From the sequence record MZ311865.1: a stretch of DNA of 64,000 nt; one strand, given 5' to 3'. Under the pieces are notes generated by a model. That model saw nothing but the letters and a program-made list of their open reading frames with translations, did not search any database and had not been told where the DNA came from. How positions within the stretch are numbered: position 1 is the first letter of the stretch; every line of letters starts with the position of its first letter. Below are positions 1 to 64,000 of this stretch, piece by piece. The translations under genes and the position numbers were made by a program. The stretch is from Escherichia phage vB_EcoM_LNA2.

Positions 1-371
1 AGTGCAAAACTACGAGACTTAACTGCGTCAAGTGCACCACTACAGAACTCAAGTAAAATTCCCCAGTATTGTAAAGTAGTCTCTATTTTAAGCACATCTT
101 TATCTGCAGCCAGGACAGTTTTCATTTCAGATTTCTCGTATCGGTCCATACTGAATTCATCACCATCACCTCGTCCCGAGTAGTAGTCTAATCTTGCTTT
201 TAGAGCAGTTTTCTTCTGAGTCTCTATACGCAACATTTCTTTACGAATAAATGAGTGCTTACGTAGCCATTTGCTGTATAACTTAACATTATTCGCCGTC
301 TCATATTGCAACTTTGTCGTATCAATAGCTAAGTCTGCGTCTAACTCTTCCTGTAAATCTTCCAGCTTCAT
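1..371 (-). CDS. uvsY: UvsY recombination mediator, 3' end cut by window edge
   Basis: Minus-strand ORF from ATG at 369-371 (MKLEDLQEELDADLAIDTTKLQYE...YSGRGDGDEFSMDRYEKSEMK...) runs off the window start; matches T4 UvsY as I recall it; absent from ORF track because no in-window stop. Confidence 0.8.
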   Translation of the reverse strand, partial: MKLEDLQEELDADLAIDTTKLQYETANNVKLYSKWLRKHSFIRKEMLRIETQKKTALKARLDYYSGRGDGDEFSMDRYEKSEMKTVLAADKDVLKIETTLQYWGILLEFCSGALDAVKSRSFA

Positions 372-451
372 AATGTTCTCTCTTTTAACTAATAATCTCC
401 CGGCTGTATCGGAAGGACCTAAAACCATTATACATAGGTTGCCTTGAAGCA

Positions 452-850
452 TTACACTCTATTGCTTGATGCTAACTGAAGTTTGATTTGTTCGATATCA
501 TCAGGGTTATCTACGACCGAAAATCTAATCTCTACTATAACTGTATAGTCATCATATACTGGCGTTACACTTACAGAAAGTTTGTCGATGCGCGGCTCAT
601 AGTTACGGACGGCTGCCTGGATATTACGCTCAATCGTATCAGCTGTAAGCGGTGTCATGTTCTCGAAAAGTTCATCAACCAAATCGCATCCAAATTCAGG
701 GTCGAAGGGGCGTGAGCCTTTTCTAGTTGTCACTATGCCAAGAAGACTATTTTTAATAGAACGAAGTCCTACAGAACGAGCAACGTCCTTGTTCCAATCC
801 ATACGCATTTCTGGGTCGATATCTGAATAAAGTTTATTGATATTAGACAT
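452..850 (-). CDS. 25: baseplate wedge protein gp25
   Basis: 132 aa, same length as T4 gp25 and near-identical to it as I recall; synteny with 26/51. Confidence 0.9.
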   Translation of the reverse strand: MSNINKLYSDIDPEMRMDWNKDVARSVGLRSIKNSLLGIVTTRKGSRPFDPEFGCDLVDELFENMTPLTADTIERNIQAAVRNYEPRIDKLSVSVTPVYDDYTVIVEIRFSVVDNPDDIEQIKLQLASSNRV

Positions 851-1476
851 TATAATAACTCAAAGAATTCTTTGAGGCCTCGTATTGTGTGAACGTGTGA
901 CGCCCCACATTTGGGACATTTAATAGGGGTTGCCAGATAAATTGACGGCGATACCAAAAGATTTTTAATATTGATCATGTCATCTTCTGTTATAAGGCCG
1001 TAAAGGTCGTTTATTTCTGCTTCAGTTAAATCTTCAACAGGGATGGACTCTCCATTGACAAAAACGGCCTCAATACATGAAGCAATCATTAATGCGATAT
1101 TTTTATCGTCAAATAATTTAGGTTGTCGGAACTTAATTTTAATACCACTAAACGAATACCAGGGGTCGGCCTGTTCATCCAATTGGGTGTGCAATAAATT
1201 CATATAGACTTGAAATGAATGCCCACAGGAACAATTCCAGGTGTGTTCTTGATTCACTTCACCTAACGAATGTGCCCACAGATTTACCAACAATAACTCG
1301 GCTTCTTGTTTAGTCAAGTTTTTAGCATTAGAGCAATTAGTGATAATATTGTTCACTGCGGATTCAATAGTACCGGTAGCCCGCGCACCTATGAGTCCTA
1401 AATATTCTTTTAAAGTAAAGGCTCTACAATTCACTTCTTTATCGCCTAAACGTACGGTAAACGTATATTTGTACAT
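850..1476 (-). CDS. 26: baseplate hub protein gp26
   Basis: 208 aa, T4 gp26 length; sits between 25 and 51 as in T4. Confidence 0.8.
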   Translation of the reverse strand: MYKYTFTVRLGDKEVNCRAFTLKEYLGLIGARATGTIESAVNNIITNCSNAKNLTKQEAELLLVNLWAHSLGEVNQEHTWNCSCGHSFQVYMNLLHTQLDEQADPWYSFSGIKIKFRQPKLFDDKNIALMIASCIEAVFVNGESIPVEDLTEAEINDLYGLITEDDMINIKNLLVSPSIYLATPIKCPKCGASHVHTIRGLKEFFELL

Positions 1477-1494
1477 GTTAACTCCTTTATTGTG

Positions 1495-1506
1495 TATTTA
1501 TAAATA
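1495..1506. promoter_or_regulatory. divergent late promoters (TATAAATA on both strands)
   Basis: Palindromic TATTTATAAATA gives the T4 late-promoter consensus TATAAATA on both strands, about 20 nt upstream of gene 51 (+) and gene 26 (-). Confidence 0.6.
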
Positions 1507-1523
1507 ATAGAAAAGGAGTAATT

Positions 1524-2276
1524 ATGGCTAATATAATTCGTTGTAAATTACCGGATGGTGTTCATCGTTTCAAGCCGTTCACCGTAGCGGATTATAGAGA
1601 CTTTTTACTAGTTAGAAATGATATCGAACATCGTTCGCCACAAGAACAAAAAGAAATAATTGCCGATCTGATTGATGATTATTTTGGCGAGTACCCTAAA
1701 ACATGGCAACCATTTATATTCCTGCAAGTTTTTGCAGGCTCTATAGGCAAAACAAAAGTTCCCGTTATTTTCACTTGCCCTAAATGCTCTAAAGAAAAAA
1801 CTGCACCATTTGAGATATATCAAAAAGAACTAGTCGAACCTGAACTTGATGTTGCTGGTATAAAAATACGTTTTTCTTTCCCTGAAAAGTTTTATGACAA
1901 CAAGGCATTAATGATAAGTGAAAACATAAAAGAAATATATTATAATGACGAATGGTACCCATGGAATGATTTGACTGAAGAGAACCAAATCCAAGTAATA
2001 GAAGCAATAGACATTGACTCGCTCGAGAAGGTTATTGCTTCTATGAATCCTATTAATTTGACCCTTAGATTAGGATGTTGTGAACGACATGTTAAAACAT
2101 ATACTGATATCTTAGAGGTTTTTAAATTGTTAGTTAACCCTGATGAGATTTTTACATTCTATCAGATAAACCATTCACTGGTAAAGAGTCAATACACATT
2201 GGATTCTATTATGCAAATGATTCCTGTTGAACGTGGTATTGCTTTAACATTAGTAGAAAAGGACCATAAAAAATGA
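1524..2276 (+). CDS. 51: baseplate hub assembly catalyst gp51
   Basis: 250 aa; position and size match T4 gp51; SD AAGGAG upstream. Confidence 0.8.
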
Positions 2277-3445
2277 AAGTATTCCAACGTCCAGGATATC
2301 CTAACTTAAGCGTTAAATTATACCAAGATTATTCGGCTTGGCAAGAAAATAGATACGTTGAACTCGCGGCAACAATAACAACTTTAACCATGCGAGATTC
2401 GCTATATGGAAGAAATGAAGGGATTCTTCAATTTTATGACACTAAAAACATCCACACTAAAATGGACGGTAGACAGATAGTTCAAATCTCTGTTTCAAAT
2501 TCAAACACACCTCTCCAAGTTAGAACTCGAATTTATGGATGTAGACATTATTCTGTGTCTGTGGACTCAAAAGGTGACAATATTATTGCAATTGAGCTTG
2601 GAACAATACATTCTATAGAGAACCTTAAATTTGGGCGACCATTCTTCCCGGACGCAGGCGAATCTATACGTGAAATGTTAGGTGTCATATACAAAGACCG
2701 TGCGTTAATTACTCCGCCAATAAACACTATTAATGCTTATGTTCCTGATATTCCTTGGACAAGCACATTTGATGATTATTTGGCATATGTCAGAGAATTA
2801 GGACTTGCTACAGCGAGTGATAAGTTCGTATTCGTATGGCAAGATATTTTAGGCGTAAACATGATTGACTATGATACTCTTATTGGTCAGGAAGGCATTA
2901 AGATGATTGTAGGCGAGCCAAATACTGTAGGTCAGTATATTCAAGAGCTTGAGTATCCATTAGTATGGGATTTCACCTGGATGACTAAAGCTAACCAATT
3001 TACAAGAGACCCTATTAAAAACGCCACGATATTCGCTCATTCATTTTTAGATACATCTATTCCGGTTATTGTTACAGGCGATGGTGATAACGCTATTCTT
3101 GTGTCAAGATCTGGTGGATATTCCGAAATGACCTATCGTAATGGATTTGAAGAAGCAAGTCGTCTTCAGACAATGGCTCAATATGACGGATATGCTAAAT
3201 GCACTACTACAGGTAATTTTAACATAACGCCTGCTACTAAAATTATATTTGTTGACCAAAAGAACCAATTCAAATCCGAATTTTACGTAGATGAAGTTAT
3301 TCATGAGTTATCAAATAACAACTCACAAACTCATCTGTACATGTTTACCAACTCAATGGTGTTAGAACCTGTTAACCCAGTTAAGGTTAAAAATGAACTT
3401 AAATCTGATTCTACCTCTAAAGAAAATAATTCTACCACAGTCTAA
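2273..3445 (+). CDS. 27: baseplate hub protein gp27
   Basis: 390 aa (T4 gp27 391 aa); ATGA overlap with gene 51; synteny. Confidence 0.85.
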
Positions 3446-3926
3446 TAAAAAGGTAATGATTCCTAAATTAGGGCTCAAACATTATAATCTTTTAAAGGAC
3501 GTTAAAGGCCCTGATGAAAACATGAAAATCTTAGCTGATTCTATTTGTAAAAATATGAGTCCCGCAGATTTTGATTTTGCATGTCTACACATATTGGAAT
3601 TTAATAACAAACTTAAGTCTGAAGTTGAAAAAGATGGATTCACTTATAAACTAGATGACGTCTATGTATGCCAACGAACAGAATTCCAATTTCAAGGTAA
3701 TACTTTTTATTTTAGACCCCCAGGCAAATTTGAACAATTCGCTACAATCAGTGAAATGCTATCAAATTGCTTAATAAAAGTTAATGACGAAGAGAAAGAA
3801 ATTTCTTTCCTTGAGATGCCTGCTTTTGTAATCAAATGGGCAGAAGACCTTTCGACAACTATTGCTATTCCGGGCCCTAATGGTCCTATTAAGGGTATAG
3901 CAGAAATTATTGGATTGCTTGAATGA
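3393..3926 (+). CDS. 28: baseplate hub distal protein gp28
   Basis: 177 aa, T4 gp28 length; overlaps 3' end of gene 27 as in T4. Confidence 0.8.
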
Positions 3927-5695
3927 AACCTGAAGAAATGAAATCCATGCGTAGAAATAAGGTCATTGCCGATAATAAACCACAAAAAGTAGCTGCAACA
4001 GCAGCTACCGATTCATTAGAAGCATTGAATGACATTTCATCAAAACTAGACGATGTCCAAGCCGCGTCTGAACTCACATCACAAAGTGTAGAAGATAAAG
4101 GCAATGGAATTATTGAATCAATTGGAGACTTAAAGAATTCGACAGATAATACTGCTGAAGGCACAGAGCTTATCGCAGAAGTTATTGAAAAACAAACTGA
4201 AGTCACTAAAAGTATAAACGAAGTTTCTAGTGCAATAAGCTCTAAGTTAGACCGATTAGCTACATTATTAGAGCAAAAATTACAAGCATCTACCGCTATT
4301 CAAAATACAGGAGGCACCTCTCTTGAAGTAATTGAGAACGCGATACCTGTTAAAGTGGTTGAGAATGAAACTTCTGATGAGTTGTTTAAAGCATTACCTA
4401 CACCTGAAAAGATTGATAATAAGCCAGACGAAGATTTCTTCCCAACACCGGTTCAAGAAAGTGCTAATTCTACTTCCGATTCTAAAGGCGGAATTAGCTT
4501 TAAATTGAGCGATAAAATTGCAATGCTCACCAAAACAGTTCAAACCGGGTTTAATAAATCAATATCAATTTCAGACAGAATTGCTGGAATGCTTTTCAAA
4601 TACACTATAACAGCTGCTATTGAAGCAGCAAAAATGGCCGCACTTATTCTTGGTATTGTTATCGGTATTGATTTATTGATAGTCCATTTCAAATATTGGA
4701 CAGACAAGTTCACTTCTGCCTGGGATTTATTTGATGAAAACTTTACTAAATTCTCCGATGAAGCTAAAGAGTGGGGTAAATTCTTAAGCGATATATTCAC
4801 CTCTGTTGACTCGATAAAACAATTATGGGAAGCTGGAGACTGGGGTGGTTTAACCGTTGCTATTGTCAAAGGTGTAGGAACAGCATTAATGAACTTAGGT
4901 GAACTAATTCAATTAGGAATGGCTAAACTCTCCGCGTCTATATTGCGTGCTATAGGTTTTGGCGATACGGCGGACGAAATAGAAGGACGTGCTTTAGAAG
5001 GATTCCAAGAAACTACTGGGAACAAATTAAAGAAAGAAGACCAAGAGAAAGTCGCTAAATATCAAATGAAGCGTGACGATGGGGAATTAGGAACCGTTTC
5101 TAAAGGTCTTGATATGTTACAACGCGGCAAAACATTCGTTACTAACTGGGTTCGTGGTAATGACAATAAAGAAGAGTTTAGTACAAGCGATGAGCGTGCT
5201 GCGGAATCAGCAAAATTAAAAGAGCTACCTGAAGAGGAGCGTAAAGAGGCATATATAAAAGCTAATGAAACTCGTGCGGCACTGGTTAGATTTGAGGATT
5301 ATATCGATAAAATCGATATGACTAATCCGGAAAATGCTAAAAACGTCGAGAAGTCTTATGCTGATTTAAGTAAACTTATTAAAGACCCTGAACTTAATAA
5401 AACTCCTGTTGTTAAAAAGGAAATAGACGCTAGATTTGAAAAGCTAAATAATAAAATGGCTGAAGCCAAAAAGGCTCAGACAACAGTTAAGCCTGAATCT
5501 TCGTCTAAATCTCCAGAAGCAAAACAAGTTCAGTCAATAGAGAAAGGACGTGCTTCTGAATCTAAACAACAGCAACCGGTAGCGGCGATTAGTAACACAA
5601 ATAATGTCGTCAAAAAGAATACCGTAGTCCAGAATATGACCCCTGTAACAAGTACAACGGCTCCTGGAATTTTCCATGCCACCGGTGTTAATTAA
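3923..5695 (+). CDS. 29: baseplate hub / tail length determinator gp29
   Basis: 590 aa, T4 gp29 length; extended low-complexity charged regions typical of tape-measure-like gp29. Confidence 0.85.
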   Translation: MKPEEMKSMRRNKVIADNKPQKVAATAATDSLEALNDISSKLDDVQAASELTSQSVEDKGNGIIESIGDLKNSTDNTAEGTELIAEVIEKQTEVTKSINEVSSAISSKLDRLATLLEQKLQASTAIQNTGGTSLEVIENAIPVKVVENETSDELFKALPTPEKIDNKPDEDFFPTPVQESANSTSDSKGGISFKLSDKIAMLTKTVQTGFNKSISISDRIAGMLFKYTITAAIEAAKMAALILGIVIGIDLLIVHFKYWTDKFTSAWDLFDENFTKFSDEAKEWGKFLSDIFTSVDSIKQLWEAGDWGGLTVAIVKGVGTALMNLGELIQLGMAKLSASILRAIGFGDTADEIEGRALEGFQETTGNKLKKEDQEKVAKYQMKRDDGELGTVSKGLDMLQRGKTFVTNWVRGNDNKEEFSTSDERAAESAKLKELPEEERKEAYIKANETRAALVRFEDYIDKIDMTNPENAKNVEKSYADLSKLIKDPELNKTPVVKKEIDARFEKLNNKMAEAKKAQTTVKPESSSKSPEAKQVQSIEKGRASESKQQQPVAAISNTNNVVKKNTVVQNMTPVTSTTAPGIFHATGVN

Positions 5696-5703
5696 GGATT
5701 ATT

Positions 5704-6813
5704 ATGATTAGTGTAAAAGAAATAGTAGTAGATGCAAAGGATTTAAATAAAGCAATCCCAGTCTCAGAAAGTGCTGGGCAAAGCACTAAAACCGAAACAA
5801 CTACTAAAACTTATGTTGCTCAATTTCCTACAGGAAGAGCAGCCGGAAATGACTCCACAGGAGACTTCCAGGTAACAGACCTTTATAAGAATGGATTATT
5901 ATTTACCGCGTACAATATGTCTGCACGCGATTCAGGATCCCTCAGGAATTTACGTCCGGCATACGCCGGGACTTCATCTAATGGTATCATATCAGATTTA
6001 ACCGATAATGTGAAAGATGCAGTGACTAAATTCTCAAACGGATTGCTTCCTGCTGGAGCTAATAAATCTACCATAAATAAAACTCCTGTTGCCAATATCC
6101 TTTTGCCACGTTCCAAATCTGACGTTGATACAACTTCACATCGTTTTAATGATATCGGTGATAGTCTTATTACTAAAGGTGGAGGTACTGCTACGGGTGT
6201 TTTAAGTAACATTGCTTCTACTGCAGTCTTTGGTGCATTAGATTCTATTACCCAAGGGCTTATGGCTGATAATAACGAACAGATTTATACGACTTCTCGT
6301 AGTATGTATGGTGGTGCTGAGAACCGTACTAAAGTCTTTACATGGGATTTAACTCCGCGTTCAACTGAAGACCTTATGGCTATTATAAACATTTACCAGT
6401 ATTTTAACTATTTCTCATATGGTGAGACAGGTAAATCACAATACGCCCAAGAGATTAAAAGTTATTTAGACGAATGGTACCGTTCAACGTTTATTGAGCC
6501 TATGACACCAGATGATGCAGTAAAAAATAAGACATTGTTTGAAAAGATTACTGCGTCATTAACAAATGTATTAGTTGTAAGTAACCCTACAATTTGGATG
6601 GTTAAAAACTTTGGTTATACATCTAAATTTGACGGGTTAACTGATGTATTTGGCCCATGTCAAATTCAAAGCGTACGTTTTGATAAAACTCCAAATGGAC
6701 AATTTAATGGTCTCGCTGTTGCTCCTAACTTACCATCAACATTTACGTTAGAGATAACAATGCGAGAAATTATTACATTAAACCGTTCTTCACTTTATGC
6801 GGGGACTTTCTAA
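5704..6813 (+). CDS. 48: baseplate tail-tube junction protein gp48
   Basis: 369 aa; synteny 29-48-54. Confidence 0.85.
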   Translation: MISVKEIVVDAKDLNKAIPVSESAGQSTKTETTTKTYVAQFPTGRAAGNDSTGDFQVTDLYKNGLLFTAYNMSARDSGSLRNLRPAYAGTSSNGIISDLTDNVKDAVTKFSNGLLPAGANKSTINKTPVANILLPRSKSDVDTTSHRFNDIGDSLITKGGGTATGVLSNIASTAVFGALDSITQGLMADNNEQIYTTSRSMYGGAENRTKVFTWDLTPRSTEDLMAIINIYQYFNYFSYGETGKSQYAQEIKSYLDEWYRSTFIEPMTPDDAVKNKTLFEKITASLTNVLVVSNPTIWMVKNFGYTSKFDGLTDVFGPCQIQSVRFDKTPNGQFNGLAVAPNLPSTFTLEITMREIITLNRSSLYAGTF

Positions 6814-7775
6814 TGTACTCTTTAGAAGAATTTAATAACCAAGCTATAAATGCAGATTTCCAACGAAACAATATGTTTAGTTGTGTATTTGCTACTACAC
6901 CGTCGACCAAATCGTCTTCACTAATTTCGTCAATTGGTAGTTTTGCTTATAATAACTTAGGGTTGGATTCCGATTGGCTAGGATTAACTCAAGGTGATAT
7001 CAATCAGGGCGTAACAACCCTGATTACGGCAGGAACACAGAAATTAATTCGAAAATCAGGTATAAGTAAATATCTGATTGGAGCAATGAGTCAACGTACG
7101 GTACAAAGCTTGTTAGGTGAGTTCACAGTAGGAGCTTATCTGATAGACTTCTTCAATATGGCATATAATAATACAGGTTTAATGATTTATTCTGTAAAAA
7201 TGCCTGAGAACCGATTATCTTATGAAACGGATTTCAACTATAACTCACCGAACATCCGAATTACCGGCCGAGAAATGGACCCATTAGTAATAAGCTTTAG
7301 AATGGATTCCGAAGCATCTAACTTTAGAGCAATGCAAGACTGGGTAAACTCAGTCCAAGACCCTGTAACAGGTCTTCGCGCTTTACCACAAGACGTCGAA
7401 GCAGATATTCAGGTTAATTTACATGCGCGAAATGGTTTACCACATACCGCTGTCATGTTCACTGGTTGTATTCCTGTTAGTGTCTCTTCTCCTGAGTTAA
7501 CGTATGATGGTGATAATCAAATAACAGTTTTTGATGTAACATTTGCTTATCGCGTTATGCAATCAGGTGCTGTAAATAGACAGGCTGCTTTAGAATGGTT
7601 GGAATCAGGACTTATTAGTAGTGTTTCAGGAATGTTTGGAAATAATCAGAATGATTCTGGTCTAGGAAGTGCAGTATCAAGACTTTCTAGATTAGGTGGG
7701 ACTGCTGGAGGTGTGTCTAATATAAACACATTGACAGGTGTGGTGAATTCTGCGTCAAGAGTTTTAGGACTATAA
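6813..7775 (+). CDS. 54: baseplate tail-tube initiator gp54
   Basis: 320 aa, T4 gp54 length; ATGT/TAATG junction with gene 48. Confidence 0.85.
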   Translation: MYSLEEFNNQAINADFQRNNMFSCVFATTPSTKSSSLISSIGSFAYNNLGLDSDWLGLTQGDINQGVTTLITAGTQKLIRKSGISKYLIGAMSQRTVQSLLGEFTVGAYLIDFFNMAYNNTGLMIYSVKMPENRLSYETDFNYNSPNIRITGREMDPLVISFRMDSEASNFRAMQDWVNSVQDPVTGLRALPQDVEADIQVNLHARNGLPHTAVMFTGCIPVSVSSPELTYDGDNQITVFDVTFAYRVMQSGAVNRQAALEWLESGLISSVSGMFGNNQNDSGLGSAVSRLSRLGGTAGGVSNINTLTGVVNSASRVLGL

Positions 7776-7780
7776 GAAAA

Positions 7781-7799
7781 AGGGAGACGTTGTCTCCCT
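7781..7799. terminator. bidirectional hairpin terminator between gene 54 (+) and alt-side genes (-)
   Basis: AGGGAGAC-gtt-GTCTCCCT perfect stem followed by T-run, between convergent genes. Confidence 0.6.
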
Positions 7800-7807
7800 T
7801 TAGGGGT

Positions 7808-8101
7808 TTATTTACGGAATGAAAGGAATGCTGGTGCTCGGAATGGAGTATCATCTTTAGAGTATTTAACTAATACGACCATTGGTACCTCTGTTTCTAA
7901 ATGACCTGTCACTACACCGACAAAAATTTGATCAGTGTGCTCAGGGTCGCGAAAGTTTTTAAGAGGTTCCATAGCAATATGGAATGCACCTGGGAATACT
8001 CGATTCAATTCTTCAATCACAGCTTCGTTAAAAACATCATCTGCCGGGATAACATCTTCAACTACTAGTTCTTGACCATTAAAGCGAAGCATAGATTTCA
8101 T
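7808..8101 (-). CDS. hypothetical protein downstream of alt (alt.-1-like position)
   Basis: Track ORF 7808..8173 overlaps alt 3' end; internal ATG at 8099-8101 preceded by GAGGA gives 97 aa (MKSMLRFNG...). Confidence 0.45.
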   Translation of the reverse strand: MKSMLRFNGQELVVEDVIPADDVFNEAVIEELNRVFPGAFHIAMEPLKNFRDPEHTDQIFVGVVTGHLETEVPMVVLVKYSKDDTPFRAPAFLSFRK

Positions 8102-8130
8102 AACGTTTTCCTCATGTTGTTGATTGGATG

Positions 8131-8160
8131 ATAGTATCACACATCCATGTGTTTGTAAAC
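8131..8160 (-). promoter_or_regulatory. early-type promoter cassette (GTTTAC -35, TACTAT -10, hairpin around -10) inside alt 3' end
   Basis: Minus-strand reading GTTTAC-18nt-TACTAT with inverted repeat GGATG...CATCC flanking the -10, followed by GAGG RBS and ATG. Confidence 0.5.
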
Positions 8161-10247
8161 TATCCTTGGACAAATTTAAACGGAACTGATTCTAAATCCA
8201 TTAAAGATGCTAACAATTTCAAACCTTTAGGTGCACTAGTTTTTTCTACAAATGAGGCAAAAGATACCGGCTCATCTGATTCGATTTCACCAGTCATAGC
8301 AACTACCTCGCCTGTTTCCATGAGAACATCACCATCGTAAATGACAGCTTCGTCCAACTGGTCCGAGGACATGACTTCAGCTTGAATAAATTTAAGGTTG
8401 GATTCTAAACCTGCACCGGTGTCAGATGACGCATCTGTAATTTTATTTATCTGCAAGAGAATGCCTCTAGGCAAAATAATTTCTTGCTCATTAGGGTGAT
8501 TACTCAACTGTCCTGGATAAATCACGTTAACTTTATGGGCACCATCAATAGCCCATCCAACGTTAACACGGATTTGTTCTGGTGCATGCATAGCTGTTCT
8601 TACTTGACTAGGAGAAATAGTAACACCTTCGTCATTATTATCAATGTTAAGCTCTTTGCGAACTTCTTCAGGAGCAAGTCCAAGGGCAACGTTCTCTTTA
8701 AACCCGCCGAAAATAATAGGAGCTAGTGAAGTGGAAACATAGTTTCTGAAGTAGAATACCTTATTTTTAACCATTGCTTCGTAAATAGGCATTCTGATAG
8801 ACTGGGCTCTATACAACGTTAGTCCTTCAGGTAAACGGTCTCCATTTAAAAACGCCGAATCAAGACCATCAATAGCGCGTTTAACTTCATCTTCATCTGC
8901 AACATCATAAAAATCCGGTTTATAACGGCCTAACAACATATTATTGATATCGGTATACGCAGAAGAGGCATATTCGCGAATAGCTCGTTTTTCAGCAACA
9001 GAGTATTGTTTAGGGTCCCGATTCATTGTTATATTAAAGGTGCCTCTAGCCGATTCCCGTGCATAAGTATACATCACATTAGACAAGAACGCTGATTTAC
9101 GTTGTTTCCAAGTTCTTTCAGATACTTCAGCTAAAACGTCGTCGGGCAGTTGGAAATTATCACGTCTAAAATCTTCAAACCATTCGTCTTTAATAGAGTC
9201 TGCAATTTCATTTGCAGCTTCAACAAAAGCAGCTAATGCTTTAACAGATGTTGTTTTTTCAGTTTTAATTTTCTTAGCAAACTTTTCTAAAGTTGGCTTA
9301 ATAACACTACCATAAGAAACTTCATCGGCAAATCTAAAGGATTCATCAATACGATTATAAATCTTATTTTCGATATCAGCAACTAAAGTGCCTTTTGCTG
9401 TGGACGATGCTTGGGCTAGTACGATTTCATATGCTTCAGGAAGTAATTCGGCTGTAGCTGGGCCGCTAACTTCTTTAGCAGAATTTTCGTATTTCTGGAA
9501 TAACTCACCTTCTTGACGGTCAGCTTCTAAAGATTGACTTGCTGCAATAGCACGACGAGAAATTTTAGTACGAGCAATAACAGGCTTATCTTTACGTTTT
9601 TCTTCTACAGCAGCAATAGAACCAGCGATAGCCGTTTCTTTGGTGACCATTTCGCCAGTCTTTTTACTCACATAAACTTCGCCAACATCAGAATCTACTT
9701 TCGTGTACAACTCTGTGTTAATGTTAGGGATGCCTTTAATATCTTCAATGTTAGCATTTTTACGAACCATCATCACATAGGTGTGTTTACCTGTGAATTG
9801 ATACATTGCCGACAATACTTTAAAACGACCACCGGTTTTAGTAGAAACTAAACGAGCAAGAAGAGTTTGAAGTTGTTGTCCGCGTCCTTTCAATTTCTTG
9901 GTAGGGAATCGGAACAGAACTGCATCCATACGAAGAGCTTTAACCTGTTCATATACTGTATTGAAAATGGTGTTGATTGCATCAATAGGAGCAGGACCAA
10001 GGCCATTTTTCAATTCAGCGAGATTACCCTTTTCAGACAGACTCATAATAACAACATGAGCGTATTTGTCGCCAAGTTTAACTTGTTTTACAGCATCGCC
10101 TTCAGAAAGGTAAGAGAATAAGCGAACTACGATGTTTGTATCAACATCACCAATTTTCCAGACTTGTGGAACTTTAGCTTTAGGGTTCAAATTGACGACA
10201 GGAAGACTGCCTTCAGATTCAAACACTTCATTTAATTGTTCAGACAT
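8160..10247 (-). CDS. alt: Alt ADP-ribosyltransferase (head-packaged)
   Basis: 695 aa (T4 Alt 682 aa); position between gene 54 and DNA ligase as in T4. Confidence 0.85.
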   Translation of the reverse strand: MSEQLNEVFESEGSLPVVNLNPKAKVPQVWKIGDVDTNIVVRLFSYLSEGDAVKQVKLGDKYAHVVIMSLSEKGNLAELKNGLGPAPIDAINTIFNTVYEQVKALRMDAVLFRFPTKKLKGRGQQLQTLLARLVSTKTGGRFKVLSAMYQFTGKHTYVMMVRKNANIEDIKGIPNINTELYTKVDSDVGEVYVSKKTGEMVTKETAIAGSIAAVEEKRKDKPVIARTKISRRAIAASQSLEADRQEGELFQKYENSAKEVSGPATAELLPEAYEIVLAQASSTAKGTLVADIENKIYNRIDESFRFADEVSYGSVIKPTLEKFAKKIKTEKTTSVKALAAFVEAANEIADSIKDEWFEDFRRDNFQLPDDVLAEVSERTWKQRKSAFLSNVMYTYARESARGTFNITMNRDPKQYSVAEKRAIREYASSAYTDINNMLLGRYKPDFYDVADEDEVKRAIDGLDSAFLNGDRLPEGLTLYRAQSIRMPIYEAMVKNKVFYFRNYVSTSLAPIIFGGFKENVALGLAPEEVRKELNIDNNDEGVTISPSQVRTAMHAPEQIRVNVGWAIDGAHKVNVIYPGQLSNHPNEQEIILPRGILLQINKITDASSDTGAGLESNLKFIQAEVMSSDQLDEAVIYDGDVLMETGEVVAMTGEIESDEPVSFASFVEKTSAPKGLKLLASLMDLESVPFKFVQG

Positions 10248-10287
10248 AGTGTTTTCCTTTTAGTAATAATTTATATTTATGCCAAAA

Positions 10288-10303
10288 AGAGCCCGAAGGC
10301 TCT
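10288..10303 (-). terminator. UUCG-tetraloop hairpin
   Basis: AGAGCC-cgaa-GGCTCT on plus strand (UUCG loop in minus-strand RNA), just upstream of alt RBS. Confidence 0.5.
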
Positions 10304-10491
10304 TAATCCACAATCGGGAGCAAAGTACGATAAACTTCAAAATTAGGGCCTTTTTCGTACTTATCAAAATTGTCCATAAAAATATTATAGGAATCGTTAT
10401 TAGGAAAATCTAATATAATCTGAGAGCAAGAGGTGGAAACATCTCCACCATCCTTCTTAGCTACAATAACTGTTTCTAAATAAGCTTTCAT
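10303..10491 (-). CDS. hypothetical small protein
   Basis: Track ORF 10303..10512; likely start at internal Met (MKAYLETVIV...) overlapping the ligase stop. Confidence 0.35.
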   Translation of the reverse strand: MKAYLETVIVAKKDGGDVSTSCSQIILDFPNNDSYNIFMDNFDKYEKGPNFEVYRTLLPIVD

Positions 10492-11984
10492 TATAAACCT
10501 GTCTGGGACCACGGTCCAAATACGTCTTCAAATGAATCCGCTTCTGTTTTATCAAAACGGAACCCTTTAATAATTGGAAGGAAAATACCTACAGTGCCTT
10601 CACGGCCTTTAGAATGAACCCAACCATTACATTCACAATCAGCGATACGTCCGATTAATTTACCTTCACGAGCTTCGGTCATTAATCGTTCACGGTCTAA
10701 ATCATGACGCTCGTCTAAAGGAATAAGAACCTTTACACCGTCAACTGTTTTATGAGTTGTATCTTTAAACCCTGAACCACAATCGGTTGTAATACGACGA
10801 CAACGTGATACGAGTTCGACACCACCTAATTTGTTAGGGTCTTTAGAGTGTTCATAGTATCCTACAACTTCTAAAGCGATATCAATAACTTCTTTAAATT
10901 TAATTAGGTTCTTAGAGCGTTTGTTTTCCCAATATGAATCACGGTTTTTAAGGATAATACCTTCAAGACCTTGGTCAACATATTTTTTATAAACCACTTT
11001 AGCTTCGTCAAGATTACGAACTAACTGATTTTCAATTGGCTCAATTCGCTTAAAGCCTTCAGCCATATTTTCAAGAGCAGCAAAACGAACATCGTATTTC
11101 TGACCTTTAATTTTGCCATCAGAATAGACTTCATCTAAAGGAACATAGTCCCAGGCTTGAAGAACCATACCTTCCGCTTCTTTAGGAGAAATAGTCCCTT
11201 GAAGAGATTTATTTGCTAAACCATTTGAAGTGCTACGGTCTGCAACTCGTACTTCTTCGGATTCTTCATTATCACCAAATAAGAACGATAGGTCATTTCC
11301 TGAGCTCACAGCCTTTTTAATATCAAATGAATGATAAACTAATTCACCGTCGATTAAAACCCCATTAGGGTGTCTTTCACGAGCTTCTTTAGTCATTTCC
11401 ATTAGTTCATCCGCTAATAGAGTAAGACCATGGTATTCGTTACCGGCACGAGAAAAGAATTGAACGCCATCATCGCGAACTTCAGCGAAACAACGAGCAC
11501 CATCTGCCTTTAATTGGGCAAATGCAGGCCATTTAATATTTTTAGTAATCAATTTCTCATCATATGCAGATGCTAACATCTGTGGCTGCAATTGAATAAG
11601 TCCAGGCCACACCTTATTCGCGATAGACACTGAAGCACCTACTTCAAGGTCTCGCATCATTACACGACGAAGGACTTCTACATCGTCAGGTTTACCGTCA
11701 GCGATATAACCCATGAGCTCTTTAATTGCAGCATTACCAGTGAGTTTACGAGTGGCTAATGTGAACTCAATAAAATCCAACATGTCATCTAATTCAAGAA
11801 GACCATACGCTTGAGACCTTTCACCTGGTCCTGGCCATTTCTTAATATAATACTGGATACCACGTGCATATGTTAAACGATACACACGTTCAAGTAATTT
11901 GTTGTCCTTATTTTTCTTAAGGATTTCTTGTTTTGTTTTAGTAGAACCGATCGCAGCTATTTGGTTTAAAATATCTAAAATCAT
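10491..11984 (-). CDS. 30: ATP-dependent DNA ligase gp30
   Basis: 497 aa; ligase adenylation motif KADGARC (KxDG); T4 gp30-like; synteny alt-30-30.x. Confidence 0.9.
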   Translation of the reverse strand: MILDILNQIAAIGSTKTKQEILKKNKDNKLLERVYRLTYARGIQYYIKKWPGPGERSQAYGLLELDDMLDFIEFTLATRKLTGNAAIKELMGYIADGKPDDVEVLRRVMMRDLEVGASVSIANKVWPGLIQLQPQMLASAYDEKLITKNIKWPAFAQLKADGARCFAEVRDDGVQFFSRAGNEYHGLTLLADELMEMTKEARERHPNGVLIDGELVYHSFDIKKAVSSGNDLSFLFGDNEESEEVRVADRSTSNGLANKSLQGTISPKEAEGMVLQAWDYVPLDEVYSDGKIKGQKYDVRFAALENMAEGFKRIEPIENQLVRNLDEAKVVYKKYVDQGLEGIILKNRDSYWENKRSKNLIKFKEVIDIALEVVGYYEHSKDPNKLGGVELVSRCRRITTDCGSGFKDTTHKTVDGVKVLIPLDERHDLDRERLMTEAREGKLIGRIADCECNGWVHSKGREGTVGIFLPIIKGFRFDKTEADSFEDVFGPWSQTGL

Positions 11985-12250
11985 TTGATGTCCTCGATTT
12001 TGGTTACGGTTCTATTATAAGCCACTTCATCTAGAAGCGATTTCAGCGTTTTCTGATAAGTGGTAATCCATTTACCGAGCCCTTCAACATAGTATTCTGA
12101 AATGTAGATGAACCCTTGTTCAACACACTCTTTAAATATTTCTGCGTCTTTTACTGAACGAAACAATGGCCAGTCTCGAAAGAACATGTTAACGTGACCG
12201 TAGTCACGTGTGGTGTTTTTGCCATCTGTAATATCATGAACTACAAACAT
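11981..12250 (-). CDS. hypothetical protein (30.1 position)
   Basis: 89-aa ORF with ATGA overlap to ligase. Confidence 0.5.
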   Translation of the reverse strand: MFVVHDITDGKNTTRDYGHVNMFFRDWPLFRSVKDAEIFKECVEQGFIYISEYYVEGLGKWITTYQKTLKSLLDEVAYNRTVTKIEDIK

Positions 12251-12259
12251 AAGTATCCC

Positions 12260-13075
12260 TTAACAATTTATAGACCAAGTCCATTTAGACGAATCTAAAG
12301 GAAAGTTTTGAATCGTCCACCATGGCCGCATATCGGTTGGTCCTGGAGTTCGCCAGGTATACGGATTCGACGGAGCGCCAATTTGATTAGGCCATGCGCC
12401 TGGACTTGTTGCACCAGATTCTTTAAGCAAATCTGCCAATCGTTTTAAAAGGTCTTCATGATCTGAATCTGAATTATGCTTGGGTGGAACCAAACGAGAT
12501 TCAATATCATCCCACGTGTGTACACGTTGTGCAGTACGAGGAATATCATCACGTTCACCACGAGCCAACCAATAAATCGGTACATTAAGAATTTCTGCTG
12601 CATGGTCACAGTGATGAGCTAAATCGTCAACGTAACAAATCACGTTATATTTTGTTTTAGCTAGTTCAAATAATTGTTCCTTTGACGAATCGTGACCACA
12701 CATCATTACTTCAGAAAAAGCGCCTGGGAACAAAGCATTCAAATTAAATTGTCTATTCAATCGAGCATCAATTGAATCACCTAGCGCCGTCACGGCTACA
12801 AAATTATAGTCTTCTTTTAGTTTATTGATAACTCGAAGAGCATCCGAATAAGGCGCTAAGTAACGAATAAAATCAGAGCGATTATATTTTTCTATTAATT
12901 GTTTACCGAGGTTATCATCGGTATTGAATAGTTTACCAGGAGAAATAAATTTTTCGTCCTGAATCATTTTTAAAATATGTTCTAATGGAAGATTATATTT
13001 TTGGGCAAAATAAGGAAGTCCAGATTGCCAGCTTAAACATACACCATCAATATCAGTCAAAATAGTAGGCTTCAT
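12260..13075 (-). CDS. HAD-superfamily hydrolase-like protein (30.2 position)
   Basis: 271 aa; N-terminal DIDGV motif (DxDG[TV] of haloacid dehalogenase-like phosphatases). Confidence 0.6.
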   Translation of the reverse strand: MKPTILTDIDGVCLSWQSGLPYFAQKYNLPLEHILKMIQDEKFISPGKLFNTDDNLGKQLIEKYNRSDFIRYLAPYSDALRVINKLKEDYNFVAVTALGDSIDARLNRQFNLNALFPGAFSEVMMCGHDSSKEQLFELAKTKYNVICYVDDLAHHCDHAAEILNVPIYWLARGERDDIPRTAQRVHTWDDIESRLVPPKHNSDSDHEDLLKRLADLLKESGATSPGAWPNQIGAPSNPYTWRTPGPTDMRPWWTIQNFPLDSSKWTWSINC

Positions 13076-13539
13076 AAAGAGTCTCTTAATAGGTTTAACA
13101 CATCAATAAATTCAGCTTCGGTTAATATTGTATCATCTTTTGTTAGGTGGCTGGCCATGCTGTGCTTCAAAATTTTTCCTTTAGAGGCTTGTAAGGCATC
13201 GCGAAACCCCTTGTTTTGGATCGCTGCTTCAAAATATGCATTTGTATATAATTCTTTCCATGCTTCAGAGTATCTTGAAAATGGAACTCCTAACCAGAAG
13301 AGAGTCCCACTGTCCTGAGCTCTTGCGTAAGACCTTCCAGCTTGCTGTGCAGCCAATCCAGACAACCCAAATATACGTCTTTGTTGTTCAACATTTTTCA
13401 CCTTACATCCTTGGAGAAATCCTTCAAGACCTCCGAATTGAATACCATCCATAACAAAAGGCCATTGAGCAAAGTTACTTAATGCACATGATGGCCATTT
13501 GAAATTACTTCTTATTTCTAATTCAGACATCTTTAACAC
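13072..13539 (-). CDS. YbiA-like NADAR-domain protein (30.3 position)
   Basis: 155 aa; LSNFAQWPFVMDG resembles the E. coli YbiA/NADAR core motif (FSNFAAWP..VDG). Confidence 0.6.
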   Translation of the reverse strand: MLKMSELEIRSNFKWPSCALSNFAQWPFVMDGIQFGGLEGFLQGCKVKNVEQQRRIFGLSGLAAQQAGRSYARAQDSGTLFWLGVPFSRYSEAWKELYTNAYFEAAIQNKGFRDALQASKGKILKHSMASHLTKDDTILTEAEFIDVLNLLRDSL

Positions 13540-13741
13540 TTATAATTTCAACATCAGCCCAATGACCGTATCCAGGTATACGGTCTTCGATAGATAAATT
13601 TCTGTCATTTTTAGGCATTTTAATTGACGTAACGTATGGTTCTAAACGGTTTTCTGCATAATGTGGAAAAACGTCTGTTACACGATAAGTAACTTCAATC
13701 ATTTCCGTACCAAACAATTTCTGGATTAATTTATTCAACAT
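13523..13741 (-). CDS. hypothetical protein
   Basis: 72-aa ORF in compact operon. Confidence 0.4.
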   Translation of the reverse strand: MLNKLIQKLFGTEMIEVTYRVTDVFPHYAENRLEPYVTSIKMPKNDRNLSIEDRIPGYGHWADVEIISVKDV

Positions 13742-13928
13742 GTTTCAACCCTTTAATAGGAGATAACTCTTTACCCATACGTATGTCAGAAGTCCAATCA
13801 ACCCATTGAACAGCATACGCTTCATTGATAATTCCAGCGGCGGTTTTAAATTCAGGGAGAACTTTAAAAATCACCCCAGGAATTCCAACACCTTTTAATT
13901 GGACTGTTTGTGCTATTAAAAATTTCAT
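13731..13928 (-). CDS. hypothetical protein
   Basis: 65-aa ORF immediately downstream of a promoter cassette. Confidence 0.4.
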   Translation of the reverse strand: MKFLIAQTVQLKGVGIPGVIFKVLPEFKTAAGIINEAYAVQWVDWTSDIRMGKELSPIKGLKHVE

Positions 13929-13952
13929 ATTTTTCCACTTACTAAAGAAATC

Positions 13953-13983
13953 ATTATACTCTAATCCGTCCTTGGATGTACAC
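13953..13983 (-). promoter_or_regulatory. early-type promoter cassette (GTGTAC -35, TATAAT -10)
   Basis: Minus-strand GTGTAC-spacer-TATAAT with CCAAGG palindrome in the spacer; -35 overlaps the stop of the 204-aa ORF. Confidence 0.5.
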
Positions 13984-14597
13984 TACTTAATGAAATTAAT
14001 TTCTACCGGATGAACAACAGGTTGAGCAGTGATATATTGAGTAATTGCTTTCATGACTAGAGCTTCAGAACCAGGATTTTTCTCAACGAATTCACGTGCT
14101 AGGTTATGAGCTTCAAGTTCACTTAGTAAACCACTTCGTTGACATCCACGGTCTTGAGTACCCTGTTCAGATAAAAAGGCGACGATGTATTTTTCATCGT
14201 CATACGGTTTAGACGGTTGAGCAAATGTTCCTTTACTTCCAAAAGGAGAGTTATGACGCCACATCACGCCGTTAGGAGTTTCAACCTTCGTATATTCGTG
14301 TGGGCCATTTTTCTTAGTTTCTTGATGTGGAACTTCGTGGACCTTAGGGTTAGGACATTCAATAAAATGCTCATCTAAATCGGTCGAGAATATTAAAGAA
14401 AAACAATTACTAAATTTACCAACACCTGCCTGATAAATTTTACCTTCAGACGTTCTAATTTCACAAACCGAGCCGGCATCAGTAACTTCTAAAACTTCAA
14501 AAGGCTCGATAAGGTCATATGAGAACATGTTTTTAAGGCGTGGAGTAATATCCCCATTTTTAAAATTCATTTTATAAAAAGTATTAACTTTAAACAT
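13983..14597 (-). CDS. hypothetical protein, 204 aa, no recognisable T4 counterpart
   Basis: ORF with GAGGA RBS, preceded by a terminator hairpin and followed by a promoter cassette. Confidence 0.55.
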   Translation of the reverse strand: MFKVNTFYKMNFKNGDITPRLKNMFSYDLIEPFEVLEVTDAGSVCEIRTSEGKIYQAGVGKFSNCFSLIFSTDLDEHFIECPNPKVHEVPHQETKKNGPHEYTKVETPNGVMWRHNSPFGSKGTFAQPSKPYDDEKYIVAFLSEQGTQDRGCQRSGLLSELEAHNLAREFVEKNPGSEALVMKAITQYITAQPVVHPVEINFIK

Positions 14598-14609
14598 AAT
14601 TTCCTCAGT

Positions 14610-14625
14610 GGGAGCCGAAGCTCCC
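14610..14625 (-). terminator. UUCG-tetraloop hairpin
   Basis: GGGAGC-cgaa-GCTCCC on plus strand. Confidence 0.55.
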
Positions 14626-14632
14626 AGTTAAA

Positions 14633-14998
14633 TTAGATATCGAATTCATTAAGAACTACATCAAAGATTGCTTCGAGATGTTCAGGTTTAGCTCGATGAC
14701 TCAGGATATGACGAATCCAAGTTTTAACCAGAAGTTTACGATTAACACCGTTCCAGCAAGGATGGGTACCTAAATCACGTTGACGGAAATCGTCATCTAA
14801 AGCGATTTTAAAAGTAGAACCTTCCATCGTGATTGAAACCGTGATGCCATTTTCAAATCGCATATAAACGTAATTAGGAGTCATGCACTGTTCGATTTCA
14901 CAAACTGTACCGTTTTCATGTTTCCATAAGCAAATAACTTCAGAAGAACCAGCGATACCGTTAGAAACATATCTGCGTTCGAAGTTGATGTAGTTCAT
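14633..14998 (-). CDS. hypothetical protein (30.7-like position)
   Basis: 121-aa ORF. Confidence 0.45.
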   Translation of the reverse strand: MNYINFERRYVSNGIAGSSEVICLWKHENGTVCEIEQCMTPNYVYMRFENGITVSITMEGSTFKIALDDDFRQRDLGTHPCWNGVNRKLLVKTWIRHILSHRAKPEHLEAIFDVVLNEFDI

Positions 14999-15039
14999 TT
15001 TATTCTCCAGATGTTTAAGTTGTTTGTTGGTACAGGTCT

Positions 15040-15068
15040 ATAATAACATAACCTGTACCAAAGTAAAC
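15040..15068 (-). promoter_or_regulatory. early-type promoter cassette with 9-10 bp hairpin around -10
   Basis: Minus-strand GTTTAC-17nt-TATTAT; inverted repeat GGTACAGGT...ACCTGTACC flanks the -10. Confidence 0.5.
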
Positions 15069-15072
15069 TGTT

Positions 15073-15441
15073 TTATGCAACTTTAATCCAATTGTCTAAA
15101 TTTAAAACACCTTTGGCTTTCATTTTTTCGATCAGGCTATCTGCTGTAATGCGTCCATTTTGATACCATGTAACATCTTCAGAGTAACCAGTTTCTTCGT
15201 CAACATATGTTTCTGAACGAATTTTACCGGTAATAATAGTTTTTAATTCGTATGTGTCACCTGTGAAAAAGTTTGCTAACACAATTTTCCAAGAGAAATC
15301 ATCTGAAGGACCTTCAGGGGTCATACAACCTACGAACTCAAATTGCTCTTTGTATAACATCCACCGGAATTCTTTAATTTCGATAGCTTTATAACCGCCG
15401 TGGTCTTTACATTTGATGTATGAGTTCAGATTGATTTTCAT
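15073..15441 (-). CDS. hypothetical protein (30.8-like position)
   Basis: 122-aa ORF. Confidence 0.45.
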   Translation of the reverse strand: MKINLNSYIKCKDHGGYKAIEIKEFRWMLYKEQFEFVGCMTPEGPSDDFSWKIVLANFFTGDTYELKTIITGKIRSETYVDEETGYSEDVTWYQNGRITADSLIEKMKAKGVLNLDNWIKVA

Positions 15442-15483
15442 TTTGTTCTCCGGTTTGTTTTATTGATTAGGTGGTACAAGTCT

Positions 15484-15512
15484 ATAGTAACACATCCTAC
15501 AGGAGAGTAAAC
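15484..15512 (-). promoter_or_regulatory. early-type promoter cassette
   Basis: Minus-strand GTTTAC-17nt-TACTAT upstream of ORF 15073..15441. Confidence 0.45.
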
Positions 15513-15550
15513 ATCTTTTTTTAAACTTTTTCTGCCCTAAACGCACAAAA

Positions 15551-15568
15551 GGGAGACCGAAGTCTCCC
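15551..15568 (-). terminator. UUCG-tetraloop hairpin
   Basis: GGGAGAC-cgaa-GTCTCCC on plus strand, immediately 3' of the small basic ORF. Confidence 0.55.
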
Positions 15569-15573
15569 TAAAT

Positions 15574-15753
15574 TTATGCAACAACCTTTCCAAAACGAGA
15601 AGCATCATCTCGAAGAACTGCACGTGCTCTGCGCATGATCTTCTCAACTGTTTGATTAATACGAGAGTTCGACCCACGCTTGTATCCAGCGCGTTTAGAG
15701 GTACCATCAACTTTCTTTTCAACTGCTTTCTTTGCTTTAGCTTGTTTTGCCAT
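15574..15753 (-). CDS. small basic protein, 59 aa (missed by ORF track)
   Basis: Hand translation: MAKQAKAKKAVEKKVDGTSKRAGYKRGSNSRINQTVEKIMRRARAVLRDDASRFGKVVA; Lys/Arg-rich; stop followed by terminator hairpin. Confidence 0.5.
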   Translation of the reverse strand: MAKQAKAKKAVEKKVDGTSKRAGYKRGSNSRINQTVEKIMRRARAVLRDDASRFGKVVA

Positions 15754-16021
15754 TATAAATTCTCTTTAAATGAAAATGCAGGACTTATTGACATTGCCTG
15801 CGCAAGCCCTCAAGGGGAACATAGGTTTTGGGTATTTAACGACAGGATAACCATAAACCCGTCATCATACTTACCATGACTTACACAGCTAACCTTTTGC
15901 TGACGCATGATAGTACAAAATACATTCAAGAGGTACACCGTAAAATTGTCGGGGCGGTACTTCTAAAACATAGCGATTCGCAAATCGATAATCAGACAAT
16001 TCGACGGCTCCTCGATTTAGC

Positions 16022-16270
16022 TTACTTCAGGGTAATAATAAAATGACGTACTGCTTTACGTGCGGCAGAAGCCAGAGGCTTAGCATATTTCAATTCATCT
16101 TTCTGGACCAGGATATCGCGAAGATCGGCTTGTGCTGGATTCAGATGTTTGAAATACTGTAAGATTTCGAGGGCTTCGGCTTCGACATCAATAGATGCAC
16201 CGTAATTTTCGTGGCCATTATTCCATGCATGGCGTTGCAGTTCAAGAGCGTGTTGTAATTGTTTAATCAT
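16022..16270 (-). CDS. rIII: rIII lysis-inhibition accessory protein
   Basis: 82 aa, T4 rIII length, adjacent to gene 31 as in T4. Confidence 0.75.
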   Translation of the reverse strand: MIKQLQHALELQRHAWNNGHENYGASIDVEAEALEILQYFKHLNPAQADLRDILVQKDELKYAKPLASAARKAVRHFIITLK

Positions 16271-16394
16271 TTTAAATTCTCAATTCGAGACAATATTTAG
16301 TAGCCACGTTCGTCTGAATTTCACCTTCTTTCGACAGGTCTCTCAGTTGTAGGCTACCGCTTAGAAGAGTGTTCTCTTCATATAGTTATTTATA

Positions 16395-16727
16395 TCACTT
16401 ATAAAGACACGGAATAGCTTTATAGTGGCATGTTACGAATTTCTGTTTAATTTCTTTAGGTTGTTTAAGTCCCAAAGCCACAAATGGATGTGGAACATTT
16501 CGAATTTGTCCAACTGGTATTGGAGTCAAATCACCGACTTCAACAAAACCTTCAGGAACATCAGGACCTACAGAATGAACTACACATAGTTCAGGAACTT
16601 CACCTTGAACACGTTTACCAATCACAAGTCCTGATTCTGTAACTTCTTCATCACCTGCTTGAGCTGGTTCAGAAACCAGAATGACATATTCACCAACAGC
16701 ACGAATTGGGAGTTGTACTTCAGACAT
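16395..16727 (-). CDS. 31: co-chaperonin gp31 (GroES-like)
   Basis: 110 aa; sequence matches T4 gp31 as I recall it ([34 protein letters not shown]...). Confidence 0.85.
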
Positions 16728-16784
16728 CTTATTTCCTTGTTGTTTGACTATAGATTAATAATACCATACTATTCGTAAAGCATA

Positions 16785-17093
16785 TTACATAAGAAGCAAA
16801 CGTTCCGCCGGAGTACCATCAACCGAAATTACTTTATCAAGGCGGAAAGAACGCCACTGGCCTAACTTGGTATCGAATGCTCGAACTGATTCACGAGGTT
16901 CATAACGAACTTCTGTTGCTGGATTGTTATTTTCATATTTGACTTCAAGTTCATCGCGCGAAGCAAACATAGTGCGTACCTCGCCGTTAGCCTTTTCAAA
17001 TACAACACAATGAACGCCTACAGACAGAATAGTTTTAATACGTTCACGAAGAACCATAGTTTCTTGTTCAGTTAAAATCATATTATTCACCAC
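16785..17093 (-). CDS. hypothetical protein (31.1-like position)
   Basis: 102-aa ORF between gene 31 and cd. Confidence 0.4.
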   Translation of the reverse strand: MVNNMILTEQETMVLRERIKTILSVGVHCVVFEKANGEVRTMFASRDELEVKYENNNPATEVRYEPRESVRAFDTKLGQWRSFRLDKVISVDGTPAERLLLM

Positions 17094-17664
17094 AAAAGTT
17101 TCGGATTTGTTCCCAATTCAGAGAACGAAGATTATTACGAGAGTACTGAATTACTTCAATACCGGCTTGTTTTAGAATGTCTGCCCAATTTTCAGGAGAT
17201 CGATCGTATAATTCTGCGTATACAACCTTTTTAATACCTGACTGCGTAATAGCTTTAGTGCAATCAGGACATGGAGAAAGCGTCGTATATAACGTAGCGC
17301 CTTCAATAGAATTACCTTTACGAGCTGCAAACAAAATTGCATTCAATTCTGCATGGATTTCATTATTAGCAGACCATGCACTATGAGCGGCCCGATGTTC
17401 TTTAGCCAAAACAAAATTATCTGCCCGTCCAAATGCTGTAGTGCCTTCTTTATGTCCAGCAACGATGACCGGGCTTGGTTTATTCTTCAACCAACCATTT
17501 TCGGATGCATGTTCACAACAGTTAACGCCACCTGCTGGTGAGCCATTATATCCAGTAGAGATAATGCGCCCATCTTTTTCAATGACTGCGCCAACTTTCC
17601 ATGAACAACATTTTGATTCTTGAGAAATCAGATATGCAATCTGAAGGTATGTGCTAGCTTTCAT
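17083..17664 (-). CDS. cd: dCMP deaminase
   Basis: 193 aa; zinc-binding deaminase motifs HAELNAI and SPCPDC; T4 Cd length. Confidence 0.9.
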   Translation of the reverse strand: MKASTYLQIAYLISQESKCCSWKVGAVIEKDGRIISTGYNGSPAGGVNCCEHASENGWLKNKPSPVIVAGHKEGTTAFGRADNFVLAKEHRAAHSAWSANNEIHAELNAILFAARKGNSIEGATLYTTLSPCPDCTKAITQSGIKKVVYAELYDRSPENWADILKQAGIEVIQYSRNNLRSLNWEQIRNFCGE

Positions 17665-18656
17665 TATTGAACCTTATTAATATAAGTTAACAGCTCTTTA
17701 GTTTGTTCCCAACTGATGCACGCATCGGTAACGGAAACGCCATAGGACATATTATCAGAAATTTTTTGATTTCCTTCATGTAGGAATGATTCTATCATAA
17801 TTCCTTTGACCAAATCATTAGCTGCTAAATTTTTACCAATACCAATTTGATTGCTATAATGTCCATCAGCGTTTGCATGGCTACAGTCAACCATTACATA
17901 ATGATTCAGACCTACTGCCCTTGCTTTGTTAGAAGCTTCTTGAATATCAGAAGAATGATAGTTCGGGCCGTTGGTCCCGCCACGCAATACGATATGCGTA
18001 TTCTGATTACCTTCAGCTTCAACAATGCCTACAGTACCATCGACGTCCATACCCATATACCGATGAGGCCAGGCGGCACTATACATCGCGTCTGTAGCTA
18101 CTTTAATAGAACCATTGGTTGCGTTCTTGAAGCCTACGCACATCGGTAGACCTGAAGCAATTTCACGATGTGTCTGACTTTCAGTCGTACGGGCGCCAAT
18201 AGCAACCCATGAGAAAATACCAGAAAGATACTTAATCGTGAATGGGTCTAATACTTCAGTTGCTAATGGAAGTCCCATACGTAGAAGTTTACGACACAAT
18301 GTTCGTGCAACTATAAGACCGTGGTTCATATCAAAACTTCCGTCAAGATATGGATCATTTACAAGACCTTTCCAACCTACGGTAGTTCGAGGCTTTTCAA
18401 AATAAACGCGCATCACTAACAGAACATTAGGAAGACGAGTTTGAAGTTCAGCCAGACGTTTGCCGTATTCAACAGCAGCAATAGGGTCATGAATTGAACA
18501 AGGACCTACAACAATAAGTTTGCGTGGGTCTTCACCATTCATAATCGAATTAACTTGTTCGCGATGAGAAGCCACTTGTGATGCGTAAGCTTCCGACAAA
18601 GGAATAATCTCAGCTAGTTCTTTTGGAGAAATAAGTTTTCCGACGACAGGTAACAT
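17664..18656 (-). CDS. DAHP synthase (phospho-2-dehydro-3-deoxyheptonate aldolase), AroF/AroG-like
   Basis: 330 aa with class I DAHP synthase signatures (VVGPCSIHDP, RVYFEKPRTTVGWKGL, GARTTESQTHRE, VMVDCSHAN, GVSVTDACISWE); locally higher GC than flanks. Confidence 0.85.
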   Translation of the reverse strand: MLPVVGKLISPKELAEIIPLSEAYASQVASHREQVNSIMNGEDPRKLIVVGPCSIHDPIAAVEYGKRLAELQTRLPNVLLVMRVYFEKPRTTVGWKGLVNDPYLDGSFDMNHGLIVARTLCRKLLRMGLPLATEVLDPFTIKYLSGIFSWVAIGARTTESQTHREIASGLPMCVGFKNATNGSIKVATDAMYSAAWPHRYMGMDVDGTVGIVEAEGNQNTHIVLRGGTNGPNYHSSDIQEASNKARAVGLNHYVMVDCSHANADGHYSNQIGIGKNLAANDLVKGIMIESFLHEGNQKISDNMSYGVSVTDACISWEQTKELLTYINKVQ

Positions 18657-18776
18657 AACAATCCTTAGGAGATATAAACAGATTCTGATTCAACAATACC
18701 TTTAACCGGATTAGACAGGCTAAGTTGGTAGTGCTCAGATTTATGACCATTCTCGATAGTAATGAGATAGCTCTCA

Positions 18777-19013
18777 TTATAGTGTTCCATATACTCGAGT
18801 TGCTTCAACAAGACCATCGCTGCCTAATTTAAGATTAGTAATTTGGTCACCATCTTTAGGATTAACGATTATGAGAAAAGAACGTGGAGATTCTTGAATA
18901 ACTCGTAATGTTGCATCTTGGAAACGTTCAGACACTTTATTGATGAGTGCTTGAGCAAATTCTTTTACTTTAATCTGAAATTCGTGTACTGTAATTGGGT
19001 TTTCACTTAGCAT
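18777..19013 (-). CDS. hypothetical protein
   Basis: 78-aa ORF downstream of a promoter cassette. Confidence 0.4.
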   Translation of the reverse strand: MLSENPITVHEFQIKVKEFAQALINKVSERFQDATLRVIQESPRSFLIIVNPKDGDQITNLKLGSDGLVEATRVYGTL

Positions 19014-19040
19014 TTCTATTTCCTCATTTGTTGGTAGAGT

Positions 19041-19070
19041 TATAGTATCACAACTCCACCATGTTGTAAA
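19041..19070 (-). promoter_or_regulatory. early-type promoter cassette with hairpin around -10
   Basis: Minus-strand GTTTAC-18nt-TACTAT; inverted repeat GGTGGAGTT...AACTCTACC flanks the -10. Confidence 0.5.
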
Positions 19071-19073
19071 CCA

Positions 19074-19349
19074 TTAAATTGCTTTGCATTCAATTTTTTG
19101 TGTACCGAAATTGATATCACATTGGATAACTAAATCGCCGTCAAGATCAAATACCACTATGACGTGTGCAGACCCAGGGAGAAGAGTAATAGCAATAGAA
19201 TCTACTTGGTCTGGGAGCAAAGCATTGAGTACATGAGTTAGTTGAGCATGAACTCTGAGTTCGGCTGCATTATCAAGCACTTCAAACATATTATTAGCAA
19301 TAATCTGACTGAAGACTACCTTTACAATTTCAGAATAAGTTGGGAACAT
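19074..19349 (-). CDS. hypothetical protein
   Basis: 91-aa ORF. Confidence 0.4.
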   Translation of the reverse strand: MFPTYSEIVKVVFSQIIANNMFEVLDNAAELRVHAQLTHVLNALLPDQVDSIAITLLPGSAHVIVVFDLDGDLVIQCDINFGTQKIECKAI

Positions 19350-19356
19350 AATTACC

Positions 19357-19581
19357 TCAGTGTACAGTATTTACTTTAACTCGAACAACAAATCGCTCGG
19401 TCGGTTCACCTACAGGAACAAACTCTACATGATATTCACCTTTGTAACGAGTATTCAGATCATTACGAATTCCTGCGAGTTTGTTGATTAATGTAGGACT
19501 CATATTAAGTCCCACTAGTTCACGAAGCATTTTGTATGCTTCATCTTCGATTTCATGATGTTTATCGTACATAGTTTTCAT
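19357..19581 (-). CDS. hypothetical protein
   Basis: 74-aa ORF. Confidence 0.4.
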   Translation of the reverse strand: MKTMYDKHHEIEDEAYKMLRELVGLNMSPTLINKLAGIRNDLNTRYKGEYHVEFVPVGEPTERFVVRVKVNTVH

Positions 19582-19752
19582 TTAACCATTCAATTGCCTG
19601 GTCGACGTTATCAAATATACCGCCGTCCAACCATTCTTCATGTTCATAGTCCAGCACATCAATACCGAACCGTCCATTTACTAAAGGCCATACTACAAAC
19701 AAATATTCTTTATGCTGTTCGATGGCCTCAATCACTTCATATAATCGTTTCA

Positions 19753-19753
<1 letters not shown>
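19562..19753 (-). CDS. hypothetical protein
   Basis: 63-aa ORF directly downstream of pseT. Confidence 0.4.
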
Positions 19754-20839
<1,086 letters not shown>

Positions 20840-20840
<1 letters not shown>

Positions 20841-21139
20841 TATTTTATTCCTAAGAAAATTTCAAGAATACGAATGTTATGCTCGCGCCGGTCTTTATTA
20901 ATTTCAGCAACGTTTTTATTAATTGACGTACTTCTAACGTTTGAAGAAATAAATTTAATCATATGACTTTTGAGTTGTTGCAAATCCAACCCTTTTTCTT
21001 TAGCAGCTTTACGAAGAGCTTTACCTGCTTCATCTAGTGCCTTTGCTGCATCTTTGTCATAATTGCCAAGTGACATTCCACGACAGATATCAATATACTC
21101 ATCAGACCGTTTGATGTAATTCTCTAGTAATGTTTTCAT
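20840..21139 (-). CDS. hypothetical protein
   Basis: 99-aa ORF. Confidence 0.4.
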
Positions 21140-21167
21140 TTAGATTTCCTCAATTATCCATAGGAGC

Positions 21168-21197
21168 ATTATACTCTGCTCCTGAGAGTTTGTAAAC
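21168..21197 (-). promoter_or_regulatory. early-type promoter cassette with hairpin around -10
   Basis: Minus-strand GTTTAC-18nt-TATAAT; stem GGAGCA/TGCTCC encloses the -10. Confidence 0.5.
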
Positions 21198-21421
21198 TAT
21201 TTTACTAAAGATTCAATATACTCGTGAAGAGCTTTAGTCGCTACTGCCCACTTATTCTGATATTCATTTTTCAGATTAGCCCGAGACTGAACTAACAATC
21301 GGTCATTAGTCGGAGGCAAAGATTCTAATCGTTGAATCTGGCGCCCATAAATCATAGCCGCCATTTCAGATTCATAGATAAGCCCTTTAATGTATTCATG
21401 TTGTTCTTTAGTCATTGGCAT
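21197..21421 (-). CDS. hypothetical protein (pseT.1 position)
   Basis: 74-aa ORF. Confidence 0.4.
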   Translation of the reverse strand: MPMTKEQHEYIKGLIYESEMAAMIYGRQIQRLESLPPTNDRLLVQSRANLKNEYQNKWAVATKALHEYIESLVK

Positions 21422-21702
21422 TTTTCCTCTTTTAAACCACTACGATAATAACATATCATAGTCTTCTGGTCATGTACATATCTTTTTACATCGTTTAACC
21501 AGATACGAAATTCTTGAGAGTCTTCAAACGGCATTCCAACCCACGGATTACCATCAATAACCTTTACTTGCCATTTCTGGTTATATTCAACAATAGATTC
21601 AGGCCATGGCGGATGTAAAGTTTCTTTAGGGCTTAAGGGCACATCCTGGGCACATCCAGCCAAAATGCCAATAGATAATACAACTGCGGTTAATTTAATC
21701 AT
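21412..21702 (-). CDS. outer-membrane spanin (o-spanin lipoprotein, PseT.2-like)
   Basis: 96 aa; signal peptide with lipobox ILAGC; immediately follows and overlaps the i-spanin ORF. Confidence 0.7.
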   Translation of the reverse strand: MIKLTAVVLSIGILAGCAQDVPLSPKETLHPPWPESIVEYNQKWQVKVIDGNPWVGMPFEDSQEFRIWLNDVKRYVHDQKTMICYYRSGLKEEKCQ

Positions 21703-22055
21703 TCTGAGAGCTTCCTGAGGTCTTCTGCAAAGGAATCGAAGGACTTGTTGATTTGTTTTTCGACCAATCCTGGTTTACTTGCCACCACGTTCTTCTTCTT
21801 CGAATCCTTACGGAGCTTTTCATTTTCGGCCTTAAGTTGGTCAACTAAAACACGGTTCTTATAAGTCATTTCTTCGATTGACTGATATTGAACCTTGAAG
21901 TCGTCTAATACTTTAGCATTGTTTTTAGCAGTCTCTTTAACAGAAGCTAATTCAGTATTCAACGAATCAACTTTGTTGTTTAAGACAACTATTGTTACCG
22001 TAGAAACTAGAGCAAAAGCTGCTACTATAGCATAAATCGGGTTTACTTTAAGCAT
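21699..22055 (-). CDS. inner-membrane spanin (i-spanin, PseT.3-like)
   Basis: 118 aa; N-terminal transmembrane helix (IYAIVAAFALVSTVTIVVL) then coiled-coil; two-component spanin arrangement. Confidence 0.7.
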   Translation of the reverse strand: MLKVNPIYAIVAAFALVSTVTIVVLNNKVDSLNTELASVKETAKNNAKVLDDFKVQYQSIEEMTYKNRVLVDQLKAENEKLRKDSKKKNVVASKPGLVEKQINKSFDSFAEDLRKLSE

Positions 22056-22543
22056 GTTTTAATAATCTCAATGATTTCATCTCGGGATAATCCATTGATA
22101 AGAACGGTTTTCGGACCATCACACTGGATTTTGTACGATTCAAACAATACACACAACTCTTCTGCTGTATGATATGGACTTGAAATTCCGAGGCGGTTGA
22201 ATTTGTCTGTAAGAGGGTCGCAAATAATGTAGAATTTTATACCTGCGATATGTACGTTTGGTTGACTAATATTAATGAAAACATTGGCGTCATATTTAGT
22301 CAAATTGTTTTGAAGAAATTCTACCATAGCATTAACTGCTTCTGGCATCGCTTCACGTTTCTCTTCGGTGTAACGTGTTGAATATTCCTTTTGCTTTAAC
22401 TTCTTTTTAGCATTTTTGGCCAGTGTAACACGTAGGTCAGTAAGATAACCAACTGGACGTCCTTTCTTAAAGACCCTGATTCCATCTGAAGAATCACCAA
22501 ATGCTGCCACAACCATATCGTTAGTAATCAATTGCATATTCAT
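22043..22543 (-). CDS. alc: Alc (host transcription elongation inhibitor)
   Basis: Track ORF 22043..22606 trimmed to internal ATG at 22541-22543 preceded by GAGGAG (166 aa, MNMQLITNDMVVAAF...); T4 Alc is 167 aa. Confidence 0.7.
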   Translation of the reverse strand: MNMQLITNDMVVAAFGDSSDGIRVFKKGRPVGYLTDLRVTLAKNAKKKLKQKEYSTRYTEEKREAMPEAVNAMVEFLQNNLTKYDANVFINISQPNVHIAGIKFYIICDPLTDKFNRLGISSPYHTAEELCVLFESYKIQCDGPKTVLINGLSRDEIIEIIKTCLK

Positions 22544-22573
22544 AATTTTCTCCTCGTGATGTTGATAAAAGCC

Positions 22574-22603
22574 ATAGTAACACCATCCTTGGTGTTTGTA
22601 AAC
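22574..22603 (-). promoter_or_regulatory. early-type promoter cassette
   Basis: Minus-strand GTTTAC-18nt-TACTAT with stem AACACCA/TGGTGTT; -35 overlaps the rnlA stop codon. Confidence 0.5.
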
Positions 22604-22605
22604 CA

Positions 22606-23739
<1,134 letters not shown>

Positions 23740-23757
23740 TCAGTTAGTTTTTTTTAA

Positions 23758-23787
23758 ATTGTACCACAATCCTTGTGGTGTGTAAAC
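23758..23787 (-). promoter_or_regulatory. early-type promoter cassette
   Basis: Minus-strand GTTTAC-18nt-TACAAT with stem CCACAA/TTGTGG in the spacer; overlaps the denA stop. Confidence 0.5.
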
Positions 23788-24197
23788 TACTTTTTCTTAT
23801 GTTGGATATTCCAAGGCGGGTTGAACTTTTTGATAAAAAGTGGTTCTTCAAGGTCCATTGTTGCGATGGTCATTGAACCAAGTTCGTTGGTGACTGAAAG
23901 ATCAAAACATTGGCGGGCCCAGAATTCAACCTTTTTGCCTTGCATTAAGGCATCCAAAATCATAAGTGATTTTCTTGAATCTGAAGTCTGGTCTTTTCGA
24001 TTTATGGCTGTTCGATAATAGTTAATGCGTTTCTTTAAATTCTTGGTTTTACCAATATACACAAGTTCGTCATCTATAGCAATAGCGTATATGACATTTT
24101 TCTTATTAGGGACATCAACTGTTTTAATTGTTGCATCTTCTAATAGCTCCAATTCTGTATATTTAATAAAGGAATATTCGGCGGCAATATCTTTCAT
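23787..24197 (-). CDS. denA: endonuclease II (GIY-YIG family)
   Basis: 136 aa, T4 EndoII length; GIY-YIG-type motif VIYAIA...VYIGKTKNLKKRINYYR. Confidence 0.85.
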   Translation of the reverse strand: MKDIAAEYSFIKYTELELLEDATIKTVDVPNKKNVIYAIAIDDELVYIGKTKNLKKRINYYRTAINRKDQTSDSRKSLMILDALMQGKKVEFWARQCFDLSVTNELGSMTIATMDLEEPLFIKKFNPPWNIQHKKK

Positions 24198-24205
24198 AAT
24201 AAAGT

Positions 24206-24219
24206 GGGACCGAAGTCCC
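24206..24219 (-). terminator. UUCG-tetraloop hairpin between nrdB and denA
   Basis: GGGAC-cgaa-GTCCC on plus strand. Confidence 0.45.
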
Positions 24220-24223
24220 GTCC

Positions 24224-25414
24224 TTAGAAATATTTTTTGTATGAATTGATTACATTTTGGTCTACATCATTATCAATTTGTGCGACAAGATAAGAACTGA
24301 TTTCAACTTCCTGAGGAGCTGCTTGAACTAAATCGGAGTTCAGATATTCACGAATCCAAGGATATGGATGCTTGGTCGGAGCATCAGTGATTGGGCATGG
24401 CAAACCACACTGTTTCATACGAGACACAGTCAAGTAATCGACAAAAGCACACATACTCTGCGTATTGATACCTGGACATGTACCGTCTTTAAAGAGGTGT
24501 GCAGCCCATTCCTTCTCTTGTCTATTTACTTCCATAAAAATATCAACTGCTTCTTGTTCACATTCTTTAGCAATTTGAACCCACTCATCACCATCAGTAC
24601 CAGATTGAAGTTGACGGATAATGTACTGAGTACCCTTGAGGTGGAGTTGTTCGTCACGAGCAATGAACTTCATAATCTTTGCATTGCCTTCCATAATTTC
24701 CATATTTTTATGGAAGTTAAAGGTACATGCAAATGATACGTAAAAACGAATAGCTTCTAAGGCGTTGATAACATGCAAACAGAGATAAAGAGACTTCATT
24801 AAATCACGCTTAGCAGCGGCTTCTTGCTTAATAGCACGTTCTAATTGAAGGTCTGCACCAATTGACGCTTTGGCTAGTTCCGTGAATTCTTTCTGGTTTT
24901 CCCAATGGCGGGTCTTGACTAGAACATCATCGTAATATTTACCTATTGATTCAGCTCGTTTCATGATTGCTTCGTCTAATACAATCTCATCAAATACCTT
25001 AGATGGGTCTGTATAAAGATTTCGCATGATATGAGTATATGAACGAGAGTGAATAGTTTCACTGAATGTCCATGTTGCAACCCATGTATCTAATGAAGGG
25101 TCAGAAATCAGTGCCATAAGTACCGCAGATGGGGCTCTGCCTTGGATAGAATCTAATAATGATTGATACTTAAGGTTGTTTGTAAAGATGTCCTGTTGGA
25201 ACTGAGGAAGCTTATTGAACTGCGCAGAGTCCAACATCAAGTTTACCTCTTCGGGGCGCCAGAAAAATGACAATTGCTTTTCGGTCAAATCTTCAAAAAC
25301 TTTATGGCGTTGAATATCATAACGCGCAATACCAAGACCCGAACCGAAGAACATAGGTTCGTTCAAAACATCGACTTGTTGTGTGTTAAAAACTGTACTC
25401 ATTATATTTCTCAC
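24224..25414 (-). CDS. nrdB: ribonucleotide reductase small subunit (intron-less)
   Basis: 396-aa uninterrupted ORF; iron-centre/tyrosyl-radical family features; synteny nrdB-nrdA-td-frd. Confidence 0.9.
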   Translation of the reverse strand: MRNIMSTVFNTQQVDVLNEPMFFGSGLGIARYDIQRHKVFEDLTEKQLSFFWRPEEVNLMLDSAQFNKLPQFQQDIFTNNLKYQSLLDSIQGRAPSAVLMALISDPSLDTWVATWTFSETIHSRSYTHIMRNLYTDPSKVFDEIVLDEAIMKRAESIGKYYDDVLVKTRHWENQKEFTELAKASIGADLQLERAIKQEAAAKRDLMKSLYLCLHVINALEAIRFYVSFACTFNFHKNMEIMEGNAKIMKFIARDEQLHLKGTQYIIRQLQSGTDGDEWVQIAKECEQEAVDIFMEVNRQEKEWAAHLFKDGTCPGINTQSMCAFVDYLTVSRMKQCGLPCPITDAPTKHPYPWIREYLNSDLVQAAPQEVEISSYLVAQIDNDVDQNVINSYKKYF

Positions 25415-25455
25415 TTAGTTTTAACTCATCCATGAGTAAATTATAATCAAAAGAC

Positions 25456-27711
25456 TTAAAGCTTACAAGCAGAACAATCTTCAGCTTTAGGTGTTTCTAA
25501 TTCATAGTCATCTGTACCCGACCCATCACGAGTGTTATGATAGTAGAGGTTTTTTCCGCCAAAGTACCAGAAGTAAAGCAAATCGTCAAGCATTACTGAC
25601 ATTGGCACTTTACCTTTCTCAAATACTGCAGGGTCATAGTAAGTATTAGCAGAAGCAGATTGGCACACCCATTTCAACATGATAACAACTTGGGTCAAAT
25701 AAGGTTTATTACCTTTCTTAGCAAGTTTCCACGCATAGTCGTAAAGACTCATGTTATGTTCGATATTAGGAACAACCTGTCGGAAGTTGCCTTCTTTAGA
25801 TTCTTTAATACTTACTGGGCCGCGTGGGGGCTCAATCCCATTTGTAGAGTTCGATACTTGACTGCTTGACTCACAAGGCATGAGTGCAGACAACGTTGAG
25901 TTACGAATTCCATGTTCTTTGAGTTCAGCTCGAAGTTCTTCCCAGTCACAGACGTAGTTCGGGGCTGCGATTTGGTCAATCTTTTTATTGTACCAGTCGA
26001 TAGGTAATTCGCCTCTAGACCATTTAGTGTCTGAATAATACTCGCAACATCCTTTTTCTTTGGCGAGTTTGATTGATGCTTTGATAAGGCCATATTGCAA
26101 TCTCTCAAACAATTCATGAGTCAAATCGTTAGCGTCTTCATATGAAGCAAAGTTAGAAGCTAACCATGCGGCATAGTTCGTCACACCAACACCGAGGTTT
26201 CGACGCTTTTTAGCTTTTAAAGCTTCCGGAACCGGATAATCTTGATAGTCTAGCAGGTTATCAAGTGCACGTACTTGTACTTCGGCAAGTTCATTAATTT
26301 TATCTTGGTCTTGCCAATCAAATTTATCTAATACAAAAGCAGATAATGTGCATAAACCAATTTCAGCATCAGGACCATTCACATCATTAGTTGGAATAGC
26401 GATTTCACAACATAAGTTACTCTGACGAATTGGAGCTTTTTCACGAATAAATGGAGTGTAGTTGTTCGTGTTATCAACGAATTGCGGATAAATTCGAGCG
26501 GTGCCAGAACGTTCAGTCATGAACAATTCAAAGAGTTCTAGTGCTTTGATTCTTTTCTTTCTGATTGTTGGGTCTTTTTCAGCTTTCTCATAAAGCTCAC
26601 GGAATTTATCTTGATCTTCAAAGAACGAGTAGTATAGTTCGCCTGACATTTCGTGAGGGCTAAATAAAGTAATATAATCATTTTTACCAAGGCGTTCCAT
26701 CATAAGGTCATTAATCTGAATTCCGTAGTCCATATGTCGAATACGGTTTTCATCCACGCCTTTGTTATTTTTCAGAACTAATAGGTTCTCTACTTCCAAG
26801 TGCCACATCGGATAATACGCTGTAGCAGCACCACCACGAATACCACCTTGAGAACAAGATTTTACTGCAGTTTGGAAATGTTTCCAGAATGGAATAACAC
26901 CCGTATGTCGAACTTCACCCATACCGATCTTAGAACCTTCTGCACGAAGCATACCAACGTTGATACCAATACCAGCTCGTTTAGAAATATATTCAATAAT
27001 TGATGCTGAAGTTTTGTTAATAGATTTTAACGAATCACCGGCTTCAATAACTACACAACTAGAGAACTGGCGAGTTGGAGTACGAGCACCTGCCATAATT
27101 GGGGTTGGCAATGAAACTTGATGAGTAGAAACGGCATCATAAAAACGAATAATATGTTTCAAACGGTCATGAGTTTCGTCTTGGTGTAAGGCCATGCCAA
27201 TAGCCATGATAGCAAACTGGGGAGTTTCATAAATCTTCCCAGTTGTTTTATCTTTAACTAGATATTTTTCTTTAAGCTGCATAGCACCAGCATAAGTCAG
27301 GTCAAAGTCTCGTTCATGTTTAATCTGTGAATCGAGATAAATGATTTCTTCTGCTGAATATTGAGACAACAGCTCAGGGTCATATTTGCCTTCATTAACA
27401 CAATAAGAAATATGGTCGATAAAAGCAGGCGGTTCAAACTGCCCATATACATCTTTACGAAGTGCAAACATTAGCCCTTTGGCGGCGACATATTGATAAT
27501 CAGGTTCTTCGACAGAAATCGAGTTAGCTGCAACTTTAATACAAATCTTCTGGATATCTTTGGTGCTCATCCCGTCGACAAGATGGGTCTTAATTTCTTC
27601 GTACAATTCATATGGGTCAATTTGTGTTCCTTCACATTGCCAAGTTAAGACTTGAATAATTTTCTGTGCATCAAAATTTTGGGATACACCACTGCTCTTA
27701 GTTACTTGCAT
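25456..27711 (-). CDS. nrdA: ribonucleotide reductase large subunit
   Basis: 751 aa (T4 NrdA 754 aa); class Ia RNR large-subunit features. Confidence 0.9.
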   Translation of the reverse strand: MQVTKSSGVSQNFDAQKIIQVLTWQCEGTQIDPYELYEEIKTHLVDGMSTKDIQKICIKVAANSISVEEPDYQYVAAKGLMFALRKDVYGQFEPPAFIDHISYCVNEGKYDPELLSQYSAEEIIYLDSQIKHERDFDLTYAGAMQLKEKYLVKDKTTGKIYETPQFAIMAIGMALHQDETHDRLKHIIRFYDAVSTHQVSLPTPIMAGARTPTRQFSSCVVIEAGDSLKSINKTSASIIEYISKRAGIGINVGMLRAEGSKIGMGEVRHTGVIPFWKHFQTAVKSCSQGGIRGGAATAYYPMWHLEVENLLVLKNNKGVDENRIRHMDYGIQINDLMMERLGKNDYITLFSPHEMSGELYYSFFEDQDKFRELYEKAEKDPTIRKKRIKALELFELFMTERSGTARIYPQFVDNTNNYTPFIREKAPIRQSNLCCEIAIPTNDVNGPDAEIGLCTLSAFVLDKFDWQDQDKINELAEVQVRALDNLLDYQDYPVPEALKAKKRRNLGVGVTNYAAWLASNFASYEDANDLTHELFERLQYGLIKASIKLAKEKGCCEYYSDTKWSRGELPIDWYNKKIDQIAAPNYVCDWEELRAELKEHGIRNSTLSALMPCESSSQVSNSTNGIEPPRGPVSIKESKEGNFRQVVPNIEHNMSLYDYAWKLAKKGNKPYLTQVVIMLKWVCQSASANTYYDPAVFEKGKVPMSVMLDDLLYFWYFGGKNLYYHNTRDGSGTDDYELETPKAEDCSACKL

Positions 27712-27746
27712 ATATTCCTCAGTATAGGTTGATAGACATTACTCCA

Positions 27747-27769
27747 AACGGGATAGTATTTATCCCGTT
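27747..27769 (-). promoter_or_regulatory. 8-bp stem hairpin upstream of nrdA
   Basis: AACGGGAT-agtattt-ATCCCGTT inverted repeat in the nrdA 5' region. Confidence 0.35.
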
Positions 27770-27798
27770 AATTTATTATACACTTTTAAACTGAAGCA

Positions 27799-28053
27799 TT
27801 AATTATCCTCAGCAATAATTTCTTCATATTCTTTAGGTGTCAAGACTGTGATATTGAAATAAACCAACGGTTCTTTTTCTATACCGAATCCACCACAAAA
27901 TTCACGATATTCATAAATTCGTTCATGTGAATAACAAATGAATCGTTCACCTTTAACTGTGATTTCACTATTCGGTGAAGGGATATCTAGTTCGGTAGGA
28001 TTTTTCATTTCAAAAATTGTGGTGCCATATGAATTAATAAAACGTAAAATCAT
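27799..28053 (-). CDS. hypothetical protein (nrdA.1 position)
   Basis: 84-aa ORF. Confidence 0.4.
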   Translation of the reverse strand: MILRFINSYGTTIFEMKNPTELDIPSPNSEITVKGERFICYSHERIYEYREFCGGFGIEKEPLVYFNITVLTPKEYEEIIAEDN

Positions 28054-28054
28054 T

Positions 28055-29740
<1,686 letters not shown>

Positions 29741-29742
29741 AA

Positions 29743-29991
29743 TTATTTCCTCAGATTTTTCTTAACAACTTTCCAATCGGCTTTGAACATTTCAACATCA
29801 GAGTGGCAAATCCAGAATCCTGCACTTTCACCATCTTCGTAGAGTGGACATCCATCACATTCTTCGTTCCAACCCATTTCGCGTAAAGCTTCTTCAGCTT
29901 GTTCAAGGAGTTCAGCATCTTTACCAACGATGTTGAAGTACCATTTACCTCTAACTTCAGAATCTTTGATGCTCTGACGTTGCAATCTCAT
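29743..29991 (-). CDS. hypothetical protein (frd.2 position)
   Basis: Track ORF 29743..30054 trimmed to internal ATG at 29989-29991 preceded by AAGGAG; the longer version would run through the promoter cassette. Confidence 0.45.
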   Translation of the reverse strand: MRLQRQSIKDSEVRGKWYFNIVGKDAELLEQAEEALREMGWNEECDGCPLYEDGESAGFWICHSDVEMFKADWKVVKKNLRK

Positions 29992-30024
29992 TTTATTCTC
30001 CTTCACTTTTGATTTGATAGGGCT

Positions 30025-30054
30025 ACTATAACATAACCCTATCTGATTGTACAC
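30025..30054 (-). promoter_or_regulatory. early-type promoter cassette with hairpin around -10
   Basis: Minus-strand GTGTAC-18nt-TATAGT; stem GATAGGG/CCCTATC encloses the -10. Confidence 0.5.
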
Positions 30055-30446
30055 TACTTTTTAAAAGTTTTTTGCAAAAGTTCGATGATTTCGTCGACGT
30101 TGGTTTCATCTACGATACAATGGATTTTTGTTACACCTAAAGCTATACCTTCGTTAGTAGGTTGAGGCTTTACTATATCTACCTCAGTAAAGTATTTGAA
30201 CTCGTCAGGATAAATCTCAAAATAAGTTTCAATTTCACCACCGGCAGAACATACAGTACCATCTTCCATAGTTACACTTACTACGTTTGACGTATCGCTA
30301 TCATAATCAGGTTCCATTCCGTTTACAACAAAACTAGGCCCGTGGAGTTCAATCAATTTTAACATCTTAGCGTTATTGTGTGGTGCTTCTTGAACAAAGT
30401 CGTCTTTAAATAAAGGGTTAATGATATAAGATTTTCCGATTTCCAT
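30054..30446 (-). CDS. hypothetical protein (frd.3 position)
   Basis: 130-aa acidic ORF. Confidence 0.45.
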   Translation of the reverse strand: MEIGKSYIINPLFKDDFVQEAPHNNAKMLKLIELHGPSFVVNGMEPDYDSDTSNVVSVTMEDGTVCSAGGEIETYFEIYPDEFKYFTEVDIVKPQPTNEGIALGVTKIHCIVDETNVDEIIELLQKTFKK

Positions 30447-30475
30447 TTTGATTTCCTCATGTTGTTGATAGGTCT

Positions 30476-30504
30476 ATACTAACACATCCAGGGAAGAAGT
30501 AAAC
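30476..30504 (-). promoter_or_regulatory. early-type promoter cassette
   Basis: Minus-strand GTTTAC-17nt-TAGTAT upstream of ORF 30054..30446. Confidence 0.45.
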
Positions 30505-30535
30505 AACTTTTTCAGCAATTTACAGATACTCAAAA

Positions 30536-30553
30536 GGGAGACCGAAGTCTCCC
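30536..30553 (-). terminator. UUCG-tetraloop terminator after gene 32
   Basis: GGGAGAC-cgaa-GTCTCCC on plus strand, a few nt 3' of the gene 32 stop. Confidence 0.6.
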
Positions 30554-30559
30554 AATTTA

Positions 30560-31462
30560 TTATAGACCAGCTAACAGGTCATCGAGGTCGCCATCATCAG
30601 AGGATGAGGTAGAGCTCATGAAGTCATCTTCAGTTTTTGCAGAACTAAAGGCTTCCATGTCTTTATCAAAATCGTCAAGGTCAGAAGCAACTTTATCTGC
30701 AACAGAAGCTGCTGCGGCTGCTGCACCACCAAGAGCGGCAGTACCAAGAACCTTAGCGAAAGATTCATTTAATTTTTCAAAGGATTTGAACTGGTCTTTA
30801 GCCGTCAAAGTAGTAAGGTCTACCATCTGGTCATATAGTTCTTTCTGGAATGCTTCGTCATTAATACGAGGAATTTCAGATTGACCCAAGAATTTAGATT
30901 CGTCATAGTTGCTAAAACCAGAAACCTGCTTAGCTTTAAGAACGAAGTTAGCACCTTCAAACGGGCAAGTAACATCAACTGGAGTTTCACCCATTTCAGT
31001 ATCAACTGCAATCATTGCATTAATTTTGTCCCAAATCTTTTTACCGAAACGATATTTAAATACTTTACCTTCGTTATCTGGAGCTTGAGGGTCTTTAACA
31101 ACCAGAATATTAGCCCAATAAGAAGTTTTACGTTTCAGTTGAGAATATTCATTTTTGTTGGTATTGTACAGGTCATTTTTACTAATGTACTGACATACAG
31201 GACAAGAGTCATAATCACCATGTGTAGAAGAGCAATTTTCAATATACCATTTACCATTTTTCTTGAAACCGTGGTTAACAAGAATTGCAAATGGTAGTGC
31301 ATCATCAGTTTTTGCTGGCAAGAAACGAATTACCGCTTGACCATTACCGGATGCATCTAGCTTCAGCTTCCATTCGCCTTTATCTTCTGAAGAGAAACCT
31401 TTGTTACCATTCAGTTTAGCCATTTGAGCAGCGAGGTCAGCAGTAGATTTACGTTTAAACAT
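30560..31462 (-). CDS. 32: single-stranded DNA-binding protein gp32
   Basis: 300 aa; matches T4 gp32 as I recall it ([36 protein letters not shown]...); acidic Asp/Ser-rich C-terminus. Confidence 0.9.
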
Positions 31463-31588
31463 GGATTATTACCTTTATTTAGATTATTTAGATTATTTAA
31501 TTTATTTACAGTTGGTTGCTACGACACTTATACCTCGTAGCTGGTATGATTTATTTATAAAGTAATTTTAACACACAAGAAATAAAGC
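31463..31588 (-). promoter_or_regulatory. gene 32 5' leader / translational operator
   Basis: AU-rich repeated UAAAUAAUC-type tracts immediately upstream of the AUG, preceded by a 7-bp stem hairpin (GCTACGA...TCGTAGC); resembles the T4 gene 32 autoregulatory operator. Confidence 0.5.
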
Positions 31589-32242
31589 TTAATACCTACA
31601 TGATTTGATTGTTTCTATGAACAATTTCTTAGCAGCATTTCCATCGATTTGAAGTATTTTTCGATATGCCTTTAATTTGGTAGAATAATTTTGCCAGACT
31701 AAGTTATCAGTGAGTTCGTCATGCTTATCTATAATATTCAAAAATGAGTCCAACAATAAGAAAGTCTCAAATGAAATTATATTGCTTTGTAGCAATTTGA
31801 ATATGTAGCTCGACTGAACGTTGTTATTATAATCAAATATCTCTTGAAGCGCGCTAACTTCAACTTTCTTACTGAAATAGTAGATGTTACGTACGTCTTC
31901 AGCAAACGTCTCCTTGGCTTGTTTGAGACGTCCAATATATTCCCTATAGAAAACTAATGCATCAGCGTCTGATATCTCACCAATCCATGCGTCTTGGTTA
32001 GCAACTAAGTTGCTTATGAATATCAAGGTGAGTTCCTTCAATTTATATTTCTCTGCTAGTTTTTCAAAGAAATATTTATCTCGGCGTTTTTGATACGCAT
32101 TATCCGAAACACGCATGCACCAGTTATATTTGATTACGTCATACCGACCATTAAAATGTTGTTTGCACATCAAGTATAGTTTGTATACCGATTTTCCGTT
32201 AATATAACGTTCTCCGTCAGGAGGCATGCGTATTTTAATCAT
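31589..32242 (-). CDS. 59: helicase loader gp59
   Basis: 217 aa, T4 gp59 length; synteny 32-59-33. Confidence 0.85.
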   Translation of the reverse strand: MIKIRMPPDGERYINGKSVYKLYLMCKQHFNGRYDVIKYNWCMRVSDNAYQKRRDKYFFEKLAEKYKLKELTLIFISNLVANQDAWIGEISDADALVFYREYIGRLKQAKETFAEDVRNIYYFSKKVEVSALQEIFDYNNNVQSSYIFKLLQSNIISFETFLLLDSFLNIIDKHDELTDNLVWQNYSTKLKAYRKILQIDGNAAKKLFIETIKSCRY

Positions 32243-32577
32243 AATAAGAAATCTAACGTATTAGTTTTTTCACCACGAGCAACTGATGGGCGAAGCATGT
32301 TTTCGTCAATTGCTTCGCTTGTAATTTTTTCAACAATTCCTGTAGGAATAAATTTAGCAAATTGTGTTTCTGGAATAGAATTTTCTTCCAAGAAAGCAGT
32401 TGTTGCTTCTAAATAAGACATACCAAATTGTTCAACCATGGATTCGATAATGAATCCGTTTTCTTGACGGTCAAGCAATTTAGCGATATCATCTTTATCG
32501 TGTTTTACTGCTAATTCTTGTTCAGATAAACCGGCCTCATCAACCGGTTTAATATCACTTAGTGAAAACTGTGTCAT
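32239..32577 (-). CDS. 33: late transcription co-activator gp33
   Basis: 112 aa, T4 gp33 length; acidic. Confidence 0.8.
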   Translation of the reverse strand: MTQFSLSDIKPVDEAGLSEQELAVKHDKDDIAKLLDRQENGFIIESMVEQFGMSYLEATTAFLEENSIPETQFAKFIPTGIVEKITSEAIDENMLRPSVARGEKTNTLDFLL

Positions 32578-32842
32578 AAAGCTCGACTACCTCTTCATTT
32601 TCAGCTTCAAATTGGTCACGAGCGTCTTTATGATAAAGAGCCAACAAACGATTAAACATTTTTCCATCGACGCCAAGCTCTTCTTTAGCACGAGTACGAA
32701 TGTCTTTAATCAGTTCATTATAACCAGAAATTTTAAGTTTGTTATCGGAAGCTTCCTTGACTAGTTTAGCCAGTTCTTCACCATGCACATCTTGATTAAA
32801 TTCAACTGCTTCTTTCTTAGCCATGTTTACCTCAGAATTCAT
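32555..32842 (-). CDS. dsbA: double-stranded DNA-binding protein DsbA
   Basis: 95-aa ORF between gene 33 and rnh as in T4. Confidence 0.7.
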   Translation of the reverse strand: MNSEVNMAKKEAVEFNQDVHGEELAKLVKEASDNKLKISGYNELIKDIRTRAKEELGVDGKMFNRLLALYHKDARDQFEAENEEVVELYDTVFTK

Positions 32843-33749
32843 TAATTACACTTGTTAATTTAGAAAGACCAGATTTTACAAAGTATGAATAAATCTTGCC
32901 TTTAGGTTGTGGTTTATATGAATTATAATACTCTATAATGGTTGAAGCAATATTATCAGGGATATAATCAAAATCAATGAGAACCAAATTTTCTTGGTAC
33001 CGTTTATATTCTTCTGCACTTAATAATACTTCAGCTTGAGAACGGTCATTGGCAATTGCTTCAATAATTGATGTTTTCATGCTTGGAGTTCGTTCACCAT
33101 CAACTCGAGTAAACCAGAAGTCGCCACGAACTCGAACAGATGCAACGCCATCTTTACGGTCACCTTTAAGAATTTTAGTCATGCAATCAATTTCAGCAGA
33201 ACCGTTCTTAATTTTAACCCATTTTTTCTGTGGTGGCGACCACTGTTTAACGTTAGGGTATTTGTGTAATTGTGTAAAGTCACCGTCTGATGCAACAATA
33301 CATACCTTATGACCGGCTAATGACAAATATTTAGTTAATACACCGATATGGTCATCCGCTTCATACTTATCAATATCCATTACAACGTATGGCATGTATT
33401 TCTTAATCTCATCAACAACTTGGCGGAGTGCAGTAAAATATCCTTCCCAATCCCACTTTGAAGCTTCACGATCGGTTTTACGATTTTTCTTGTAATAGTA
33501 AGCAAAATCACGACGCCAATAACCTGAAGTAGCATTATCCATACACAATACAAATTTTGTATAGCCTTGCTTACGGAACATCACTACGTTTTTACGAATT
33601 GAATTCAAGATTACATGGCGAACCATCGGAACAGTAATTTTATCACCATCTTCAAAGTTGTTTAATGCAGCTGCTAATGCAATGTTACTAAAGTCGGCAA
33701 GTGCAATACCTTCTTTGTAATCTTCATCCAACATCATTTCTAAATCCAT
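32832..33749 (-). CDS. rnh: RNase H (5'-3' exonuclease, FEN family)
   Basis: 305 aa, T4 RNase H length; synteny. Confidence 0.85.
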   Translation of the reverse strand: MDLEMMLDEDYKEGIALADFSNIALAAALNNFEDGDKITVPMVRHVILNSIRKNVVMFRKQGYTKFVLCMDNATSGYWRRDFAYYYKKNRKTDREASKWDWEGYFTALRQVVDEIKKYMPYVVMDIDKYEADDHIGVLTKYLSLAGHKVCIVASDGDFTQLHKYPNVKQWSPPQKKWVKIKNGSAEIDCMTKILKGDRKDGVASVRVRGDFWFTRVDGERTPSMKTSIIEAIANDRSQAEVLLSAEEYKRYQENLVLIDFDYIPDNIASTIIEYYNSYKPQPKGKIYSYFVKSGLSKLTSVINEF

Positions 33750-33814
33750 ATGAACCTCTTGTTCAGTTAGTCAACTTATCTATAGTAACATACTCATTTG
33801 AAAGCGTAAACTGG

Positions 33815-33822
33815 TATAAATA
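33815..33822 (+). promoter_or_regulatory. late promoter TATAAATA for gene 34
   Basis: Exact TATAAATA about 30 nt upstream of the gene 34 start. Confidence 0.65.
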
Positions 33823-33852
33823 AGTATTATTGAAACAATAAAGGAAAAACGA

Positions 33853-36800
33853 ATGGCCGACATCAAACGTAAGTTCAGAGCCGAAGACGGTCTGGACGCC
33901 GGTGGCGACAAGATTGTTAACGTAGCATTAGCCGACCGTACAGTAGGTACTGATGGCGTAAACGTTGACTTCCTGGTACAAGAAAACACCGTTCAAGTAT
34001 ATGATTCTACGCGTGGATATAACAAAGGATTTGTTGTTCTTTATGACAACCGTTTATATCAAGCAATAAATGATATCGTGTCTCCTTCCGGGGCATTTAA
34101 CCTTTTACAATGGCGTGCAGTTCGTACCGATGCACAATGGATAACTGTAGCTTCTGGGTCTTATCAACTTTCTTCAGGTGAATCGATTTCGGTTAACACT
34201 GGTGCCGGCAATGATATGGTTTTCACGTTGCCAAATGCGCCGGTTGATGGTGACACTATTGTTTTGGCTGATATTGGTGGAAGAACCGGGGCAGTTAAAG
34301 TACAGATTAACGCGTCTGTGCAGAGTATTTTAAACTTTAGAGGCGAACAAGTTCGTACAGTTTTAATGACGCGTCCGCGTTCACAACTAGTGTTTGTGTT
34401 TAGTAATCGTTTGTGGCAGATGTATATTACCGATTATGGTAAAGAATCAATCACTGTTACACCTGCTACACCATATCAAGCGCAAGCAAACGATTTTATT
34501 GTTCTTCGTTTTACTAGTGCAGCACCAATCAACATTACACTTCCACGTAATGCTAACAATGGTGATATAATCAGCCTAGTTGATTTAGATAAATTAAACC
34601 CACTGTATCATACGATTATTAAAACATTTGATGATACAACGTCTATTGGCGAAGTCGGGACTCATATCGTCGAAGGTAGAACTTCTTCTGACGCGTTTTT
34701 TGTTTTTGATGCTGCAAATAGTTTATGGCGTATATGGGAAGGCGACCAGAAATCACGTCTTCGTATTATCCGTACAGATTCAAATATTCGCCCAAATGAA
34801 GAAGTTCTTATTTTTGGTACAAATAACGCTACAGCAGAAACTATTAACCTTACGCTTCCTACAGGAATTTTGACCGGTGACACTGTTAAAATTTCAATGA
34901 ACTACATGCGTAAAGGCCAAACAGTAAAAATTAAAGCTGCCGAAGGTGATACAATTGCTTCTTCTGTTGCATTACTTCAGTTCCCTAAACGTTCTGAATA
35001 TCCACCTGATGCTCAATGGGTCTCTGTTACTGAACTAGAATTCAATGGCACTACTTCATATGTTCCTGTATTAGAATTAGCGTATATCGAAGACACCGAT
35101 TCTGACACTCATTATTGGGTTGTGCAACAGAATGTCCCTACGGTAGAACGTGTTGATGCTGGAACTGATGCTACACGAGCTCGTTTAGGTGTTATTGCTC
35201 TTGCTACTCAAGCGCAAGCAAATGTTGATTTAGAGAATACTCCAGCTAAAGAAGTGGCTATTACTCCTGAAACTTTGGCAAATCGTACAGCAACTGAAGC
35301 TCGACGTGGTATCGCTAAAATTGCTACAACAGCACAAGTTAACCAGAATTCCACAGCATCATTTGTGGACGATACTATTGTTACGCCTAAAAAACTAAAT
35401 GAGCGTACAGCAACTGAAACTCGTCGTGGTCTTGCTGAAATTGCTACTCAGGCTGAAACCGATGCTGGTCTTGATGACACAACGATTATTACACCTAAGA
35501 AATTGCAGGCACGTCAGGGCTCTGAAACACTATCTGGTATAGTTAAATATGTATCAACTACTTCTGCTACACCTGCCGCGACTCGTGGAGCTGCAGGCAC
35601 TAATGTTTATAATAAAGACACAACCACGTTAACTATTTCTCCTAAAGCCCTTGACCAATATAAAGCAACTTATGCTCAACAAGGTGCAGTAATTTTAGCT
35701 GTTGATAGTGAAGTAATTGCTGGTCAATCACAAGCAGGTTATTCTCACGCTGTAGTAACTCCTGAAACACTACATAAGAAAACTTCTACTGATGGACGTA
35801 TTGGTTTAATTGAAATTGCTACGCAAGCAGAAACTAATGCTGGGACTGATTATACACGTGCAGTAACGCCTAAGACGTTAAATGATAGGAAAGCTACGGA
35901 AGGATTATCCGGCATAGCCGAACTTGCTACGCAAGTTGAATTTGATACTGGAACTGATGATACTCGTATCTCGACTCCACTGAAAATTAAAACTCATTTT
36001 GATTCTTCTGACCGTACCAGTGTTAATTCTGATTCCGGACTTATTGAAGAAGGAACCTTGTGGAACCATTATACTCTTGATATTTCTAAAGCAAATGAAA
36101 CACAACGTGGTACACTTCGCGTAGCGACCCAGGCAGAATCTAATGCAGGAACTTTAGATGATGTTCTTATTACTCCTAAAAAGCTTTTAGGGACTAAGTC
36201 CACTGAAACGTCTGAAGGCGTAATTAAGGTTGCTACTCAGGCTGAAACTGTAACAGGAACTTCTGCTAATACTGCTGTATCTCCTAAGAATTTAAAATGG
36301 ATTGTCCAGTCTGAACCAACATGGGCTGCTACTACGGCGATTCGTGGATTCGTTAAAACTTCATCCGGTTCTATTACATTCGTTGGTAATGATACAGTTG
36401 GTTCAACACAACCTTTAGAATCATATGAAAAAAATAGCTATGCTATATCTCCATATGAATTAAACCGTGTACTTGCTAACTATTTGCCATTGAAAGCTAA
36501 AGCAGTAGATAGTAATTTATTAGATGGTCTAGATTCATCTCAGTTCATTCGTAGGGATATTGCACAGACGGTTAATGGTTCACTAACCTTAACCCAACAA
36601 ACGAATCTGAGTGCCCCTCTTGTATCATCTAGTACTGCTACGTTTGGTGGTTCAGTTTCGGCAAATAGTACATTGACTATTTCTAACACTGGAACGACTT
36701 CTTCTCGATTTACATTTGAGAAAGGTCCTGCTTCTGGTAGTAATGCTGATTCTGCATTGTATGTTCGTGTATGGGGTAATAAGTACAGCGGCGGTTCTGA

Positions 36801-37731
36801 TGTAACTCGTGCAACGATTATAGAATTCTCTGATGCTACCGGCTCTCATTTCTATTCTCAAAGAGATACGTCAAATAATGTGTTGTTCAACATTTCAGGT
36901 ACGATGCAATCAGTCAACGCTAGCGTTCGTGGTGTTCTGAACGTTACAGGTGTCTCAACGTTTAATAGTTCAGTTACAGCCAATGGTGAATTTATTGGTA
37001 AATCACCAAATGCTTTTAGAGCAATAAATGGAAATTACGGATTCTTTATTCGTAACGCTGGTAATGACACCTATTTTATGCTCACTGCAGCCGGCGACCA
37101 GACAGGTGGATTTAATGGATTACGCCCTTTAGCTATTAATAATCAATCCGGTCAGGTTACAATTGGTGAAAGTTTGATTATTGCTAAAGGTGCTACTATA
37201 AATTCAGGTGGTTTGACTGTTAACTCTAGAATTCGTTCTCAGGGTACTAAAGCATCTGATTTATATACCCGTGCGCCAACATCTGATACTGTAGGATTCT
37301 GGTCAATCGATATTAACGATTCAGCCACTTATAACCAGTTCCCAGGTTATTTTAAAATGGTTGAAAAAACTAATGAAGTGACTGGGCTTCCATACTTAGA
37401 ACGTGGCGAAGAAGTTAAATCTCCTGGTACATTGACTCAGTTTGGTAATACACTTGATTCACTTTACCAAGATTGGATTACTTATCCAACAACTCCGGAA
37501 GCACGTACCACTCGCTGGACACGTACATGGCAGAAAACTAAAAATTCTTGGTCAAGTTTTGTTCAAGTATTTGATGGGGGTAATCCTCCTCAACCTTCTG
37601 ATATCGGTGCTTTACCTTCTGATAATGCAACAATCGGAAACTTGACAATAAGGGATTTCTTAAGGATTGGTAATGTCCGCATTATTCCAGACCCTGTGAA
37701 TAAATCTGTTAAATTCGAGTGGATTGAATAA
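33853..37731 (+). CDS. 34: long tail fibre proximal subunit gp34
   Basis: 1292 aa (T4 gp34 1289 aa); internal repeated ..ATE.RRG.A.IATQAE.. motifs. Confidence 0.9.
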   Translation: MADIKRKFRAEDGLDAGGDKIVNVALADRTVGTDGVNVDFLVQENTVQVYDSTRGYNKGFVVLYDNRLYQAINDIVSPSGAFNLLQWRAVRTDAQWITVASGSYQLSSGESISVNTGAGNDMVFTLPNAPVDGDTIVLADIGGRTGAVKVQINASVQSILNFRGEQVRTVLMTRPRSQLVFVFSNRLWQMYITDYGKESITVTPATPYQAQANDFIVLRFTSAAPINITLPRNANNGDIISLVDLDKLNPLYHTIIKTFDDTTSIGEVGTHIVEGRTSSDAFFVFDAANSLWRIWEGDQKSRLRIIRTDSNIRPNEEVLIFGTNNATAETINLTLPTGILTGDTVKISMNYMRKGQTVKIKAAEGDTIASSVALLQFPKRSEYPPDAQWVSVTELEFNGTTSYVPVLELAYIEDTDSDTHYWVVQQNVPTVERVDAGTDATRARLGVIALATQAQANVDLENTPAKEVAITPETLANRTATEARRGIAKIATTAQVNQNSTASFVDDTIVTPKKLNERTATETRRGLAEIATQAETDAGLDDTTIITPKKLQARQGSETLSGIVKYVSTTSATPAATRGAAGTNVYNKDTTTLTISPKALDQYKATYAQQGAVILAVDSEVIAGQSQAGYSHAVVTPETLHKKTSTDGRIGLIEIATQAETNAGTDYTRAVTPKTLNDRKATEGLSGIAELATQVEFDTGTDDTRISTPLKIKTHFDSSDRTSVNSDSGLIEEGTLWNHYTLDISKANETQRGTLRVATQAESNAGTLDDVLITPKKLLGTKSTETSEGVIKVATQAETVTGTSANTAVSPKNLKWIVQSEPTWAATTAIRGFVKTSSGSITFVGNDTVGSTQPLESYEKNSYAISPYELNRVLANYLPLKAKAVDSNLLDGLDSSQFIRRDIAQTVNGSLTLTQQTNLSAPLVSSSTATFGGSVSANSTLTISNTGTTSSRFTFEKGPASGSNADSALYVRVWGNKYSGGSDVTRATIIEFSDATGSHFYSQRDTSNNVLFNISGTMQSVNASVRGVLNVTGVSTFNSSVTANGEFIGKSPNAFRAINGNYGFFIRNAGNDTYFMLTAAGDQTGGFNGLRPLAINNQSGQVTIGESLIIAKGATINSGGLTVNSRIRSQGTKASDLYTRAPTSDTVGFWSIDINDSATYNQFPGYFKMVEKTNEVTGLPYLERGEEVKSPGTLTQFGNTLDSLYQDWITYPTTPEARTTRWTRTWQKTKNSWSSFVQVFDGGNPPQPSDIGALPSDNATIGNLTIRDFLRIGNVRIIPDPVNKSVKFEWIE

Positions 37732-37739
37732 GAGGTATT

Positions 37740-38867
37740 ATGGAAAAATTTATGGCTAAGTTTGGACAAGGATACGTCCAAACGCCATTTTTATCGGAAA
37801 GCAATTCAGTACGATTTAAATTAAGCATAGCGGGCTCTTGCCCGCTATCAACATCTCCTGCTTATATTAAGTTCCAGGATAATCCACTTGGGTCCCAGGT
37901 TTTTTCCGTTGGATTAAACGTTCGTGTAATAAATCCTACAACAGGTGCAGTAGTTGAATCTAAGACATATAATTTCTCTACTGAAAACGACGCCACGTCA
38001 AGTGCATTTGTTACTTTCATGGACACATATGCTTCAAATTTTATATTTGCTCTTGTTACTAACGCTAAAACAAACTTTCCACCAGAAGTTCTTGCATGGC
38101 TTACTAAATCTGGGAGTTCTGCTATTCCATTAGCTCAACAAGTTTTAAATATAGTGGACATTTCTTATTCTGCATTTTATATTTCTGGTAAGAATGCTAT
38201 AGCACTAGAACATATTAAGTATAGTAATAAGAAAACTTCAACCGACTATAGTACACCACTTGATGTTGTGTACGACACGATCGATGATATTGGTGCTACC
38301 GGCTTCCCTAGTCGTACGTACGAATCGACAGACACATTTTTATCTGCTGTTGGAGGTACTAATAATGAAATTAAAAGGATGCCTACAACGTCCCTTATTA
38401 CACCTCTCGCTGGGTATAAATTGAAGCCTGGAGATTTCCTTTATATGAAATTCCAACTAATGGCCGATGCTGATTTGTTAGCACAAGGGACGACACGACT
38501 TTCTATTCGTTTCTTTAAATCTCCTTCTACTTCACCTATTTCATTTAATGATATAAACTTTGATGGGGCTGCAGGTGAATGGAAGATATATGAAGACTAC
38601 ATAGAAATTCCTGCTGGTGCTGACGGGTTCATGATTTATTGTTATCGTACAGCTCCAGTCGGGCAAGGTGGATTAAGAAACGTTATATTCACTGAAGTGT
38701 CATGTAATGGAAGCGTTTCAAAACCTGCTGAGTTTGGTATAAATGGTATTCGTGTAAATTATGTTTCAGAATCTTTAAGTGCTCCAGACATAATGACATT
38801 ACCTACTCAATCTTCAACTGATACTGGTAAGGTATTTGGACAAGAATTTAAAGAAGCATCAGAATAA
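37740..38867 (+). CDS. 35: long tail fibre hinge protein gp35
   Basis: 375 aa; synteny 34-35-36-37. Confidence 0.85.
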   Translation: MEKFMAKFGQGYVQTPFLSESNSVRFKLSIAGSCPLSTSPAYIKFQDNPLGSQVFSVGLNVRVINPTTGAVVESKTYNFSTENDATSSAFVTFMDTYASNFIFALVTNAKTNFPPEVLAWLTKSGSSAIPLAQQVLNIVDISYSAFYISGKNAIALEHIKYSNKKTSTDYSTPLDVVYDTIDDIGATGFPSRTYESTDTFLSAVGGTNNEIKRMPTTSLITPLAGYKLKPGDFLYMKFQLMADADLLAQGTTRLSIRFFKSPSTSPISFNDINFDGAAGEWKIYEDYIEIPAGADGFMIYCYRTAPVGQGGLRNVIFTEVSCNGSVSKPAEFGINGIRVNYVSESLSAPDIMTLPTQSSTDTGKVFGQEFKEASE

Positions 38868-38872
38868 ATTTA

Positions 38873-38890
38873 GGGAGACTTCGGTCTCCC
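38873..38890 (+). terminator. UUCG-tetraloop hairpin after gene 35
   Basis: GGGAGAC-ttcg-GTCTCCC followed by T-run. Confidence 0.6.
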
Positions 38891-38897
38891 ATTTTTG

Positions 38898-38905
38898 TAT
38901 AAATA
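38898..38905 (+). promoter_or_regulatory. late promoter TATAAATA for genes 36-37-38
   Basis: Exact TATAAATA about 25 nt upstream of the gene 36 start. Confidence 0.65.
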
Positions 38906-38929
38906 TGGTATACATATAAGGAGACAACT

Positions 38930-39595
38930 ATGGCCGATTTAAAAGCTGGTAGTACAACTGGCGGTGCCGTTATATGGCACCAAGGTAATTTCCCTTTAAT
39001 GCCAGCAGGTGATGACGTCCTGTATAAAACGTTTAAACTCTATTCAGAATACAATAAACCACAAGCGGCTGATAACGATTTTGTTTCTAAAGCTAATGGT
39101 GGTACTTTTGCGTCAAAGGTAACATTTAATGCTGGTGTTCAAGTACCATATGCTGTAAACAATACAAACCAAAGCGGTATTTATCCTGGCAATGGCGACG
39201 CAGCTACTTTTGCTACAGCAAATATTGATATTGTTTCATGGTATGGTATTGGTTTTAAATCATCACAGGGTTCAGCAGCCCGAACTGTGGTAATTAACAC
39301 ACGTAATGGTGATATTAGTACAAAAGGTGTTGTGTCGGCAGCTGGTCAAGTAAGAAGTGATGCGACTGCTCCTATAGCAGCGAATGACCTTACTAGAAAA
39401 GATTATGTTGATGGACGAATAAATATTATTACAGATAACGCAAATTCCCGTGTATTGCGTAAAGGCGATACCATGACTGGTACTTTAACAGCACCAAACT
39501 TTTTCTCACAGAATCCGGCGTCTGAGGCTAATCATGTTCCTCGTTTCGACCAGATTGTAATTAAAGATTCTGTTCAAGATTTCGGCTATTATTAA
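38930..39595 (+). CDS. 36: long tail fibre distal connector gp36
   Basis: 221 aa, T4 gp36 length. Confidence 0.85.
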
Positions 39596-39603
39596 GAGGA
39601 CTT

Positions 39604-42600
39604 ATGGCTACATTAAAACAGATACAATTTAAAAGAAGCAAAGTAGCAGGAGTTAATCCTACTGCAGCACAATTAGCCGAAGGCGAATTAGCGATAAACT
39701 TAAAAGATCGAACTCTTTTTACTAAAGATGACCTCGGTAATATTATTAGCCTAGGCTTTGCTAAGGGCGGGGATATTAACGGTAATGTAACTCAAAATGG
39801 AGATTATTTACAGAACGGTACATATAATCTCAATGGAAACCAGTTTGTTTATGCAGGAAAATATATTGAATTTTTACCTAAAACTGCAGGCAATGGTGCT
39901 TGGGCTAACCAACATCTGAATAAAGCTCCTATCTTTACAGATTTGAGTTCAACTACTTCTGTTTCAGAATATCATCCGCTGATTAAACAACGCTATAAAG
40001 ATGGAACTTTTTCTGTTGGTACGTTAGTAAACGAAGGAAGTTTTAAAATTCATTTTATGAATGAATCTGGTGATTCGAAATATTGGACGTTTCGCCGTGA
40101 CGGTGGATTTACTGTTGATGGTGGAGGTTTAGCAGTATCAGGAGGTAGTATAACTACATCTGGAAATATTGCAGCTCTCGGAAATATTACTTCGCCTCAG
40201 ATTAATACTAAAAATATTATTTTAGACACAAAAGCATTTGGACAATACGATTCGCAATCATTAGTTCAATATGTTTATCCTGGAACAGGCGAAGAAAATG
40301 GTGTAAACTATCTTCGTAAAGTTCGCGCTAAATCAGGCGGAACTATTTACCACGAAATCGCTTCAGCTCAAACCGGTAAGAATGATGAAATTTCTTGGTG
40401 GACCGGAAATACACTTACTACTAAATTAATGGGCCTTCGTAATGATGGCGCAATGGTATTACGTCGTTCGCTTGCTATTGGCACAATTACCACTGACGAA
40501 AATACTAATAACTATGGCTCTCCTACTCCAATGGGAGAAAGATATATTGCTTTGGGCGATGCTGCCACTGGTTTAAAATACATTAAGCAGGGTGTTTATG
40601 ATTTAGTAGGTAATTGGAATTCTGTTGCTTCTATTACTCCAGATAGTTTCCGTAGTACTCGTAAAGGTATATTTGGCCGTTCCGAGGACCAAGGTGGAAC
40701 ATGGATAATGCCGGGAACCAATGCTGCTCTCTTGTCTGTTCAAACACAAGCTGATAATAACAATGCTGGAGACGGACAAACTCATATCGGGTACAACGCT
40801 GGCGGTAAAATGAACCACTATTTCCGCGGTACTGGTCAGATGAATATCAATACCCAACAAGGTATGAAAATTAACCCGGGTATTTTGAAACTGGTAACTG
40901 GCGGTGAAAGTATTAGCTTTAATGCCGCAACTGGAAGTATTAATTCTACATTAGCTTTTCGTCTTAATAAAGGCATAATTATTGATGGACCTGATAATCA
41001 GGGATTCCAGTTTAACGCCCCGACGGCTGCAGATGGTACTAGAAGTATATACTGGAACAGTGGTACTCGCGCAGGTCAAAACAAAATCCCTGTTACAGTT
41101 AAAGTGTGGGGTAATTCATTTAACGCATCTGGCGATCGTTCTCGTGAAACGGTTTTTGAAGTAGCTGATGGGCAAGGTTACCATTTTTATTCTCAACGCG
41201 TAGCTCCTGCTCCTGGTTCTACCGTCGGACCTATTCAATTTCGAGTTAATGGTGGTTTATTAACTTCAGGTAGTATTGTTACTTCTGGTTCTATTACAAC
41301 TGAATCTTCTTTAAGTGTTAATAATGGCATGTCAGTAAACGGACAAGCTAAATTCGGTGGAACAGCTGATGCATTAAGAATTTGGAATGCTGAATACGGC
41401 GCAATTTTCCGTCGTTCAGAAGCATCATTATATATTATCCCGACTCCTAAAGATGCTGGAGAATCAGGCGGTATAAGTAATCTTAGACCATTGATAATAG
41501 AACTGAACACTGGCACAGTTAAAATGTCGCATGATGTTCATTTAGGAGATTCTGGATCTGGTACAGGATTATTACAAGTAAGTAATAGTCTTAAAACTAT
41601 TAAAATGATATGTCCAGTAACTATTACTGAACGTAATGCAGCGCTTACTCTAGATTCTCCTTCATCTTCTTCTGCTAATTATTTACAGGGTTCTAAAGCT
41701 GGAACTAGAACGTGGTATGTTGGTCTTGGTGGCTCTGGAAATGATTTATCACTTTATAGTCAATCTTATGGACACGGTCTTGTTATAAGCGATAATTTCG
41801 TGGCAATCAGTAAACCTCTTAAAGTTGGAAATGCTCAATTCGGTACTGATGGTAACATTACTGGTGGTTCTGGTAATTTTGCTAACTTGAATACCACAAT
41901 AAATAACCTTAAGACGGATATTGTGTCGAGTTACCCAATTGGTGCTCCGATTCCTTGGCCTACTGATACACCTCCTGAAGGTTATGCCATAATGGAAGGT
42001 CAAACATTTGATGCTGGCTTGTATCCTAAGTTAGCTGCGGTGTATCCTTCCGGCACTCTGCCTGATATGCGTGGTCAAACTATCAAGGGTAAACCATCTG
42101 GGCGTGCTGTATTAAGTACAGAAGCGGACGGCGTTAAGTCACATAGCCATAGTGCAAGTGCATCAAGCACAGATTTGGGTACTAAAACTACGTCAAGCTT
42201 TGATTATGGTACTAAGACGACAAGTAGCTTCGACTATGGTACTAAGACCAGTAATACCACTGGTAACCATAACCATACCGTGAGTGGTAATACTGGTTCC
42301 GCTGGTGCGCACCAACACGCGCGTTCAGGTCCTCAGGTACAAGGCGGCATACCCACTAGCGTATTCTATGATGGATACAATAGTGCTGGTCCAAACGGCA
42401 ACGCTAAATTCACTGCAACCGTGAGCGGTGCTACTGCATCGTCGAATATGGCCAAAACTTCTTCAGACGGCGCCCACACCCATAGTTGGTCAGGAACTAC
42501 TAGCGCTACTGGTAACCATGCTCATACTGTGGGTATTGGTGCTCATACCCATTCGGTAGGTATTGGTGCCCACTCTCATTCGGTAGCGATTGGTTCTCAT

Positions 42601-42687
42601 GGCCATACTATCACTGTAAATAGTACAGGTAATACAGAAAACACGGTTAAAAACGTTGCTTTTAACTATATCGTTCGTTTAGCATAA
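39604..42687 (+). CDS. 37: long tail fibre distal subunit gp37 (receptor-binding)
   Basis: 1027 aa (T4 gp37 1026 aa); C-terminal His-box repeats (GNHNH, GAHTHS, GAHSHS, GSHGH) typical of the T4-type fibre tip. Confidence 0.9.
42171..42260 (+). repeat. 30-nt tandem repeat x3 inside gene 37 ([10 protein letters not shown] / [10 protein letters not shown] / [10 protein letters not shown])
   Basis: Three consecutive imperfect 30-nt units read directly in the sequence. Confidence 0.7.
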
Positions 42688-42717
42688 GGAGAAGGGACTT
42701 CGGTCCCTTTTTATAAC
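42686..42717 (+). promoter_or_regulatory. gene 38 split ribosome-binding site with intervening UUCG hairpin
   Basis: SD AAGGAG at 42686-42691, hairpin GGGAC-ttcg-GTCCC, then ATG at 42718; the stem-loop shortens the effective SD-AUG spacing. Confidence 0.6.
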
Positions 42718-43269
42718 ATGAAACTCTATCATTATTATTTTGACACTAAAGAATTTTACAAAGAAGAAAATTATAAACCATTAAAAGGCGTAGGATTTCC
42801 GGCTCATTCGACACCAAAAAAACCTTTAGACCCTAAAGAAGGCTATGCTGTTATATTTGATGAACGCGAACAAGAATGGGTATATGTTGAAGACCATCGC
42901 GGAAAAACAGTATGGACTTATGATAAGCAAAAAATTGTTATTGACACCCCAGGTGCTCTTCAAAATGTTACTACAGAAGAACCTGGTGAATTTGACATTT
43001 GGACCGGTGACGGGTGGAAGGAAGATGAAGCATATAAACGCGTAGTTCAACGTGATAAGAAAATTCATGAACTCTATAAATTATTCAGTGTTTTAAGTTC
43101 TCTTATTGACGCAGAGGTTGCTAATAGAGAAGAAAAACGAAAATTTAAAGAGCTCAAAAAATTCTTTGCTCTTTTAGAAAAACATGAACATCTTGGCGGC
43201 GAATTCCCTAAATTCCCTGACCTTGAAAACAAATCTATTATCAAAGCGATTATAAATATCTTTAAGTAA
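42718..43269 (+). CDS. 38: tail fibre assembly chaperone gp38 (T4 type)
   Basis: 183 aa, T4 gp38 length; N-terminus MKLYHYYFDTKEFYKEENYKP matches T4-type gp38 as I recall. Confidence 0.85.
   Translation: MKLYHYYFDTKEFYKEENYKPLKGVGFPAHSTPKKPLDPKEGYAVIFDEREQEWVYVEDHRGKTVWTYDKQKIVIDTPGALQNVTTEEPGEFDIWTGDGWKEDEAYKRVVQRDKKIHELYKLFSVLSSLIDAEVANREEKRKFKELKKFFALLEKHEHLGGEFPKFPDLENKSIIKAIINIFK
43251..43258 (+). promoter_or_regulatory. late promoter TATAAATA for holin t (inside 3' end of gene 38)
   Basis: Exact TATAAATA about 20 nt upstream of the t start. Confidence 0.55.
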
Positions 43270-43278
43270 GGAGGTATT

Positions 43279-43938
43279 ATGGCAACACCAAAAGTGTCAT
43301 TTTCGCCTAGTGATATTCTATTTGGGTTGCTAGATCGTATTTTCAAAGATAACGCTACTGGAAAGGTTTTAATGTCCCGAGTAGCGGTAATTATTCTTTT
43401 GTTCCTAATGGCACTAATATGGTACAAAGGAAGTATTTTGCTGGATTATTATGTAAGAGCTAAGTATGATACTTATACTGAAATAATCCAAAAAGAACGA
43501 GCTTTACGTTTTGAATCTGCGGCTCTAGAACAACTGCAAATAGTTCATATCTCATCTGGTGCAGATTTTAGTGCTGTGTATTCTTTCAGACCTAAAAACT
43601 TAAATTATTTTGTCGACCTTATAGCTTATGAAGGCAAACTACCTAGCACAATTTCTGAAAAGTCCCTTGGTGGATTCCCGGTGGATAAAACGGCCAATGA
43701 ATATATAATTCATTTAAGTGGCCGTCATTTCTCGTCTAAATCAGAATTTGCATTTTTGCCTACAAAATCTAAGACTGCCGAACTTTCTTATATGTATAGT
43801 TGTCCATACTTTAATTTGGATAACATCTATGCTGGAACTGTGACGATGTATTGGTATAAGGGGAATAATATACTTGAGGAAGATCGCTTAGCGGCTATAT
43901 GCAACCAAGCGGTCCGAATACTAGGAAGGGCTAAATAA
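43279..43938 (+). CDS. t: holin T
   Basis: 219 aa (T4 T 218 aa); single N-terminal TM segment; C-terminal conserved block ...SCPYFNLDNIYAGT.TMYWY... Confidence 0.9.
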   Translation: MATPKVSFSPSDILFGLLDRIFKDNATGKVLMSRVAVIILLFLMALIWYKGSILLDYYVRAKYDTYTEIIQKERALRFESAALEQLQIVHISSGADFSAVYSFRPKNLNYFVDLIAYEGKLPSTISEKSLGGFPVDKTANEYIIHLSGRHFSSKSEFAFLPTKSKTAELSYMYSCPYFNLDNIYAGTVTMYWYKGNNILEEDRLAAICNQAVRILGRAK

Positions 43939-44211
43939 TTAGTTGTTAGAATACATCGCTAAATGACGATAAATATTTTCAAAACCTTCATTGAATTCAC
44001 TAATCAGTGTTTTCTTTTCTTCGGCAGTTAAATTTGTAATTAGTTTTCTGAACGAATTCTGATTTAGCTGCCGACCATCTTTTTTAATTCCAATCTCATT
44101 CAAGAATCCGATGAAACTTGCTCGGTCTTCAACAATATCTTCCCTAGAGAATTTAATCAAAATAGAAGCAATAGTAATAATTTCACGTACGATTTCAATG
44201 TCTTTATTCAT
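43939..44211 (-). CDS. asiA: anti-sigma70 factor AsiA
   Basis: 90 aa, T4 AsiA length; conserved REIITIASILIKFSREDIVE region. Confidence 0.9.
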   Translation of the reverse strand: MNKDIEIVREIITIASILIKFSREDIVEDRASFIGFLNEIGIKKDGRQLNQNSFRKLITNLTAEEKKTLISEFNEGFENIYRHLAMYSNN

Positions 44212-44245
44212 AACGTTTTATTCATTCCACTTAATTGATAGGAGT

Positions 44246-44275
44246 ATAGTACCATTATCAGTGTTGATTGTAAAC
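44246..44275 (-). promoter_or_regulatory. early-type promoter cassette for asiA
   Basis: Minus-strand GTTTAC-18nt-TACTAT about 35 nt upstream of the asiA ATG. Confidence 0.5.
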
Positions 44276-44419
44276 GGCTTTTTCTACGCTTTTAACGTAA
44301 TCGGTATAGTCTTCCTGTTCGTACGAGTGTAAGACCAAGAATTGAACTAATAGTTCATTATAGACTAAAGCCTCACGCTCACGTTCGGCCTCTACTACGT
44401 TCTGAAGATTATGACTCAT
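44258..44419 (-). CDS. hypothetical small acidic protein
   Basis: Track ORF 44258..44473 trimmed to internal ATG at 44417-44419 preceded by AAGGAA (53 aa). Confidence 0.35.
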   Translation of the reverse strand: MSHNLQNVVEAEREREALVYNELLVQFLVLHSYEQEDYTDYVKSVEKAVYNQH

Positions 44420-44708
44420 ATTGTTCCTTATAACTATCAATGTAGTCCTGTATGTCAAAGAATGACATTTCATATTCTAGGACATTAAGAGCCCGTTCTT
44501 CAGTATAGTCAGAACCAAAGACGATAGTGATTTCACCAGGATTCATGTGATTGAAATCGACACTAAAAGGAATACGAGAACAGACTTCATCTTCCATATC
44601 TACGATAACACTACGACACACTTCTCGGTTAACCTGATAAAGCTCTGCAAGTTCTTCACAATGAATAACAAGTTCAGTGGCAGGATTTTCTTTGATTTTA
44701 GTAAGCAT
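44409..44708 (-). CDS. acidic protein, possible Arn-like anti-restriction DNA mimic
   Basis: Track ORF 44409..44795 trimmed to internal Met (MLTKIKENPATELVIHCEELAELYQV..., 99 aa); strongly acidic; sits at the T4 arn position between asiA and motA; identity not verified. Confidence 0.4.
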   Translation of the reverse strand: MLTKIKENPATELVIHCEELAELYQVNREVCRSVIVDMEDEVCSRIPFSVDFNHMNPGEITIVFGSDYTEERALNVLEYEMSFFDIQDYIDSYKEQYES

Positions 44709-44791
44709 AGTCTTTACCCTTATGTTTTTGTTTACGTTTAGATTGAAGTTCTGATTTCTTTTTGTCCTTATGGACGGAAGCCTTATTGAAA

Positions 44792-45010
44792 TCATGTTTT
44801 GCTACAAGATTGTTCATAATGATTTATAACCTCGTTTAAACATTTGTCTGTGAAAGAAAACTTTTTAGCCACAGAACATTCTATAATGTGCTCTTTCAAA
44901 TCTTTAGAGTCAGTATATCCCATCTCAGTAATAAAGTGACGAATTAAAGCTTTATTCTTATCATTAACAGAATTAAAATAATCTGCTTTAGAATCAATTA
45001 TTCTCATCAT
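44792..45010 (-). CDS. hypothetical protein
   Basis: 72-aa ORF. Confidence 0.4.
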   Translation of the reverse strand: MMRIIDSKADYFNSVNDKNKALIRHFITEMGYTDSKDLKEHIIECSVAKKFSFTDKCLNEVINHYEQSCSKT

Positions 45011-45275
45011 CTAATTTCCTTAATTGATATTGCAATGAGCTAATAATTTCTTCGTTCATTTTAATATACATGTCGCGCAAGAAAGGTTTTAACCCATCAC
45101 GAATAATTGCTAACGTATCACCTTTACATAAATTAACCAAATAAGGATGGTCTAAAGCCTCCCAACCAGGCTGATTAGCATACATACCATAATTTTCTTC
45201 CATCATAGCATTCAGGCGTTTGATATGATTAATGTGGGCTTCAATAGCATCAATCTGGAGTTGTTTAAGATTCAT
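44994..45275 (-). CDS. hypothetical protein
   Basis: 93-aa ORF. Confidence 0.4.
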   Translation of the reverse strand: MNLKQLQIDAIEAHINHIKRLNAMMEENYGMYANQPGWEALDHPYLVNLCKGDTLAIIRDGLKPFLRDMYIKMNEEIISSLQYQLRKLDDENN

Positions 45276-45736
45276 TAGTAAAGGTCCTCAGAGTAAAGTT
45301 CTTTTTCATTACCACCACGTTCAATACGTACTTGTCCAGCGTAAGTTGCAATAATCATTGCTTCTTCACGTGTCCAATAATTACTATATTGGTCAATAAA
45401 CCCTTGGTCATCATCACAAACTTGTTGAGTAACTAATTGAGGTTTAACTACATCTAAAACTTCTGCCATATCTTTAGAATAATGACGAGCACCTGGAATA
45501 ATAAGAGTTCGTCCATCTTTTAATTTAAAACGGTTGGCTGCACAGACAATTCGTCGTTGATACTTTTGGTTTTCATCCCAATACAAAGTCTGCCAACAGA
45601 TTTCAGGAACTTCATCTAAAACATTTTGTTCTGTATATTCACCACCGTAAGAAGCTAATTTAGCAGCCAAACTTTCCGGAGTCTCACGAGATAAAGCTTT
45701 ATCTAACAGAGCTAAACGTTCTTTAAAAGTTTTCAT
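45275..45736 (-). CDS. hypothetical protein
   Basis: 153-aa ORF. Confidence 0.45.
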
Positions 45737-46083
45737 TTAAACCATCCTTTAATACGTTGCCACAAAGTTTTCTGCTGAGCTTTGTTAACACCAATCGAAC
45801 GAATAACCGGTTGTGACTGCTGATATTCTTTATAATCTTCTTTATAGATTTCGTAAGCTGCATCAACAAATGAACTGATCGCTGCCATGTAGTTTTTACG
45901 AAGGCCAAATGGCGCGTCATTATTTTCACGAATAACCGTATATTGGCCTGCTTTAATCTTTACAATTGTCCCTAAATAAGCCCCGTGGTACCAAATATCC
46001 CATCCTTCCTGAGTAGGTTCTGCACATTTACGAAGTTCGTTAATAATATTCAGCTTATTCATTATGTATTCCTCACAGTACAT
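45733..46083 (-). CDS. hypothetical protein (motA.1 position)
   Basis: 116-aa ORF; a second track ORF 45723..45929 in another frame is embedded and rejected. Confidence 0.4.
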
Positions 46084-46705
46084 TAGTTACAAGGGTAATG
46101 ATTTCTTTGGACACATTAGGGAAGTCAATGTAAGTATATTTACCACCGATCTTAATCTTAACATCATTTTCAAGAGAAGTAAACAGCTTTGATTCAGTTT
46201 CTGACATGTTGTATGCAAAGATTCTAAGAGCGCCATCTCGACGAATTTCAATTTGGCGAATGCCTAGAACTCGTTTAGCGAATCGAACTTCTAAGTTACT
46301 ACGGTTTTCACCAATTTCTTTAACTTCAACTTTATCTTTAATATTTTCAAAAACAAAGTTTGCTAATTCATGCATTTCAGGAGTAACTCCACGTGCTTTT
46401 CTAGTGTTACGTTTCTGAAGAAGTTCTGGAGCATTTTCTTTGGCAAAGAGGTCTGCAGCTTTTTGGATAATATCCATTGCTTCGCCTGTTGCTACAAGTC
46501 CATCACCGGATTTTTCGACTAAACCTTTCTTAATCAATACACCAATGTTAGAGTTAACAACTGATGCATTGTATTCCGCTTCCAGAGCTTCACGGACATT
46601 GGCAGCAGTGGTGAAGTTGTTCTTAATGATATAAACCATTATTGCAGCAGTTTTTTCATTCAGAGCGTTTTCAGAAGCTTTGATGATGTAAGTAACTTTA
46701 GACAT
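46073..46705 (-). CDS. motA: middle-transcription activator MotA
   Basis: 210 aa (T4 MotA 211 aa); N-terminus MSKVTYIIKAS... and conserved NSNIGVLIKKGLVEKSGDGL block. Confidence 0.9.
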   Translation of the reverse strand: MSKVTYIIKASENALNEKTAAIMVYIIKNNFTTAANVREALEAEYNASVVNSNIGVLIKKGLVEKSGDGLVATGEAMDIIQKAADLFAKENAPELLQKRNTRKARGVTPEMHELANFVFENIKDKVEVKEIGENRSNLEVRFAKRVLGIRQIEIRRDGALRIFAYNMSETESKLFTSLENDVKIKIGGKYTYIDFPNVSKEIITLVTNVL

Positions 46706-46742
46706 TTTATTTCTCCAAATTAGTATTTGTTTTGATAGGTCT

Positions 46743-46771
46743 ATAATATCATGTTTGAAGCAAAAGTAAAC
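46743..46771 (-). promoter_or_regulatory. early-type promoter cassette for motA (copy A of duplicated element)
   Basis: Minus-strand GTTTAC-17nt-TATTAT; contains TGCTTCA (MotA-box-like) in the spacer. Confidence 0.5.
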
Positions 46772-46780
46772 TTTATTTTG

Positions 46781-46800
46781 GGCTCTTTTTCCAAAAGCCC
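46781..46800 (-). terminator. hairpin after ORF 46810..47025
   Basis: GGGCTCTTTT...AAAAGCCC imperfect inverted repeat. Confidence 0.35.
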
Positions 46801-46809
46801 TGGTAAAAT

Positions 46810-47025
46810 TTACAAACTCATTTCTTTAATAAGGCCAATAAGTTTTGCCTTTTTAGAACGAAGCTTTTCTAAACGATGTCCATTTGAACCGCGAACCACT
46901 AAAGAATTGATTTCAACTTCTAAGAAATTTAATTCTTCAACAAGTGCTTTACGGGGAGCATTCATACCAGGTTTAACTTTACCAAAACGAGTAGTTGTGT
47001 TTTGGGTTAATTTCATTTTAGACAT
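46810..47025 (-). CDS. hypothetical protein (52.1 position)
   Basis: 71-aa ORF with the same leader and first codons as motA. Confidence 0.45.
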   Translation of the reverse strand: MSKMKLTQNTTTRFGKVKPGMNAPRKALVEELNFLEVEINSLVVRGSNGHRLEKLRSKKAKLIGLIKEMSL

Positions 47026-47064
47026 TTTATTTCTCCAATTTGGTTGTTTTGTTTTGATAGGTCT

Positions 47065-47093
47065 ATAATATCATGTTTGAAGCACATGTAAAC
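47065..47093 (-). promoter_or_regulatory. early-type promoter cassette (copy B of duplicated element)
   Basis: Minus-strand GTTTAC-17nt-TATTAT, duplicate of the motA promoter. Confidence 0.5.
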
Positions 47094-47118
47094 TGTTTTG
47101 TGAGAAAAATGCACAAAA

Positions 47119-47134
47119 GGGAGCCGAAGCTCCC
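47119..47134 (-). terminator. UUCG-tetraloop hairpin after gene 52
   Basis: GGGAGC-cgaa-GCTCCC on plus strand. Confidence 0.55.
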
Positions 47135-47210
47135 TAATCATGTTTGTCCAACCAATACAGCCAAATCACTAGTGCAGCTATTGCACCGAGAAATCCTAAG
47201 GCTAGGGCAC

Positions 47211-48536
47211 TCAAAGTGCCTCCAAGTCTTTAGTGTACTCTGTCACAACATCGGTAGACTTCCAATACTCATTTTCTTCTTTCTTAGCTTTAGCTTCTTC
47301 GGCTAGTTTACGTGCTTCATCGGAAGTGATATGGAAGATGTTAAGACCTACCAGTTTATCGACATGTTCTTTATACATTTCTATTTGTGCTAGCTCTTCA
47401 GTCAAAGCTTTACGAGTCTTGCCCTGAATCACAATTTCACCGTTGATAACTTTTTTGATGAAGTGTGCCTTAGCAAAAGCCAGTTTAAATGCTTTTTCAG
47501 ATTCAAGGATTTTGTTGTCAATACGTTTCTGAACGTAAGTCTTACGGACTTCAACAAAATCTTTGATTAAGTCCACTACGTTATCGTAGACAGCTAATTT
47601 ACCCTTTTCATTAATCACTGTGATGTTTTGTGAACGACGTTCGATGAGACTAAAATCTTTCATGATTTTTTCATGACGTAGCTCTTCATCATCAGGAAGC
47701 GAGTACTCTTTACGGAACTTCACCTTAAACCCAAAGCCGTGTTCACCACAATCATCTTCCCATGAGATTAGACCTTTGTCTTCCAACGGGTCAAGAACCT
47801 TACTCACATACGTTTCACGGTCGAATTTATATGGGATTTCAGTTATCTGCATTTGAGTGCGAGATGTGAACTTATACGTTCCGTGAATCTCATAACGCCC
47901 ATCAACTTCATGTACTTCACCACGGAATTCCGGGAATTCAACTTTTGGCTTAGTGACATTTTTACCTTGAAGAGCTTGTAATACAGCCTTTTTTACCGAT
48001 TTAAAACTATGAGGCAGAATATTTGTTGCGTAACCGGTTGCAATACCAGAGACGCCATTCAAAAGAACTGTCGGAATAATAGGAAGATAGAATTTTGGTG
48101 GAATGTGTTCTTTATCTTCATGAGCTGGAGCATATTCAGTATCTTTATATACGTTATAGAAATTTTTACTTACACGAGCAAAAATATAACGAGATGCTGC
48201 AGCTTTTTGGACTGTTCTAGAACCAAAGTTGCCTTGGCCATCTAACAGTGGATAGTTGTTGTTCCATGTGTTAGCCATCAATGCACCTGCATCTTGTGCA
48301 GAAGATTCACCATGGTGATAACCTAAATCTGCAACACCGCCTGCAATTGACGCAAGTTTATGAAATTTTTCTTTATTACCACGAGCCAAATCTAACGCAC
48401 GATGGACCACAAAACGTTGAACCGGCTTAAATCCATCAATCATGTTTGGGATTGCACGGTTTTCAACGGTGTACATCGCATATGCTAAGGCTTCGTTATC
48501 AATAATACTTTTTAGATTACGAGAATTCAATTGCAT
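47211..48536 (-). CDS. 52: DNA topoisomerase II medium subunit gp52
   Basis: 441 aa (T4 gp52 442 aa); type II topoisomerase A-subunit-like. Confidence 0.9.
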   Translation of the reverse strand: MQLNSRNLKSIIDNEALAYAMYTVENRAIPNMIDGFKPVQRFVVHRALDLARGNKEKFHKLASIAGGVADLGYHHGESSAQDAGALMANTWNNNYPLLDGQGNFGSRTVQKAAASRYIFARVSKNFYNVYKDTEYAPAHEDKEHIPPKFYLPIIPTVLLNGVSGIATGYATNILPHSFKSVKKAVLQALQGKNVTKPKVEFPEFRGEVHEVDGRYEIHGTYKFTSRTQMQITEIPYKFDRETYVSKVLDPLEDKGLISWEDDCGEHGFGFKVKFRKEYSLPDDEELRHEKIMKDFSLIERRSQNITVINEKGKLAVYDNVVDLIKDFVEVRKTYVQKRIDNKILESEKAFKLAFAKAHFIKKVINGEIVIQGKTRKALTEELAQIEMYKEHVDKLVGLNIFHITSDEARKLAEEAKAKKEENEYWKSTDVVTEYTKDLEAL

Positions 48537-48540
48537 ATTT

Positions 48541-48681
48541 TCACCATATTAATGAACGAATATCCATTATAACATCTGAAATGAAAAGCACTACTTGGAT
48601 TAGTCCAAACATCACACCGTAGTACAGAACCGTAAGCAACAACAAGAGCCCGAAGGCTCCTGCTAAAATTTTCTTAATCAT
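48541..48681 (-). CDS. small hydrophobic membrane peptide, 46 aa (missed by ORF track; T4 ac position)
   Basis: Hand translation: MIKKILAGAFGLLLLLTVLYYGVMFGLIQVVLFISDVIMDIRSLIW; TAATG overlap with the upstream peptide ORF. Confidence 0.45.
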   Translation of the reverse strand: MIKKILAGAFGLLLLLTVLYYGVMFGLIQVVLFISDVIMDIRSLIW

Positions 48682-48827
48682 TACTCGCCTTTTAACACGT
48701 TAAGAAGAGCTAAGACCGCTAAGGTACCTTGTGATACGGCCTGTTGAAATACTGTTGTTTCGCCTGTAACTAAAGTGCTAACGAATAAAAATGTCCAACA
48801 CAGCAATGCAATAATCCATGCTATCAT
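48681..48827 (-). CDS. small hydrophobic membrane peptide, 48 aa (missed by ORF track)
   Basis: Hand translation: MIAWIIALLCWTFYSFSTLVTGETTVFQQAVSQGTLAVLALLNVLKGE; RBS GAGGT upstream. Confidence 0.45.
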   Translation of the reverse strand: MIAWIIALLCWTFLFVSTLVTGETTVFQQAVSQGTLAVLALLNVLKGE

Positions 48828-48879
48828 TTTAATTACCTCAAAAATAAATTAAAGGCCCAACTTAATAGGCCTGTATAAA

Positions 48880-49326
48880 TTAGTAACTCTGCAGAATGAA
48901 TTTGAAATTATCTGCCAGAAGACGGTTCATTTCAGTGAGTGTTTGATATTCTGATGTATGGTTGCGAGTGAATGCCAGAGCCAATTGACCTTTACCATAA
49001 CCAGTGGTCAGTGGTTTCATGTTCTTAGCTGCAACAAAGATTACATCATATTCAATATTGTTAGTGCCCATGGTACGGGCTAGTTGTGAACGGCCTTGAC
49101 GAATGTGAGAAAGAATTGCATCCAACCCTTGTTTAGAACGTTGACGTCCTACAAAGAATCGTGCTGCTACTTGTCGCCAATCAGATGAACCTTTAACGAA
49201 GAAGTAAAAACCTTCACGAGAACGAAACTCTTTAGAAACTTCAGAACCGTATTCGCCATTACGAACTACTGCAACAACTTCACCGCCAACTGCCAGAAGG
49301 TCTTTACGAGTTAAATATTTGGACAT
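48880..49326 (-). CDS. ndd: nucleoid disruption protein Ndd
   Basis: 148 aa (T4 Ndd 151 aa); conserved ...RFFVG.QRSKQG..A.LSHIRQ.RSQLART... and [22 protein letters not shown] blocks. Confidence 0.85.
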
Positions 49327-49370
49327 GCTAATTTCCTCAATTGATTAATGTTTTTGTAATCCATGAGAGC

Positions 49371-49400
49371 ATTATACTCTGCTCTCAAGAGTTTGTACAA
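49371..49400 (-). promoter_or_regulatory. early-type promoter cassette for ndd with hairpin around -10
   Basis: Minus-strand TTGTAC-18nt-TATAAT; stem GAGAGC/GCTCTC encloses the -10. Confidence 0.5.
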
Positions 49401-49402
49401 TT

Positions 49403-49603
49403 TTATTCGGCTATATCAGAACGTTCAAAAAGCTCTTCAACAGTTAAACATTCAGTGTCATCTTCAATAAAGAATCGAGTCCAACACGTTGGGGCGATAC
49501 AGTTATGAGTTTGTCCGGCTATAGAAGCTACACGAATAAGCTGCTGGCCATTGTTCAGGACAAATTTTTCACCAATTTCAACATCTTTAAAAAGCTTAGC
49601 CAT
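49403..49603 (-). CDS. hypothetical protein
   Basis: 66-aa ORF. Confidence 0.4.
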   Translation of the reverse strand: MAKLFKDVEIGEKFVLNNGQQLIRVASIAGQTHNCIAPTCWTRFFIEDDTECLTVEELFERSDIAE

Positions 49604-49631
49604 TTTGTGTTCCTCATGTTTCAGTAGGACT

Positions 49632-49661
49632 ACTATACCATAATCCTACCTTGTTGTAAAC
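49632..49661 (-). promoter_or_regulatory. early-type promoter cassette
   Basis: Minus-strand GTTTAC-18nt-TATAGT with GTAGGA/TCCTAC stem. Confidence 0.5.
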
Positions 49662-49853
49662 AATTAAATTACATTAAAATATGTTAAAGCCAACCATGTT
49701 CCAGTGAACGAACATGCAATGTAAAAACCCGTATCACAAATTGTTCTTAGTACAATAAGAAGTGCAATTTTCATAAGTACCTCAACACAATTGAAAATAT
49801 TATACAAATCATTGGGATACTAAGCAACCATATTCCTATCCACATTTTAGAGC

Positions 49854-50117
49854 TCATATCTCAACTTCCGCGAGTTCCATATATCCTTTGTTGATAACCT
49901 CTTTAAGGTCTTTAGAAAGAATAACACTAAAATGGTCGTTCATATGTCCATTAACTAAACGAGTTATTTCTGCTTCAGATGACATATAAGGCACGTCTGA
50001 GTCCCAATGAGATAGACCCAAATGGGTATAAATCATCCCTTCGTCATCTGCAGTGTTGTACATTGAAACAAATTCGCCTGTTACTTTATGTTTTGCGTAG
50101 AAAAATTTAAATTTCAT
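49854..50117 (-). CDS. hypothetical protein
   Basis: 87-aa ORF. Confidence 0.4.
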   Translation of the reverse strand: MKFKFFYAKHKVTGEFVSMYNTADDEGMIYTHLGLSHWDSDVPYMSSEAEITRLVNGHMNDHFSVILSKDLKEVINKGYMELAEVEI

Positions 50118-50143
50118 GATGTTATCCTCTTTTAGATAGGACT

Positions 50144-50173
50144 ACTATATCATAGTCCTACTTAGTTGTAAAC
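50144..50173 (-). promoter_or_regulatory. early-type promoter cassette with hairpin around -10
   Basis: Minus-strand GTTTAC-18nt-TATAGT; stem TAGGACT/AGTCCTA encloses the -10. Confidence 0.5.
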
Positions 50174-50185
50174 ACTTTTATGAAA

Positions 50186-50806
50186 TTAAAGATGAAGATA
50201 CCACCCGTTGTAGTTGCTCTTGCGGACGATTTTCTTTAGGTCTTCATGGTCTCCCACGAACTTTATAGAATAAGAGAAGACGTCAGGTGAGGTTTCTTTG
50301 ACATCTAATATAATAATGCAATCTGCGACTCGATGGTTCAAGAAGGGCCCTATATTGATTCCATTACCACCCGGATAATCACCACTGTATCCTGTGGTAA
50401 CTGAAATCCATTTAGAATCTATCTGGTGTGTCTTGACTTCTACACGAATTCCACAATACTTGGGATGGGCTAACACGTCCCACGCATACGTGTACGGGTC
50501 TTCTACGTCTTCAATACCTTTATTAACATATCCGTCTAGCCAATTTGCTACCACATACTCTGCAAAGACCGCAACCTTACAACGTCGAACTACATCTTCT
50601 TTGTTTTGGTCAGGATTTTGGCTCAGGGAATACCGAGCAGTGTCAGCAATCTTCACCTTCATTTCACTAGTCAAAAACTCATTCGACAGGATAAATGTCG
50701 GAAGATTCTTCAGTCTCAACAGTCCCAAGTTCGTCTTTACCATAGATACCTCTGATGTGTAGTTCGCCAAAATAAATGCGGTCACCTTCTTCAAGATATT
50801 CAGCAT
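50186..50806 (-). CDS. hypothetical protein at the T4 denB position (start uncertain)
   Basis: 206-aa track ORF; internal Met (MVKTNLG) would give 185 aa, the T4 DenB length, but identity is not verified. Confidence 0.4.
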   Translation of the reverse strand: MLNILKKVTAFILANYTSEVSMVKTNLGLLRLKNLPTFILSNEFLTSEMKVKIADTARYSLSQNPDQNKEDVVRRCKVAVFAEYVVANWLDGYVNKGIEDVEDPYTYAWDVLAHPKYCGIRVEVKTHQIDSKWISVTTGYSGDYPGGNGINIGPFLNHRVADCIIILDVKETSPDVFSYSIKFVGDHEDLKKIVRKSNYNGWYLHL

Positions 50807-50966
50807 CTACCGGTGGGATTTCAATAACAACTTCGTCGCATTCTAACCAGCCGTAGTGTGCATCACCAGGATGTTTTACCAATTTAGCACAATAAACTGA
50901 TTTACACTTATGATGACCACGAAGATTAGCAATTTTGGATTCTGATACGTCAAATGGATGAATCAT
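50679..50966 (-). CDS. hypothetical protein, overlaps the next ORF
   Basis: 95-aa ORF directly after the rIIB terminator; its 3' end overlaps the 5' end of ORF 50186..50806 in a different frame. Confidence 0.35.
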   Translation of the reverse strand: MIHPFDVSESKIANLRGHHKCKSVYCAKLVKHPGDAHYGWLECDEVVIEIPPVDAEYLEEGDRIYFGELHIRGIYGKDELGTVETEESSDIYPVE

Positions 50967-50986
50967 AATTACCCCTAAAGAAAAAA

Positions 50987-51002
50987 GGGGACCGAAGTCC
51001 CC
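50987..51002 (-). terminator. UUCG-tetraloop hairpin after rIIB
   Basis: GGGGAC-cgaa-GTCCCC on plus strand. Confidence 0.55.
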
Positions 51003-51007
51003 AATTA

Positions 51008-51955
51008 TTATTCTGCAAATAATTCAGTAACGTCTGAAATTACTTCATAACGACAAGTACGCATCTTAGCATCGCCATAGTCAACTGGGATAGATACAAC
51101 ATCACGTGGATGAACTTTAACCTTCACAACTTTATCTGAGCTTGAACCAAAGTGGCGAATATAAGATTTAGCACAAACGTGGAGACCGCGAGAACAGGTT
51201 TGAGTATCATCGTCGTTAACTCGAGTACGAGGCATTGAAACAACTTTACCTGGGGAGTTATCAAACGTACCACTATAGCAGTCTAAATAGTCCTTACGAA
51301 CTACTTTCCACGCATAGAAATGACCATCTTCAGTGATTTCAATATCGTTTGCAACCAAGAAGTCGAATAAACGTTGTACAGCTTTTTCGCTTGGGTTTTC
51401 TAACAGGTTTTCAAGGAATGGCAGATAGAATTTAAAGTCTTCACCTTTTTCCATGGAATCAATAATACGGTTAACCAGCCCTGAACGAATCTCTATACCT
51501 TGATAAAATAAACTACCACCTTCAATAACAACATTACCGTCAACAAACTTACTAATAGCTTTCTTGATGTTAATAAGTTCGACAGCTTTACTAAGGTTTC
51601 CTGCGACCAAATTAGCTTTAATTTCTTCAAAATTTGCATGACTTGATGGAGTCGCATTGTATGCTACGCGTCCTTCAATAATTGAAATAAATTTAGATGA
51701 CGCGTTCCATATGATTTCAGGACGATGTCCGCCGATAATAGGTTCATCATTTTCTGGAACTTCTTCGATTACATAAGAGGCATCGTTTGCTTCAGGGACA
51801 ACGCCTTCTGCTTTAAAATTCTTAACAATCTTACGAAGAGTATCTGTTGAAATGTCGAAGTAATCGGCAATTTCTTTACGAGTCCATTTGCCTGATTCAA
51901 CCAGGCCATAAGCTTCTAACTGTTCTTCTTGGGACAAGCATTTGATATTGTACAT
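51008..51955 (-). CDS. rIIB: rIIB membrane-associated lysis-inhibition protein
   Basis: 315 aa (T4 rIIB 312 aa); N-terminus MYNIKCL and conserved C-terminal half (FLVANDIEITEDG.FYAWKVVR...CSRGLHVC.KSYIRHFGSS). Confidence 0.9.
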   Translation of the reverse strand: MYNIKCLSQEEQLEAYGLVESGKWTRKEIADYFDISTDTLRKIVKNFKAEGVVPEANDASYVIEEVPENDEPIIGGHRPEIIWNASSKFISIIEGRVAYNATPSSHANFEEIKANLVAGNLSKAVELINIKKAISKFVDGNVVIEGGSLFYQGIEIRSGLVNRIIDSMEKGEDFKFYLPFLENLLENPSEKAVQRLFDFLVANDIEITEDGHFYAWKVVRKDYLDCYSGTFDNSPGKVVSMPRTRVNDDDTQTCSRGLHVCAKSYIRHFGSSSDKVVKVKVHPRDVVSIPVDYGDAKMRTCRYEVISDVTELFAE

Positions 51956-51964
51956 AATGTTTCC

Positions 51965-54178
51965 TTATTTGGCCGCTTCCACGGCCTTCATGAATTTAAC
52001 GATTTGAGCGACCTGTTCTTTAGAAAGAGTACCACGTCGTCCCATGTATTCTGACACAATATGATAATTGGTTTCAAATTCAATAACCATTTTATCATCA
52101 TTATCGTAAGCATTATCTTTAAGCTTATCGAAAATTTTAGCACACAATTCTAACTTCTTATTCAGATCTCTGTTAGTAGCACCCGAGAATCGATTCCAAC
52201 CCCAACGATTATTTACTGTTGAAAGTTTTGCAAAATCTTTACTGATTTCTTTGTTCTTAGAGCTAAAATACTTACTAAGGAAGTTAAGCTCTTCATTACG
52301 AGTAATATGATTCAAATAAGGCTGTGCTCTACGACTTGGTGATACATACTCATCATAATCCACTTTATCAATTAGCGTAATATAGTCGTTAATTGATTTT
52401 TCGAACAAGCATTCTACTTCACCAAGTTTACGAACTTTCTTAGCAATCTGTGGACGAACTACAGTGAACTCTTTAATACCTGACAAATCAGCAATACGGG
52501 TCAAGAAATTGGAGTCATAGTTCAACCAACCTTTATCTGCGTCAAGACATTCAGCATTAGAACGATTACGAACTATAGCATAACCTTGGATTTCATCAGC
52601 TTCACTCGCTGGAATAAAGAGATCTTCTAATACCCAAACATCGTTTTCATTCTTAAAGAACCGATGAGCACTTGGAGATTTAGGACGAGGCTCATTAGTT
52701 CGTTTCCTGACTTCAATCCATGGTTTAACGATTTGTAAAAGCTCTGAAGTCTTGTACATGTTAATGCTATCGCCATCAAAGATAACTTTAAGGCGTTCCA
52801 GAAGTTTCATTGCATCTTCGTCTGTAGGGTCAACGAATAGTACGCTTTTACCAAAACCGCGTGGAACTTTACCGGTTAATTTAACCTCGTCTTTAGACAT
52901 TTCAATTGAATTAAGAGCTCGCATTAATGGAACGCGTCCCTTAACGTCGTCAATAACAATTTCAACGTTTTTAATGTTAATGCCAATCAGACTGTTAATT
53001 GAAATGGTTGCCGTTGAGCTACCGCTTTCACGAATACGACGAAGACGAGGGGATTCAACGATATCGTATACGACACCAAGATTACACCACTCAGGCCCCA
53101 TTTTAAAACGTTTGTACAACTCAGAATAAGTTAGTTGTTCTTTAGAGTATTTCAGTGATTCAATATTAGACCCGGCCTTTTCCATGTATTTACGAGCGGT
53201 ATAGCCAAGAGAATCAATTTCACGGAACACATGACGTGGGTATTTACAATCAATCCATTTCTTAGAATCTTCAGCAAATAATTTTGCATCGATTTCTGCA
53301 ACACGTTTATGGATATTTGCTACTGTACGTTTATCAAATGACAATGCTTCACGAGACGGGGCTACATCTAGTTCACCCATAGGGAATTTAATATAAGCTG
53401 TAGTGCATCGCGTCATCATCCATGTTTGTTCTTTAATAACACTTCCGATTGGATATACAATACCACCATAAACAGCCATGATATTACCACGTTCACCCCA
53501 TGGAGCTTCCTTGGCCAAATATACATCGTCAAATTCTGGGAAGTATTTGATATCTTTAACACCGCGAACTTCTGCAATATCACCTAGAGGACGCATAACA
53601 TATGCAATTTCAGATGCGAACTTTTCAAAATCTTCTGGGTTAACCGGTACAACTACTTCTACACCCGTACGGTCATCAGGGCCCATCTTATCTACAAAGG
53701 TTGGCTTAATCTGTGGACCACTGTCATCTTGGTAGATTACGTAACCACGAACTTCACCATTGTGATAAGACGTAAGGTTAAACGTATCAGTATATGCTAG
53801 CGGAGCTTTAGAGCCGAGTCCGAATCCACCAATGAAATCGTTACTCGATGTTTTAGTTGAAGCAAAATATGAGTTATAGATTCCTGGCTCTTCGTCATTA
53901 CCTCGAATGGTGAAATCACTCATACCAGGACCAAAGTCTCGAACTACAAAACGTGGGTCTAAACGACCTGGAGCCTGAACAATAAACTTATCAGTGCAAC
54001 CGTTAAGAATTTGTCCATCGATACAGTTTGTAATTAATTCACGTACACAAGCCAATTCTTTGTTTGTATAAAGGTCATTAGACAAAATCTTATAAACTTT
54101 GCTATTGCCTTGAATAGTAAATGCTGTGCTCTTACCGCCTGAACCAATAATCGTTTCTTTAGCCGTTTCAATAATCAT
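51965..54178 (-). CDS. rIIA: rIIA protein
   Basis: 737 aa (T4 rIIA 725 aa); adjacent to rIIB. Confidence 0.85.
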   Translation of the reverse strand: MIIETAKETIIGSGGKSTAFTIQGNSKVYKILSNDLYTNKELACVRELITNCIDGQILNGCTDKFIVQAPGRLDPRFVVRDFGPGMSDFTIRGNDEEPGIYNSYFASTKTSSNDFIGGFGLGSKAPLAYTDTFNLTSYHNGEVRGYVIYQDDSGPQIKPTFVDKMGPDDRTGVEVVVPVNPEDFEKFASEIAYVMRPLGDIAEVRGVKDIKYFPEFDDVYLAKEAPWGERGNIMAVYGGIVYPIGSVIKEQTWMMTRCTTAYIKFPMGELDVAPSREALSFDKRTVANIHKRVAEIDAKLFAEDSKKWIDCKYPRHVFREIDSLGYTARKYMEKAGSNIESLKYSKEQLTYSELYKRFKMGPEWCNLGVVYDIVESPRLRRIRESGSSTATISINSLIGINIKNVEIVIDDVKGRVPLMRALNSIEMSKDEVKLTGKVPRGFGKSVLFVDPTDEDAMKLLERLKVIFDGDSINMYKTSELLQIVKPWIEVRKRTNEPRPKSPSAHRFFKNENDVWVLEDLFIPASEADEIQGYAIVRNRSNAECLDADKGWLNYDSNFLTRIADLSGIKEFTVVRPQIAKKVRKLGEVECLFEKSINDYITLIDKVDYDEYVSPSRRAQPYLNHITRNEELNFLSKYFSSKNKEISKDFAKLSTVNNRWGWNRFSGATNRDLNKKLELCAKIFDKLKDNAYDNDDKMVIEFETNYHIVSEYMGRRGTLSKEQVAQIVKFMKAVEAAK

Positions 54179-54190
54179 ATTTTTCTCTCA

Positions 54191-54391
54191 TCACAAGTTA
54201 CGTTTAAAAATTTCTGCCACTTCGAGAAGTTCTTCTTTAGTAGCTGTATCGGTTTGTATTTTATATCGAATTTCTTTAAAGCGTTCTTTAAAGGACTCTG
54301 CTGACTCGATATCAAAAAATCTTTGGATAAGCCGGAATTCCCGGAGCACTGCTTTATCAAAAAGTTCCAAGTCCACGTTATATGTTCTCAT
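54191..54391 (-). CDS. hypothetical protein (rIIA.1 position)
   Basis: 66-aa ORF immediately upstream of rIIA; a second track ORF 54175..54360 in another frame is rejected. Confidence 0.45.
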   Translation of the reverse strand: MRTYNVDLELFDKAVLREFRLIQRFFDIESAESFKERFKEIRYKIQTDTATKEELLEVAEIFKRNL

Positions 54392-54415
54392 AATATTCTC
54401 TTCAGTAGATTCCTA

Positions 54416-54470
54416 GGGCACTATTACTAAAGACCATATAATCTATCATCTTATGTGTAATAGTGCCTCA
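54416..54470 (-). promoter_or_regulatory. long-loop hairpin between glycosyltransferase gene and rIIA.1
   Basis: About 11-bp stem GGCACTATTAC...GTAATAGTGCC with ~29-nt AT-rich loop. Confidence 0.35.
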
Positions 54471-54483
54471 GGCTATTCAGGAT

Positions 54484-55584
54484 TTACGCTGTGAAGATTT
54501 TATCCCACATCGCAACAACTGCATCTCGATTATACTTCTTCCATACTGCTTCAGCACGTTTAACTCGAGCTTCGTATGTGTCAGTGAATTCTAATACAGC
54601 TTTTGTGTAAAGCGCAACTACTTCTTTCTTAGGAGTAGAGGAATCAATTTCTACACGCACAGTATCTGGGTCGTATTCGAATGTCGCATGAGGATAATCC
54701 TTAAAAACTAACTGGATTACAGGGACACCTTTAGAGATGGCTTCAATAGAACTATTCTCTACCGTACCTGTGTCAGGACACGTATTAATAAGTGCTTTAG
54801 CTGTTTTAAGACGTTCCATAATTTCACTGTGTGGAGCATCAATAATAACAGGATATTTAGCCGGTGGCGCCCATTTACTAGGACAGTATCCTACACCATT
54901 TTCGCCTAGTGCTTTAATCGCTTCAAGAGCAACATCAGTACGACGCATTTTAGTGTCATAACGTTGTGCACTAATAATCAGATCCGTCGCCGGAAGAACT
55001 TCTGGCTTTTCAGTCAAACAAATAACCGGATAATCTTCGGCTTCAAACAACGGATTTGCTCGCCAATAATCATAATCAATTTTGTCAGTCAGACCTGAAG
55101 TCATATAACAATATTTGCGTTCAAATTCACGGAAGGCTTTAGTAGGAGCATAGCTCTTCCCACCATTCTTATGAATTTGAATAGTCTGGTCCCAAATTTG
55201 AACAATGCCACGAGATACTGGTTCAAATGGTGTTGCCATAAAATTCTTATGAACTTTAGAGAGACCTGCGTCTTTAATTGCCTGAACGGTTAGTTTAGTC
55301 GGTTCCATAGTAACAACAAAATCGTATTCATGGATGCCGGCTAGTTCAACAATCTTACGAGCCATAGTATAACTCATACCTAGACTGAATTTTGTCAGAT
55401 GACCAACAGGATGATGATTAACTTTCCAATCACCAAATGTGTCATTATCAAAACCGATATAATCAATATCAGCACCGATGGACACAAGATATTTCAACAC
55501 GTTCAAATGAACCGCTTCAAGACCACCTTGTACACGTTCTGGGTTAAATGGGACTGCACGAGATGGGATAAACATAACTTTCAT
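54484..55584 (-). CDS. GT-B fold glycosyltransferase (GT4-like), candidate DNA sugar-modification enzyme
   Basis: 366 aa; N-terminal MKVMFIPS...GG.EAV..NVLKYL and C-terminal TGTVENSSIEAISKGVPVIQ (E-x7-EA-x3-G-x-PVI) typical of retaining GT-B glycosyltransferases; no T4 gene occupies this position. Confidence 0.7.
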   Translation of the reverse strand: MKVMFIPSRAVPFNPERVQGGLEAVHLNVLKYLVSIGADIDYIGFDNDTFGDWKVNHHPVGHLTKFSLGMSYTMARKIVELAGIHEYDFVVTMEPTKLTVQAIKDAGLSKVHKNFMATPFEPVSRGIVQIWDQTIQIHKNGGKSYAPTKAFREFERKYCYMTSGLTDKIDYDYWRANPLFEAEDYPVICLTEKPEVLPATDLIISAQRYDTKMRRTDVALEAIKALGENGVGYCPSKWAPPAKYPVIIDAPHSEIMERLKTAKALINTCPDTGTVENSSIEAISKGVPVIQLVFKDYPHATFEYDPDTVRVEIDSSTPKKEVVALYTKAVLEFTDTYEARVKRAEAVWKKYNRDAVVAMWDKIFTA

Positions 55585-55610
55585 AATTAAGCCTTATTAA
55601 AATTAAAATG

Positions 55611-55628
55611 AAGCTCCCGAAGGAGCTT
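55611..55628 (-). terminator. UUCG-tetraloop hairpin after gene 39
   Basis: AAGCTCC-cgaa-GGAGCTT on plus strand, overlapping the gene 39 stop. Confidence 0.5.
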
Positions 55629-57444
55629 AGGACATCCATTCTTTACGAAGTTCTGAATCATCACCCATCAACATTTCAAAGAGTTCTTTCCAATTTTCAG
55701 GAAGTTTAACTACGTCGTACACAGGGTTCTGAATCATTTCACGATATTCTGACTTTTCAAGGGAGCCTAATCCCTTGATGTATCGAATACTGTGCTTAGG
55801 CAGTGTATCTTTAACTTCTTCGTACTCAGCCACAGTATAAAACCATTTTTGAGTTTTGCCAATTTGTGCAATAATTACAGGCGTTTTAACAAAGCGAATA
55901 CGTCCTTGTTCAAACAATTCAGGCCAATTACTAAAGAAAGCAAGCAAAGCCGGATAGATACTTCCAAGACCGTCATGATCGGCATCGGTCATAATTGCAA
56001 TATTACGATAGTTCGTATTCTCTGCCTTTTCACCAAGAATAAGACCCGTGATAGCACAGATATCAAAGAGCTCTTTGTTCTTCATCATATCAGCATATGA
56101 CATACCCCAGCTATTCATCACCTTACCACGTAATGGGAATCCACCGTGTAGTTCACGGTCACGAACATCAATGAGATAACCAATTGCCGAATCACCTTCT
56201 GTTAAGAACAATGTCGTATCTGCATCTTTACCGCATTGGTTAGCTTTAATATGCTTATGAACCTTAGCTTTAGTTGCCTTTTTAGCTGCTTTAGTTTCTG
56301 CAGCCTTTTCTGCTGCCAATTTACGAGCTAATGCTGCTTCAACAATAGGCATAATCAAGGCTTCGTTTTTAAGAAGTGCCTGAGCAATTTTCTTAGCATC
56401 TAATTGGATATGATTACGAATATCACCATACGTTGACGTTAAACGTTCTTTAGTCTGAGAATCAAAACGCATGTTGCTCATGTCTCTAATAAACATCAAC
56501 ATTGTGAGACATTCTTTAACACGAGCTTTAGTGACTTCAATACCCTTATATTTCTTTTTAATACCAGGCAAAAGATGTTCGCAGATATCATCCATTACAC
56601 ATTCAACATGATGACCACCATTTTTAGTATGGATGTTATTCACGTAAGTTAAATGACGGAAGCCATCTGGTGATGTTGTGAATGCCATAGAGACTCTATC
56701 GTTTTCTTGAATGATGTTATCTTCGCCAAATTGTTTAGCAAATCGTTTAAAATTACCATCAACCTTTTTACCATTAAATGTGAACTTGATATCAGGATAA
56801 ACGACTGCCAATGTTTGAAGTCGGTCTAAAGTAATATCTAAATAAATTTGAGATAAATTATGCTCTTCAAATGAAGAGAAATCAGGAGTGAAGATTACTT
56901 TAGTGCCTTTACCTTTAGATTTCTTAGAAGACCATGATTTGTTTTCCATTCCGTTTGAACAGTTAACAGTGATTTCATTTTCGCCATCTGACGTGATGCC
57001 TGTAAACAACGTAGAGAAGATATTAGTTAAACTACTCCCGACGCCGTTCATACCACCAGTCTTGCGTTCAGAGTCATCACCAAAGTTACCACCAGCCTTT
57101 GGAATAGTCCAGGCTGCTACAGGCCCAGGAATTTGTTCACCTGTTTGGTCGGTAACTAAACCTTGAGGAATACCACGTCCGTTATCTTCCACTGAGACTT
57201 GATTATTTTTAATTTGCACATCGATTTTATTTGCAAACTTAAATGATGTACGAATAGCTTCATCAACCGAGTTGTCAATAATCTCATCGATTAATTTAAC
57301 CAGACCAGGAACATATTCAACTTGTTGATATTTGCCAAACAAAAAACGCTCATGTGCTTCTTTAGCAGAAGAACCAATATACATACCACTACGTTTCTTA
57401 ATATGTTCTACATCTGACAATACCTTAATTTCATTTTTAATCAT
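55627..57444 (-). CDS. 39: DNA topoisomerase II large subunit gp39 (unsplit 39+60 form)
   Basis: 605-aa single ORF with GHKL ATPase/Toprim-type features; no separate gene 60 and no inserted homing endonuclease. Confidence 0.9.
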   Translation of the reverse strand: MIKNEIKVLSDVEHIKKRSGMYIGSSAKEAHERFLFGKYQQVEYVPGLVKLIDEIIDNSVDEAIRTSFKFANKIDVQIKNNQVSVEDNGRGIPQGLVTDQTGEQIPGPVAAWTIPKAGGNFGDDSERKTGGMNGVGSSLTNIFSTLFTGITSDGENEITVNCSNGMENKSWSSKKSKGKGTKVIFTPDFSSFEEHNLSQIYLDITLDRLQTLAVVYPDIKFTFNGKKVDGNFKRFAKQFGEDNIIQENDRVSMAFTTSPDGFRHLTYVNNIHTKNGGHHVECVMDDICEHLLPGIKKKYKGIEVTKARVKECLTMLMFIRDMSNMRFDSQTKERLTSTYGDIRNHIQLDAKKIAQALLKNEALIMPIVEAALARKLAAEKAAETKAAKKATKAKVHKHIKANQCGKDADTTLFLTEGDSAIGYLIDVRDRELHGGFPLRGKVMNSWGMSYADMMKNKELFDICAITGLILGEKAENTNYRNIAIMTDADHDGLGSIYPALLAFFSNWPELFEQGRIRFVKTPVIIAQIGKTQKWFYTVAEYEEVKDTLPKHSIRYIKGLGSLEKSEYREMIQNPVYDVVKLPENWKELFEMLMGDDSELRKEWMS

Positions 57445-57495
57445 GTTGTCTCCTCGTTATGAAGGTATTCTATCATCCGAAATCTAAAGCAAAAA

Positions 57496-57507
57496 GGGCC
57501 GAAGCCC
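57496..57507 (-). terminator. short UUCG-tetraloop hairpin upstream of gene 39
   Basis: GGGC-cgaa-GCCC on plus strand. Confidence 0.4.
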
Positions 57508-57951
57508 TTATTTAAATTTAATTTTCTGAAGTGCATCAATTGCAGCTAAACGCCCTTGTTCACTTTTAACTGTAATGACCACATCGCCTGATACGATCAC
57601 CGAACCATCAACAAATTCTATAGAGCCTTTTTTGAAATCGACAGCTGTATCTGGTTCCGGAACTTCTTCAAAGAATTTAAATTCTGCACCATAAATCAGA
57701 ATATCACCTTGCATACTAATGATTGTACGTCTAGGTCCATCGGTTTCAGCGGCAATCATTGAAACACCATAACCAATCATCTCTTCTACAATAAAATCTC
57801 TTGATAATAAAACTGTATGCAGAGTAGTGTTAAGACGTTTACCAGTTGTATTAAGAATTCTCAAGAAATTATCTTCTTGACCTTTGATAATACGATATTT
57901 CTTACCAACTTCAAAACCTTTAAAACCTTTAAAAGCCGTATTAAAAGCCAT
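57508..57951 (-). CDS. hypothetical protein
   Basis: 147-aa ORF, TAATTATG junction with the upstream zinc-ribbon ORF. Confidence 0.45.
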   Translation of the reverse strand: MAFNTAFKGFKGFEVGKKYRIIKGQEDNFLRILNTTGKRLNTTLHTVLLSRDFIVEEMIGYGVSMIAAETDGPRRTIISMQGDILIYGAEFKFFEEVPEPDTAVDFKKGSIEFVDGSVIVSGDVVITVKSEQGRLAAIDALQKIKFK

Positions 57952-57953
57952 AA

Positions 57954-58133
57954 TTAACCCTTCTTAAGTAAGTCGTAAAAACCACCGTTCACATGTTTAG
58001 GAGCAGAAACCCGACGAGTAGACAGACGATGACATTCAGGGCAAACATCGTTTTCTCGTTCAGAAATCCTTTTAATTTTTTCATATTCATGACCACAATC
58101 TTCAGATTGACATTTATAGTCGTATAACGGCAT
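57954..58133 (-). CDS. small zinc-ribbon protein (FmdB-like CxxC...CxxC), 59 aa (missed by ORF track)
   Basis: Hand translation: [59 protein letters not shown]; two CxxC pairs; TAATG overlap with the upstream ORF. Confidence 0.55.
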   Translation of the reverse strand: MPLYDYKCQSEDCGHEYEKIKRISERENDVCPECHRLSTRRVSAPKHVNGGFYDLLKKG

Positions 58134-58564
58134 TATTGTTCCTTAAAGTGAGCTTTCAACATTTGATACAAAGACCATGCCTGGTCGTTATTTTCGATAG
58201 TAATCGTCATCACCGGAAATTCAGACAATTCATCAAGTTCACCAGAATCTTGCTCTTCAGACTCTTGATACGGATTTCCAACTTCGTCAAAGAACTCTGC
58301 TTCATTCGTGGAGAGCCAGATAAAGTTTTCATCAAGGATGTCACCGCCTGTTGCGTATCCAACCATGCCAGTAGATGTCACAATTTTAGTAGGACGACCA
58401 AGATGGTCAACATCTAATATTTTAAATGGTTCCATGCCAAGACGTCGTGCGTAAATCCCATTATCAGTGTGGTCTTTAATAAACTCTTCTTGGGCACGTT
58501 TATCTTTAAATTGGTACCATGAGTTAACGCGGAATTTATTAGCCATTAGTAAGTTTCCTTCCAA
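58133..58564 (-). CDS. hypothetical acidic protein
   Basis: 143-aa ORF. Confidence 0.45.
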
Positions 58565-58773
58565 TAAGTTGTACCATTTTCAGTGATTTCACGGAAGATA
58601 CCATAGATAGGCATTTCGTCACCGAGTTTTTCGTAAACGTAAACCACTTCAGTGTAGCATAAAAATTCAGTCCAGTTTTTCTGTACAACAACTAAATCAG
58701 GATTAAACAGAACATCTTCAAACTCATCGATGTTTGAATCAGTAGTTACGTTTTTAATGATTTGACGTTTCAT
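58546..58773 (-). CDS. hypothetical protein
   Basis: Track ORF 58546..58818 trimmed to internal ATG at 58771-58773 preceded by GAGGAG (75 aa). Confidence 0.4.
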
Positions 58774-58801
58774 AATATTCTCCTCTTGTTTTGATAGGTC
58801 T

Positions 58802-58830
58802 ATAGTATCATAGACCATAGTTGTTGTACA
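58802..58830 (-). promoter_or_regulatory. early-type promoter cassette with hairpin around -10
   Basis: Minus-strand TGTACA-17nt-TACTAT; palindrome GGTCTAT..ATAGACC around the -10. Confidence 0.45.
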
Positions 58831-59355
58831 TCATTTTAGCAAAATAAAATCAACTTGTTCTGCCAATGAACGTCTGAACATTAATTGACAACTTCCGAGG
58901 ATGAAATCAGGTGCTTCATAGACCGCGATGTAGTATCCTTTAGCTTTCAAGAGTTCAACATCCACCTGGTCATCAAACCATGCATAAACCGCGTCAACAC
59001 TTTCAAATCCAAAATAGAACTCTTGAGCCCAATCTTCGCTCAATTCAAATGTGTGCTCAATTCTATAGTATCTTAAGATATTTTGTTCAAGGAGTTTGTC
59101 TTCATTTACTGTAGGACGATTAGGGACATTATAGTTGTCGCCATGATGGTAGAAGTTACCTGAGAGTATTCCATGCTTATCAAGGAACTCCCATGTTTCT
59201 TCAGAGTTGTCGGTGCCCGACCAACCGTATGGCGAACGAGGTTCTTTATTCCAAGAGGTTTCCCAAATTCTGACGGCTTTACCGTCTTCAATAGCAATTC
59301 CTGGTAATGATTCACGTTGAGTACAAAAACTACGTTCTACGCGGTAAACTAACAT
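58831..59355 (-). CDS. hypothetical protein
   Basis: 174-aa ORF; RBS GAGGAGAA. Confidence 0.45.
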   Translation of the reverse strand: MLVYRVERSFCTQRESLPGIAIEDGKAVRIWETSWNKEPRSPYGWSGTDNSEETWEFLDKHGILSGNFYHHGDNYNVPNRPTVNEDKLLEQNILRYYRIEHTFELSEDWAQEFYFGFESVDAVYAWFDDQVDVELLKAKGYYIAVYEAPDFILGSCQLMFRRSLAEQVDFILLK

Positions 59356-59381
59356 ATTATTCTCCTCTGGTTGATATGGTT

Positions 59382-59410
59382 ATAATATCAAAACCAGAGG
59401 AGAAGTAAAC
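59382..59410 (-). promoter_or_regulatory. early-type promoter cassette with 13-bp hairpin enclosing -10 and pairing with the downstream RBS
   Basis: Minus-strand GTTTAC-17nt-TATTAT; inverted repeat TTCTCCTCTGGTT (59360-59372) / AACCAGAGGAGAA (59391-59403). Confidence 0.5.
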
Positions 59411-59414
59411 AACT

Positions 59415-59834
59415 TTATGCAAAAGATGCTGGACAATATTTTTTGATTTGGAACTCAGGAACTACCATGAACTGTCCAGCAAAAACAATGTTATAAAGCT
59501 TGACTCCATCTTCAACCCATTGGTCACTGATGAACCCAGCGACTTGATTCGTTGTCCACGGTGTTCCATCTGTCGCAGAGGCAATGGTGAACTTGTGGTC
59601 TTTTACAACTAAAACCGATCTGCACAGTTTCCATTTGAACGCTTTTTCTTCCGGTTCAATGAATTGGCTTTTAACGTAACCAATGTTACCATCGGCGTCA
59701 CGAACTTTAACTTCGTTACGTCCAAAAACAGGATCACTCACATAAAGAACTTCAACCAACTTCCCGGCAACTTTAGAGCGAGAAGCATCCGATACGTGTA
59801 CATAATCACCAATAGAGAGATTTGCAATATTCAT
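59415..59834 (-). CDS. hypothetical protein, paralog family member 1
   Basis: 139 aa; C-terminal GFISDQWVEDGVKLYNIVFAGQF block shared with the two upstream ORFs. Confidence 0.5.
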   Translation of the reverse strand: MNIANLSIGDYVHVSDASRSKVAGKLVEVLYVSDPVFGRNEVKVRDADGNIGYVKSQFIEPEEKAFKWKLCRSVLVVKDHKFTIASATDGTPWTTNQVAGFISDQWVEDGVKLYNIVFAGQFMVVPEFQIKKYCPASFA

Positions 59835-59843
59835 AATAATTCC

Positions 59844-60341
59844 TTAAGCTTTACGAGGAGACACATAGCGAGTGATTTCAGATTCTTCAACAACTCGGAA
59901 GTCACCTAAGAATACAATATTGTATAGCTTTTTACCATCTTCAACCCATTGGTCGCTGATGAAGCCGCACATAGTATCAGTTTTGCTTGGATAACCGTAT
60001 TCGTCGATGTAATCAAATTCTTTATCGGTTATAAATTCAACGCCTTTGCAAAGGGCCCATTTGAACTGTGTAGTAGGCTCAACGATATCGCTTGAAGCAA
60101 AGTGTGCAGGTGCAACTTCTTCGCTTGAAGCAAATTGGACTCGTATATGTTTTTCCAGGAATTTAGGACTTACGTAAGCATACTGGGCATCTTGTCCGCC
60201 AAAACTGGGGATGATTCGAACTTTAACTTCTTTAACACGTCCCATGCCGTTAGTACGAAGCCCTGCTACTTCAACCAGACGACCTGCAGCTTTAGAACGA
60301 GAAGCAGGAGATACACGAAGGATTTCACCAATAGTAATCAT
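59844..60341 (-). CDS. hypothetical protein, paralog family member 2
   Basis: Track ORF 59844..60404 trimmed to internal ATG at 60339-60341 (MITIGEILRV..., 165 aa); C-terminal GFISDQWVEDGKKLYNIVFLGDF. Confidence 0.5.
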   Translation of the reverse strand: MITIGEILRVSPASRSKAAGRLVEVAGLRTNGMGRVKEVKVRIIPSFGGQDAQYAYVSPKFLEKHIRVQFASSEEVAPAHFASSDIVEPTTQFKWALCKGVEFITDKEFDYIDEYGYPSKTDTMCGFISDQWVEDGKKLYNIVFLGDFRVVEESEITRYVSPRKA

Positions 60342-60371
60342 ATTTTTTCTCTCTTTGTTTAAGTTGAATTC

Positions 60372-60402
60372 ATTATACTCCATCCATCCTTGGATGTAAA
60401 AC
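60372..60402 (-). promoter_or_regulatory. early-type promoter cassette
   Basis: Minus-strand GTTTTAC-18nt-TATAAT with CATCC..GGATG stem in the spacer. Confidence 0.45.
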
Positions 60403-60403
60403 A

Positions 60404-60898
60404 TTAATTAAGAATATTAACTACTGCACTACGTGGAACAACACTAAAATCACCAGCATGAACAACGTTAATAAGTTCAACACCATCTTCAATCCACTGG
60501 TCAGTTACCCATCCACTCACTGGACCTGCGAACGGACGTCGAATTGAAACGGCTTTACACAACAAATCAGTAGGCTCAATAGGCTTAATCAGAGTACCGT
60601 ACATACAAGCGATGTCCATATCAAAGTGGAGACCATCTTTAACAGGTGCTTCTTCAATCAAGAGTTCAAAGTCGGTGCTCGGAAGGGCAGTAGTAGAAAT
60701 TGTACCGTATGAATTTTTAATTTCTAAGAATAACCAAGGGCCTTCAACTTGTTTGATGAAGTTAACAATAGTGAAACTATTACCTTGAGTGGCACCTAAA
60801 ATTTCACAAAACTTTTCATAAGCTCGCACTGAAGCACCGTACCAATTGATTTGTTTTTCGTCTTTCAGGATGTAAGTAGCCGTAGTATTGATATTCAT
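60404..60898 (-). CDS. hypothetical protein, paralog family member 3
   Basis: 164 aa; C-terminal GWVTDQWIEDGVELINVVHAGDF, divergent copy of the same domain. Confidence 0.5.
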   Translation of the reverse strand: MNINTTATYILKDEKQINWYGASVRAYEKFCEILGATQGNSFTIVNFIKQVEGPWLFLEIKNSYGTISTTALPSTDFELLIEEAPVKDGLHFDMDIACMYGTLIKPIEPTDLLCKAVSIRRPFAGPVSGWVTDQWIEDGVELINVVHAGDFSVVPRSAVVNILN

Positions 60899-60929
60899 AA
60901 TGTTTTTCCTGTTTGGTTAAGATAGAAAG

Positions 60930-60959
60930 ATTATACTCCAACCATCCTTGGTTGTAAAC
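60930..60959 (-). promoter_or_regulatory. early-type promoter cassette
   Basis: Minus-strand GTTTAC-18nt-TATAAT with CCAAGG-centred stem in the spacer. Confidence 0.5.
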
Positions 60960-60964
60960 TGCTT

Positions 60965-61642
60965 TTATCGCTGTTTTACACTTAACGGGTCAGGATTCTC
61001 AGGGACATCTTCAAGGCCAAGCGCATAACGCTGAGCATATTTTAACATCAAAATATCTTTAGCACAATCATGAATACTATCATGGGCAACGAATCCTTTT
61101 AGCGTACCCATCGGTAATGGACACATACTTAATCCTCGTGTCAACGAGTAAGCTTCGATTGCTGTACGAATATCACGTTGAGCCCAGAATTTAACCGGTT
61201 CTAATTTATCAGTATCAATATCTGGTTCAAGAACACCTTCATCACGATAGAGGTCACGAATCAAATCGACCAAGATTGGGAAGTCAAAGCTCATACCACG
61301 GCACCACATCTGTGATTTCCATTGGTCAACTTTATTAGCTCGACAATAATCTAAAAAGATTTTAATGCCTTCAAGCGTAGTGACATCGTCTTCAGACGGA
61401 GCCAAGTTTTTACGCGCTTCAGCAGATTGTTCTTTCCACCATTTCATAGTGGATTTAGCGAAAACTCGCTTCCCTTTCTGAGAAGCTAAATTAAATTTAA
61501 TTCGCTTACCTCGTTGAACAAGGTCTTCAAATGATTCAACAACTTCTGGGTCGGAATTATATGCAATAACCGCAAGGTCAATAACAGCCGCTTTTGATGT
61601 ATTGCCGAATGTTTCAAAATCTATAATAACATCAGTGCTCAT
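60965..61642 (-). CDS. dexA: exonuclease A (DEDD/DnaQ-like 3'-5' exonuclease)
   Basis: 225 aa (T4 DexA 227 aa); N-terminal IIDFETFG Exo I motif; adjacent to dda. Confidence 0.8.
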   Translation of the reverse strand: MSTDVIIDFETFGNTSKAAVIDLAVIAYNSDPEVVESFEDLVQRGKRIKFNLASQKGKRVFAKSTMKWWKEQSAEARKNLAPSEDDVTTLEGIKIFLDYCRANKVDQWKSQMWCRGMSFDFPILVDLIRDLYRDEGVLEPDIDTDKLEPVKFWAQRDIRTAIEAYSLTRGLSMCPLPMGTLKGFVAHDSIHDCAKDILMLKYAQRYALGLEDVPENPDPLSVKQR

Positions 61643-61651
61643 AATTTTCTC

Positions 61652-62965
61652 TCAAATAAAATGGACGTCAAACCGGCCACGAGTTGTGCCGACATACAAT
61701 AACTGTTTAGCTAATTCTGAATCGGCATAATGGATACACGGTGTATAAACAAAGGCCGTGTCAACAGACATACCCTGAGCCTTATGGAAGGTTGATACTG
61801 GTAGTGCCTTCACCTTAGTGAACATACGTTTAGCATCCCAGAATTCGCTCCATGGAGCTTTACCACCTTTATTCCAGAATTTGTATGTTTCTGCTGTCTT
61901 AGCCAAAAACAAATTGAATTTATAAAGCTCTTCTTCAGAAGAAATAACCTTTATATCTTCACGGATGTATTCTTCATCATCCCCATATGTTTCTACTGTA
62001 AGATTCCAGTATCGTATCATATATTCGCCTGAAACACCACGTGCTTTAACGAATGTAGACGTTTCTACAGCATCTCGAATACGAACGAATTGCCCATTAT
62101 TGAAAAGCATTTCGGTCATATTTTTACCGTCTAGCTTATATGTCTTAGTAAATGGCTCTTGTAGAACAATGACTTCGTCTTTAATAAATGGTTTTTCTGT
62201 TTCAAGAAGTTTTCGGCGAATAATTGAATTTAACTTGTCCACCGACTTATTTGTGAATGCCATCATTCGATTTTCGAAAAGGTCTTCAGGAGTTTTAACG
62301 ACGTTAAAATAGTTCATCATATACGATTTAAGGTCTGTATATCCATGAACACCGTGTCCATCAACTACTTTATCGTAAATCCATTTGCCATTACGAATAT
62401 CAGTCGCAACATCAATAATTGGTGCATTACTACGTTTAACTTCTGTAAGGTTGCATTGCACGAAGTCTTTGTGAGTGAAGAAAGGACTTAGATACGCAGT
62501 TGATTCGCCTGGGTCTACCGGTCGAATTTGACATCGGTCGCCGATTCCAATTACTGTGCACCATTTAGGGATACTAGCTAACATTATTTTAAACAGAGAA
62601 CGGTCGCACATTGACGCTTCATCAAATAACAGTACACGACACAAGGCTAAGTCGGGAACCTTTTTCTGTTCAAACAATACGTTTTCTTCGTATGTAGTTG
62701 GGTTGATTTTAAGAATGCTATGAATAGTCGATGCTTCTTGACCTGCAAGTTTGCTTAGAACCTTTTTAGCAGCATGTGTAGGGGCTGCTAAAATAATACC
62801 TGATTCTCCAGAAGAAATAAGGGCTTCAACGATGAATCTAGTAAGGGTTGTTTTACCTGTACCAGCAGGTCCATTAATAGTTACATGATGTTTCTTTTCT
62901 TTAATAGCTTCCATAACAACGTTGAAGGCGTTTTTCTGGCCTTCAGTCAAATCATCAAATGTCAT
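61652..62965 (-). CDS. dda: Dda DNA helicase (SF1B)
   Basis: 437 aa (T4 Dda 439 aa); Walker A GPAGTGKT, Walker B LLFDEASM, C-terminal VGTTRGR. Confidence 0.9.
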   Translation of the reverse strand: MTFDDLTEGQKNAFNVVMEAIKEKKHHVTINGPAGTGKTTLTRFIVEALISSGESGIILAAPTHAAKKVLSKLAGQEASTIHSILKINPTTYEENVLFEQKKVPDLALCRVLLFDEASMCDRSLFKIMLASIPKWCTVIGIGDRCQIRPVDPGESTAYLSPFFTHKDFVQCNLTEVKRSNAPIIDVATDIRNGKWIYDKVVDGHGVHGYTDLKSYMMNYFNVVKTPEDLFENRMMAFTNKSVDKLNSIIRRKLLETEKPFIKDEVIVLQEPFTKTYKLDGKNMTEMLFNNGQFVRIRDAVETSTFVKARGVSGEYMIRYWNLTVETYGDDEEYIREDIKVISSEEELYKFNLFLAKTAETYKFWNKGGKAPWSEFWDAKRMFTKVKALPVSTFHKAQGMSVDTAFVYTPCIHYADSELAKQLLYVGTTRGRFDVHFI

Positions 62966-63273
62966 CGTAAAGTCCCTGCAATTGGAATACTAACAATACG
63001 GCCTGTATCCAGGATTCGTTGATACAATTTTTGCGTCTCCGCATCTAGTTTAATGTGTTTCATTTCAAGCTTATTAAACCAGAATTTACGCGGAGTTTCG
63101 ACCATTCTTAGAACTCCCATTTTTAAATCTGTTTTATACTGTGTTTTCAAAGTATCGAAAACTTTATCTGCAATATCCTTTCTAAAAAATACTGCAGGAC
63201 GATGCTCATCAAGTGGAACCGGGACAGTAAATCCTTCCATATCTCGATAAACTATTGCATATACATAAACCAT
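62962..63273 (-). CDS. hypothetical protein (dda.1 position)
   Basis: 103-aa ORF with ATGA overlap to dda. Confidence 0.45.
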   Translation of the reverse strand: MVYVYAIVYRDMEGFTVPVPLDEHRPAVFFRKDIADKVFDTLKTQYKTDLKMGVLRMVETPRKFWFNKLEMKHIKLDAETQKLYQRILDTGRIVSIPIAGTLR

Positions 63274-63275
63274 AA

Positions 63276-64000
63276 TTAACCTTTAATCAGTTGGAATAAT
63301 GATGCGCTAAGTGGTAAGCCACGTTTCAATTTTAATTTACCAATGAAACCGATCTTTTCAAAACGTTGCAGACCTTGGATAACTTTATCATATGTATCGA
63401 AAAGCGATTCAGCGTCAGTTAATTTAGTTTTAGTTTTCCAGTCAGAGCCTTTAAGAAGAACGTTGAGTTTAGTAAGTTCACGGCCTTCTGCTTGATGTGA
63501 GCCATTAATGCGTGCTTTCAAAGCAACAATTCTAAGTTTAGATTCGTTAGATAAAGGTTGATTTTTCATCATGTTCGCCATATGCTTAACACGATTTTCA
63601 CGTTTTGCTCGGATTTTTAAAATAGTACCATAAACCTTTTTAATTTGGGCCCATTTCTTCTCGTCGAGATTAAGTTTCTCTACTTTACTGGCAGAAGGAT
63701 TAGCGATACGTCTTGCAATGGCATCACGTTTCTCAATAAGCTCTTCTAATGTTAAATCAGAACGAGCCGTGTTATATTTTTTCTTAACTGGGATAACATT
63801 ACCTTTAATGTAGCCTATATCATTATTAAAACGTTCTAAGGATAATTTCTCACCTTCAACAGAGTTATTGAAAGATTCACCTGAGTAAGCGCAGACCTTT
63901 TGATCAAGAATGTTTTTAAGGTAATTAAAGTCTAAGTTAAAATCCTTAGAGCGCCTCTTCGCAGAAGCTCTGGTGTGGTCAAGACGACGATTGATTTTGT
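63276..64000 (-). CDS. hypothetical protein, 5' end beyond window (srd/modA-side region)
   Basis: Hand translation shows the track's 101-aa ORF is in frame and continuous with upstream sequence to the window edge (>240 codons: ...KINRRLDHTRASAKRRSKDF...LERFNNDIGYIKGNVIPV...MANMMKNQ...); product not identified. Confidence 0.5.
   Translation of the reverse strand, partial: KINRRLDHTRASAKRRSKDFNLDFNYLKNILDQKVCAYSGESFNNSVEGEKLSLERFNNDIGYIKGNVIPVKKKYNTARSDLTLEELIEKRDAIARRIANPSASKVEKLNLDEKKWAQIKKVYGTILKIRAKRENRVKHMANMMKNQPLSNESKLRIVALKARINGSHQAEGRELTKLNVLLKGSDWKTKTKLTDAESLFDTYDKVIQGLQRFEKIGFIGKLKLKRGLPLSASLFQLIKG

Follow-up and report, generated by a model that had tools for sequence, protein, structure and literature searches.

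Short GC-rich hairpins capped by the loop UUCG recur along the stretch of DNA considered here (the window, 64,000 nucleotides from Escherichia phage vB_EcoM_LNA2), and they raise the question of whether they work as RNA or as DNA, and what they do at the places where they stand. The window phage is a T4-like (RB69/JS09-type) coliphage belonging to Mosigvirus, the T-even group and Tevenvirinae; it has the T4 gene order and shares about 95–97% identity with Mosigvirus genomes (~96% with Escherichia phage JS09). The recurrent hairpins are those of the T4 type, C(UUCG)G hairpins of extra stability that lie between genes; that is to say, the pattern is real and already known. The novelty is low: the phenomenon is that of Tuerk et al. 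1988 (PNAS 85:1364), reportedly the first description of C(UUCG)G hairpins in T4. The hairpins of T4 and those of the window are alike in the CUUCGG hexamer with complementary arms, in mostly intercistronic placement, in mRNA sense and in phage group: the Tuerk-type pattern (X)2-8 CUUCGG (Y)2-8 is found at 12 sites, 11 of them between genes, while site 7781 with its GUU loop does not fit it. In the passages of PMC4371310 and PMC8948821 that cite Tuerk 1988, CUUCGG hairpins are described as found in T4 mRNA and abundant between the genes of T4-type phages.

There is no essential difference between T4 and the window phage in this respect, although individual sites vary by lineage. UUCG hairpins are common to both at several junctions, namely alt.1/alt, 30.9/30.8, the gene 38 initiation region and 39.1/39. 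The gene 32 terminator and the nrdB/denA hairpin carry UUCG in the window phage, whereas T4 has CUAGA and GCAA, respectively. Conversely, some T4 copies are absent from the window phage; the gene 60 bypass hairpin is one of them, the window phage having a fusion of genes 60 and 39.

Number and Stem Variety of the Hairpins

The first-pass annotation had listed at least 12 near-identical GC-clamped hairpins with a GGGAGNC consensus. When GGGAGNCTTCGGNCTCCC was searched for with up to 2 mismatches, only 3 sites matched, and the exact search was therefore replaced by a structural scan. The scan found 12 perfect-stem C(UUCG)G hairpins in the window, which are 11 of the 12 listed sites and a copy in a small ORF; the remaining listed site, 7781, has a GUU loop. 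The hairpins are not near-identical: the consensus fits only 3 copies exactly, and the remaining stems differ: GGGAGC, GAGCC and GGGAC occur twice each, and GGGGAC, GCUCC and GGGC once each. The stems are short and GC-clamped, 4–8 bp in length with a GC core of 4–7 bp; at the 12 C(UUCG)G sites, the perfect stems span 5–8 bp.

Set against 200 dinucleotide shuffles, stems of at least 7 bp number 8 where 0.015 are expected, and with dinucleotide shuffles for stems of at least 6 bp the figures are 11 and 0.14; across the shuffle comparisons, 8–13 hairpins are observed and 0.015–0.65 expected. The motif count that had been proposed as a check is therefore far above chance. In T4-type hairpins, unusual thermodynamic stability and a block to reverse transcriptase are further hallmarks; in the window, the predicted energies of the GC cores, with the special-loop bonus of the nearest-neighbour model included, run from −6.3 to −12.0 kcal/mol, and the minimum-free-energy fold of the surroundings includes each hairpin. 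The fold z-scores are modest (−1.2 to −4.5 in 54–60 nt windows) and are not used as the main statistic, because short GC-clamped sequences often fold again after a dinucleotide shuffle. An Rfam search returned no family at gathering thresholds.

Two further candidates were set aside. A thirteenth TTCG hairpin at 12284–12299, lying inside gene 30.2 with an A-U closing pair and an AT-rich stem, is probably a chance occurrence. The idea that the hairpins are copies of a longer mobile repeat was rejected because their flanks share only a stop codon and AT-rich context (about 8 nt).

Strand Orientation and Conservation

UUCG stands on the strand of the neighbouring genes, that is, in mRNA sense, in 12 of 12 window hairpins, and among the intergenic hairpins of 94 T-even-type loci 178 are sense and 3 antisense, by strand statistics based on crude ORF calls. 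The earlier observation that every loop is UUCG in the mRNA is hence strongly supported. A loop census of related phages gives the same picture: among 249 non-redundant GC-rich intergenic tetraloop hairpins, 165 are sense C(UUCG)G and 3 are the inverse C(CGAA)G. At orthologous junctions, the hairpin is kept and its stem altered by paired substitutions, while the UUCG loop stays constant. Taken together, the paired substitutions, the retention of UUCG and the 165 to 3 sense bias indicate that selection acts on the RNA.

The covariation can be followed at two junctions. At gene 35/36 (22 distinct orthologs), 98% of the cells are paired and 44 cells are changed on both sides; at nrdB/denA (16 distinct sequences), 98% are paired and 19 cells are changed on both sides, with four of the six pairs doubly changed; the percentages paired are inflated, as the best hairpin was chosen for each ortholog. 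None of 500 shuffles reached the covariation values of either junction. Where other loops occur at orthologous sites, they are other stable ones (UACG, UCCG, GAAA, GCAA), which suggests that stability is favoured over a sequence-specific partner. Moreover, the CGAA loop of JS09 at the ortholog of 47118 implies that UUCG is not strictly needed at that site.

The best explanation, held with high confidence, is that the hairpins are RNA elements and not DNA elements: short GC stems with C(UUCG)G caps placed in T-even mRNAs in several contexts. With such a cap, even a very short stem would fold quickly and hold together in a genome that is rich in AT and leaves only tiny gaps between genes; the one building block serves in several contexts. 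For the window hairpins, the termination, stabilisation and translational effects discussed below are read from the sequence.

Hairpins Resembling Terminators

Eight of the sites form a class with a stop codon, a hairpin and a U-rich tail each:

10287..10304, minus strand: C(UUCG)G hairpin AAGAGCC-UUCG-GGCUCUU, starting on the alt.1 stop codon, followed by UUUUUGG and late-promoter-like CATAAATA upstream of alt
15550..15569, minus strand: C(UUCG)G hairpin AGGGAGAC-UUCG-GUCUCCCU, after the 30.9 stop, followed by UUUUGUGCGUUU
30536..30553, minus strand: the terminator hairpin of gene 32, GGGAGAC-UUCG-GUCUCCC, and after it UUUUGAGU; an early-type promoter lies some 35 nt farther downstream
38873..38890, plus strand: hairpin GGGAGAC-UUCG-GUCUCCC, behind the stop of gene 35, with AUUUUUG and then the gene 36 late promoter TATAAATA downstream
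47118..47135, minus strand: hairpin AGGGAGC-UUCG-GCUCCCU, on the stop of the motA.1-like small ORF after gene 52
50987..51002, minus strand: hairpin GGGGAC-UUCG-GUCCCC, after the rIIB stop, followed by UUUUUUCUUU and the Shine-Dalgarno and AUG of the next ORF
55611..55628, minus strand: hairpin AAGCUCC-UUCG-GGAGCUU, overlapping the stop of the gene 60+39 topoisomerase subunit, with the tail UUCAUUUUAAUUUU
57494..57509, minus strand: hairpin AAGGGC-UUCG-GCCCUU, on the ORF005c stop, followed by UUUUUGCUUUA (MotA-box-like TGCTT), 12 nt and TAGAAT

These hairpins are conserved to different extents. The one at 10287 is kept in T4 and 10 other distinct sequences with differing stems, each followed by (C/T)ATAAATA. 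At 15550, where z reaches −4.5, T4 has GAGGACUCC-UUCG-GGAGUCCUU at the equivalent junction. T-even genera, and some distant T4-like contigs as well, conserve the 30536 hairpin directly behind the gene 32 stop. The ortholog of 47118 in JS09 has the same stem with the inverted loop (CGAA), and other lineages have different stems. For the 50987 junction there are 18 distinct orthologs, of which 14 combine a UUCG loop with varied stems. The hairpin at 55611 is common to JS09 only, other lineages having non-UUCG hairpins or none there. Upstream of gene 39, T4 has AAAGGCC-UUCG-GGCCUUU.

As for the U-rich tails, a generic terminator scan was set aside as too strict and noisy (15 found, 12.6 expected); most UUCG sites escaped it, as their U-runs begin within the extended stem, and U counts were instead taken after the GC core. 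At least five U in the following 8 nt are found after 11 of the 12 window hairpins, the exception being 14609 with one, and in 122 of 208 cases at related loci, whose overall T content is 31%. At least four uninterrupted U directly follow the hairpins at 10287, 15550, 30536, 42692, 47118, 50987 and 57494, and at 38873 they follow after a single A; several tracts are interrupted (UUUUGUGC, UUCAUUUU).

Promoter-like motifs come after 10287, 15550, 30536, 38873, 47118 and 57494, while the next cistron comes directly after 14609, 24206, 42692, 50987 and 55611. Downstream of 15550, 30536 and 47118 stands GTTTAC, 17 nt, TA(C/G/T)(T/A)AT at a distance of 25–40 nt; in the case of 15550, the second box reads TACTAT, and at 47118 UUUUGUGCAUUUUU comes next after the hairpin, and then the early-type promoter that precedes motA. 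Downstream of 57494 stands TGCTTTA, 12 nt, TAGAAT, and the TGCTT and TAGAAT elements look like the gene 39 middle promoter. The downstream promoters would accordingly be of the late type at 10287 and 38873 and of the early type at 15550, 30536 and 47118, with a MotA-type middle promoter at 57494. The position of six hairpins immediately upstream of the next promoter suggests insulation between transcription units.

The first-pass annotation had suggested that the hairpins are terminators or RNA-stability signals at operon boundaries. This agrees with the layout of most sites, where a stop, a GC stem and at least five U in 8 nt come together (six of them with a promoter motif), but not for 42692 and 24206, which have a split-Shine-Dalgarno layout, for 14609 with no U-run, for 48646 in coding sequence, or for 7781, which is not UUCG. 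In the literature, T4 intergenic stem-loops of this kind are termed terminators (PMC1702504, PMC3972237), and RB49 stem-loops adjoining early promoters have been reported to terminate as well as rrnB T1 (PMC2839356). Like the intrinsic (Rho-independent) terminators of E. coli and its phages, the window hairpins combine a stem rich in GC with a small stable loop and a 3′ tail rich in U, and six of them stand between a stop codon and a promoter-like motif; for intrinsic terminators, UUCG and GAAA loops have been noted where PMC3972237 cites d'Aubenton Carafa 1990. Unlike them, the window hairpins have very short stems (GC core 4–7 bp), and several of their U-tracts are interrupted. At least three copies are so placed that complete termination would shut off the gene that comes next in their operon, which makes partial attenuation or another role more likely for these operon-internal copies. 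A literature search for Term-seq or long-read 3′-end mapping of T4-type phages returned no usable data. On the features described, the sites at 10287, 15550, 30536, 38873, 47118, 50987 and 57494, and more weakly 55611, are probably factor-independent terminators or attenuators that would also act as barriers to 3′ exonucleases.

Hairpins at Translation Starts

Three further hairpins lie close to the ribosome-binding site of the next gene:

24206..24219, minus strand: C(UUCG)G hairpin GGGAC-UUCG-GUCCC, between UAAGGAC (nrdB stop and Shine-Dalgarno) and ACUUUAUU-AUG of denA
42692..42709, plus strand: hairpin AAGGGAC-UUCG-GUCCCUU, with UAAGGAG before it and UUUAUAAC-AUG of gene 38 after it
14609..14626, minus strand: C(UUCG)G hairpin UGGGAGC-UUCG-GCUCCCA, between 30.7 and 30.6, with no U-run and with the GAGG Shine-Dalgarno of 30.6 3 nt later

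The hairpin at 42692 is the known gene 38 split Shine-Dalgarno region, arranged as UAAGGAG, an 18-nt hairpin, 8 nt and AUG. The gene 38 stems differ among the window, T4 (AGAGGGGC-UUCG-GCCCUUCU) and one related locus (L012). It has been reported that this hairpin between Shine-Dalgarno and AUG enhances translation, the spacing going from 22 to 5 nt (PMC3014915 section 29), and that breakage of the stem lowers the translation of T4 genes 38 and 25 (PMC3014915).

The denA site is built in a similar way, as UAAGGAC, a 14-nt hairpin, 8 nt and AUG, and at both denA and gene 38 the segment between hairpin and AUG holds no purine-rich stretch. It resembles the split Shine-Dalgarno of T4 genes 38 and 25 in the order UAAGGA(G), hairpin, 6–9 U-rich nt and AUG with no other Shine-Dalgarno nearby, and differs from them in that the Shine-Dalgarno of denA overlaps the nrdB stop codon. 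The layout is conserved across genera: the 16 distinct nrdB/denA orthologs have covarying stems, most of them carry a UUCG loop and those of the T4 group GCAA, and at two loci (L034 and L035) the arrangement is replaced by an overlapping stop/start AUGA. A literature search found no description of a denA split Shine-Dalgarno. At both gene 38 and denA, the AUG lies 22–26 nt from the Shine-Dalgarno, and folding would bring it within about 8 nt and so could enable initiation. U-rich tails follow the hairpins of gene 38 and denA too, so that this class and that of the terminator-like sites overlap.

The junction at 14609 is conserved in relatives with UUCG, UUCA (T4), GAAA and UACG loops, always directly 5′ of UGAGGAAA..AUG; here, the hairpin may hold the 30.6 Shine-Dalgarno single-stranded or cap a processed end.

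Gene 52.1 and the Junction of Genes 54 and alt.-3

Two hairpins stand apart from the others, one within an ORF and one between convergent genes:

48640..48665 (core 48646–48659), minus strand: hairpin built on the core GAGCC-UUCG-GGCUC, up to 11 bp when extended, at nt 17–42 of a 46-codon ORF
7779..7801, no strand assigned: related non-UUCG hairpin AAAGGGAGAC-GUU-GUCUCCCUUU, between convergent genes 54 and alt.-3

The first of them confirms the further copy that had been placed inside a small ORF at about 48641–48662; the core occupies 48646–48659 and can be extended to 48640–48665. The ORF is homologous to T4 gene 52.1, and at least five lineages keep a GC-rich hairpin at the equivalent place in it, with unrelated sequences. 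The hairpin is kept in the 5′ part of gene 52.1 and could attenuate transcription before gene 52.

The hairpin at 7781 has the stem GGGAGAC/GUCUCCC and a loop that is GUU on one strand and AAC on the other. It is flanked by an A-run and, on the opposite side, by a U-run, as would be expected of a bidirectional terminator, and its orthologs carry many loops (GAAA, GUGA/UCAC, AAAA, CUAG and others).

Alternative Explanations

The alternative that survives best is that the hairpins serve mainly in RNA protection or processing and not in termination, by blocking 3′ exonucleases, shielding GGAG from RegB or providing stable ends after cleavage; this is possible, with clearly less than an even chance. 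T4 early transcription units read through many junctions, which counts for it, as do the 14609 hairpin with no U-run and the several tails that are poor as terminators. GGAG is present in 6–7 of 13 stems, and GGAG within stable UUCG-capped T4 intergenic structures is left uncut by RegB (PMC1702504). A pure stability element, however, needs neither the U-rich tails that follow 11 of 12 hairpins nor the promoters that follow six, and the gene 32 site is a classical strong terminator position. Nor do the roles exclude each other, since the 3′ end released at an intrinsic terminator is also stabilised by its hairpin.

It is improbable that the hairpins are primarily DNA palindromes, that is, recombination or module-shuffling linkers of PeSL type, cruciforms or protein-binding sites in which the RNA hairpin is incidental. 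With PeSL/PmSL (Arbiol 2010, PMC2839356; Comeau 2014, PMC4122927), the sites at 15550, 30536, 47118 and 57494 share a stem-loop followed by a promoter in a short intergenic region. The early-type promoter of PeSLs is TTTACW, 17 nt, TAYWAT, the alternative being a MotA-box promoter (PMC2839356, PMC4122927), and 15550, 30536 and 47118, as units of stem-loop and early promoter, are like the composite motifs proposed for shuffling (PMC2839356, PMC4122927). The stem-loop of published PeSLs usually occupies the gap that separates the −35 from the −10 box, or it covers the −10 box, and these motifs are associated with indels in hyperplastic regions (PMC2839356, PMC4122927), whereas the window UUCG hairpins lie upstream of the −35 box, outside the PeSL placement. 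Stems do recur within the genome (GGGAGAC 3 times, and again at site 7782), identical-stem pairs make up 10.1% within genomes and 5.1% between genomes, and loop inversions at orthologous palindromes point to DNA events. Yet a palindrome gives no reason for UUCG to stand on the transcribed strand, as it does by 165 to 3 and 178 to 3, and where both strands are transcribed, at gene 54/alt.-3, the loop is unconstrained. Several hairpins stand in conserved core operons outside plastic regions, and orthologous sites retain structure and not sequence, which leaves little homology for recombination.

Other inverted repeats in the window, those at 49623–49650 and 50136–50161 among them, match the PeSL layout better, and such repeats do overlap −10 boxes.

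It is very unlikely that an RNA-binding protein of phage or host, such as a translational repressor or an antiterminator, recognises the UUCG loop. The loop is strikingly conserved over variable stems, and T4-type phages encode the RNA-binding regulators RegA, gp32, gp43 and RegB (PMC3014915). Against this, orthologous sites swap UUCG for GCAA, GAAA, UACG, UCCG or pentaloops, the contexts are heterogeneous (terminators, ribosome-binding sites, a coding region), and the UUCG tetraloop has been described as being without protein or RNA contacts (PMC4371310). Chance or base composition, for which only the AT-rich A(UUCG)U hairpin at 12284–12299 within coding sequence speaks, has a negligible probability, being refuted by the shuffles (0.015–0.65 against 8–13), by the 178 to 3 strand bias and the 165 to 3 loop census, with all window hairpins sense and positions conserved across phage genera.

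Significance for T4-Like Phages

The finding is mainly one of classification: the phenomenon behind the discovery of the UUCG tetraloop has been rediscovered from raw sequence. Practical value is modest, and the denA and gene 52.1 hairpins are small possible additions to the known phenomenon. It is proposed only tentatively, and as a joint reading, that the nrdB/denA hairpin may be a third split Shine-Dalgarno enhancer besides genes 38 and 25, that the gene 52.1 hairpin may be a kept intra-ORF attenuator or stabiliser before topoisomerase gene 52, and that loop inversions and stem reuse may reflect ongoing DNA-level exchange among hairpins. The comparative tables offer a clean natural example of covarying stems under a fixed loop, and in T4-like genomes the hairpins are useful annotation markers for the ends of transcription units and for unusual ribosome-binding sites.

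Gene Layout of the Window

When a 10-kb piece of the window was searched, it showed 94–97% identity to Escherichia/Shigella phages of the genus Mosigvirus (RB69/JS09 group, Tevenvirinae), and the annotation of phage JS09 transfers to the window gene by gene. The GC content of the window is 35–40%, and its genes are arranged as follows:

Minus strand: genes 25 and 26
1524-7775, plus strand: baseplate hub genes 51, 27, 28, 29, 48 and 54
After the hub genes, minus strand: long block of alt, gene 30 ... gene 32, 59, 33, dsbA and rnh
33853-43938, plus strand: tail-fibre genes 34–38 and t
Minus strand: second block of asiA, motA, 52, ac, ndd, denB, rIIB, rIIA, fused 60+39, dexA and dda

Occurrence, Sequence and Orientation of the Hairpins

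A structural scan of the window for a TTCG loop on a perfect stem of at least 5 bp gave 13 hairpins, 12 of which are closed by a C-G pair. TTCG/CGAA hairpins were also counted in 200 dinucleotide-preserving shuffles of the window. With a minimum stem of 5 bp the shuffles gave an expectation of 0.65 and the window has 13; with a minimum of 6 bp the two figures are 0.14 and 11, and with 7 bp 0.015 and 8. The minimum-free-energy fold of the 54–60-nt context includes the hairpin in all 12 C(UUCG)G cases. The pattern is real and highly non-random, and the core observation of the first-pass annotation stands, including a copy placed in a small peptide ORF (48646-48659). The AT-rich A(UUCG)U hairpin at 12284-12299, within gene 30.2, looks like a chance match.

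C(UUCG)G hairpins of the window, grouped by context
Class (a), stop codon, hairpin and U-rich tail:
10287-10304, minus strand: alt.1 stop codon overlaps the stem; tail UUUUUGG, then CATAAATA, a late-promoter-like box before alt
15550-15569, minus strand: after 30.9; tail UUUUGUGCGUUU, then GTTTAC, 17 nt, TACTAT
30536-30553, minus strand: after gene 32; tail UUUUGAGU, then GTTTAC, 17 nt, TAGTAT
38873-38890, plus strand: after gene 35; tail AUUUUUG, then the gene 36 late promoter TATAAATA
47118-47135, minus strand: stop codon of a 26-codon motA.1-like ORF after gene 52; tail UUUUGUGCAUUUUU, then GTTTAC, 17 nt, TATTAT before motA
50987-51002, minus strand: after rIIB; tail UUUUUUCUUU, next Shine-Dalgarno sequence directly behind
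55611-55628, minus strand: overlaps the topoisomerase gene stop codon; tail UUCAUUUU
57494-57509, minus strand: stop codon of ORF005c; tail UUUUUGCUUUA, 12 nt, TAGAAT, a MotA-box middle-promoter layout before gene 39
Class (b), between Shine-Dalgarno sequence and AUG:
24206-24219, minus strand: UAAGGAC (UAA is the nrdB stop codon), hairpin, ACUUUAUU, AUG of denA
42692-42709, plus strand: UAAGGAG, hairpin, UUUAUAAC, AUG of gene 38
Class (c), before a Shine-Dalgarno sequence:
14609-14626, minus strand: no U-run; GAGG of gene 30.6 lies 3 nt downstream
Class (d), within a gene:
48646-48659 (48640-48665), minus strand: nt 17-42 of a 46-codon ORF (48539-48679), the T4 gene 52.1 homolog

The hairpins had been described as near-identical copies of GGGAGNC-UUCG, which is overstated. 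The consensus GGGAGNCTTCGGNCTCCC with up to two mismatches is matched in the window only at 15551, 30536 and 38873, and the GC cores of the 12 stems are GGGAGAC (three), GGGAGC, GGGAC and GAGCC (two each), GGGGAC, GCUCC and GGGC. One of the sites is wrong: 7781, at the convergent genes 54 and alt.-3, reads AAAGGGAGAC-GUU-GUCUCCCUUU and has a UUCG loop on neither strand, though its stem is shared with three UUCG copies. The 7-bp stem GGGAGAC/GUCUCCC stands at four junctions (7782-7798, 15551-15568, 30536-30553 and 38873-38890). The phage endoribonuclease RegB targets GGAG, and this sequence lies within the stems at 14610, 15551, 30536, 38873, 47119, 55613 and 7782. At gathering thresholds, no Rfam family covers any of these hairpins.

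The claim that the loop is always in RNA sense holds: UUCG is on the strand of the neighbouring genes in 12/12 C(UUCG)G hairpins. For related phages, 94 T-even-type loci were pooled and duplicates removed, about 90% of the sequence being coding; intergenic CUUCGG hairpins were 178 sense and 3 antisense, and coding ones 23 sense and 10 antisense. The intergenic regions between co-directional genes hold 249 GC-rich tetraloop hairpins. Of these, 165 are C(UUCG)G and 3 have the inverse form C(CGAA)G; no other loop exceeds 7.

Hairpins Following Stop Codons

The first-pass annotation read the hairpins as apparent terminators or RNA-stability/processing signals at operon boundaries. This is broadly right but too uniform: it suits the anatomy of class (a), and not the Shine-Dalgarno bridges, 14609 or the within-gene 48646. 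From their anatomy and the T4 literature, class (a) hairpins are most likely intrinsic terminators or attenuators and 3′-end protectors, which would insulate neighbouring transcription units. In the related loci, 122 of 208 unique hairpins carry 5 or more U among the 8 nt that follow the GC core, and 194 are preceded by a stop triplet at a distance of up to 10 nt. It has been reported that T4 intergenic stem-loops "like transcription terminators" contain GGAG, often carry a UUCG tetraloop and are RegB-resistant (PMC1702504), and UUCG and GAAA loops have been linked to Rho-independent terminators (PMC3972237).

A 26-codon hydrophobic ORF (47136-47213, minus strand) ends on the 47118 hairpin; it starts with TTG, encodes the peptide SALALGFLGAIAALVIWLYWLDKHD, overlaps the stop codon of gene 52 and is unannotated in JS09. 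Its position is that of motA.1 in T4, and the relatives' ORF there starts with ATG.

The hairpin-plus-promoter units of the window resemble the PeSL/PmSL composite motifs of promoter and stem-loop in T4-like phages (PMC2839356, PMC4122927). However, the PeSL/PmSL stem-loop usually overlaps the promoter, and in the window this layout fits different inverted repeats, which form a second family:

19032-19061, minus strand: second-family inverted repeat
21162-21183, minus strand: the same
30016-30043, minus strand: the same
49364-49387, minus strand: the same
49623-49650, minus strand: the same
50136-50161, minus strand: the same
58797-58816, minus strand: the same

These lie across the spacer and −10 box in promoters of early type (GTTTAC, a spacer of about 17 nt, TAnnAT), a layout like that of the PeSL promoter-terminator cassettes of RB49/phi1 (PMC2839356), and their hairpins would form only in read-through transcripts from upstream.

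Conservation among Related Phages

Viral contigs supplied 137 related loci (the surroundings of genes 32, 52 and 30), from which orthologous junctions were extracted. Almost all T-even-type genomes carry a hairpin and U-run at the stop codon of gene 32; stems include GAAGGAGCC, GGGAGAC, AGGGGACC, AAGGCUACUC, AAGGAACC and AAGGACUC, and the loop is mostly UUCG, elsewhere UCCG, UACG, UUUG or a pentaloop. A hairpin with varying stems is likewise kept at nrdB|denA, 35|36, alt.1|alt and 30.7|30.6, downstream of rIIB, upstream of gene 39 and downstream of 52. Each ortholog is represented by its best hairpin, a choice that by itself raises the pairing at 35|36 (98.1% of cells in 22 distinct sequences, 44 changed on both sides) and nrdB|denA (97.9% in 16 sequences, 19 changed on both sides). 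These values were reached by 0/500 shuffles, and sliding the partner column lowered pairing to 65–71%. The informative point of the pair counts is that the hairpin stays in the same place and its stems differ.

The whole JS09 genome has about 24 CUUCGG hairpins, nearly all sense and intergenic, half of them in the region equivalent to the window. In T4, C(UUCG)G hairpins stand at alt.1|alt, 30.9|30.8, 39.1|39 and the initiation region of gene 38, on stems quite unlike those of the window; further T4 copies include the gene 60 bypass hairpin. Marine T4-like contigs have 0 or 1 CUUCGG hairpin, in several of them a sole copy right after gene 32. Transcription enters the 54|alt.-3 hairpin on both strands, and its loop is unconstrained (GAAA, CGAA, GUGA or UCAC, CUAA, AAAA, CUAG and others).

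Selection on the RNA and Possible Events on the DNA

A symmetric palindrome with an asymmetric loop, the way this loop depends on the direction of transcription and the covariation of the stems show that selection acts on the RNA hairpin. Orthologous sites swap UUCG for other especially stable loops, which argues that what counts is a compact, fast-folding and very stable hairpin rather than a motif recognised by a partner.

Loop inversions occur among close relatives: UUCG at 47118-47135 stands against CGAA on the same stem in JS09 (locus L001, 37295-37312), members of the T4 group have either CUCG or CGAG downstream of gene 52 (L097 vs L088/L005), and at 54|alt.-3 the loop is GUGA or its inverse UCAC (L136 vs L134). 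This suggests loop-flipping mutations at these palindromes, e.g., by template switching. Identical-stem pairs account for 10.1% within genomes versus 5.1% between genomes, and this reuse could be lineage-specific preference or gene conversion; other genomes prefer other stems, such as GGGCC five times. Inversions and reuse hint at DNA-level events on palindromes, and the verdict for the RNA is unchanged.

Hairpins at Ribosome-Binding Sites and within Genes

The UUCG hairpin phenomenon is already known. Tuerk et al. in 1988 reportedly described C(UUCG)G hairpins of T4 mRNA, introducing the UUCG tetraloop. The discovery in T4 mRNA has been recounted by Hall (PMC4371310). Site 42692 is the textbook split Shine-Dalgarno case of gene 38, in which the hairpin shortens the spacing from 22 to 5 nt (PMC3014915). 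From anatomy and the T4 literature, class (b) hairpins most likely bridge the gap between Shine-Dalgarno sequence and AUG.

In the coding sequence of gene 40, a C(UUCG)G hairpin is common to JS09 (L145, 148735-148754; UCCCCUUC-UUCG-GAAGGGGA) and T4 (L006, 22329-22348; UCCCCCUC-UUCG-GAGGGGGA), with a paired stem change. Five or more lineages keep a GC-rich hairpin at the same position of the gene 52.1 ORF although its sequences are unrelated, among them GGGCUA-UUCAU-UAGCCC (T4), GGGCUAC-UCG-GUGGCCC, GCGGUC-CUAGU-GGCCGC and UGGCCAUCA-UUA-UGAUGGCCG. Each is stabler than 97–100% of the shuffled versions of its region, and a UUCG cap is confined to the vB_EcoM_LNA2 lineage. Together with the U-rich stretch behind it, the hairpin occupies nt 17-52 of the ORF, and RNA and peptide have both diverged (L005, L092, L096, L098, L099).

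At the denA junction, the nrdB stop codon with Shine-Dalgarno sequence (UAAGGAG) is followed by a stable tetraloop hairpin, 6–9 U-rich nt and the AUG. This layout is kept in 25 loci, with orthologs across T-even genera in L004 and L008-L036; most of them have a UUCG loop, the T4 group has GCAA, and L034 and L035 have an overlapping stop/start AUGA instead. No description of it was found in the literature searched. The denA hairpin would join those of genes 38 and 25 as the third of the split Shine-Dalgarno class. Two possible new elements are the denA split Shine-Dalgarno layout and the hairpin kept inside gene 52.1.

Follow-up and report, generated by a model that had tools for sequence, protein, structure and literature searches.

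Analysis of a 64,000-nucleotide stretch of Escherichia phage vB_EcoM_LNA2 (MZ311865.1; hereafter the window) identified 21 compact early-promoter cassettes, all on the minus strand. The DNA derives from an RB69/HX01-like T4-type coliphage of the genus Mosigvirus. Judging from the sequence, these cassettes are probably immediate-early promoters that place hairpins in read-through RNA, are used as recombination points and belong to the PeSL class. This kind of element is already known from other T4-type phages; the identification is solid but not new.

A PWM built from clear sites was used to scan both strands of the window at a threshold of 25. This recovered 20 distinct minus-strand sites and no plus-strand cassette, and the TTGTAC site at 49400 brought the total to 21. 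The original prediction had listed 20 sites, all of which were borne out as minus-strand cassettes (each coordinate marks the last base of the -10 hexamer, with an error of at most 1 nt), and had overlooked one with its -35 at 33811, upstream of rnh. With an unbiased repeat finder, no dispersed direct-repeat families of the region were larger than those formed by the cassettes (D1, D2, D6, D8, D9, D12, D13 and D17). A generic TTGACA/TATAAT scanner detected no overall enrichment (50 hits versus 55 expected), and its top minus-strand hits were the cassettes.

Each cassette occupies approximately 80-100 nt and contains, in order, an A-rich upstream tract, a GTTTAC-type -35, a spacer, usually TGn (an extended -10 in 16 of 21 sites), a TAnnAT -10, an SD and an ATG. 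The 20 nt upstream of the -35 are 77% A+T, compared to a background of 62%. The anticipated -35 variants (GTTTAC, GTGTAC, TTGTAC) and -10 variants were all found, and both lists proved incomplete: TTTTAC and ATGTAC also occur at the -35, and TATTAT, TAGTAT and TACAAT at the -10. Similarly, the proposed 17-18-nt spacer describes six sites with 17 nt and 14 with 18 nt, and fails for one with 19 nt. Overlap with the upstream gene was also seen as described, the stop codon of that gene overlapping the -35 or lying 2-8 nt before it at 14 of 20 sites. The predicted start site falls about 7 nt downstream of the -10 (CCT-A-TCAA) and opens an A-rich leader; the SD, of GAGG/GGAG type, begins 13-32 nt and the ATG 24-44 nt downstream of the -10 in all cassettes. 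Matching promoter sites are present at the orthologous genes of T4, where the coordinate of the annotated early promoter Pe133295, counterpart of cassette 19071, coincides with the predicted +1. RB69 early promoters have been predicted in the same way (57 sites; Nolan 2006, PMC1524935), and T4 early promoters have been described as -35/TGn/-10/UP (Hinton 2010, PMC2988021).

Individual cassettes are named here by the position of their -35, with minus-strand range, -35, spacer length and -10 in brackets. Nine carry a significant hairpin enclosing the -10 (z ≤ -2.5). At 59410 (59353..59430; GTTTAC, 17, TATTAT), which drives MotB.2, the GAGGAG SD is paired to the spacer in a long stem, CCTCTGGTT/AACCAGAGG, which can be lengthened to 13 bp (-15.9 kcal/mol; z -5.2). 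The hairpin GGTCTAT/ATAGACC overlaps the -10 of 58831 (58771..58851; ATGTAC, 18, TACTAT), which drives cef (z -3.6). Cassette 50173 (50115..50193; GTTTAC, 18, TATAGT) encloses its -10 in TAGGACTA/TAGTCCTA (z -3.2) and drives an 87-aa ORF for which tblastn found no T4 match. The neighbouring ndd.1 and ndd are driven by 49661 (49601..49681; GTTTAC, 18, TATAGT; GTAGGATTA/TAGTCCTAC with one G·U, z -3.3) and 49400 (49324..49420; TTGTAC, 18, TATAAT; TGAGAGCA/TGCTCTCA, z -4.5), respectively. The lowest score belongs to the frd.1 cassette 30054 (29989..30074; GTGTAC, 18, TATAGT; GATAGGGTTA/TAGCCCTATC, z -6.1). The remaining three are 21197 (21137..21217; GTTTAC, 18, TATAAT), driving a 99-aa ORF with AGGAGCA/TGCTCCT (z -2.5); 19071 (19011..19091; GTTTAC, 18, TACTAT), driving a cd.2 homologue with GGTGGAGTT/AACTCTACC (one G·U; z -4.8); and 15068 (14996..15088; GTTTAC, 17, TATTAT), driving 30.7 with the 11-bp hairpin TTGGTACAGGT/ACCTGTACCAA (z -4.6).

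Four cassettes have short spacer hairpins that are not individually significant (z -1.3 to -1.6): 60959 (60896..60979; GTTTAC, 18, TATAAT; AACCA/TGGTT), driving a MotB.1-like ORF of 164 aa; 60401 (60339..60421; TTTTAC, 18, TATAAT; ATCCA/TGGAT), driving motB; 23787 (23728..23807; GTTTAC, 18, TACAAT; ACCACAA/TTGTGGT), driving rnlA; and 22603 (22541..22623; GTTTAC, 18, TACTAT; AACACCA/TGGTGTT), driving alc. A comparably short, weak spacer hairpin (ATCC/GGAT) is present at 13983 (13926..14003; GTGTAC, 19, TATAAT), which drives a 30.5 homologue and lay outside the per-site z scoring.

The per-site test detected no significant embedded hairpin at seven cassettes. At four of them a UUCG-type terminator lies directly upstream of the -35: 47093 (47023..47135; GTTTAC, 17, TATTAT; AGGGAGCTTCGGCTCCCT at 47118-47135), driving a variable 71-aa ORF; 46771 (46703..46800; GTTTAC, 17, TATTAT; GGGCTTTT..AGAGCCC at ~46780-46800), driving motA; 30504 (30444..30552; GTTTAC, 17, TAGTAT; GGGAGACTTCGGTCTCCC at ~30535-30552), driving frd.2; and 15512 (15439..15568; GTTTAC, 17, TACTAT; GGGAGACTTCGGTCTCCC at ~15551-15568), driving 30.8. 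The others are 44275 (44209..44295; GTTTAC, 18, TACTAT), driving asiA; 33811 (33747..33831; GTTTAC, 18, TACTAT), driving rnh and having its own T4 orthologue at 150763; and 8160 (8099..8180; GTTTAC, 18, TACTAT), which drives an alt.-3 homologue, overlaps the alt stop codon with its -35 and has two alternative short repeats (ACACAT/ATGTGT and TGGATG/CATCCA), neither individually significant. The inverted repeat of 6-13 bp ascribed to the whole family is therefore a property of approximately 14 of 21 sites and is missing from the remainder (nine sites have a significant hairpin around the -10, about five a short one in the spacer and six or seven none). The hairpin is dispensable, given that no significant one occurs in six or seven cassettes, of which two or three (44275, 33811, 13983) lack an upstream one as well.

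As a set, the inverted repeats fold more stably than chance would allow. The mean MFE of 40-nt segments was -8.72 kcal/mol for the window cassettes, compared to -4.22±0.45 kcal/mol under column permutation, which retains the promoter consensus, -3.08±0.43 after shuffling of flanks and -4.39±0.60 for random genomic segments. A Watson-Crick stem of at least 6 bp was found in 11 of 21 sites versus about two expected. T4 cassettes (-7.07 versus -4.13±0.60) and 77 de-replicated IMG/VR cassettes (-8.36 versus -4.10±0.20; 38% at or below -8 kcal/mol versus 8% in the null) were also enriched, and the PeSLs of RB49 gave the same picture in the same test, in support of the PeSL reading (Arbiol 2010, PMC2839356). 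Substitutions between close relatives keep the hairpin structure. Across genera, the frd.1 and ndd promoters retain a -10-enclosing hairpin with different arms and registers, and the frd.1 cassette 30054 displays covariation. On this comparative evidence, the embedded hairpins appear to be real and selected.

It is unlikely that these sites are ordinary T4-type early promoters whose repeats are functionless by-products, whether of the consensus, of duplicated cassettes or of replication-associated template-switch (quasi-palindrome) correction. The stems do consist partly of consensus (for example, the extended -10 TTATG paired with TATAG), many cassettes are paralogous, about one third of sites have no hairpin, and T4 is a classic system for quasi-palindrome-templated mutation. 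However, the consensus-keeping permutation yields only half the folding energy, the hairpins are enriched over random genomic segments, and pairing is maintained between arms that differ wholly from one paralogue or orthologue to the next. Moreover, a neutral by-product would be expected neither to complement upstream terminators nor to favour the sense strand, as described below.

Transcripts started at the cassette itself would miss the 5′ arm of the embedded hairpin, which precedes the start site, and the structure would therefore form only in read-through RNA from an upstream promoter; the 3′ ends of the helices concentrate between -2 and +3 relative to the predicted start. In the window as well as in T4 and RB49, sense-minus-antisense MFE lay some 3 sd lower than the composition null. 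Internal G·T pairs outnumbered A·C by 17:7 (null G·T fraction 0.38, p=0.0013), an asymmetry that rests partly on promoter-consensus positions and thus leaves room for selection at the DNA level. A strong embedded hairpin was found in none of the four window cassettes with an upstream terminator versus 12-13 of the 17 others, and in IMG/VR the embedded MFE was -5.5 with an upstream terminator versus -9.4 without (Mann-Whitney p=0.007, Fisher p=0.016). Upstream terminators and embedded hairpins are mutually exclusive.

The same data bear on the possibility that the hairpins terminate antisense, plus-strand (late-direction) transcription, with the complement of the UP tract serving as T-run. Two hairpins (50137-50160 and 58797-58816) were indeed called terminator-like on the plus strand, but these are just two of about 14, the T-rich complement starts at least 9 nt past the stem, too distant for an intrinsic terminator, and G·U pairing is biased towards the minus (sense) strand; we regard this explanation as highly improbable. 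Little more weight is given to a translational or processing switch, in which the read-through hairpin masks or exposes the RBS, or directs RNase E/RegB cleavage, and the gene is translated mainly from the transcript of its own promoter. The SD-pairing stem at 59410, the RegB motif GGAG in 8 of 21 leaders and the promoter-inside-hairpin control of T4 genes e, soc and 49, which has the same geometry, would fit such a switch. However, the 3′ arms of the other ~13 hairpins end 10-25 nt upstream of the SD without contacting it, and the switch could therefore be general only through effects on processing.

Returning to hairpins acting in read-through RNA, the embedded structures contain no U-run, and none was called as a minus-strand intrinsic terminator. 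Lacking a U-tract, they are not canonical intrinsic terminators, and from these two results effective termination is not readable from the sequence. The stem-loop of an RB49 PeSL cut read-through lacZ expression as strongly as rrnB T1 (Arbiol 2010, PMC2839356).

Cassettes were thought to bracket exactly the genes without T4 counterparts, which is contradicted by the genes themselves: tblastn, or for asiA position and annotation, identifies T4 homologues of 18 of the 21 driven genes, among them motA, asiA, motB, ndd, alc, rnlA, rnh, cef, frd.1, frd.2, 30.5, 30.7 and 30.8. This agrees with RB69, in which 45 of 57 early promoters precede T4 orthologues (Nolan 2006, PMC1524935). Only the 204-aa ORF, among the genes named as unmatched, lacks a T4 counterpart; the supposedly unmatched paralogue trio is the MotB family, two members of which have T4 counterparts.

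The suggested role in gene loss and gain was substantiated by four indels with hybrid-cassette junctions. These ORF-scale events among Mosigvirus relatives (n=4, a small sample) involve the 71-aa ORF upstream of motA, MotB.1, 30.8 and an insertion in phiC120, which places an additional ORF inside cassette 30504. In AV114, cassette 60959 has recombined with 60401, and 15068 with 15512, deleting 30.8; cassettes 47093 and 46771 are direct repeats of each other and recombination partners. These junctions demonstrate that genes have been lost by recombination at cassettes. By rough hand tallies of small numbers, 3 of 7 single-ORF events affect cassette-bracketed ORFs, which make up ~8% of ORFs (binomial p≈0.014). 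Four other ORF-scale indels avoid cassettes, three occurring at RBS/ATG microhomology and one in a variable stretch (15870-16022). Replacement of the 204-aa ORF in AV114 and phiC120, where cassette 13983 is missing together with the ORF, has its junctions at RBS/ATG microhomology and not at cassettes. Recombination has several routes, of which the cassettes provide one. Within them the crossover point varies (-10, RBS or first codons). Seven of nine cassettes are closer to a paralogue than to their T4 positional orthologue, and in T4 the promoters of alc and alt.-3 share 98% identity. Cassette recombination and homogenisation are seen directly, in the hybrid junctions and in this concerted evolution. 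The description of the cassettes as mobile was not upheld in the sense of movement to new loci; outside its genomic context in Dhakavirus, no evidence emerged that the variable 71-aa ORF had moved.

Crossovers inside cassettes could also point to action at the DNA level. The repeats would then form a cruciform or another structure-specific target that overlaps the spacer and the -10 and is bound or cleaved by a phage protein; this protein could silence early promoters or, as endonuclease VII might do at an extruded cruciform, set off targeted recombination. Inverted repeats placed in this way across the promoter are typical of operators, the shut-off of early promoters is incompletely understood (Uzan review), and a protein recognising the stem-loop has been speculated upon (Arbiol 2010, PMC2839356). 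Nevertheless, the arm sequences share no motif, making a sequence-specific operator unlikely; folding favours the sense strand, with G·T preferred over A·C; the hairpin is interchangeable with an RNA terminator outside the promoter; and crossovers fall at various points, as plain homology predicts. In addition, loops of 8-14 nt, as found here, disfavour cruciform extrusion. We consider a DNA-level role improbable.

Taken together, we favour a model of promoters with RNA hairpins and recombining repeats. Host sigma70 RNA polymerase would fire the cassettes right after infection, as the consensus and T4 orthologues suggest. Roughly two thirds of cassettes carry one stable hairpin, located within the spacer or about the -10, except that four have it as an upstream UUCG terminator. 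In read-through RNA this hairpin would most likely act as an attenuator and/or 3′-end barrier and so may insulate tandem early transcription units from each other. Being dispersed direct repeats, in places 260-600 bp apart, the cassettes serve phage homologous recombination as crossover points, which leads to deletion, insertion or swapping of the ORF between two cassettes and to homogenisation of cassette sequences within a genome.

Among known systems, a related geometry is found in the promoter-in-hairpin control of T4 genes e, soc, 49 and I-TevI, where the arms likewise flank an internal promoter, only long transcripts fold and, as at 59410, the SD is masked. To our knowledge, every one of these T4 cases concerns a late or middle promoter and involves masking of the RBS, whereas masking occurs in only 1 of 21 window cassettes. 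T4 and RB69 early promoters (Miller 2003; PMC1524935; PMC2988021) share the GTTTAC -35, TGn, TAnnAT -10, A-rich UP tract at about -42 and C-rich -3 to -1. However, the published accounts regard them purely as promoters, and the text of Nolan 2006 (PMC1524935) makes no mention of a stem-loop, hairpin, inverted repeat or palindrome.

The RB49/phi1 PeSLs (Arbiol, Comeau, Kutateladze, Adamia & Krisch 2010, PMC2839356) resemble the window cassettes in having a stop codon in an AT-rich tract followed by a sigma70-type early promoter, a stem-loop mostly in the spacer or over the -10, a CATCAAAAC-like start region, a GGAGAA-type SD and an ATG. They too are dispersed early-strand repeats, with crossovers of indels between close relatives inside cassettes and similar hairpin energies (-10 to -15 kcal/mol in RB49, -7 to -18 in the window). 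Unlike the window cassettes, with GTTTAC (T4/RB69 type), mixed-sequence stems (TAGGAC, GGTACAGG, GAGAGC) and mostly conserved T4 early genes, they have a TTGACA -35 and G4/C4 stems and drive ORFans; terminator, promoter and mini-circle assays are available for RB49/phi1. The T4/PST PeSLs (Comeau, Arbiol & Krisch 2014, PMC4122927) have stem-loops described directly upstream of the promoter, an arrangement seen in only 4 of 21 window cassettes, many of which embed the hairpin; in our own scan some T4 promoters (frd.1, cd.3 and 30.7) also have a promoter-embedded hairpin. The T4/PST elements share the promoter consensus TTTACW-N17-TAYWAT with the window, and both they and the KVP40/nt-1 PeSLs (PMC4122927) are, like the cassettes described here, tied to gene-content differences between close relatives.

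The minus strand of the window is the early and middle strand. Gene order, taken from annotation transferred from HX01 and mar005P1 together with comparison with T4, begins with baseplate genes, alt, 30, the 30.x genes, rIII, 31, cd, pseT, alc and rnlA, continues from rnlA through denA, nrdAB, td, frd, 32, 59, 33 and rnh, passes the tail-fibre genes 34-38 and t on the plus strand, and then runs through asiA, arn, motA, 52, ndd, denB, rIIB, rIIA, 39, cef, motB, dexA and dda. Positions 13000-23000 are 97-98% identical to Escherichia phages PNJ-6, SSE1, HX01 and JS09, which belong, as RB69-like T4-type phages, to Mosigvirus, a large genus in wide use in phage therapy and polymerase research. A gene for DAHP synthase (phospho-2-dehydro-3-deoxyheptonate aldolase; 17664-18656, minus strand), a host-like metabolic gene typical for this phage group, adjoins cd at the place of T4 cd.1. 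Gene 34 (proximal long tail fibre) contains tandemly dispersed 44-48-nt repeats (35131-36128, plus strand) that represent a repeated peptide motif.

A PWM built from clear promoter sites and applied at a threshold of 25 to both strands of the window matched 20 distinct minus-strand sites and no plus-strand site. Counting the TTGTAC site upstream of ndd, the number of early-promoter cassettes is 21; each is named here by the coordinate of its -35 element (49400 for ndd). A loose consensus scan (GTTTAC with at most one mismatch, a spacer of 16-19 nt, TAnnnT) was barely enriched (53 matches versus 34±6), and the PWM was used instead. The cassettes were also the best matches of a generic promoter scanner and, with an unbiased repeat finder, the largest families of dispersed direct repeats in 7700-61100, paralogous pairs reaching 78% identity outside the hexamers. 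The original prediction had listed 20 minus-strand positions for a recurring promoter, hairpin and RBS architecture; this architecture could be read at all 20, each coordinate being the last base of a -10 hexamer, and one cassette, with its -35 at 33811 upstream of rnh, had been overlooked.

All 21 cassettes contain a sigma70-type early promoter facing the downstream ORF. The consensus, aaAaAataGTTTACaa ... TG.TAttATag.cctATcaaaaa (also written aaAaAata-GTTTAC-aa ... TG.-TAttAT-ag.cctATcaaaaa), has the features of T4-type early promoters: a GTTTAC -35, a TGn extended -10 (16 of 21 cassettes), a TAnnAT -10 and an A-rich UP tract. A+T makes up 77% of the 20 nt preceding the -35, compared with a background of 62% (A alone, 45% against 32%), and at 14 of 20 sites the stop codon of the preceding gene overlaps the -35 or lies 2-8 nt before it. 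In every cassette the -10 is followed after 13-32 nt by the start of the SD and after 24-44 nt by the ATG. In eight of the 21, e.g. 47093, 46771, 15512, 15068, 30054, 59410, 58831 and 22603, the SD within the A-rich leader contains GGAG, the motif targeted by the RegB endoribonuclease of T4; the GAGGAA SD of the other cassettes is without GGAG. As none of these promoters is annotated in most deposited Mosigvirus records, the cassettes are an aid to annotation.

An inverted repeat enclosing the -10 or lying in the spacer had been proposed as part of every cassette. Since such stems partly consist of conserved positions, the null must keep the promoter consensus. Each alignment column was permuted among sites, so that the consensus was kept while within-site complementarity was destroyed. 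The mean MFE of a 40-nt segment of the 21 cassettes was -8.72 kcal/mol versus -4.22±0.45 kcal/mol after column permutation, the lowest mean in 300 permutations being -5.41 kcal/mol, and the hairpin excess over the cassette set was about 10 sd. Flank shuffling and random genomic 40-mers gave -3.08±0.43 and -4.39±0.60, respectively, and a perfect stem of at least 6 bp was found in 11 of 21 cassettes, where about two are expected.

Per-site z-scores, obtained with a folding tool and dinucleotide shuffling, separated two classes of embedded hairpin. Nine strong hairpins enclose or overlap the -10 (z -2.5 to -6.1), at the cassettes of MotB.2 (59410), cef (58831), an 87-aa ORF (50173), ndd.1 (49661), ndd (49400), frd.1 (30054), a 99-aa ORF (21197), cd.2 (19071) and 30.7 (15068). 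Four spacer hairpins of 5-7 bp share a conserved AAGGA loop and are individually non-significant (z -1.3 to -1.6), at MotB.1 (60959), motB (60401), rnlA (23787) and alc (22603); the 30.5 cassette (13983) has a short spacer hairpin akin to these four, outside the z-scored set. The arms of the spacer hairpins covary between copies (AACCA/TGGTT, ATCCA/TGGAT, ACACCA/TGGTGT, CCACAA/TTGTGG). No Rfam covariance model matched anywhere in the window at its gathering score. The proposed inverted repeat was borne out as an excess over shuffled sequence, both for the set and at the nine sites with z at or below -2.5, but not as a universal component: six or seven cassettes have no embedded hairpin. The cassettes of asiA (44275) and rnh (33811) have no stem-loop either embedded or upstream, and those of 30.5 (13983) and alt.-3 (8160) have only weak repeats. 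The hairpin is a frequent, non-universal part of the cassette.

The homologous 50 kb of T4 contain 12 matching minus-strand sites, none on the plus strand, and show a similar hairpin excess (-7.07 versus -4.13±0.60); at the 30.7, cd.3/cd.2 and frd.1 promoters, T4 and the window alike have a strong hairpin enclosing the -10. Independent data came from an IMG/VR scan seeded with the class-A pattern, which yielded 120 stretches, in total about 1 Mb, from a variety of T4-like contigs. Scanning these for promoter, SD and ATG gave 204 sites and, after reduction to less than 80% core identity, 77 representatives, whose MFE was -8.36 versus -4.10±0.20, with 38% versus 8% at or below -8 kcal/mol.

Among Mosigvirus relatives, stem substitutions are mostly structure-preserving. 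SHSML-52-1 changes G-C to G·U along with U·G to C-G at 30054 (-16.3 to -16.0) and carries a double change, U·G to A-U, at 15068 (-17.9 to -18.2); at 49661 the stem is one pair longer in DCP548 and FL31, the latter also with a G·U, and at 59410 AV114 has U·G for C-G. Across genera, the arms at the frd.1 promoter read GATAGGGTT/AGCCCTATC, GATAGGGCT/AGTCCTATC, CAGGGTA/TACCCTG, TAAGGCTAT/ATAGCCTTA or AGGGCTAT/ATAGCCCT, and those at the ndd promoter GAGAGC/GCTCTC or CGAGAATC/GGTTCTCG. While arm sequence, arm position and loop length all vary, the -10 hairpin is kept. Changing arms around a retained hairpin are the mark of selection on a generic stable hairpin, as opposed to selection on a particular motif in RNA or a site bound by a protein. 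A fixed pairing register (t-k with t+1+k) describes several window hairpins but only 11 of 105 IMG/VR class-A cores, and a fixed-register covariation test fails because arm sequence, position and loop length vary; since the register of the hairpin varies, folding was done register-free, against nulls that preserve the promoter consensus, in place of a column-wise covariation test.

Nine T4 positional orthologues of window cassettes were found, and seven of the nine cassettes are closer to a cassette of the same genome than to their orthologue. The alc and alt.-3 early promoters of T4 (AF158101.6, 136336 and 123093) are 98% identical over variable positions, and the best matches of the corresponding window cassettes lie within the window (22603 with 30054; 8160 with 30504). 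By this pattern, the promoter cassettes evolve in concert within each genome.

Four cassettes have a strong hairpin directly upstream of the -35, those of the 71-aa ORF (47093), motA (46771), frd.2 (30504) and 30.8 (15512), and all four lack an embedded hairpin. Three of these upstream hairpins are UUCG-tetraloop stems (-12 to -19 kcal/mol) followed by a T-run; the T-runs, at 47093, 30504 and 15512, were identified by eye, the scanner making no minus-strand terminator call there. An embedded hairpin is present in 0 of 4 cassettes with an upstream hairpin versus 12-13 of the 17 others (one-sided Fisher p about 0.01-0.02). The IMG/VR cassettes agree, the embedded MFE being weaker where a strong upstream hairpin is present (-5.5 versus -9.4; Mann-Whitney p=0.007, Fisher p=0.016). 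Only this categorical contrast is informative: the Spearman correlation of upstream and embedded MFE in the window is non-significant (rho -0.14) because most upstream 60-mers are coding noise. One hairpin per cassette, in variable position, is also the arrangement of the five promoter-early stem-loop (PeSL) subclasses of Arbiol et al. Stems with a UUCG loop recur at 47118-47135, about 30535-30552, about 15551-15568 and about 14603-14625. Two further UUCG/CGAA-tetraloop hairpins, at 50987-51002 and 57494-57509, have T-runs on both sides and terminator calls on both strands, and resemble bidirectional terminators; they lie downstream of rIIB and of gene 39.

The position of the embedded helix relative to the start site bears on whether it acts as RNA or DNA. 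The cd.2/cd.3 early promoter in the T4 record, Pe133295, lies exactly 7 nt after the -10 of T4 site 133331, i.e. at the predicted +1, and the +1 is therefore the A of CCT-A-TCAA. Relative to this start site, the 3′ ends of the helices group between -2 and +3, so that the 5′ arm falls outside the cassette's own transcript and only read-through RNA folds. Measured against composition-matched nulls, folding favours the sense over the antisense strand in the window (difference -1.36, null +0.14±0.42), in T4 (-1.52, null +0.18±0.49) and in RB49 (+1.43, null +3.00±0.52). Internal G·T versus A·C oppositions number 17:7 in the 77-cassette set (the null expects 38% G·T; p=0.0013), part of the G·T pairs falling on promoter-consensus positions. 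An earlier count over 34 helices (16:14) was ambiguous because the A·C oppositions of RB49 are forced by the ACA of the -35 and the TAT of the -10, and it was redone on the de-replicated set against a null. These data provide moderate evidence that the hairpin acts in the sense-strand transcript, rated so because the smaller count was ambiguous and some G·T pairs lie at consensus positions.

Classical termination is one possible role for such a hairpin. In a lacZ read-through reporter, the stem-loop of an RB49 PeSL lowered expression to the same degree as rrnB T1 (Arbiol 2010, PMC2839356), the sole experimental support for an effect on upstream transcription, and both the complementarity with upstream terminators and the sense-strand bias support termination or attenuation indirectly. 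The embedded hairpins are not canonical Rho-independent terminators, having no U-run directly after the stem, and they received no minus-strand intrinsic-terminator call, while canonical UUCG terminators nearby were called (e.g. 51002, 57509). Attenuation, pausing or a 3′-end barrier would be the likely role, as opposed to classical termination. No usable map of transcription starts in a T4-type phage was found in the literature searched.

At 59410, a long stem, CUCCUCUGGUU / AACCAGAGGAG (59353-59407, minus strand; -15.9 kcal/mol, z -5.2), pairs the promoter spacer with the GAGGAG SD of MotB.2. As judged from this pairing, the RBS should be masked on read-through transcripts and free on the cassette's own transcript. 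The arrangement resembles that of T4 e, soc and 49, where the promoter-proximal transcript alone is translatable, but is placed at an early promoter.

A bolder proposal, which we consider improbable as a whole, is that the embedded hairpin is not a terminator but marks transcript origin: ending exactly at its own start site and carrying no U-tract, it is present only on RNAs arriving from upstream. Such RNAs could be processed to recreate the primary 5′ end, blocked against 3′-exonucleases after RegB or RNase E cuts at the next SD, or recognized by a phage factor, and cassette exchange could become active and targeted, instead of a passive consequence of homology, if a structure-specific nuclease acted on these hairpins. 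If true, the hairpin would be a general promoter-embedded means of uncoupling tandem early genes in T4-type phages.

The window was aligned to ten Mosigvirus relatives and every junction was read. In four ORF-scale differences both breakpoints fall inside cassettes, and a hybrid cassette remains. The 71-aa ORF (46781-47016) lies between cassettes 47093 and 46771, which form an 85-nt direct repeat from GTTTAC to ATGTCTAAA; AV114, mar005P1, FL31 and DCP548 lack this ORF. MotB.1 (60401-60890) and 30.8 (15069-15436) are both absent in AV114, with crossovers in a shared GGAGTATAAT and at the GGAGAA SD, respectively. An additional 83-aa ORF in phiC120 is inserted within cassette 30504, its boundaries being the shared -35 and a duplicated ATCAACAA..GAGGAAATCAAAATG half-cassette. 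Deletion products of exchange between neighbouring cassettes, the process from which PeSL mini-circles would form as the reciprocal product, are seen in the relatives' genomes, and these four hybrid junctions, obtained by comparing cassette-flanked gene content across relatives, agree with the role in gene gain and loss that had been proposed.

Four further ORF-scale events lie away from cassettes. Three occur at RBS/ATG microhomology: the swap of a 204-aa ORF for a 95-aa ORF, which removes cassette 13983; an 82-aa ORF (29492-29740); and an ORF replacing the nrdA middle-promoter region. The fourth is a variable stretch at 15870-16022. By rough hand tallies, three of seven single-ORF events fall in cassette-bracketed ORFs, which make up ~8% of ORFs (binomial p≈0.014). 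Homing-endonuclease and intron insertions bear no relation to the cassettes; they occur in AV114, AV111, SHSML-52-1 and HX01, in or beside nrdB, nrdA, td, 59/33 and gene 39 (window coordinates 24726, 26365, 27690, 28366, 32240 and 57444-57459), and all are absent from the window.

Several of the variable loci have features of their own. The 204-aa ORF (phrog_17531; 13983-14597, minus strand) lies at the T4 30.6 position without a T4 homologue and occurs in about 113 Mosigvirus records, with only partial matches elsewhere (Shigella phage SP18 'gp30.6A', Citrobacter phage CkP1); the 95-aa ORF at its place in AV114 and phiC120 has the length of T4 30.6, a likeness of position and length. The middle promoter upstream of nrdA (27713-27797, minus strand) consists of a MotA box, AATGCTTCA, about 12 nt and TATAAT, followed by a hairpin, AACGGGATAAATACTATCCCGTT, and is replaced in G53 and SHSML-52-1 by a 101-aa ORF. 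The stretch at 15870-16022 (minus strand; also L008 7616-7770) lies between rIII and a 30.9-like ORF, and contains a weak promoter-like site, GTGTAC-17-TACTAT, at 15938. AV114 and SHSML-52-1 lack the stretch, and in phiC120 a GC-richer insert of 153 bp splits it. This insert was suspected of being tRNA-like, but ARAGORN finds no tRNA in it.

About 76 Mosigvirus records contain the 71-aa ORF, and Dhakavirus has it as well. Relocation of the variable 71-aa or 204-aa ORF to new loci in other phages was looked for, and none was found in the genomic contexts compared. The simplest reading is deletion by homologous exchange and not insertion of a mobile unit; the word 'mobile' in the original prediction calls for correction. 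MotB.1, 30.8 and the ORF upstream of motA provide sequence-level examples of small early gene loss, each apparently lost by exchange between its flanking promoter cassettes.

PeSLs are described as preferring ORFans and hyperplastic regions; the window cassettes lie in variable early regions, but 18 of the 21 drive genes with T4 homologues. The original prediction that they bracket exactly the genes lacking T4 counterparts is contradicted by this count, and the paralog trio placed among the T4-lacking genes is the MotB family. Of the 57 early promoters predicted in RB69, 45 likewise lie ahead of T4 orthologues; that catalogue, from 2006, makes no mention of hairpins (Nolan 2006, PMC1524935). 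PeSLs have been described in RB49/phi1, T4/PST and KVP40/nt-1 (PMC2839356, PMC4122927), and no paper linking 'PeSLs' with 'RB69' was found in the searchable literature library. The assignment of the window cassettes to this class held for these sequence-level elements of the PeSL definition: promoter, A/T-rich tract with stop codon, SD and ATG, dispersed early-strand repeats conserved over about 60-100 bp, and crossovers of relatives within cassettes, with a stem-loop at one of five positions (spacer, over the -35, over the -10, upstream AT-rich tract, downstream of the -10) in most cassettes, though not all. The feature is real and statistically robust, and consists of PeSL-type early-promoter cassettes, as the original prediction had it.

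These results extend PeSL-type cassettes to the RB69/HX01 group. The class is already known and no new kind of element is revealed; what is added is a set of clean recombinant junctions and quantitative support for a hairpin role at the level of RNA, specific to read-through transcripts. Four properties of the hairpin, if confirmed by experiment, would turn the published terminator hypothesis into a sharper, testable model at the RNA level: its interchangeability with an upstream terminator, its sense-strand bias, its end at the start site, and its conservation across genera as a generic hairpin and not a specific motif. Run through the same pipeline, RB49 PeSLs look alike, with TTGACAggggatc..gatccccTATACT, ggggatatagCATAATatcccc, then CATCAAAAC..GGAGAAT..ATG. 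Unlike them, the window cassettes have a T4-type -35, stems of mixed sequence where those of RB49 are G4/C4 tracts, and a different cargo, composed mostly of T4 orthologues.

Follow-up and report, generated by a model that had tools for sequence, protein, structure and literature searches.

Organization of the locus

The window, by which we mean the whole 64,000-nucleotide stretch of Escherichia phage vB_EcoM_LNA2 (MZ311865.1) that was analysed, belongs to a T4-like coliphage (Tequatrovirus), its nearest relatives being Tequatrovirus phages at 97-98% nucleotide identity. On its minus strand it carries alt, gene 30 (ligase) and genes 30.1-30.5, and the early-gene block 30.5-30.4-30.3-30.2-30.1-30 has the same gene order as in T4 (Table 1). 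A preliminary description of this DNA had singled out two ORFs of the block, 12260..13075 and 13072..13539. Both are present on the minus strand at these coordinates, the start at 13539 being corrected below. That description did not recognize them as the named T4 genes 30.2 and 30.3, and the published function of 30.3 was missed. The position of the 30.3 (adfN) start within the end of the upstream gene 30.4 implies translational coupling of the two, and the ATGA overlap at the other end of adfN points to co-expression with 30.2 in this lineage.

Table 1. Coordinates of the genes and sequence features from alt to gene 30.4
Feature	Position in window	Strand	Details and basis
alt, Alt-type ADP-ribosyltransferase	8160..10247	-	PF03496 E=6.6e-28, phrog_802
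Terminator-like hairpin (AGAGCC-TTCG-GGCTCT, then T run) and late-promoter-like box (CATAAATA/TATAAATT), between alt.1 and alt	10255..10302	-	
Gene 30.2, 271 aa; HAD-superfamily core with alpha-helical C1 cap predicted for residues 1 to ~190	12260..13075	-	
30.2 HAD motifs II, III and IV	12623..12790	-	T96 (12788..12790), K132 (12680..12682), D150-D151 (12623..12628)
30.2 HAD motif I, D8-I-D10-G-V (nucleophile Asp, Asp+2 general acid/base)	13040..13054	-	D8, D10, G11 invariant in 33 homologues
ATGA overlap, adfN stop/30.2 start	13072..13075	-	Sequence CTCTTTATGAAGCCT
adfN (T4 gene 30.3), 152 aa, NADAR-fold DNA guanine-ADP-ribose glycohydrolase against DarTG1 (activity by T4 orthologue)	13072..13530	-	PF08010, T4 identity, fold
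adfN C-terminal helix, residues 138-152, intact	13075..13119	-	Model helix 138-151, full-length T4 match
adfN H123, in last strand, marks phage gp30.3 NADAR family	13162..13164	-	Invariant in 33 homologues
adfN catalytic E36 (13423..13425) and K43 (13402..13404)	13402..13425	-	Invariant in 33 homologues
adfN N-terminal NADAR motif LSNFAQWPFVMDG, residues 17-29	13444..13482	-	Sequence read, alignment
ATGTCTGA overlap, adfN start within end of gene 30.4	13523..13530	-	Sequence AAAGATGTCTGAATT, ORF list
Gene 30.4, 72 aa	13523..13741	-	ORF list

Gene 30.3 is the orthologue of T4 adfN

The true start of gene 30.3 is the ATG at 13530, the listed GTG at 13539 sitting three codons upstream, since the T4 annotation gives a protein of 152 aa and the published numbering of E36 and K43 fits the ATG start only. 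The protein so defined matches the Pfam family PF08010 (Phage_30_3) with E=3.8e-69 (231 bits, cutoff 36), which puts its assignment to the gene 30.3 family far beyond chance, and it is identical to T4 gp30.3 at 146/152 residues (96%) in an alignment that covers 152/152 aa. Searches with the single gp30.3 sequence (Pfam NADAR, NCBIfam and PDB sequences) returned nothing besides PF08010, and thus the link to NADAR proteins required the family profile and a fold search. The profile reaches E. coli YbiA (2b3w) with E=9e-4, and one homologue bears PF08010 and PF08719 together. When the AlphaFold model (pLDDT 93.2) was compared with the PDB using Foldseek, the credible matches consisted solely of three NADAR structures, YbiA (2b3w), PnNADAR (8bau) and the G. 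lovleyi NADAR (8bat), of which 2b3w was the best (E=3e-5, TM 0.66), and matches beyond these three had a probability of <=0.07.

The core motif LSNFAQWPFVMDG named in the preliminary description was found in the ATG-started protein, where it aligns with FSNFAAWPIKVDG of E. coli YbiA, and L17, S18, N19, F20 and F25 are invariant across the alignment of 33 homologues. The same description held that the NADAR assignment would fail if the catalytic residues were absent on alignment; E36, K43 and H123 are all present and invariant. In T4 AdfN counter-defence is impaired by either substitution, E36A or K43A, the former serving as the catalytically inactive control in vitro (PMC11825919), while a His at the place where other NADAR families have a catalytic Glu/Asp is the hallmark of the phage gp30.3 family (PMC11125620, PMC11825919, PMC12945103). 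The C-terminal helix is free of frameshifts and the 152 aa are complete. In RB69 a frameshift removes the last 15 AdfN residues and makes the phage DarTG1-sensitive, and the helix is reported to be needed for activity (PMC11825919). Family match, fold matches, conserved catalytic residues and the 96%-identical T4 protein together bear out the assignment of this ORF to the NADAR proteins.

The NADAR nature and anti-DarT role of 30.3 are already known from work on the T4 orthologue that appeared in 2024-2025. AdfN (anti-DarT factor NADAR) is T4 gp30.3, a DNA-guanine ADP-ribosylglycohydrolase that neutralizes DarTG1 (Johannesman et al., Nat Commun 2025, PMC11825919; Toxins 2024, PMC11125620). T4 or T2 lacking adfN form no plaques on DarTG1 cells, RB69 is rescued when AdfN is supplied ectopically, and the purified protein strips ADP-ribose from DarT1-modified DNA, which the E36A variant fails to do (PMC11825919); hydrolysis of G-ADPr in vitro has also been reported separately (PMC11125620, PMC12945103). 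The earlier suggestion that the ORF encodes a protein able to undo the ADP-ribosylation of DNA bases, thereby countering DarT, matches these experiments on T4 AdfN (PMC11825919, PMC11125620). By analogy, we infer that the adfN allele of the present phage would act through the same mechanism. The host toxin DarT1 places ADP-ribose on guanine of the phage DNA, and the adfN product, a minimal NADAR-fold enzyme, would cut the N-glycosidic bond that joins the two, such that ADP-ribose is released, replicable DNA is restored and the phage would escape the DarTG1 abortive-infection defence.

Gene 30.2 is predicted to encode a HAD-fold phosphohydrolase

The model of gp30.2 consists of a high-confidence Rossmannoid HAD core, with strong HAD structural matches, a large helical C1 cap (residues ~12-88) and a variable, Pro/Trp-rich tail (residues ~196-271) in which model confidence is low beyond a helix at 203-221. 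In addition to the invariant residues of motif I, K132 is invariant, and T96 and D150/D151 are >=90% conserved in the 33 homologues. The Asp+2 of HAD motif I argues for phosphoryl transfer and against dehalogenase chemistry. Among curated HAD sequence models gp30.2 has no significant match, the best being HAD_2 (E=0.019, 15.5 bits against a cutoff of 23.8) with NCBIfam matches negligible, and other members of the 30.2 family reach HAD models at E ~3e-4 to 8e-3 only. It could be argued from these sub-threshold matches, and from the fact that no Pfam or NCBIfam family is assigned to 30.2, that the ORF encodes a catalytically dead HAD-like scaffold, or that its DxDG match is a coincidence. The four motifs, however, are invariant or nearly so in homologues down to ~38% identity, and the high-confidence fold with its strong HAD matches also speaks against this explanation, which we regard as extremely improbable. 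As the sequence-model matches are below threshold, HAD membership rests on fold and motifs, and at this level the assignment previously made from the DxDG[VT] motif holds: judged from sequence and model, gene 30.2 is a genuine HAD-fold hydrolase whose four predicted catalytic motifs are complete.

Some GenBank records name T4 gp30.2/phrog_420 a 'haloacid dehalogenase-like hydrolase domain-containing protein', and a literature search on gp30.2 found no report. Published T4 transposon data indicate that 30.2 is non-essential, 72/72 sites accepting insertion.

The best structural matches of gp30.2 are small-molecule HADs throughout, the top Foldseek matches being structures of the 5'(3')-deoxyribonucleotidases cdN/mdN (NT5C; 2jao, 2i7d, 1mh9, 3bwv), with which it shares the HAD core and the helical C1 cap. 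In both, motif I reads D-x-D-G-V followed, at equal spacing, by an aromatic residue and SGL (DGVLADFESGL in cdN/mdN, DGVCLSWQSGL in gp30.2), and in the cdN alignment the invariant W16 of gp30.2 faces the Phe of DGVLADFESGL. Six members of the 30.2 family also match NT5C weakly. Our best guess is that the substrate would be a (deoxy)nucleoside monophosphate, making gp30.2 a putative (deoxy)nucleotidase. Ferredoxin-like, PhoH-like, MazG-like and clamp-loader-like ORFs lie beside distant marine 30.2 homologues (L069-L077; sequences read by eye), and these neighbours gave no pointer to the substrate.

A different role is suggested by the location of 30.2, directly upstream of the ligase gene in 65/66 T4-like loci. 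Given its intact DxD phosphatase chemistry, and since the PNKP phosphatase domain is another member of this DxDxT superfamily, gp30.2 could be a DNA-end 'healing' phosphatase (such as a polynucleotide 3'-phosphatase) that readies nicks for the adjoining ligase, like the HAD-type domain of T4 PseT/PNKP. Helical C1 caps, however, are typical of HADs that act on small molecules, macromolecule-acting HADs usually being capless, and the cap in the 30.2 model is large and of the small-molecule type. The nature of the structural matches likewise argues against end healing, PseT is already encoded by T4, and the marine 30.2 homologues occur without a ligase gene nearby. A role in end healing is thus distinctly unlikely.

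Control of alt

The preliminary description also reported an Alt ADP-ribosyltransferase, which is indeed present, belongs to the PHROG family of Alt-like ADP-ribosyltransferases and is 42% identical to T4 Alt. It had further placed alt in the same transcription unit region as the two ORFs. The gene does share the strand of the 30.x genes, but a terminator-like hairpin (fold -10.6 kcal/mol, z=-2.1) and a late-promoter-like box of its own intervene. The hairpin was missed by the automatic terminator scan and was recognized on reading the sequence, and no exact match to the T4 late promoter TATAAATA was obtained upstream of alt in the window. The box is a 7/8 late-promoter match, and hairpin and box align with the hairpin and canonical TATAAATA upstream of alt in T4; a single transcription unit containing alt and the 30.x genes was rejected on these grounds. 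As read from the sequence, hairpin and putative promoter separate alt from the early 30.x genes. Alt would therefore be better viewed as a separately controlled ADP-ribosyltransferase acting on host proteins, a syntenic neighbour outside the anti-DarT function. Alt targets arginine residues of proteins, and NADARs base-linked ADP-ribose.

Association of 30.2 and adfN across T4-like phages

Among T4-like loci whose sequence continues beyond 30.2, a ligase match adjoins 30.2 in 65/66, whereas just 35-36 of ~66 have a match to 30.3 no more than 6 kb away. The two genes are adjoining or no more than ~1.7 kb apart in 35 T4-like loci, distant clades included, and 30.2 occurs without 30.3 nearby in ~30. 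Among loci seeded with 30.3, 30.2 is nearby in 27/79 and absent from the vicinity in 52/79. At least 10 genomes hold both genes 45-60 kb apart, and fusions of 30.2 with 30.3 were not seen. At an alternative genomic site of the NADAR gene (L132) there were only small hypothetical ORFs by a tRNA-like region, with no ADP-ribose-related neighbour. Such a distribution suggests that 30.2 would travel with the DNA ligase gene, and that adfN would be an accessory gene that only some lineages have at this place.

Directly relevant to function is a published screen of T4 transposon insertions on a DarTG1 host (HIDEN-SEQ Data S6), which covered one DarTG1 system in one host in rich medium. Insertions in 30.3 were lost (log2FC -7.25, padj 0), and those in 30.2 (log2FC -0.12, p=0.61, 71 sites) and alt (log2FC -0.01, p=0.97) were neutral; the sole other significant gene was 30.4 (log2FC -1.79, padj 0.014).

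The preliminary description had interpreted 30.2, 30.3 and Alt as a cluster dealing with ADP-ribose chemistry. In such a module the HAD protein might process the ADP-ribose released by the NADAR, or its phosphorylated breakdown products, or might itself be the factor that potentiates AdfN. Several observations lend themselves to this proposal: the ATGA overlap, with co-translation in the present phage; the proximity of the two genes in 35 T4-like loci from distant clades; the report that AdfN-T4 requires an additional T-even factor for full activity (PMC11825919); and, as a conceptual precedent, the existence in other viruses of DUF4326 phosphatase domains joined to NADAR or Macro domains. It is contradicted, however, by the synteny counts, by the separations of 45-60 kb and the lack of fusions, by the hairpin and late-type promoter box of alt, by the different targets of Alt and the NADARs and, on the DarTG1 host, by the neutral insertions in 30.2 and alt. 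We consider the module very unlikely, and with respect to DarTG1 resistance it is largely refuted. The idea that gp30.2 is a required AdfN-potentiating factor, which arose from the ATGA overlap and the reported T-even factor (PMC11825919), was rejected in view of HIDEN-SEQ Data S6 and the synteny counts.

It could still be proposed that the T-even factor is encoded in the same string of genes. The candidate would be gp30.4, whose reading frame stops within the adfN start and whose gene was significant in the DarTG1 transposon screen, or, less likely, gp30.2 as a redundant, non-essential helper; to this proposal as a whole we attach only a small probability. The 30.4 signal is more simply explained if insertions there uncouple adfN translation, the transposon of the screen carrying stop codons in all three frames and no terminator.

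Thus, the neighbourhood of adfN and 30.2 is very probably inherited synteny of two independent genes, as indicated by the ligase and 30.3 counts, the separations of 45-60 kb, the missing fusions, the neutrality of 30.2 and alt on the DarTG1 host and the hairpin and promoter box before alt. There may be a non-essential auxiliary link between 30.2 and adfN, given the ATGA overlap and the proximity of the genes in several distant T4-like clades.

Discussion

The locus very probably comprises two independent T-even early genes, of which 30.3 is adfN, an anti-DarTG1 NADAR, and 30.2 encodes a HAD phosphohydrolase that lies beside it by synteny, with Alt controlled separately. Recognizing the apparent ADP-ribose cluster as mere synteny keeps 30.2 and Alt from being annotated with a wrong function. 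adfN is an orphan antitoxin gene carried by phages, and the enzyme it encodes erases a bacterial defence based on DNA ADP-ribosylation; the window adds one further intact allele of it. gp30.2 emerges as a conserved, non-essential, putative HAD phosphatase whose gene keeps its place beside that of DNA ligase in the T4-like phages.

Both proteins have close counterparts in T4. The window adfN occupies the same genomic position as the T4 gene and shares with it the length of 152 aa, 96% identity, E36, K43, H123 and the C-terminal helix, and the same overlaps with 30.4 and 30.2. The differences (window to T4) are K11R, S74R, E89P, I120V, M125I and H128G, 0/6 of which fall at conserved columns. T4 gp30.2 (phrog_420) is the orthologue of the window 30.2, with 71% identity overall and the same place upstream of 30.1 and the ligase gene; residues 1-190 are near-identical, whereas the tails (residues ~196-271) are largely unrelated in sequence.

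With respect to cellular NADARs, the phage adfN is an orphan gene with no toxin adjoining, and in uninfected cells it fails to relieve DarT1 toxicity (PMC11825919, PMC11125620). Its product is a bare core that lacks the N-terminal extension of DarG1, and carries His where DarG1 has a catalytic Asp and YbiA and other NADARs a Glu. It nevertheless shares the YbiA/NADAR fold and the N-terminal LSNF...E...K core with the DarG1/DarT1-associated NADAR of G. lovleyi (8bat), PnNADAR (8bau) and YbiA (2b3w), and guanine-ADP-ribose is hydrolysed in vitro by the G. lovleyi DarG1-type NADAR, PnNADAR and YbiA as it is, on the phage side, by the published T4 protein (PMC11125620, PMC12945103).

A 30.2-adfN locus in T4 gene order

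The 1.9-kb stretch around the two ORFs that had been described as a HAD-like hydrolase and NADAR protein pair displays 97-98% identity to many Tequatrovirus genomes, the top match being Escherichia phage vB_EcoM_SA79RD. ORF calling, family scans and comparison with the annotated T4 genome revealed that the gene order in the window is that of T4, with all genes on the minus strand. The two ORFs are thus T4 genes 30.2 and 30.3, the latter renamed adfN (Johannesman et al., Nat Commun 2025, PMC11825919). A 204-aa ORF of phrog_17531 (unknown function) lies at the place of the 95-aa T4 gene 30.6, and is a local gene replacement within the hyperplastic 30.x region.

Features of the locus, with HIDEN-SEQ Data S6 values for the T4 genes (DarTG1 host versus empty-vector host)
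Feature	Coordinates	Strand	log2FC	Significance
alt	8160..10247	minus	-0.01	p=0.97, 178 sites
alt.1	about 10303..10512	minus		
30 (DNA ligase)	10491..11984	minus		
30.1	11981..12250	minus	-0.01	not significant
30.2	12260..13075	minus	-0.12	p=0.61, 71 sites
30.3 (adfN)	13072..13530	minus	-7.25	padj 0
30.3' equivalent	13167..13394	minus		
30.4	13523..13741	minus	-1.79	padj 0.014
30.5	13731..13928	minus		
204-aa ORF (phrog_17531)	13983..14597	minus		
adfN-like gene of viral locus L132, away from 30.2/ligase	6001..6450 (in L132)			

adfN encodes a NADAR protein

The YbiA/NADAR motif reported for this ORF, LSNFAQWPFVMDG, spans residues 17-29 (nt 13444..13482) of a protein that hits Pfam PF08010 (Phage_30_3) with E=3.8e-69. 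The mechanical ORF call began at GTG 13539; the true start, however, is the ATG at 13530, as the T4 annotation specifies 152 aa, residues 1-152 of the window protein align with T4 1-152, and the published E36/K43 catalytic numbering fits that start only. Identity to T4 AdfN is 96% (146/152), and the NADAR catalytic residues E36, K43 and H123 are all in place on alignment and invariant among 33 homologues. A profile built from the 30.3 family hits YbiA (E=9e-4) over the LSNF...E...K core, while a fold search with the AlphaFold model of window AdfN (pLDDT 93.2) returned exactly three credible PDB matches: YbiA (2b3w), PnNADAR (8bau) and the G. lovleyi NADAR (8bat). By every sequence and structure criterion tested, adfN belongs to the phage gp30.3 family within the NADAR superfamily. 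T4 30.3', an annotated alternative-frame ORF inside 30.3, has an equivalent in the window whose frame is broken by a stop at codon 35, which argues against 30.3' as a conserved gene.

Deletion of adfN in T4 or T2 abolishes plaques on DarTG1 cells, and adfN in trans restores RB69, which is sensitive to DarTG1 because a frameshift deletes the last 15 residues of its AdfN; E36A and K43A impair function, purified T4 AdfN strips ADP-ribose from DarT1-modified DNA, and an AlphaFold model of the T4 protein resembles DarG1, PnNADAR and YbiA (PMC11825919). Hydrolysis of guanine-ADPr in vitro by the T4 protein was described in a study that defined phage NADARs by a His replacing the catalytic Glu/Asp (Toxins 2024, PMC11125620), and both the activity and the substitution are likewise reported in Toxins 2026 (PMC12945103). 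In the HIDEN-SEQ preprint, a T4 transposon screen, 30.3 insertions disappear on DarTG1 cells. The NADAR and anti-DarT reading of the ORF was thus correct, as judged from the published function of the near-identical T4 orthologue, and is not new; from its sequence we infer that the window allele shares the anti-DarT1 function shown for the T4 protein.

Gene 30.2 encodes a HAD-fold hydrolase

The N-terminus of gp30.2 is MKPTILTDIDGV, in which the DxDGV pentapeptide by itself could be chance. In an alignment of 33 homologues (to ~38% identity), D8, D10, G11 and K132 never vary and conservation of T96 and D150/D151 is 90% or higher; these residues make up HAD motifs I to IV. By fold and motifs gp30.2 is a genuine HAD-fold hydrolase, so that the earlier HAD call holds at the superfamily level; the match to HAD_2 is sub-threshold (E=0.019), curated sequence models do not place the protein among the HADs, and its family, phrog_420, is labelled 'unknown function'.

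In HAD enzymes the Asp+2 points to phosphoryl transfer and not to dehalogenase chemistry, and a C1 cap to a small-molecule substrate. As D10 is the Asp+2 residue, gp30.2 probably mediates phosphoryl transfer. In a weak alignment with cdN, a 5'(3')-deoxyribonucleotidase, the invariant W16 faces the Phe of DGVLADFESGL, a residue that contacts the nucleobase in cdN/mdN. Thus, (deoxy)nucleotidase is the best guess for gp30.2, and a (deoxy)nucleotide substrate is plausible; the fold search does not separate substrates, and placement in the NT5C subfamily is tentative. The tail (residues ~196 to 271) differs between relatives and is missing in many, and beyond helix 203-221 it is Pro/Trp-rich and modelled with low confidence. 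T4 30.2 accepts insertions at 72/72 sites and is dispensable in the laboratory, and a literature search for gp30.2 found no publication. Distant homologues (29-37% identity, ~195 aa, no tail) occur in the marine/environmental contigs L069-L080 with no ligase nearby; reading of these sequences, without a family search, indicated ferredoxin-, PhoH-, MazG- and clamp-loader-like ORFs as neighbours.

Linkage, transcription and phenotype of the proposed module

The preliminary description had proposed that the NADAR protein, the HAD protein and Alt form a module for ADP-ribose chemistry. This model was probed by three predictions, concerning linkage, transcription and phenotype. Six-frame ORFs were scanned in 79 viral loci retrieved with 30.2 as the seed. 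Of the 66 T4-like loci that continue beyond 30.2, 65 have a DNA ligase match adjoining 30.2, whereas only 35-36 have a 30.3 match no more than 6 kb from 30.2; with 30.3 as the seed, 30.2 is present in only 27/79 loci. In at least 10 T4-like genomes found in both seed sets, 30.2 and an adfN-like gene are 45-60 kb apart (for example, locus L022 with L132, and L017 with L149). In L132, the one distant-site locus read, the NADAR gene lies amid small hypothetical ORFs with a tRNA-like region alongside, and equivalents are found in L110, L116, L142, L144-L146, L149, L150 and L153. These positions indicate that adfN moved, or was acquired more than once, within Straboviridae. No 30.2-30.3 fusion was found among the homologues, the only 30.2 fusion being with 30.1. 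Thus, the gene that stably accompanies 30.2 is that of the ligase, and adfN is accessory and mobile.

In the 30.2-homologue cluster P0016 (302 aa), a single ORF also includes the 30.1 domain (PF11243/DUF3045), implying a 30.2-30.1 fusion or read-through. Four jumbo-phage-sized contigs (L104, L108, L114 and L141; 248-327 kb) contain gp30.3-family NADAR genes of ~40% identity with no match to 30.2, ligase or alt in the vicinity.

Each gene from 30.5 to 30 overlaps its neighbour or lies almost flush with it, sharing ATGTCTGA at 30.4/30.3 and ATGA at both 30.3/30.2 and 30.1/30. The gap between alt.1 and alt contains the hairpin AGAGCC-TTCG-GGCTCT and a T run (-10.6 kcal/mol), followed by CATAAATATAAATT, and aligns to the T4 hairpin and canonical T4 late promoter TATAAATA. 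With a hairpin and late-promoter-like box before it, alt is apparently a late gene of its own, which fits the packaging of Alt into virions. The Alt catalytic motifs (R / S-T-S / E-x-E) are intact in the window. Window Alt displays 42% identity to T4 Alt, versus 71-96% for the products of flanking genes, and near-identical copies of this allele occur in L002, L010 and L013, indicating that alt exists as strongly divergent alleles.

Only two genes, 30.3 and 30.4, are significant in HIDEN-SEQ Data S6. The HAD protein and Alt have no measurable part in T4 DarTG1 resistance, and the proposed module is supported by neither linkage nor phenotype.

A proposed T-even factor and comparison with DarG1

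AdfN only partly rescues non-T-even phages, and a T-even factor has been proposed to be needed with it (Johannesman et al., PMC11825919). Given the ATGA overlap of 30.3 and 30.2, gp30.2 is an obvious candidate; the transposon data (log2FC -0.12), however, argue against such a requirement. The stop of 30.4, a 72-aa ORF, lies inside the adfN start (the ATGTCTGA overlap), and the HIDEN-SEQ transposon has a stop codon in every frame but lacks a terminator. Thus, the weaker 30.4 signal may reflect lost translational coupling to adfN. Another possibility is that 30.4 is a true cofactor; among the loci scanned from the 30.2 seed, its homologues occur only in Tequatrovirus/Mosigvirus-like loci (L001, L003-L015).

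In contrast to DarG1, adfN is an orphan gene with no toxin partner, and its product is without the N-terminal extension and has a His where DarG1 has an Asp.

Follow-up and report, generated by a model that had tools for sequence, protein, structure and literature searches.

Gene 30.6A of an RB69-like phage, which takes the place of gene 30.6, appears to encode a divergent two-domain relative of GoF

Introduction

The GoF/Frd.2/MotB.1 family of Tevenvirinae phage proteins was recognised only in 2025 (Kim et al., 2025, PMC12152347). Its members are limited to T4-like and related large myoviruses, lie in early accessory clusters with several paralogues per genome, and combine a β-barrel N-terminal domain (residues 5-90 of GoF, also called ComC-α, in Kim et al., 2025) with a flexible acidic/Pro linker and a small variable C-terminal domain, a plan that the protein described here appears to share. 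No activity has been demonstrated for wild-type GoF or MotB.1; RNA is stabilised by the D25Y mutant only, and GoF(D25Y) stabilises gene 41 mRNA (PMC12152347). A second described system is the PeSL cassette of T4-type hyperplastic regions, a promoter/stem-loop unit (Arbiol et al., 2010, PMC2839356; Comeau et al., 2014, PMC4122927).

Here, we analysed 64,000 nucleotides (the window) from Escherichia phage vB_EcoM_LNA2 (MZ311865.1), a Mosigvirus (RB69-like T-even phage). A preliminary description, made from the sequence, had singled out a 204-aa ORF in the 30.x cluster as an orphan gene in an insulated module, bounded upstream by a UUCG terminator hairpin and downstream by a promoter cassette.

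Results

Gene 30.6A is widespread and under purifying selection

The ORF was confirmed as an ATG-started, TAG-terminated frame of 204 codons with GAGG 5 nt upstream (Table 1). Its minus-strand neighbourhood reads cd, 31.1, 31, rIII, 30.9, 30.8, 30.7, 30.6A, 30.5, 30.4, 30.3, 30.2, 30.1, and ligase 30, and phages vB_Eco_mar005P1, JK42, and SA79RD are 98% identical to the window across the region. The gene does lie, as described, in a variable accessory block near 30.2, 30.3, and Alt (8160-10247); the ligase gene is also close. Elsewhere on the same strand, a gene for a 330-aa DAHP synthase (17664-18656; PF00793, 5e-75), Tyr-sensitive AroF-type according to the SA79RD annotation, lies immediately upstream of the dCMP deaminase gene. 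T4 has no DAHP synthase auxiliary metabolic gene at the corresponding position.

Table 1. Coordinates of gene 30.6A, its parts and its regulatory surroundings (positions in the window unless another sequence is named)
Feature	Coordinates	Strand	Basis or remark
Gene 30.6A	13983..14597	-	204-aa CDS, TAG included; allelic alternative to T4/RB69 gene 30.6
Predicted N-terminal GoF-like SH3/LSm-like β-barrel domain, aa 1-~85	14343..14597	-	profile similarity
Pro/His/charged linker, about aa 86-92	14322..14342	-	low pLDDT; family alignment
C-terminal module, aa 93-204: four-strand β-meander, then β-loop-α-β unit	13986..14321	-	
Conserved polar loop SEQGTQDRGCQRSGL, aa 143-157	14127..14171	-	alignment; block pLDDT 85-95
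Shine-Dalgarno GAGG of 30.6A	14603..14606	-	5 nt ahead of ATG; RBS annotation in TuIa; kept in 5/5 phages
UUCG-tetraloop RNA hairpin, 30.7/30.6(A) intergenic	14610..14625	-	fold and five-phage alignment
Promoter-like TGTACA-N18-TATAAT	13953..13982	-	10/12 consensus positions; in 54-nt spacer before 30.5
T4-early-type promoter GTTTAC...TG..TATTAT upstream of 30.7	15040..15068	-	scan; early promoter in SA79RD annotation
Shine-Dalgarno GGAG of 30.7	15005-15008	-	sequence
GoF-plan proteins in 30.x gaps	L015 4870-5379, 5841-6311; L017 2878-3366, 3828-4322; L005 (CkP1) 2461-3939		

Using tblastn, we found full-length 30.6A in 113 phage records at 94-99% identity. The gene itself was already known: it has been annotated since the TuIa entry (GenBank AJ621579, 1,418 bp), which uses the name 30.6A and marks a stem-loop and RBS before the gene and -35/-10 signals after it. 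Its product is PHROG 17531 (E 1e-143). With these records, and with the GoF paralogue family in T4 described below, the label of orphan falls away. A full-text literature search for "30.6A" returned irrelevant numeric matches only.

Searches for homologues in collections of 5.8 billion and 1.84 billion proteins (representatives, HMMER) revealed a very small family that divides into N-terminal and C-terminal relatives. Seven matches came from the 1.84 billion representatives; one of these, a 1117-aa repeat protein (P0007), was set aside as a compositional artefact. IMG/VR scans added one further, near-identical locus. Homologues in other genera, at 45-50% identity, retain open frames. Among five 30.6A alleles the differences are mainly synonymous (dN/dS 0.06-0.40), a pattern of purifying selection, and on these comparisons 30.6A behaves as a real gene under selection. 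In two phages, G2469 (MK327934.1) and SQ17 (MW882907.1), 30.6A aligns as two pieces, indicating a frameshift; in G2469 this leaves a 115-aa N-terminal fragment annotated as an N-domain-only protein (P0002). The frameshifts may be either natural pseudogenisation, which would make 30.6A dispensable, or sequencing error.

30.6A and 30.6 are exchanged in the slot after 30.7

The slot following 30.7 has several occupants. The order is 30.7-30.6 (95 aa)-30.5 in T4, 30.7-30.6 (93 aa)-30.4 in RB69, and 30.7-30.6A-30.5 in the window, and a metagenomic Mosigvirus-like contig carries a third alternative, the 146-aa protein P0008. gp30.6 occurs in 614 records, compared with the 113 that contain full-length 30.6A. 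RB69 (L012, 4674-5175) lacks 30.5, so that 30.4 directly follows 30.6; Mosigvirus phages thus differ in the 30.6/30.5 segment in more ways than one.

Although they occupy the same slot, the two proteins have no sequence relationship, and gp30.6 is half the length. BLASTP gave E 1.6 and hhalign a probability of 0.15%, on which homology to gp30.6 was ruled out, and 30.6A has no match to phrog_2153, the gp30.6 family. The earlier impression that the ORF has no T4 30.x counterpart thus stands.

What 30.6A does share with 30.6 is the upstream junction. The end of 30.7, the hairpin, the Shine-Dalgarno sequence, and ATGTTTA, which supplies the first two codons, are common to the window, RB69, and T4, and divergence begins only beyond them; SP18 has an equivalent hairpin (GGGGC-GAAA-GCCCC) together with the Shine-Dalgarno sequence and ATGTTTA. 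Downstream, T4 30.6 overlaps 30.5 as TAATG, and the 30.6A alleles have a 54-nt spacer that carries a promoter-like element and provides 30.5 with a weak RBS. These junctions indicate that 30.6A is a replacement of 30.6, allelic but non-homologous.

A conserved hairpin, and probably a shared early transcript

The hairpin ahead of 30.6A (GGGAGC-UUCG-GCUCCC, 14625-14610) has a GC-rich stem of six G-C/A-U pairs, with a seventh, U-A, pair possible; its 61-nt context folds at -14.4 kcal/mol (z = -2.1). In an alignment of the window, TuIa, RB69, T4, and SP18, 100% of cells are paired and one AU<->GC pair is compensatory, while the loops vary (UUCG/UUCA/GAAA). This supports, but with only five sequences does not prove, conservation as a structure. 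A terminator-scan match at 14620-14603 is another, weaker pairing, and Rfam over 13400-15600 gave sub-threshold chance matches only.

The hairpin reported upstream was real, but it is unlikely to act as an intrinsic terminator: the stem is followed not by a U-run but by ACUGAGGAAAUUAUG, which contains the Shine-Dalgarno sequence and start codon, it is kept in RB69 and T4, where 30.6 follows instead, and it stands directly before the RBS. Since it lacks a U-tract, we read it as a conserved intercistronic RNA structure rather than a terminator that arrived with 30.6A. Nor does it bound a module, because it belongs to the 30.7/30.6 intergenic region whichever gene follows and abuts the RBS. As a hairpin that is unspecific, lacks a U-tract, and adjoins the RBS would hardly insulate the gene, 30.6A is likely co-transcribed with 30.7, most likely as the second cistron of an early transcript from the 30.7 promoter (15040..15068). 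The description as an insulated module is hard to reconcile with this arrangement. This regulatory region was reportedly studied in TuIa and RB69 by Truncaite et al. in 2006.

A passage in PMC9409239, which cites Truncaite et al. 2006, describes T4 30.7 as an early transcript with RegB cleavage in the Shine-Dalgarno region. In the window (14991-15068, minus strand), GGTACAGGT...ACCTGTACC form an inverted repeat that encloses the 30.7 early promoter; the GGAG Shine-Dalgarno sequence that comes next is a RegB cleavage motif, and the 30.8/30.7 junction is a PeSL-like terminator/promoter composite of the cluster.

On the downstream side, the TuIa counterpart of the promoter-like site is GTTTACA, annotated as -35/-10, and SA79RD has a promoter annotated at the spacer. 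The element is present only with 30.6A alleles and absent where 30.6 overlaps 30.5 (T4). Promoter-like matches are not enriched in the region (10 vs 6.9 ± 2.5 in shuffles), and support for the site therefore comes from its conservation with 30.6A alleles and the TuIa annotation, not from scan statistics. Of the promoter cassette proposed earlier, the site itself remains; its significance in a scan does not. A terminator-like hairpin also occurs within the gene (14180-14202, minus strand, ~aa 132-140), consisting of TGACGATG-AAAAATA-CATCGTCG followed by CCTTTTTATC, at the boundary between the β-meander and the core C-terminal unit. With three terminator-like sites against 1.6 expected, it is probably due to chance.

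As in PeSL cassettes, a variable gene has been swapped precisely at regulatory intergenic sequence, and a composite stem-loop and early promoter is found one gene upstream, at 30.8/30.7. Unlike PeSL cassettes, the 30.6A flanks are half-elements (stem-loop only upstream, promoter-like site only downstream), and exchange on the upstream side took place at the conserved hairpin-SD-ATG block. We rejected a strict PeSL cassette around 30.6A, as composite units are missing on both flanks, and also a homing-endonuclease or mobile-element origin, as the protein has no nuclease domain.

The N-terminal domain is related to GoF

The N-terminal part of 30.6A matches phrog_622 at E 6.5e-5. This is the GoF family: the goF orthologue of the window (58133-58564, minus strand), at the T4 goF position after 39, 39.1, and 39.2, scores 9.7e-39. 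When the N-domain profile was compared with all 722 ORFs of the window, it found goF (E 1.7e-5). BLASTP of 30.6A gave E 4e-5 against the window GoF and 0.002 against T4 GoF, and hhalign aligned the N-domain with GoF residues 5-90 at a probability of 95.6% (E 1.2e-8); the alignments behind these family profiles were shallow (3-16 sequences). When 30.6A was included in a broader family HMM, the model also retrieved the Frd.2 gene of the window (E 0.002). We conclude from these profile comparisons that residues 1-~85 form a distant paralogue of the GoF N-terminal domain within the GoF/Frd.2/MotB.1 family. Homology searching thus yielded a relationship to GoF and not the clear homology to a T4 30.x protein that would have placed the ORF among known cluster genes.

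The sequence similarity to GoF spans these ~85 residues, with only about 26-30% identity over the barrel. 30.6A belongs to the 30.x cluster and GoF to the 39-motB cluster; the insert that bears D25 in GoF is shortened; and, at about 110 aa, the C-terminal domain far exceeds that of GoF in size and has a β-meander and an ExGTxxRxCxRS loop that are missing in GoF. 30.6A is not among the members of the "LSm-like fold" family named in the main text of PMC12152347. The N-terminal domain is acidic (pI 4.9 for aa 1-80), as is, to a lesser extent, the whole protein (pI 5.8).

Further matches to the N-terminal part (aa 1 to ~100) are P0008 and, in Justusliebigvirus and phAPEC8-like phages, the Phi92 gp003-like proteins of 150 aa (phrog_3710); the Phi92-like proteins in turn match Pfam FRD2 weakly. 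P0008 and the Phi92-like proteins share the N-terminal domain and the terminal β-α-β unit of 30.6A, and P0008, from the identical slot after 30.7, also starts MFKVNTFY...EPFEVLEV. Unlike 30.6A, these relatives are only about 146-151 aa long and lack the β-meander of about 45 aa (NGxHxYT...WxHNSPxG) and the GTQDRGCQRSG loop.

Single-sequence AlphaFold modelled 30.6A at pLDDT 40; with a 16-sequence alignment, AF2 reached a mean of 66. Structure prediction, which had been suggested as a check, was thus informative for one half of the protein: the C-terminal module is confident (72-95) and the N-terminal part patchy (30-70), with a disordered linker. In the N-domain, where a family member would have a bent, five-stranded antiparallel sheet, strands were placed at 7-8, 33-38, 44-49, and 54-56, and pLDDT was below 50 for 13-28 and 61-91. 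With the model patchy there, the barrel fold is assigned mainly from sequence profiles. Foldseek against viral models returned the protein's own family first, followed by numerous T4-like phage proteins of 145-166 aa that are uncharacterised.

Pfam gave no match for 30.6A, and PDB sequences yielded no useful one to queries with either the protein alone or profiles. No PADLOC model matched; that library covers defence, not anti-defence, proteins. We found no profile or fold similarity to ART, macro, or NADAR domains and, across Pfam, NCBI-style profiles, and the PDB, no enzyme family similar in sequence or fold. The link to ADP-ribosylation hinted at in the preliminary description thus found no such match in Pfam, PADLOC, or the PDB.

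The C-terminal module is a rare, mobile unit of the 30.x cluster

Model confidence is low at about aa 80-92 and then rises into an α/β module. Allelic differences cluster at aa 82-90, most substitutions falling in the linker. GC content is 0.31 over the first 240 nt (14358-14597) and 0.41 over the linker and C-terminal module (13983-14357), which is compatible with a chimeric origin.

A search of 5.8 billion proteins yielded no more than seven 90%-identity clusters with the module (aa ~93-190), all of them from within the T-even 30.x cluster. The E, G, T, R, C, R, and S of the ExGTxxRxCxRS loop are invariant in all seven C-domain sequences. The module also occurs alone, as proteins of 116-152 aa in SP18 (Gaprivervirus; annotated gp30.6A), C6 (Dhakavirus), CkP1 (Karamvirus), and metagenomic T4-like contigs (P0003/P0006). 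These are 45-75% identical to the 30.6A module and have all the loop residues, but they lack a GoF-like N-terminal domain, and their genes always occupy the interval from 30.9 to 30.8 rather than the slot after 30.7. An ordinary 30.6 is kept beside the stand-alone gene in SP18 and C6, unlike in the window. In L015, a 173-kb T4-like metagenomic contig, a gene for a 182-aa protein with a RyR domain (ryanodine-receptor repeat, Pfam; 3382-3930) lies between 30.9 and the stand-alone C-domain gene.

The last helix-strand unit of the module aligns with the C-termini of the Phi92-like proteins, P0008, and CkP1_0225. The terminal β-α-β unit is thus common to GoF-like two-domain proteins such as Phi92 gp003-like and CkP1_0225, and in 30.6A it is enlarged by the β-meander and the loop.

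Other GoF-like genes in the window and in related phages

All the following genes of the window are on the minus strand. A second, diverged GoF-like gene (57508-57951; 147 aa; phrog_622, 3e-19) stands in place of T4 39.1; it and the goF orthologue adjoin gene 39, and a gene for a 59-aa Zn-ribbon protein (57954-58133; PF09723) lies between the two paralogues. The Frd.2 orthologue (30054-30446; Pfam FRD2, 1.9e-35) is immediately downstream of gene 32. There is also a MotB.1-like gene and, with the Frd.2 gene retrieved by the family HMM, the GoF/Frd.2/MotB.1 superfamily has five or more members in the window. Three tandem genes (59415-59834, 59844-60404, and 60404-60898) share a MotB-like C-terminal block, GFISDQWVEDG..LYNIVF.G.F.VV, and the N-terminal start of the last resembles T4 MotB.1. 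The motB region looks like a local paralogue expansion.

In other T-even genera, barrel-linker-α/β proteins of 143-179 aa fill gaps between 30.8, 30.7, and 30.5 (E 5e-4 to 0.05 in a small database; Table 1). On statistics that are weak to moderate, the 30.x cluster would be a nursery of GoF-like two-domain proteins.

Discussion

With somewhat better than even confidence, we read Mosigvirus 30.6A as a real early accessory gene that replaces 30.6 and joins a GoF-like barrel to a C-terminal module in a dispensable binding or adaptor protein. The gene is probably expressed early: the early promoter of 30.7 would drive a joint transcript of 30.7 and 30.6A, the tetraloop hairpin would serve as a structural or stability element of the RNA before the 30.6A RBS and not as a terminator, and the 3′ spacer of the cassette would give 30.5 a promoter-like element and RBS in place of the TAATG coupling of T4. 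By family analogy only, the product may act early in infection, with the barrel mediating interactions in a generic way and the target set by the conserved loop of the C-terminal domain; that target could be RNA itself or a host or phage factor associated with RNA. Dispensability is suggested by the presence of 30.6 instead in RB69-like relatives and by the two frameshifted phages. The analogy says little about function, because wild-type GoF and MotB.1 have no demonstrated activity. Given this and the acidic N-domain, we rate direct RNA binding below protein binding.

Whether the gene has any function could be doubted from its frameshifted copies in two phages and the terminator-like hairpin within it, but a spurious or decaying ORF is scarcely credible and was rejected, because the evidence of conservation contradicts it: 113 records preserve the 204-codon frame, dN/dS is well below 1, the RBS is good, and both domains are conserved in other genera. 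An enzyme is also very improbable. The invariant Glu, Thr, Arg, Cys, Arg, and Ser might form a catalytic or phosphate-binding site, possibly related to ADP-ribosylation or nucleotides as for the neighbouring Alt, 30.2, and 30.3, and the polar loop is strictly kept across genera at 45-50% overall identity and confidently modelled. However, Pfam, NCBI-style profiles, and the PDB showed no enzyme family similar by sequence or fold, the domain has only about 60-100 aa, the Phi92-like and P0008 relatives keep the rest of the architecture without the loop, and the argument from neighbours is weak because the region is a mosaic of unrelated small genes. As GoF(D25Y) stabilises gene 41 mRNA and the N-domain is homologous to GoF, the protein could instead be an RNA-binding modulator of mRNA stability or processing that acts in the manner of this mutant, its substrates being the early mRNAs of the RegB/RNase E-processed cluster in which it is encoded. 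RegB is documented to target this region, and aa 93-134, in the middle of the protein, have a mildly basic composition (pI 8.4). We nevertheless think this distinctly improbable, as no such effect is known for wild-type GoF or MotB.1 (PMC12152347), the N-domain and the whole protein are acidic, and Pfam and PDB searches found no known RNA-binding motif.

A host-takeover or anti-defence effector, with the C-terminal loop inhibiting a specific host protein such as a component of defence or proteolysis, differs from the binding/adaptor reading only in that the target would be defence-related. The 30.6/30.6A/P0008 polymorphism would then be arms-race turnover. A slot with at least three unrelated or diverged alternatives in one genus is typical of arms-race loci, and the C-terminal domain has travelled as one unit from slot to slot and from genus to genus. 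Even so, we regard such an effector as unlikely: no characterised anti-defence protein matched, nor did any PADLOC model, where a match was not expected. It also seems quite unlikely that the C-terminal module is a so far undescribed domain, acting as an effector or binding a ligand, with the invariant loop recognising one particular host target. If it were, the GoF-barrel fusion in Mosigvirus would show that host-interaction proteins are built by domain shuffling within one hyperplastic region.

Taken alone, 30.6A reveals no new mechanism; it adds a branch to an established phage family and lies in a region already known to vary. An apparent orphan can now be placed as a divergent, domain-fused member of the GoF/Frd.2/MotB.1 family. 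At the slot after 30.7, no fewer than three alternatives (30.6, 30.6A, and the P0008 type) are swapped, with the hairpin/RBS block as the exact point of exchange. GoF-like two-domain proteins across the 30.x clusters of several T-even genera would make the family wider than recognised and offer natural domain-swap variants for functional study.
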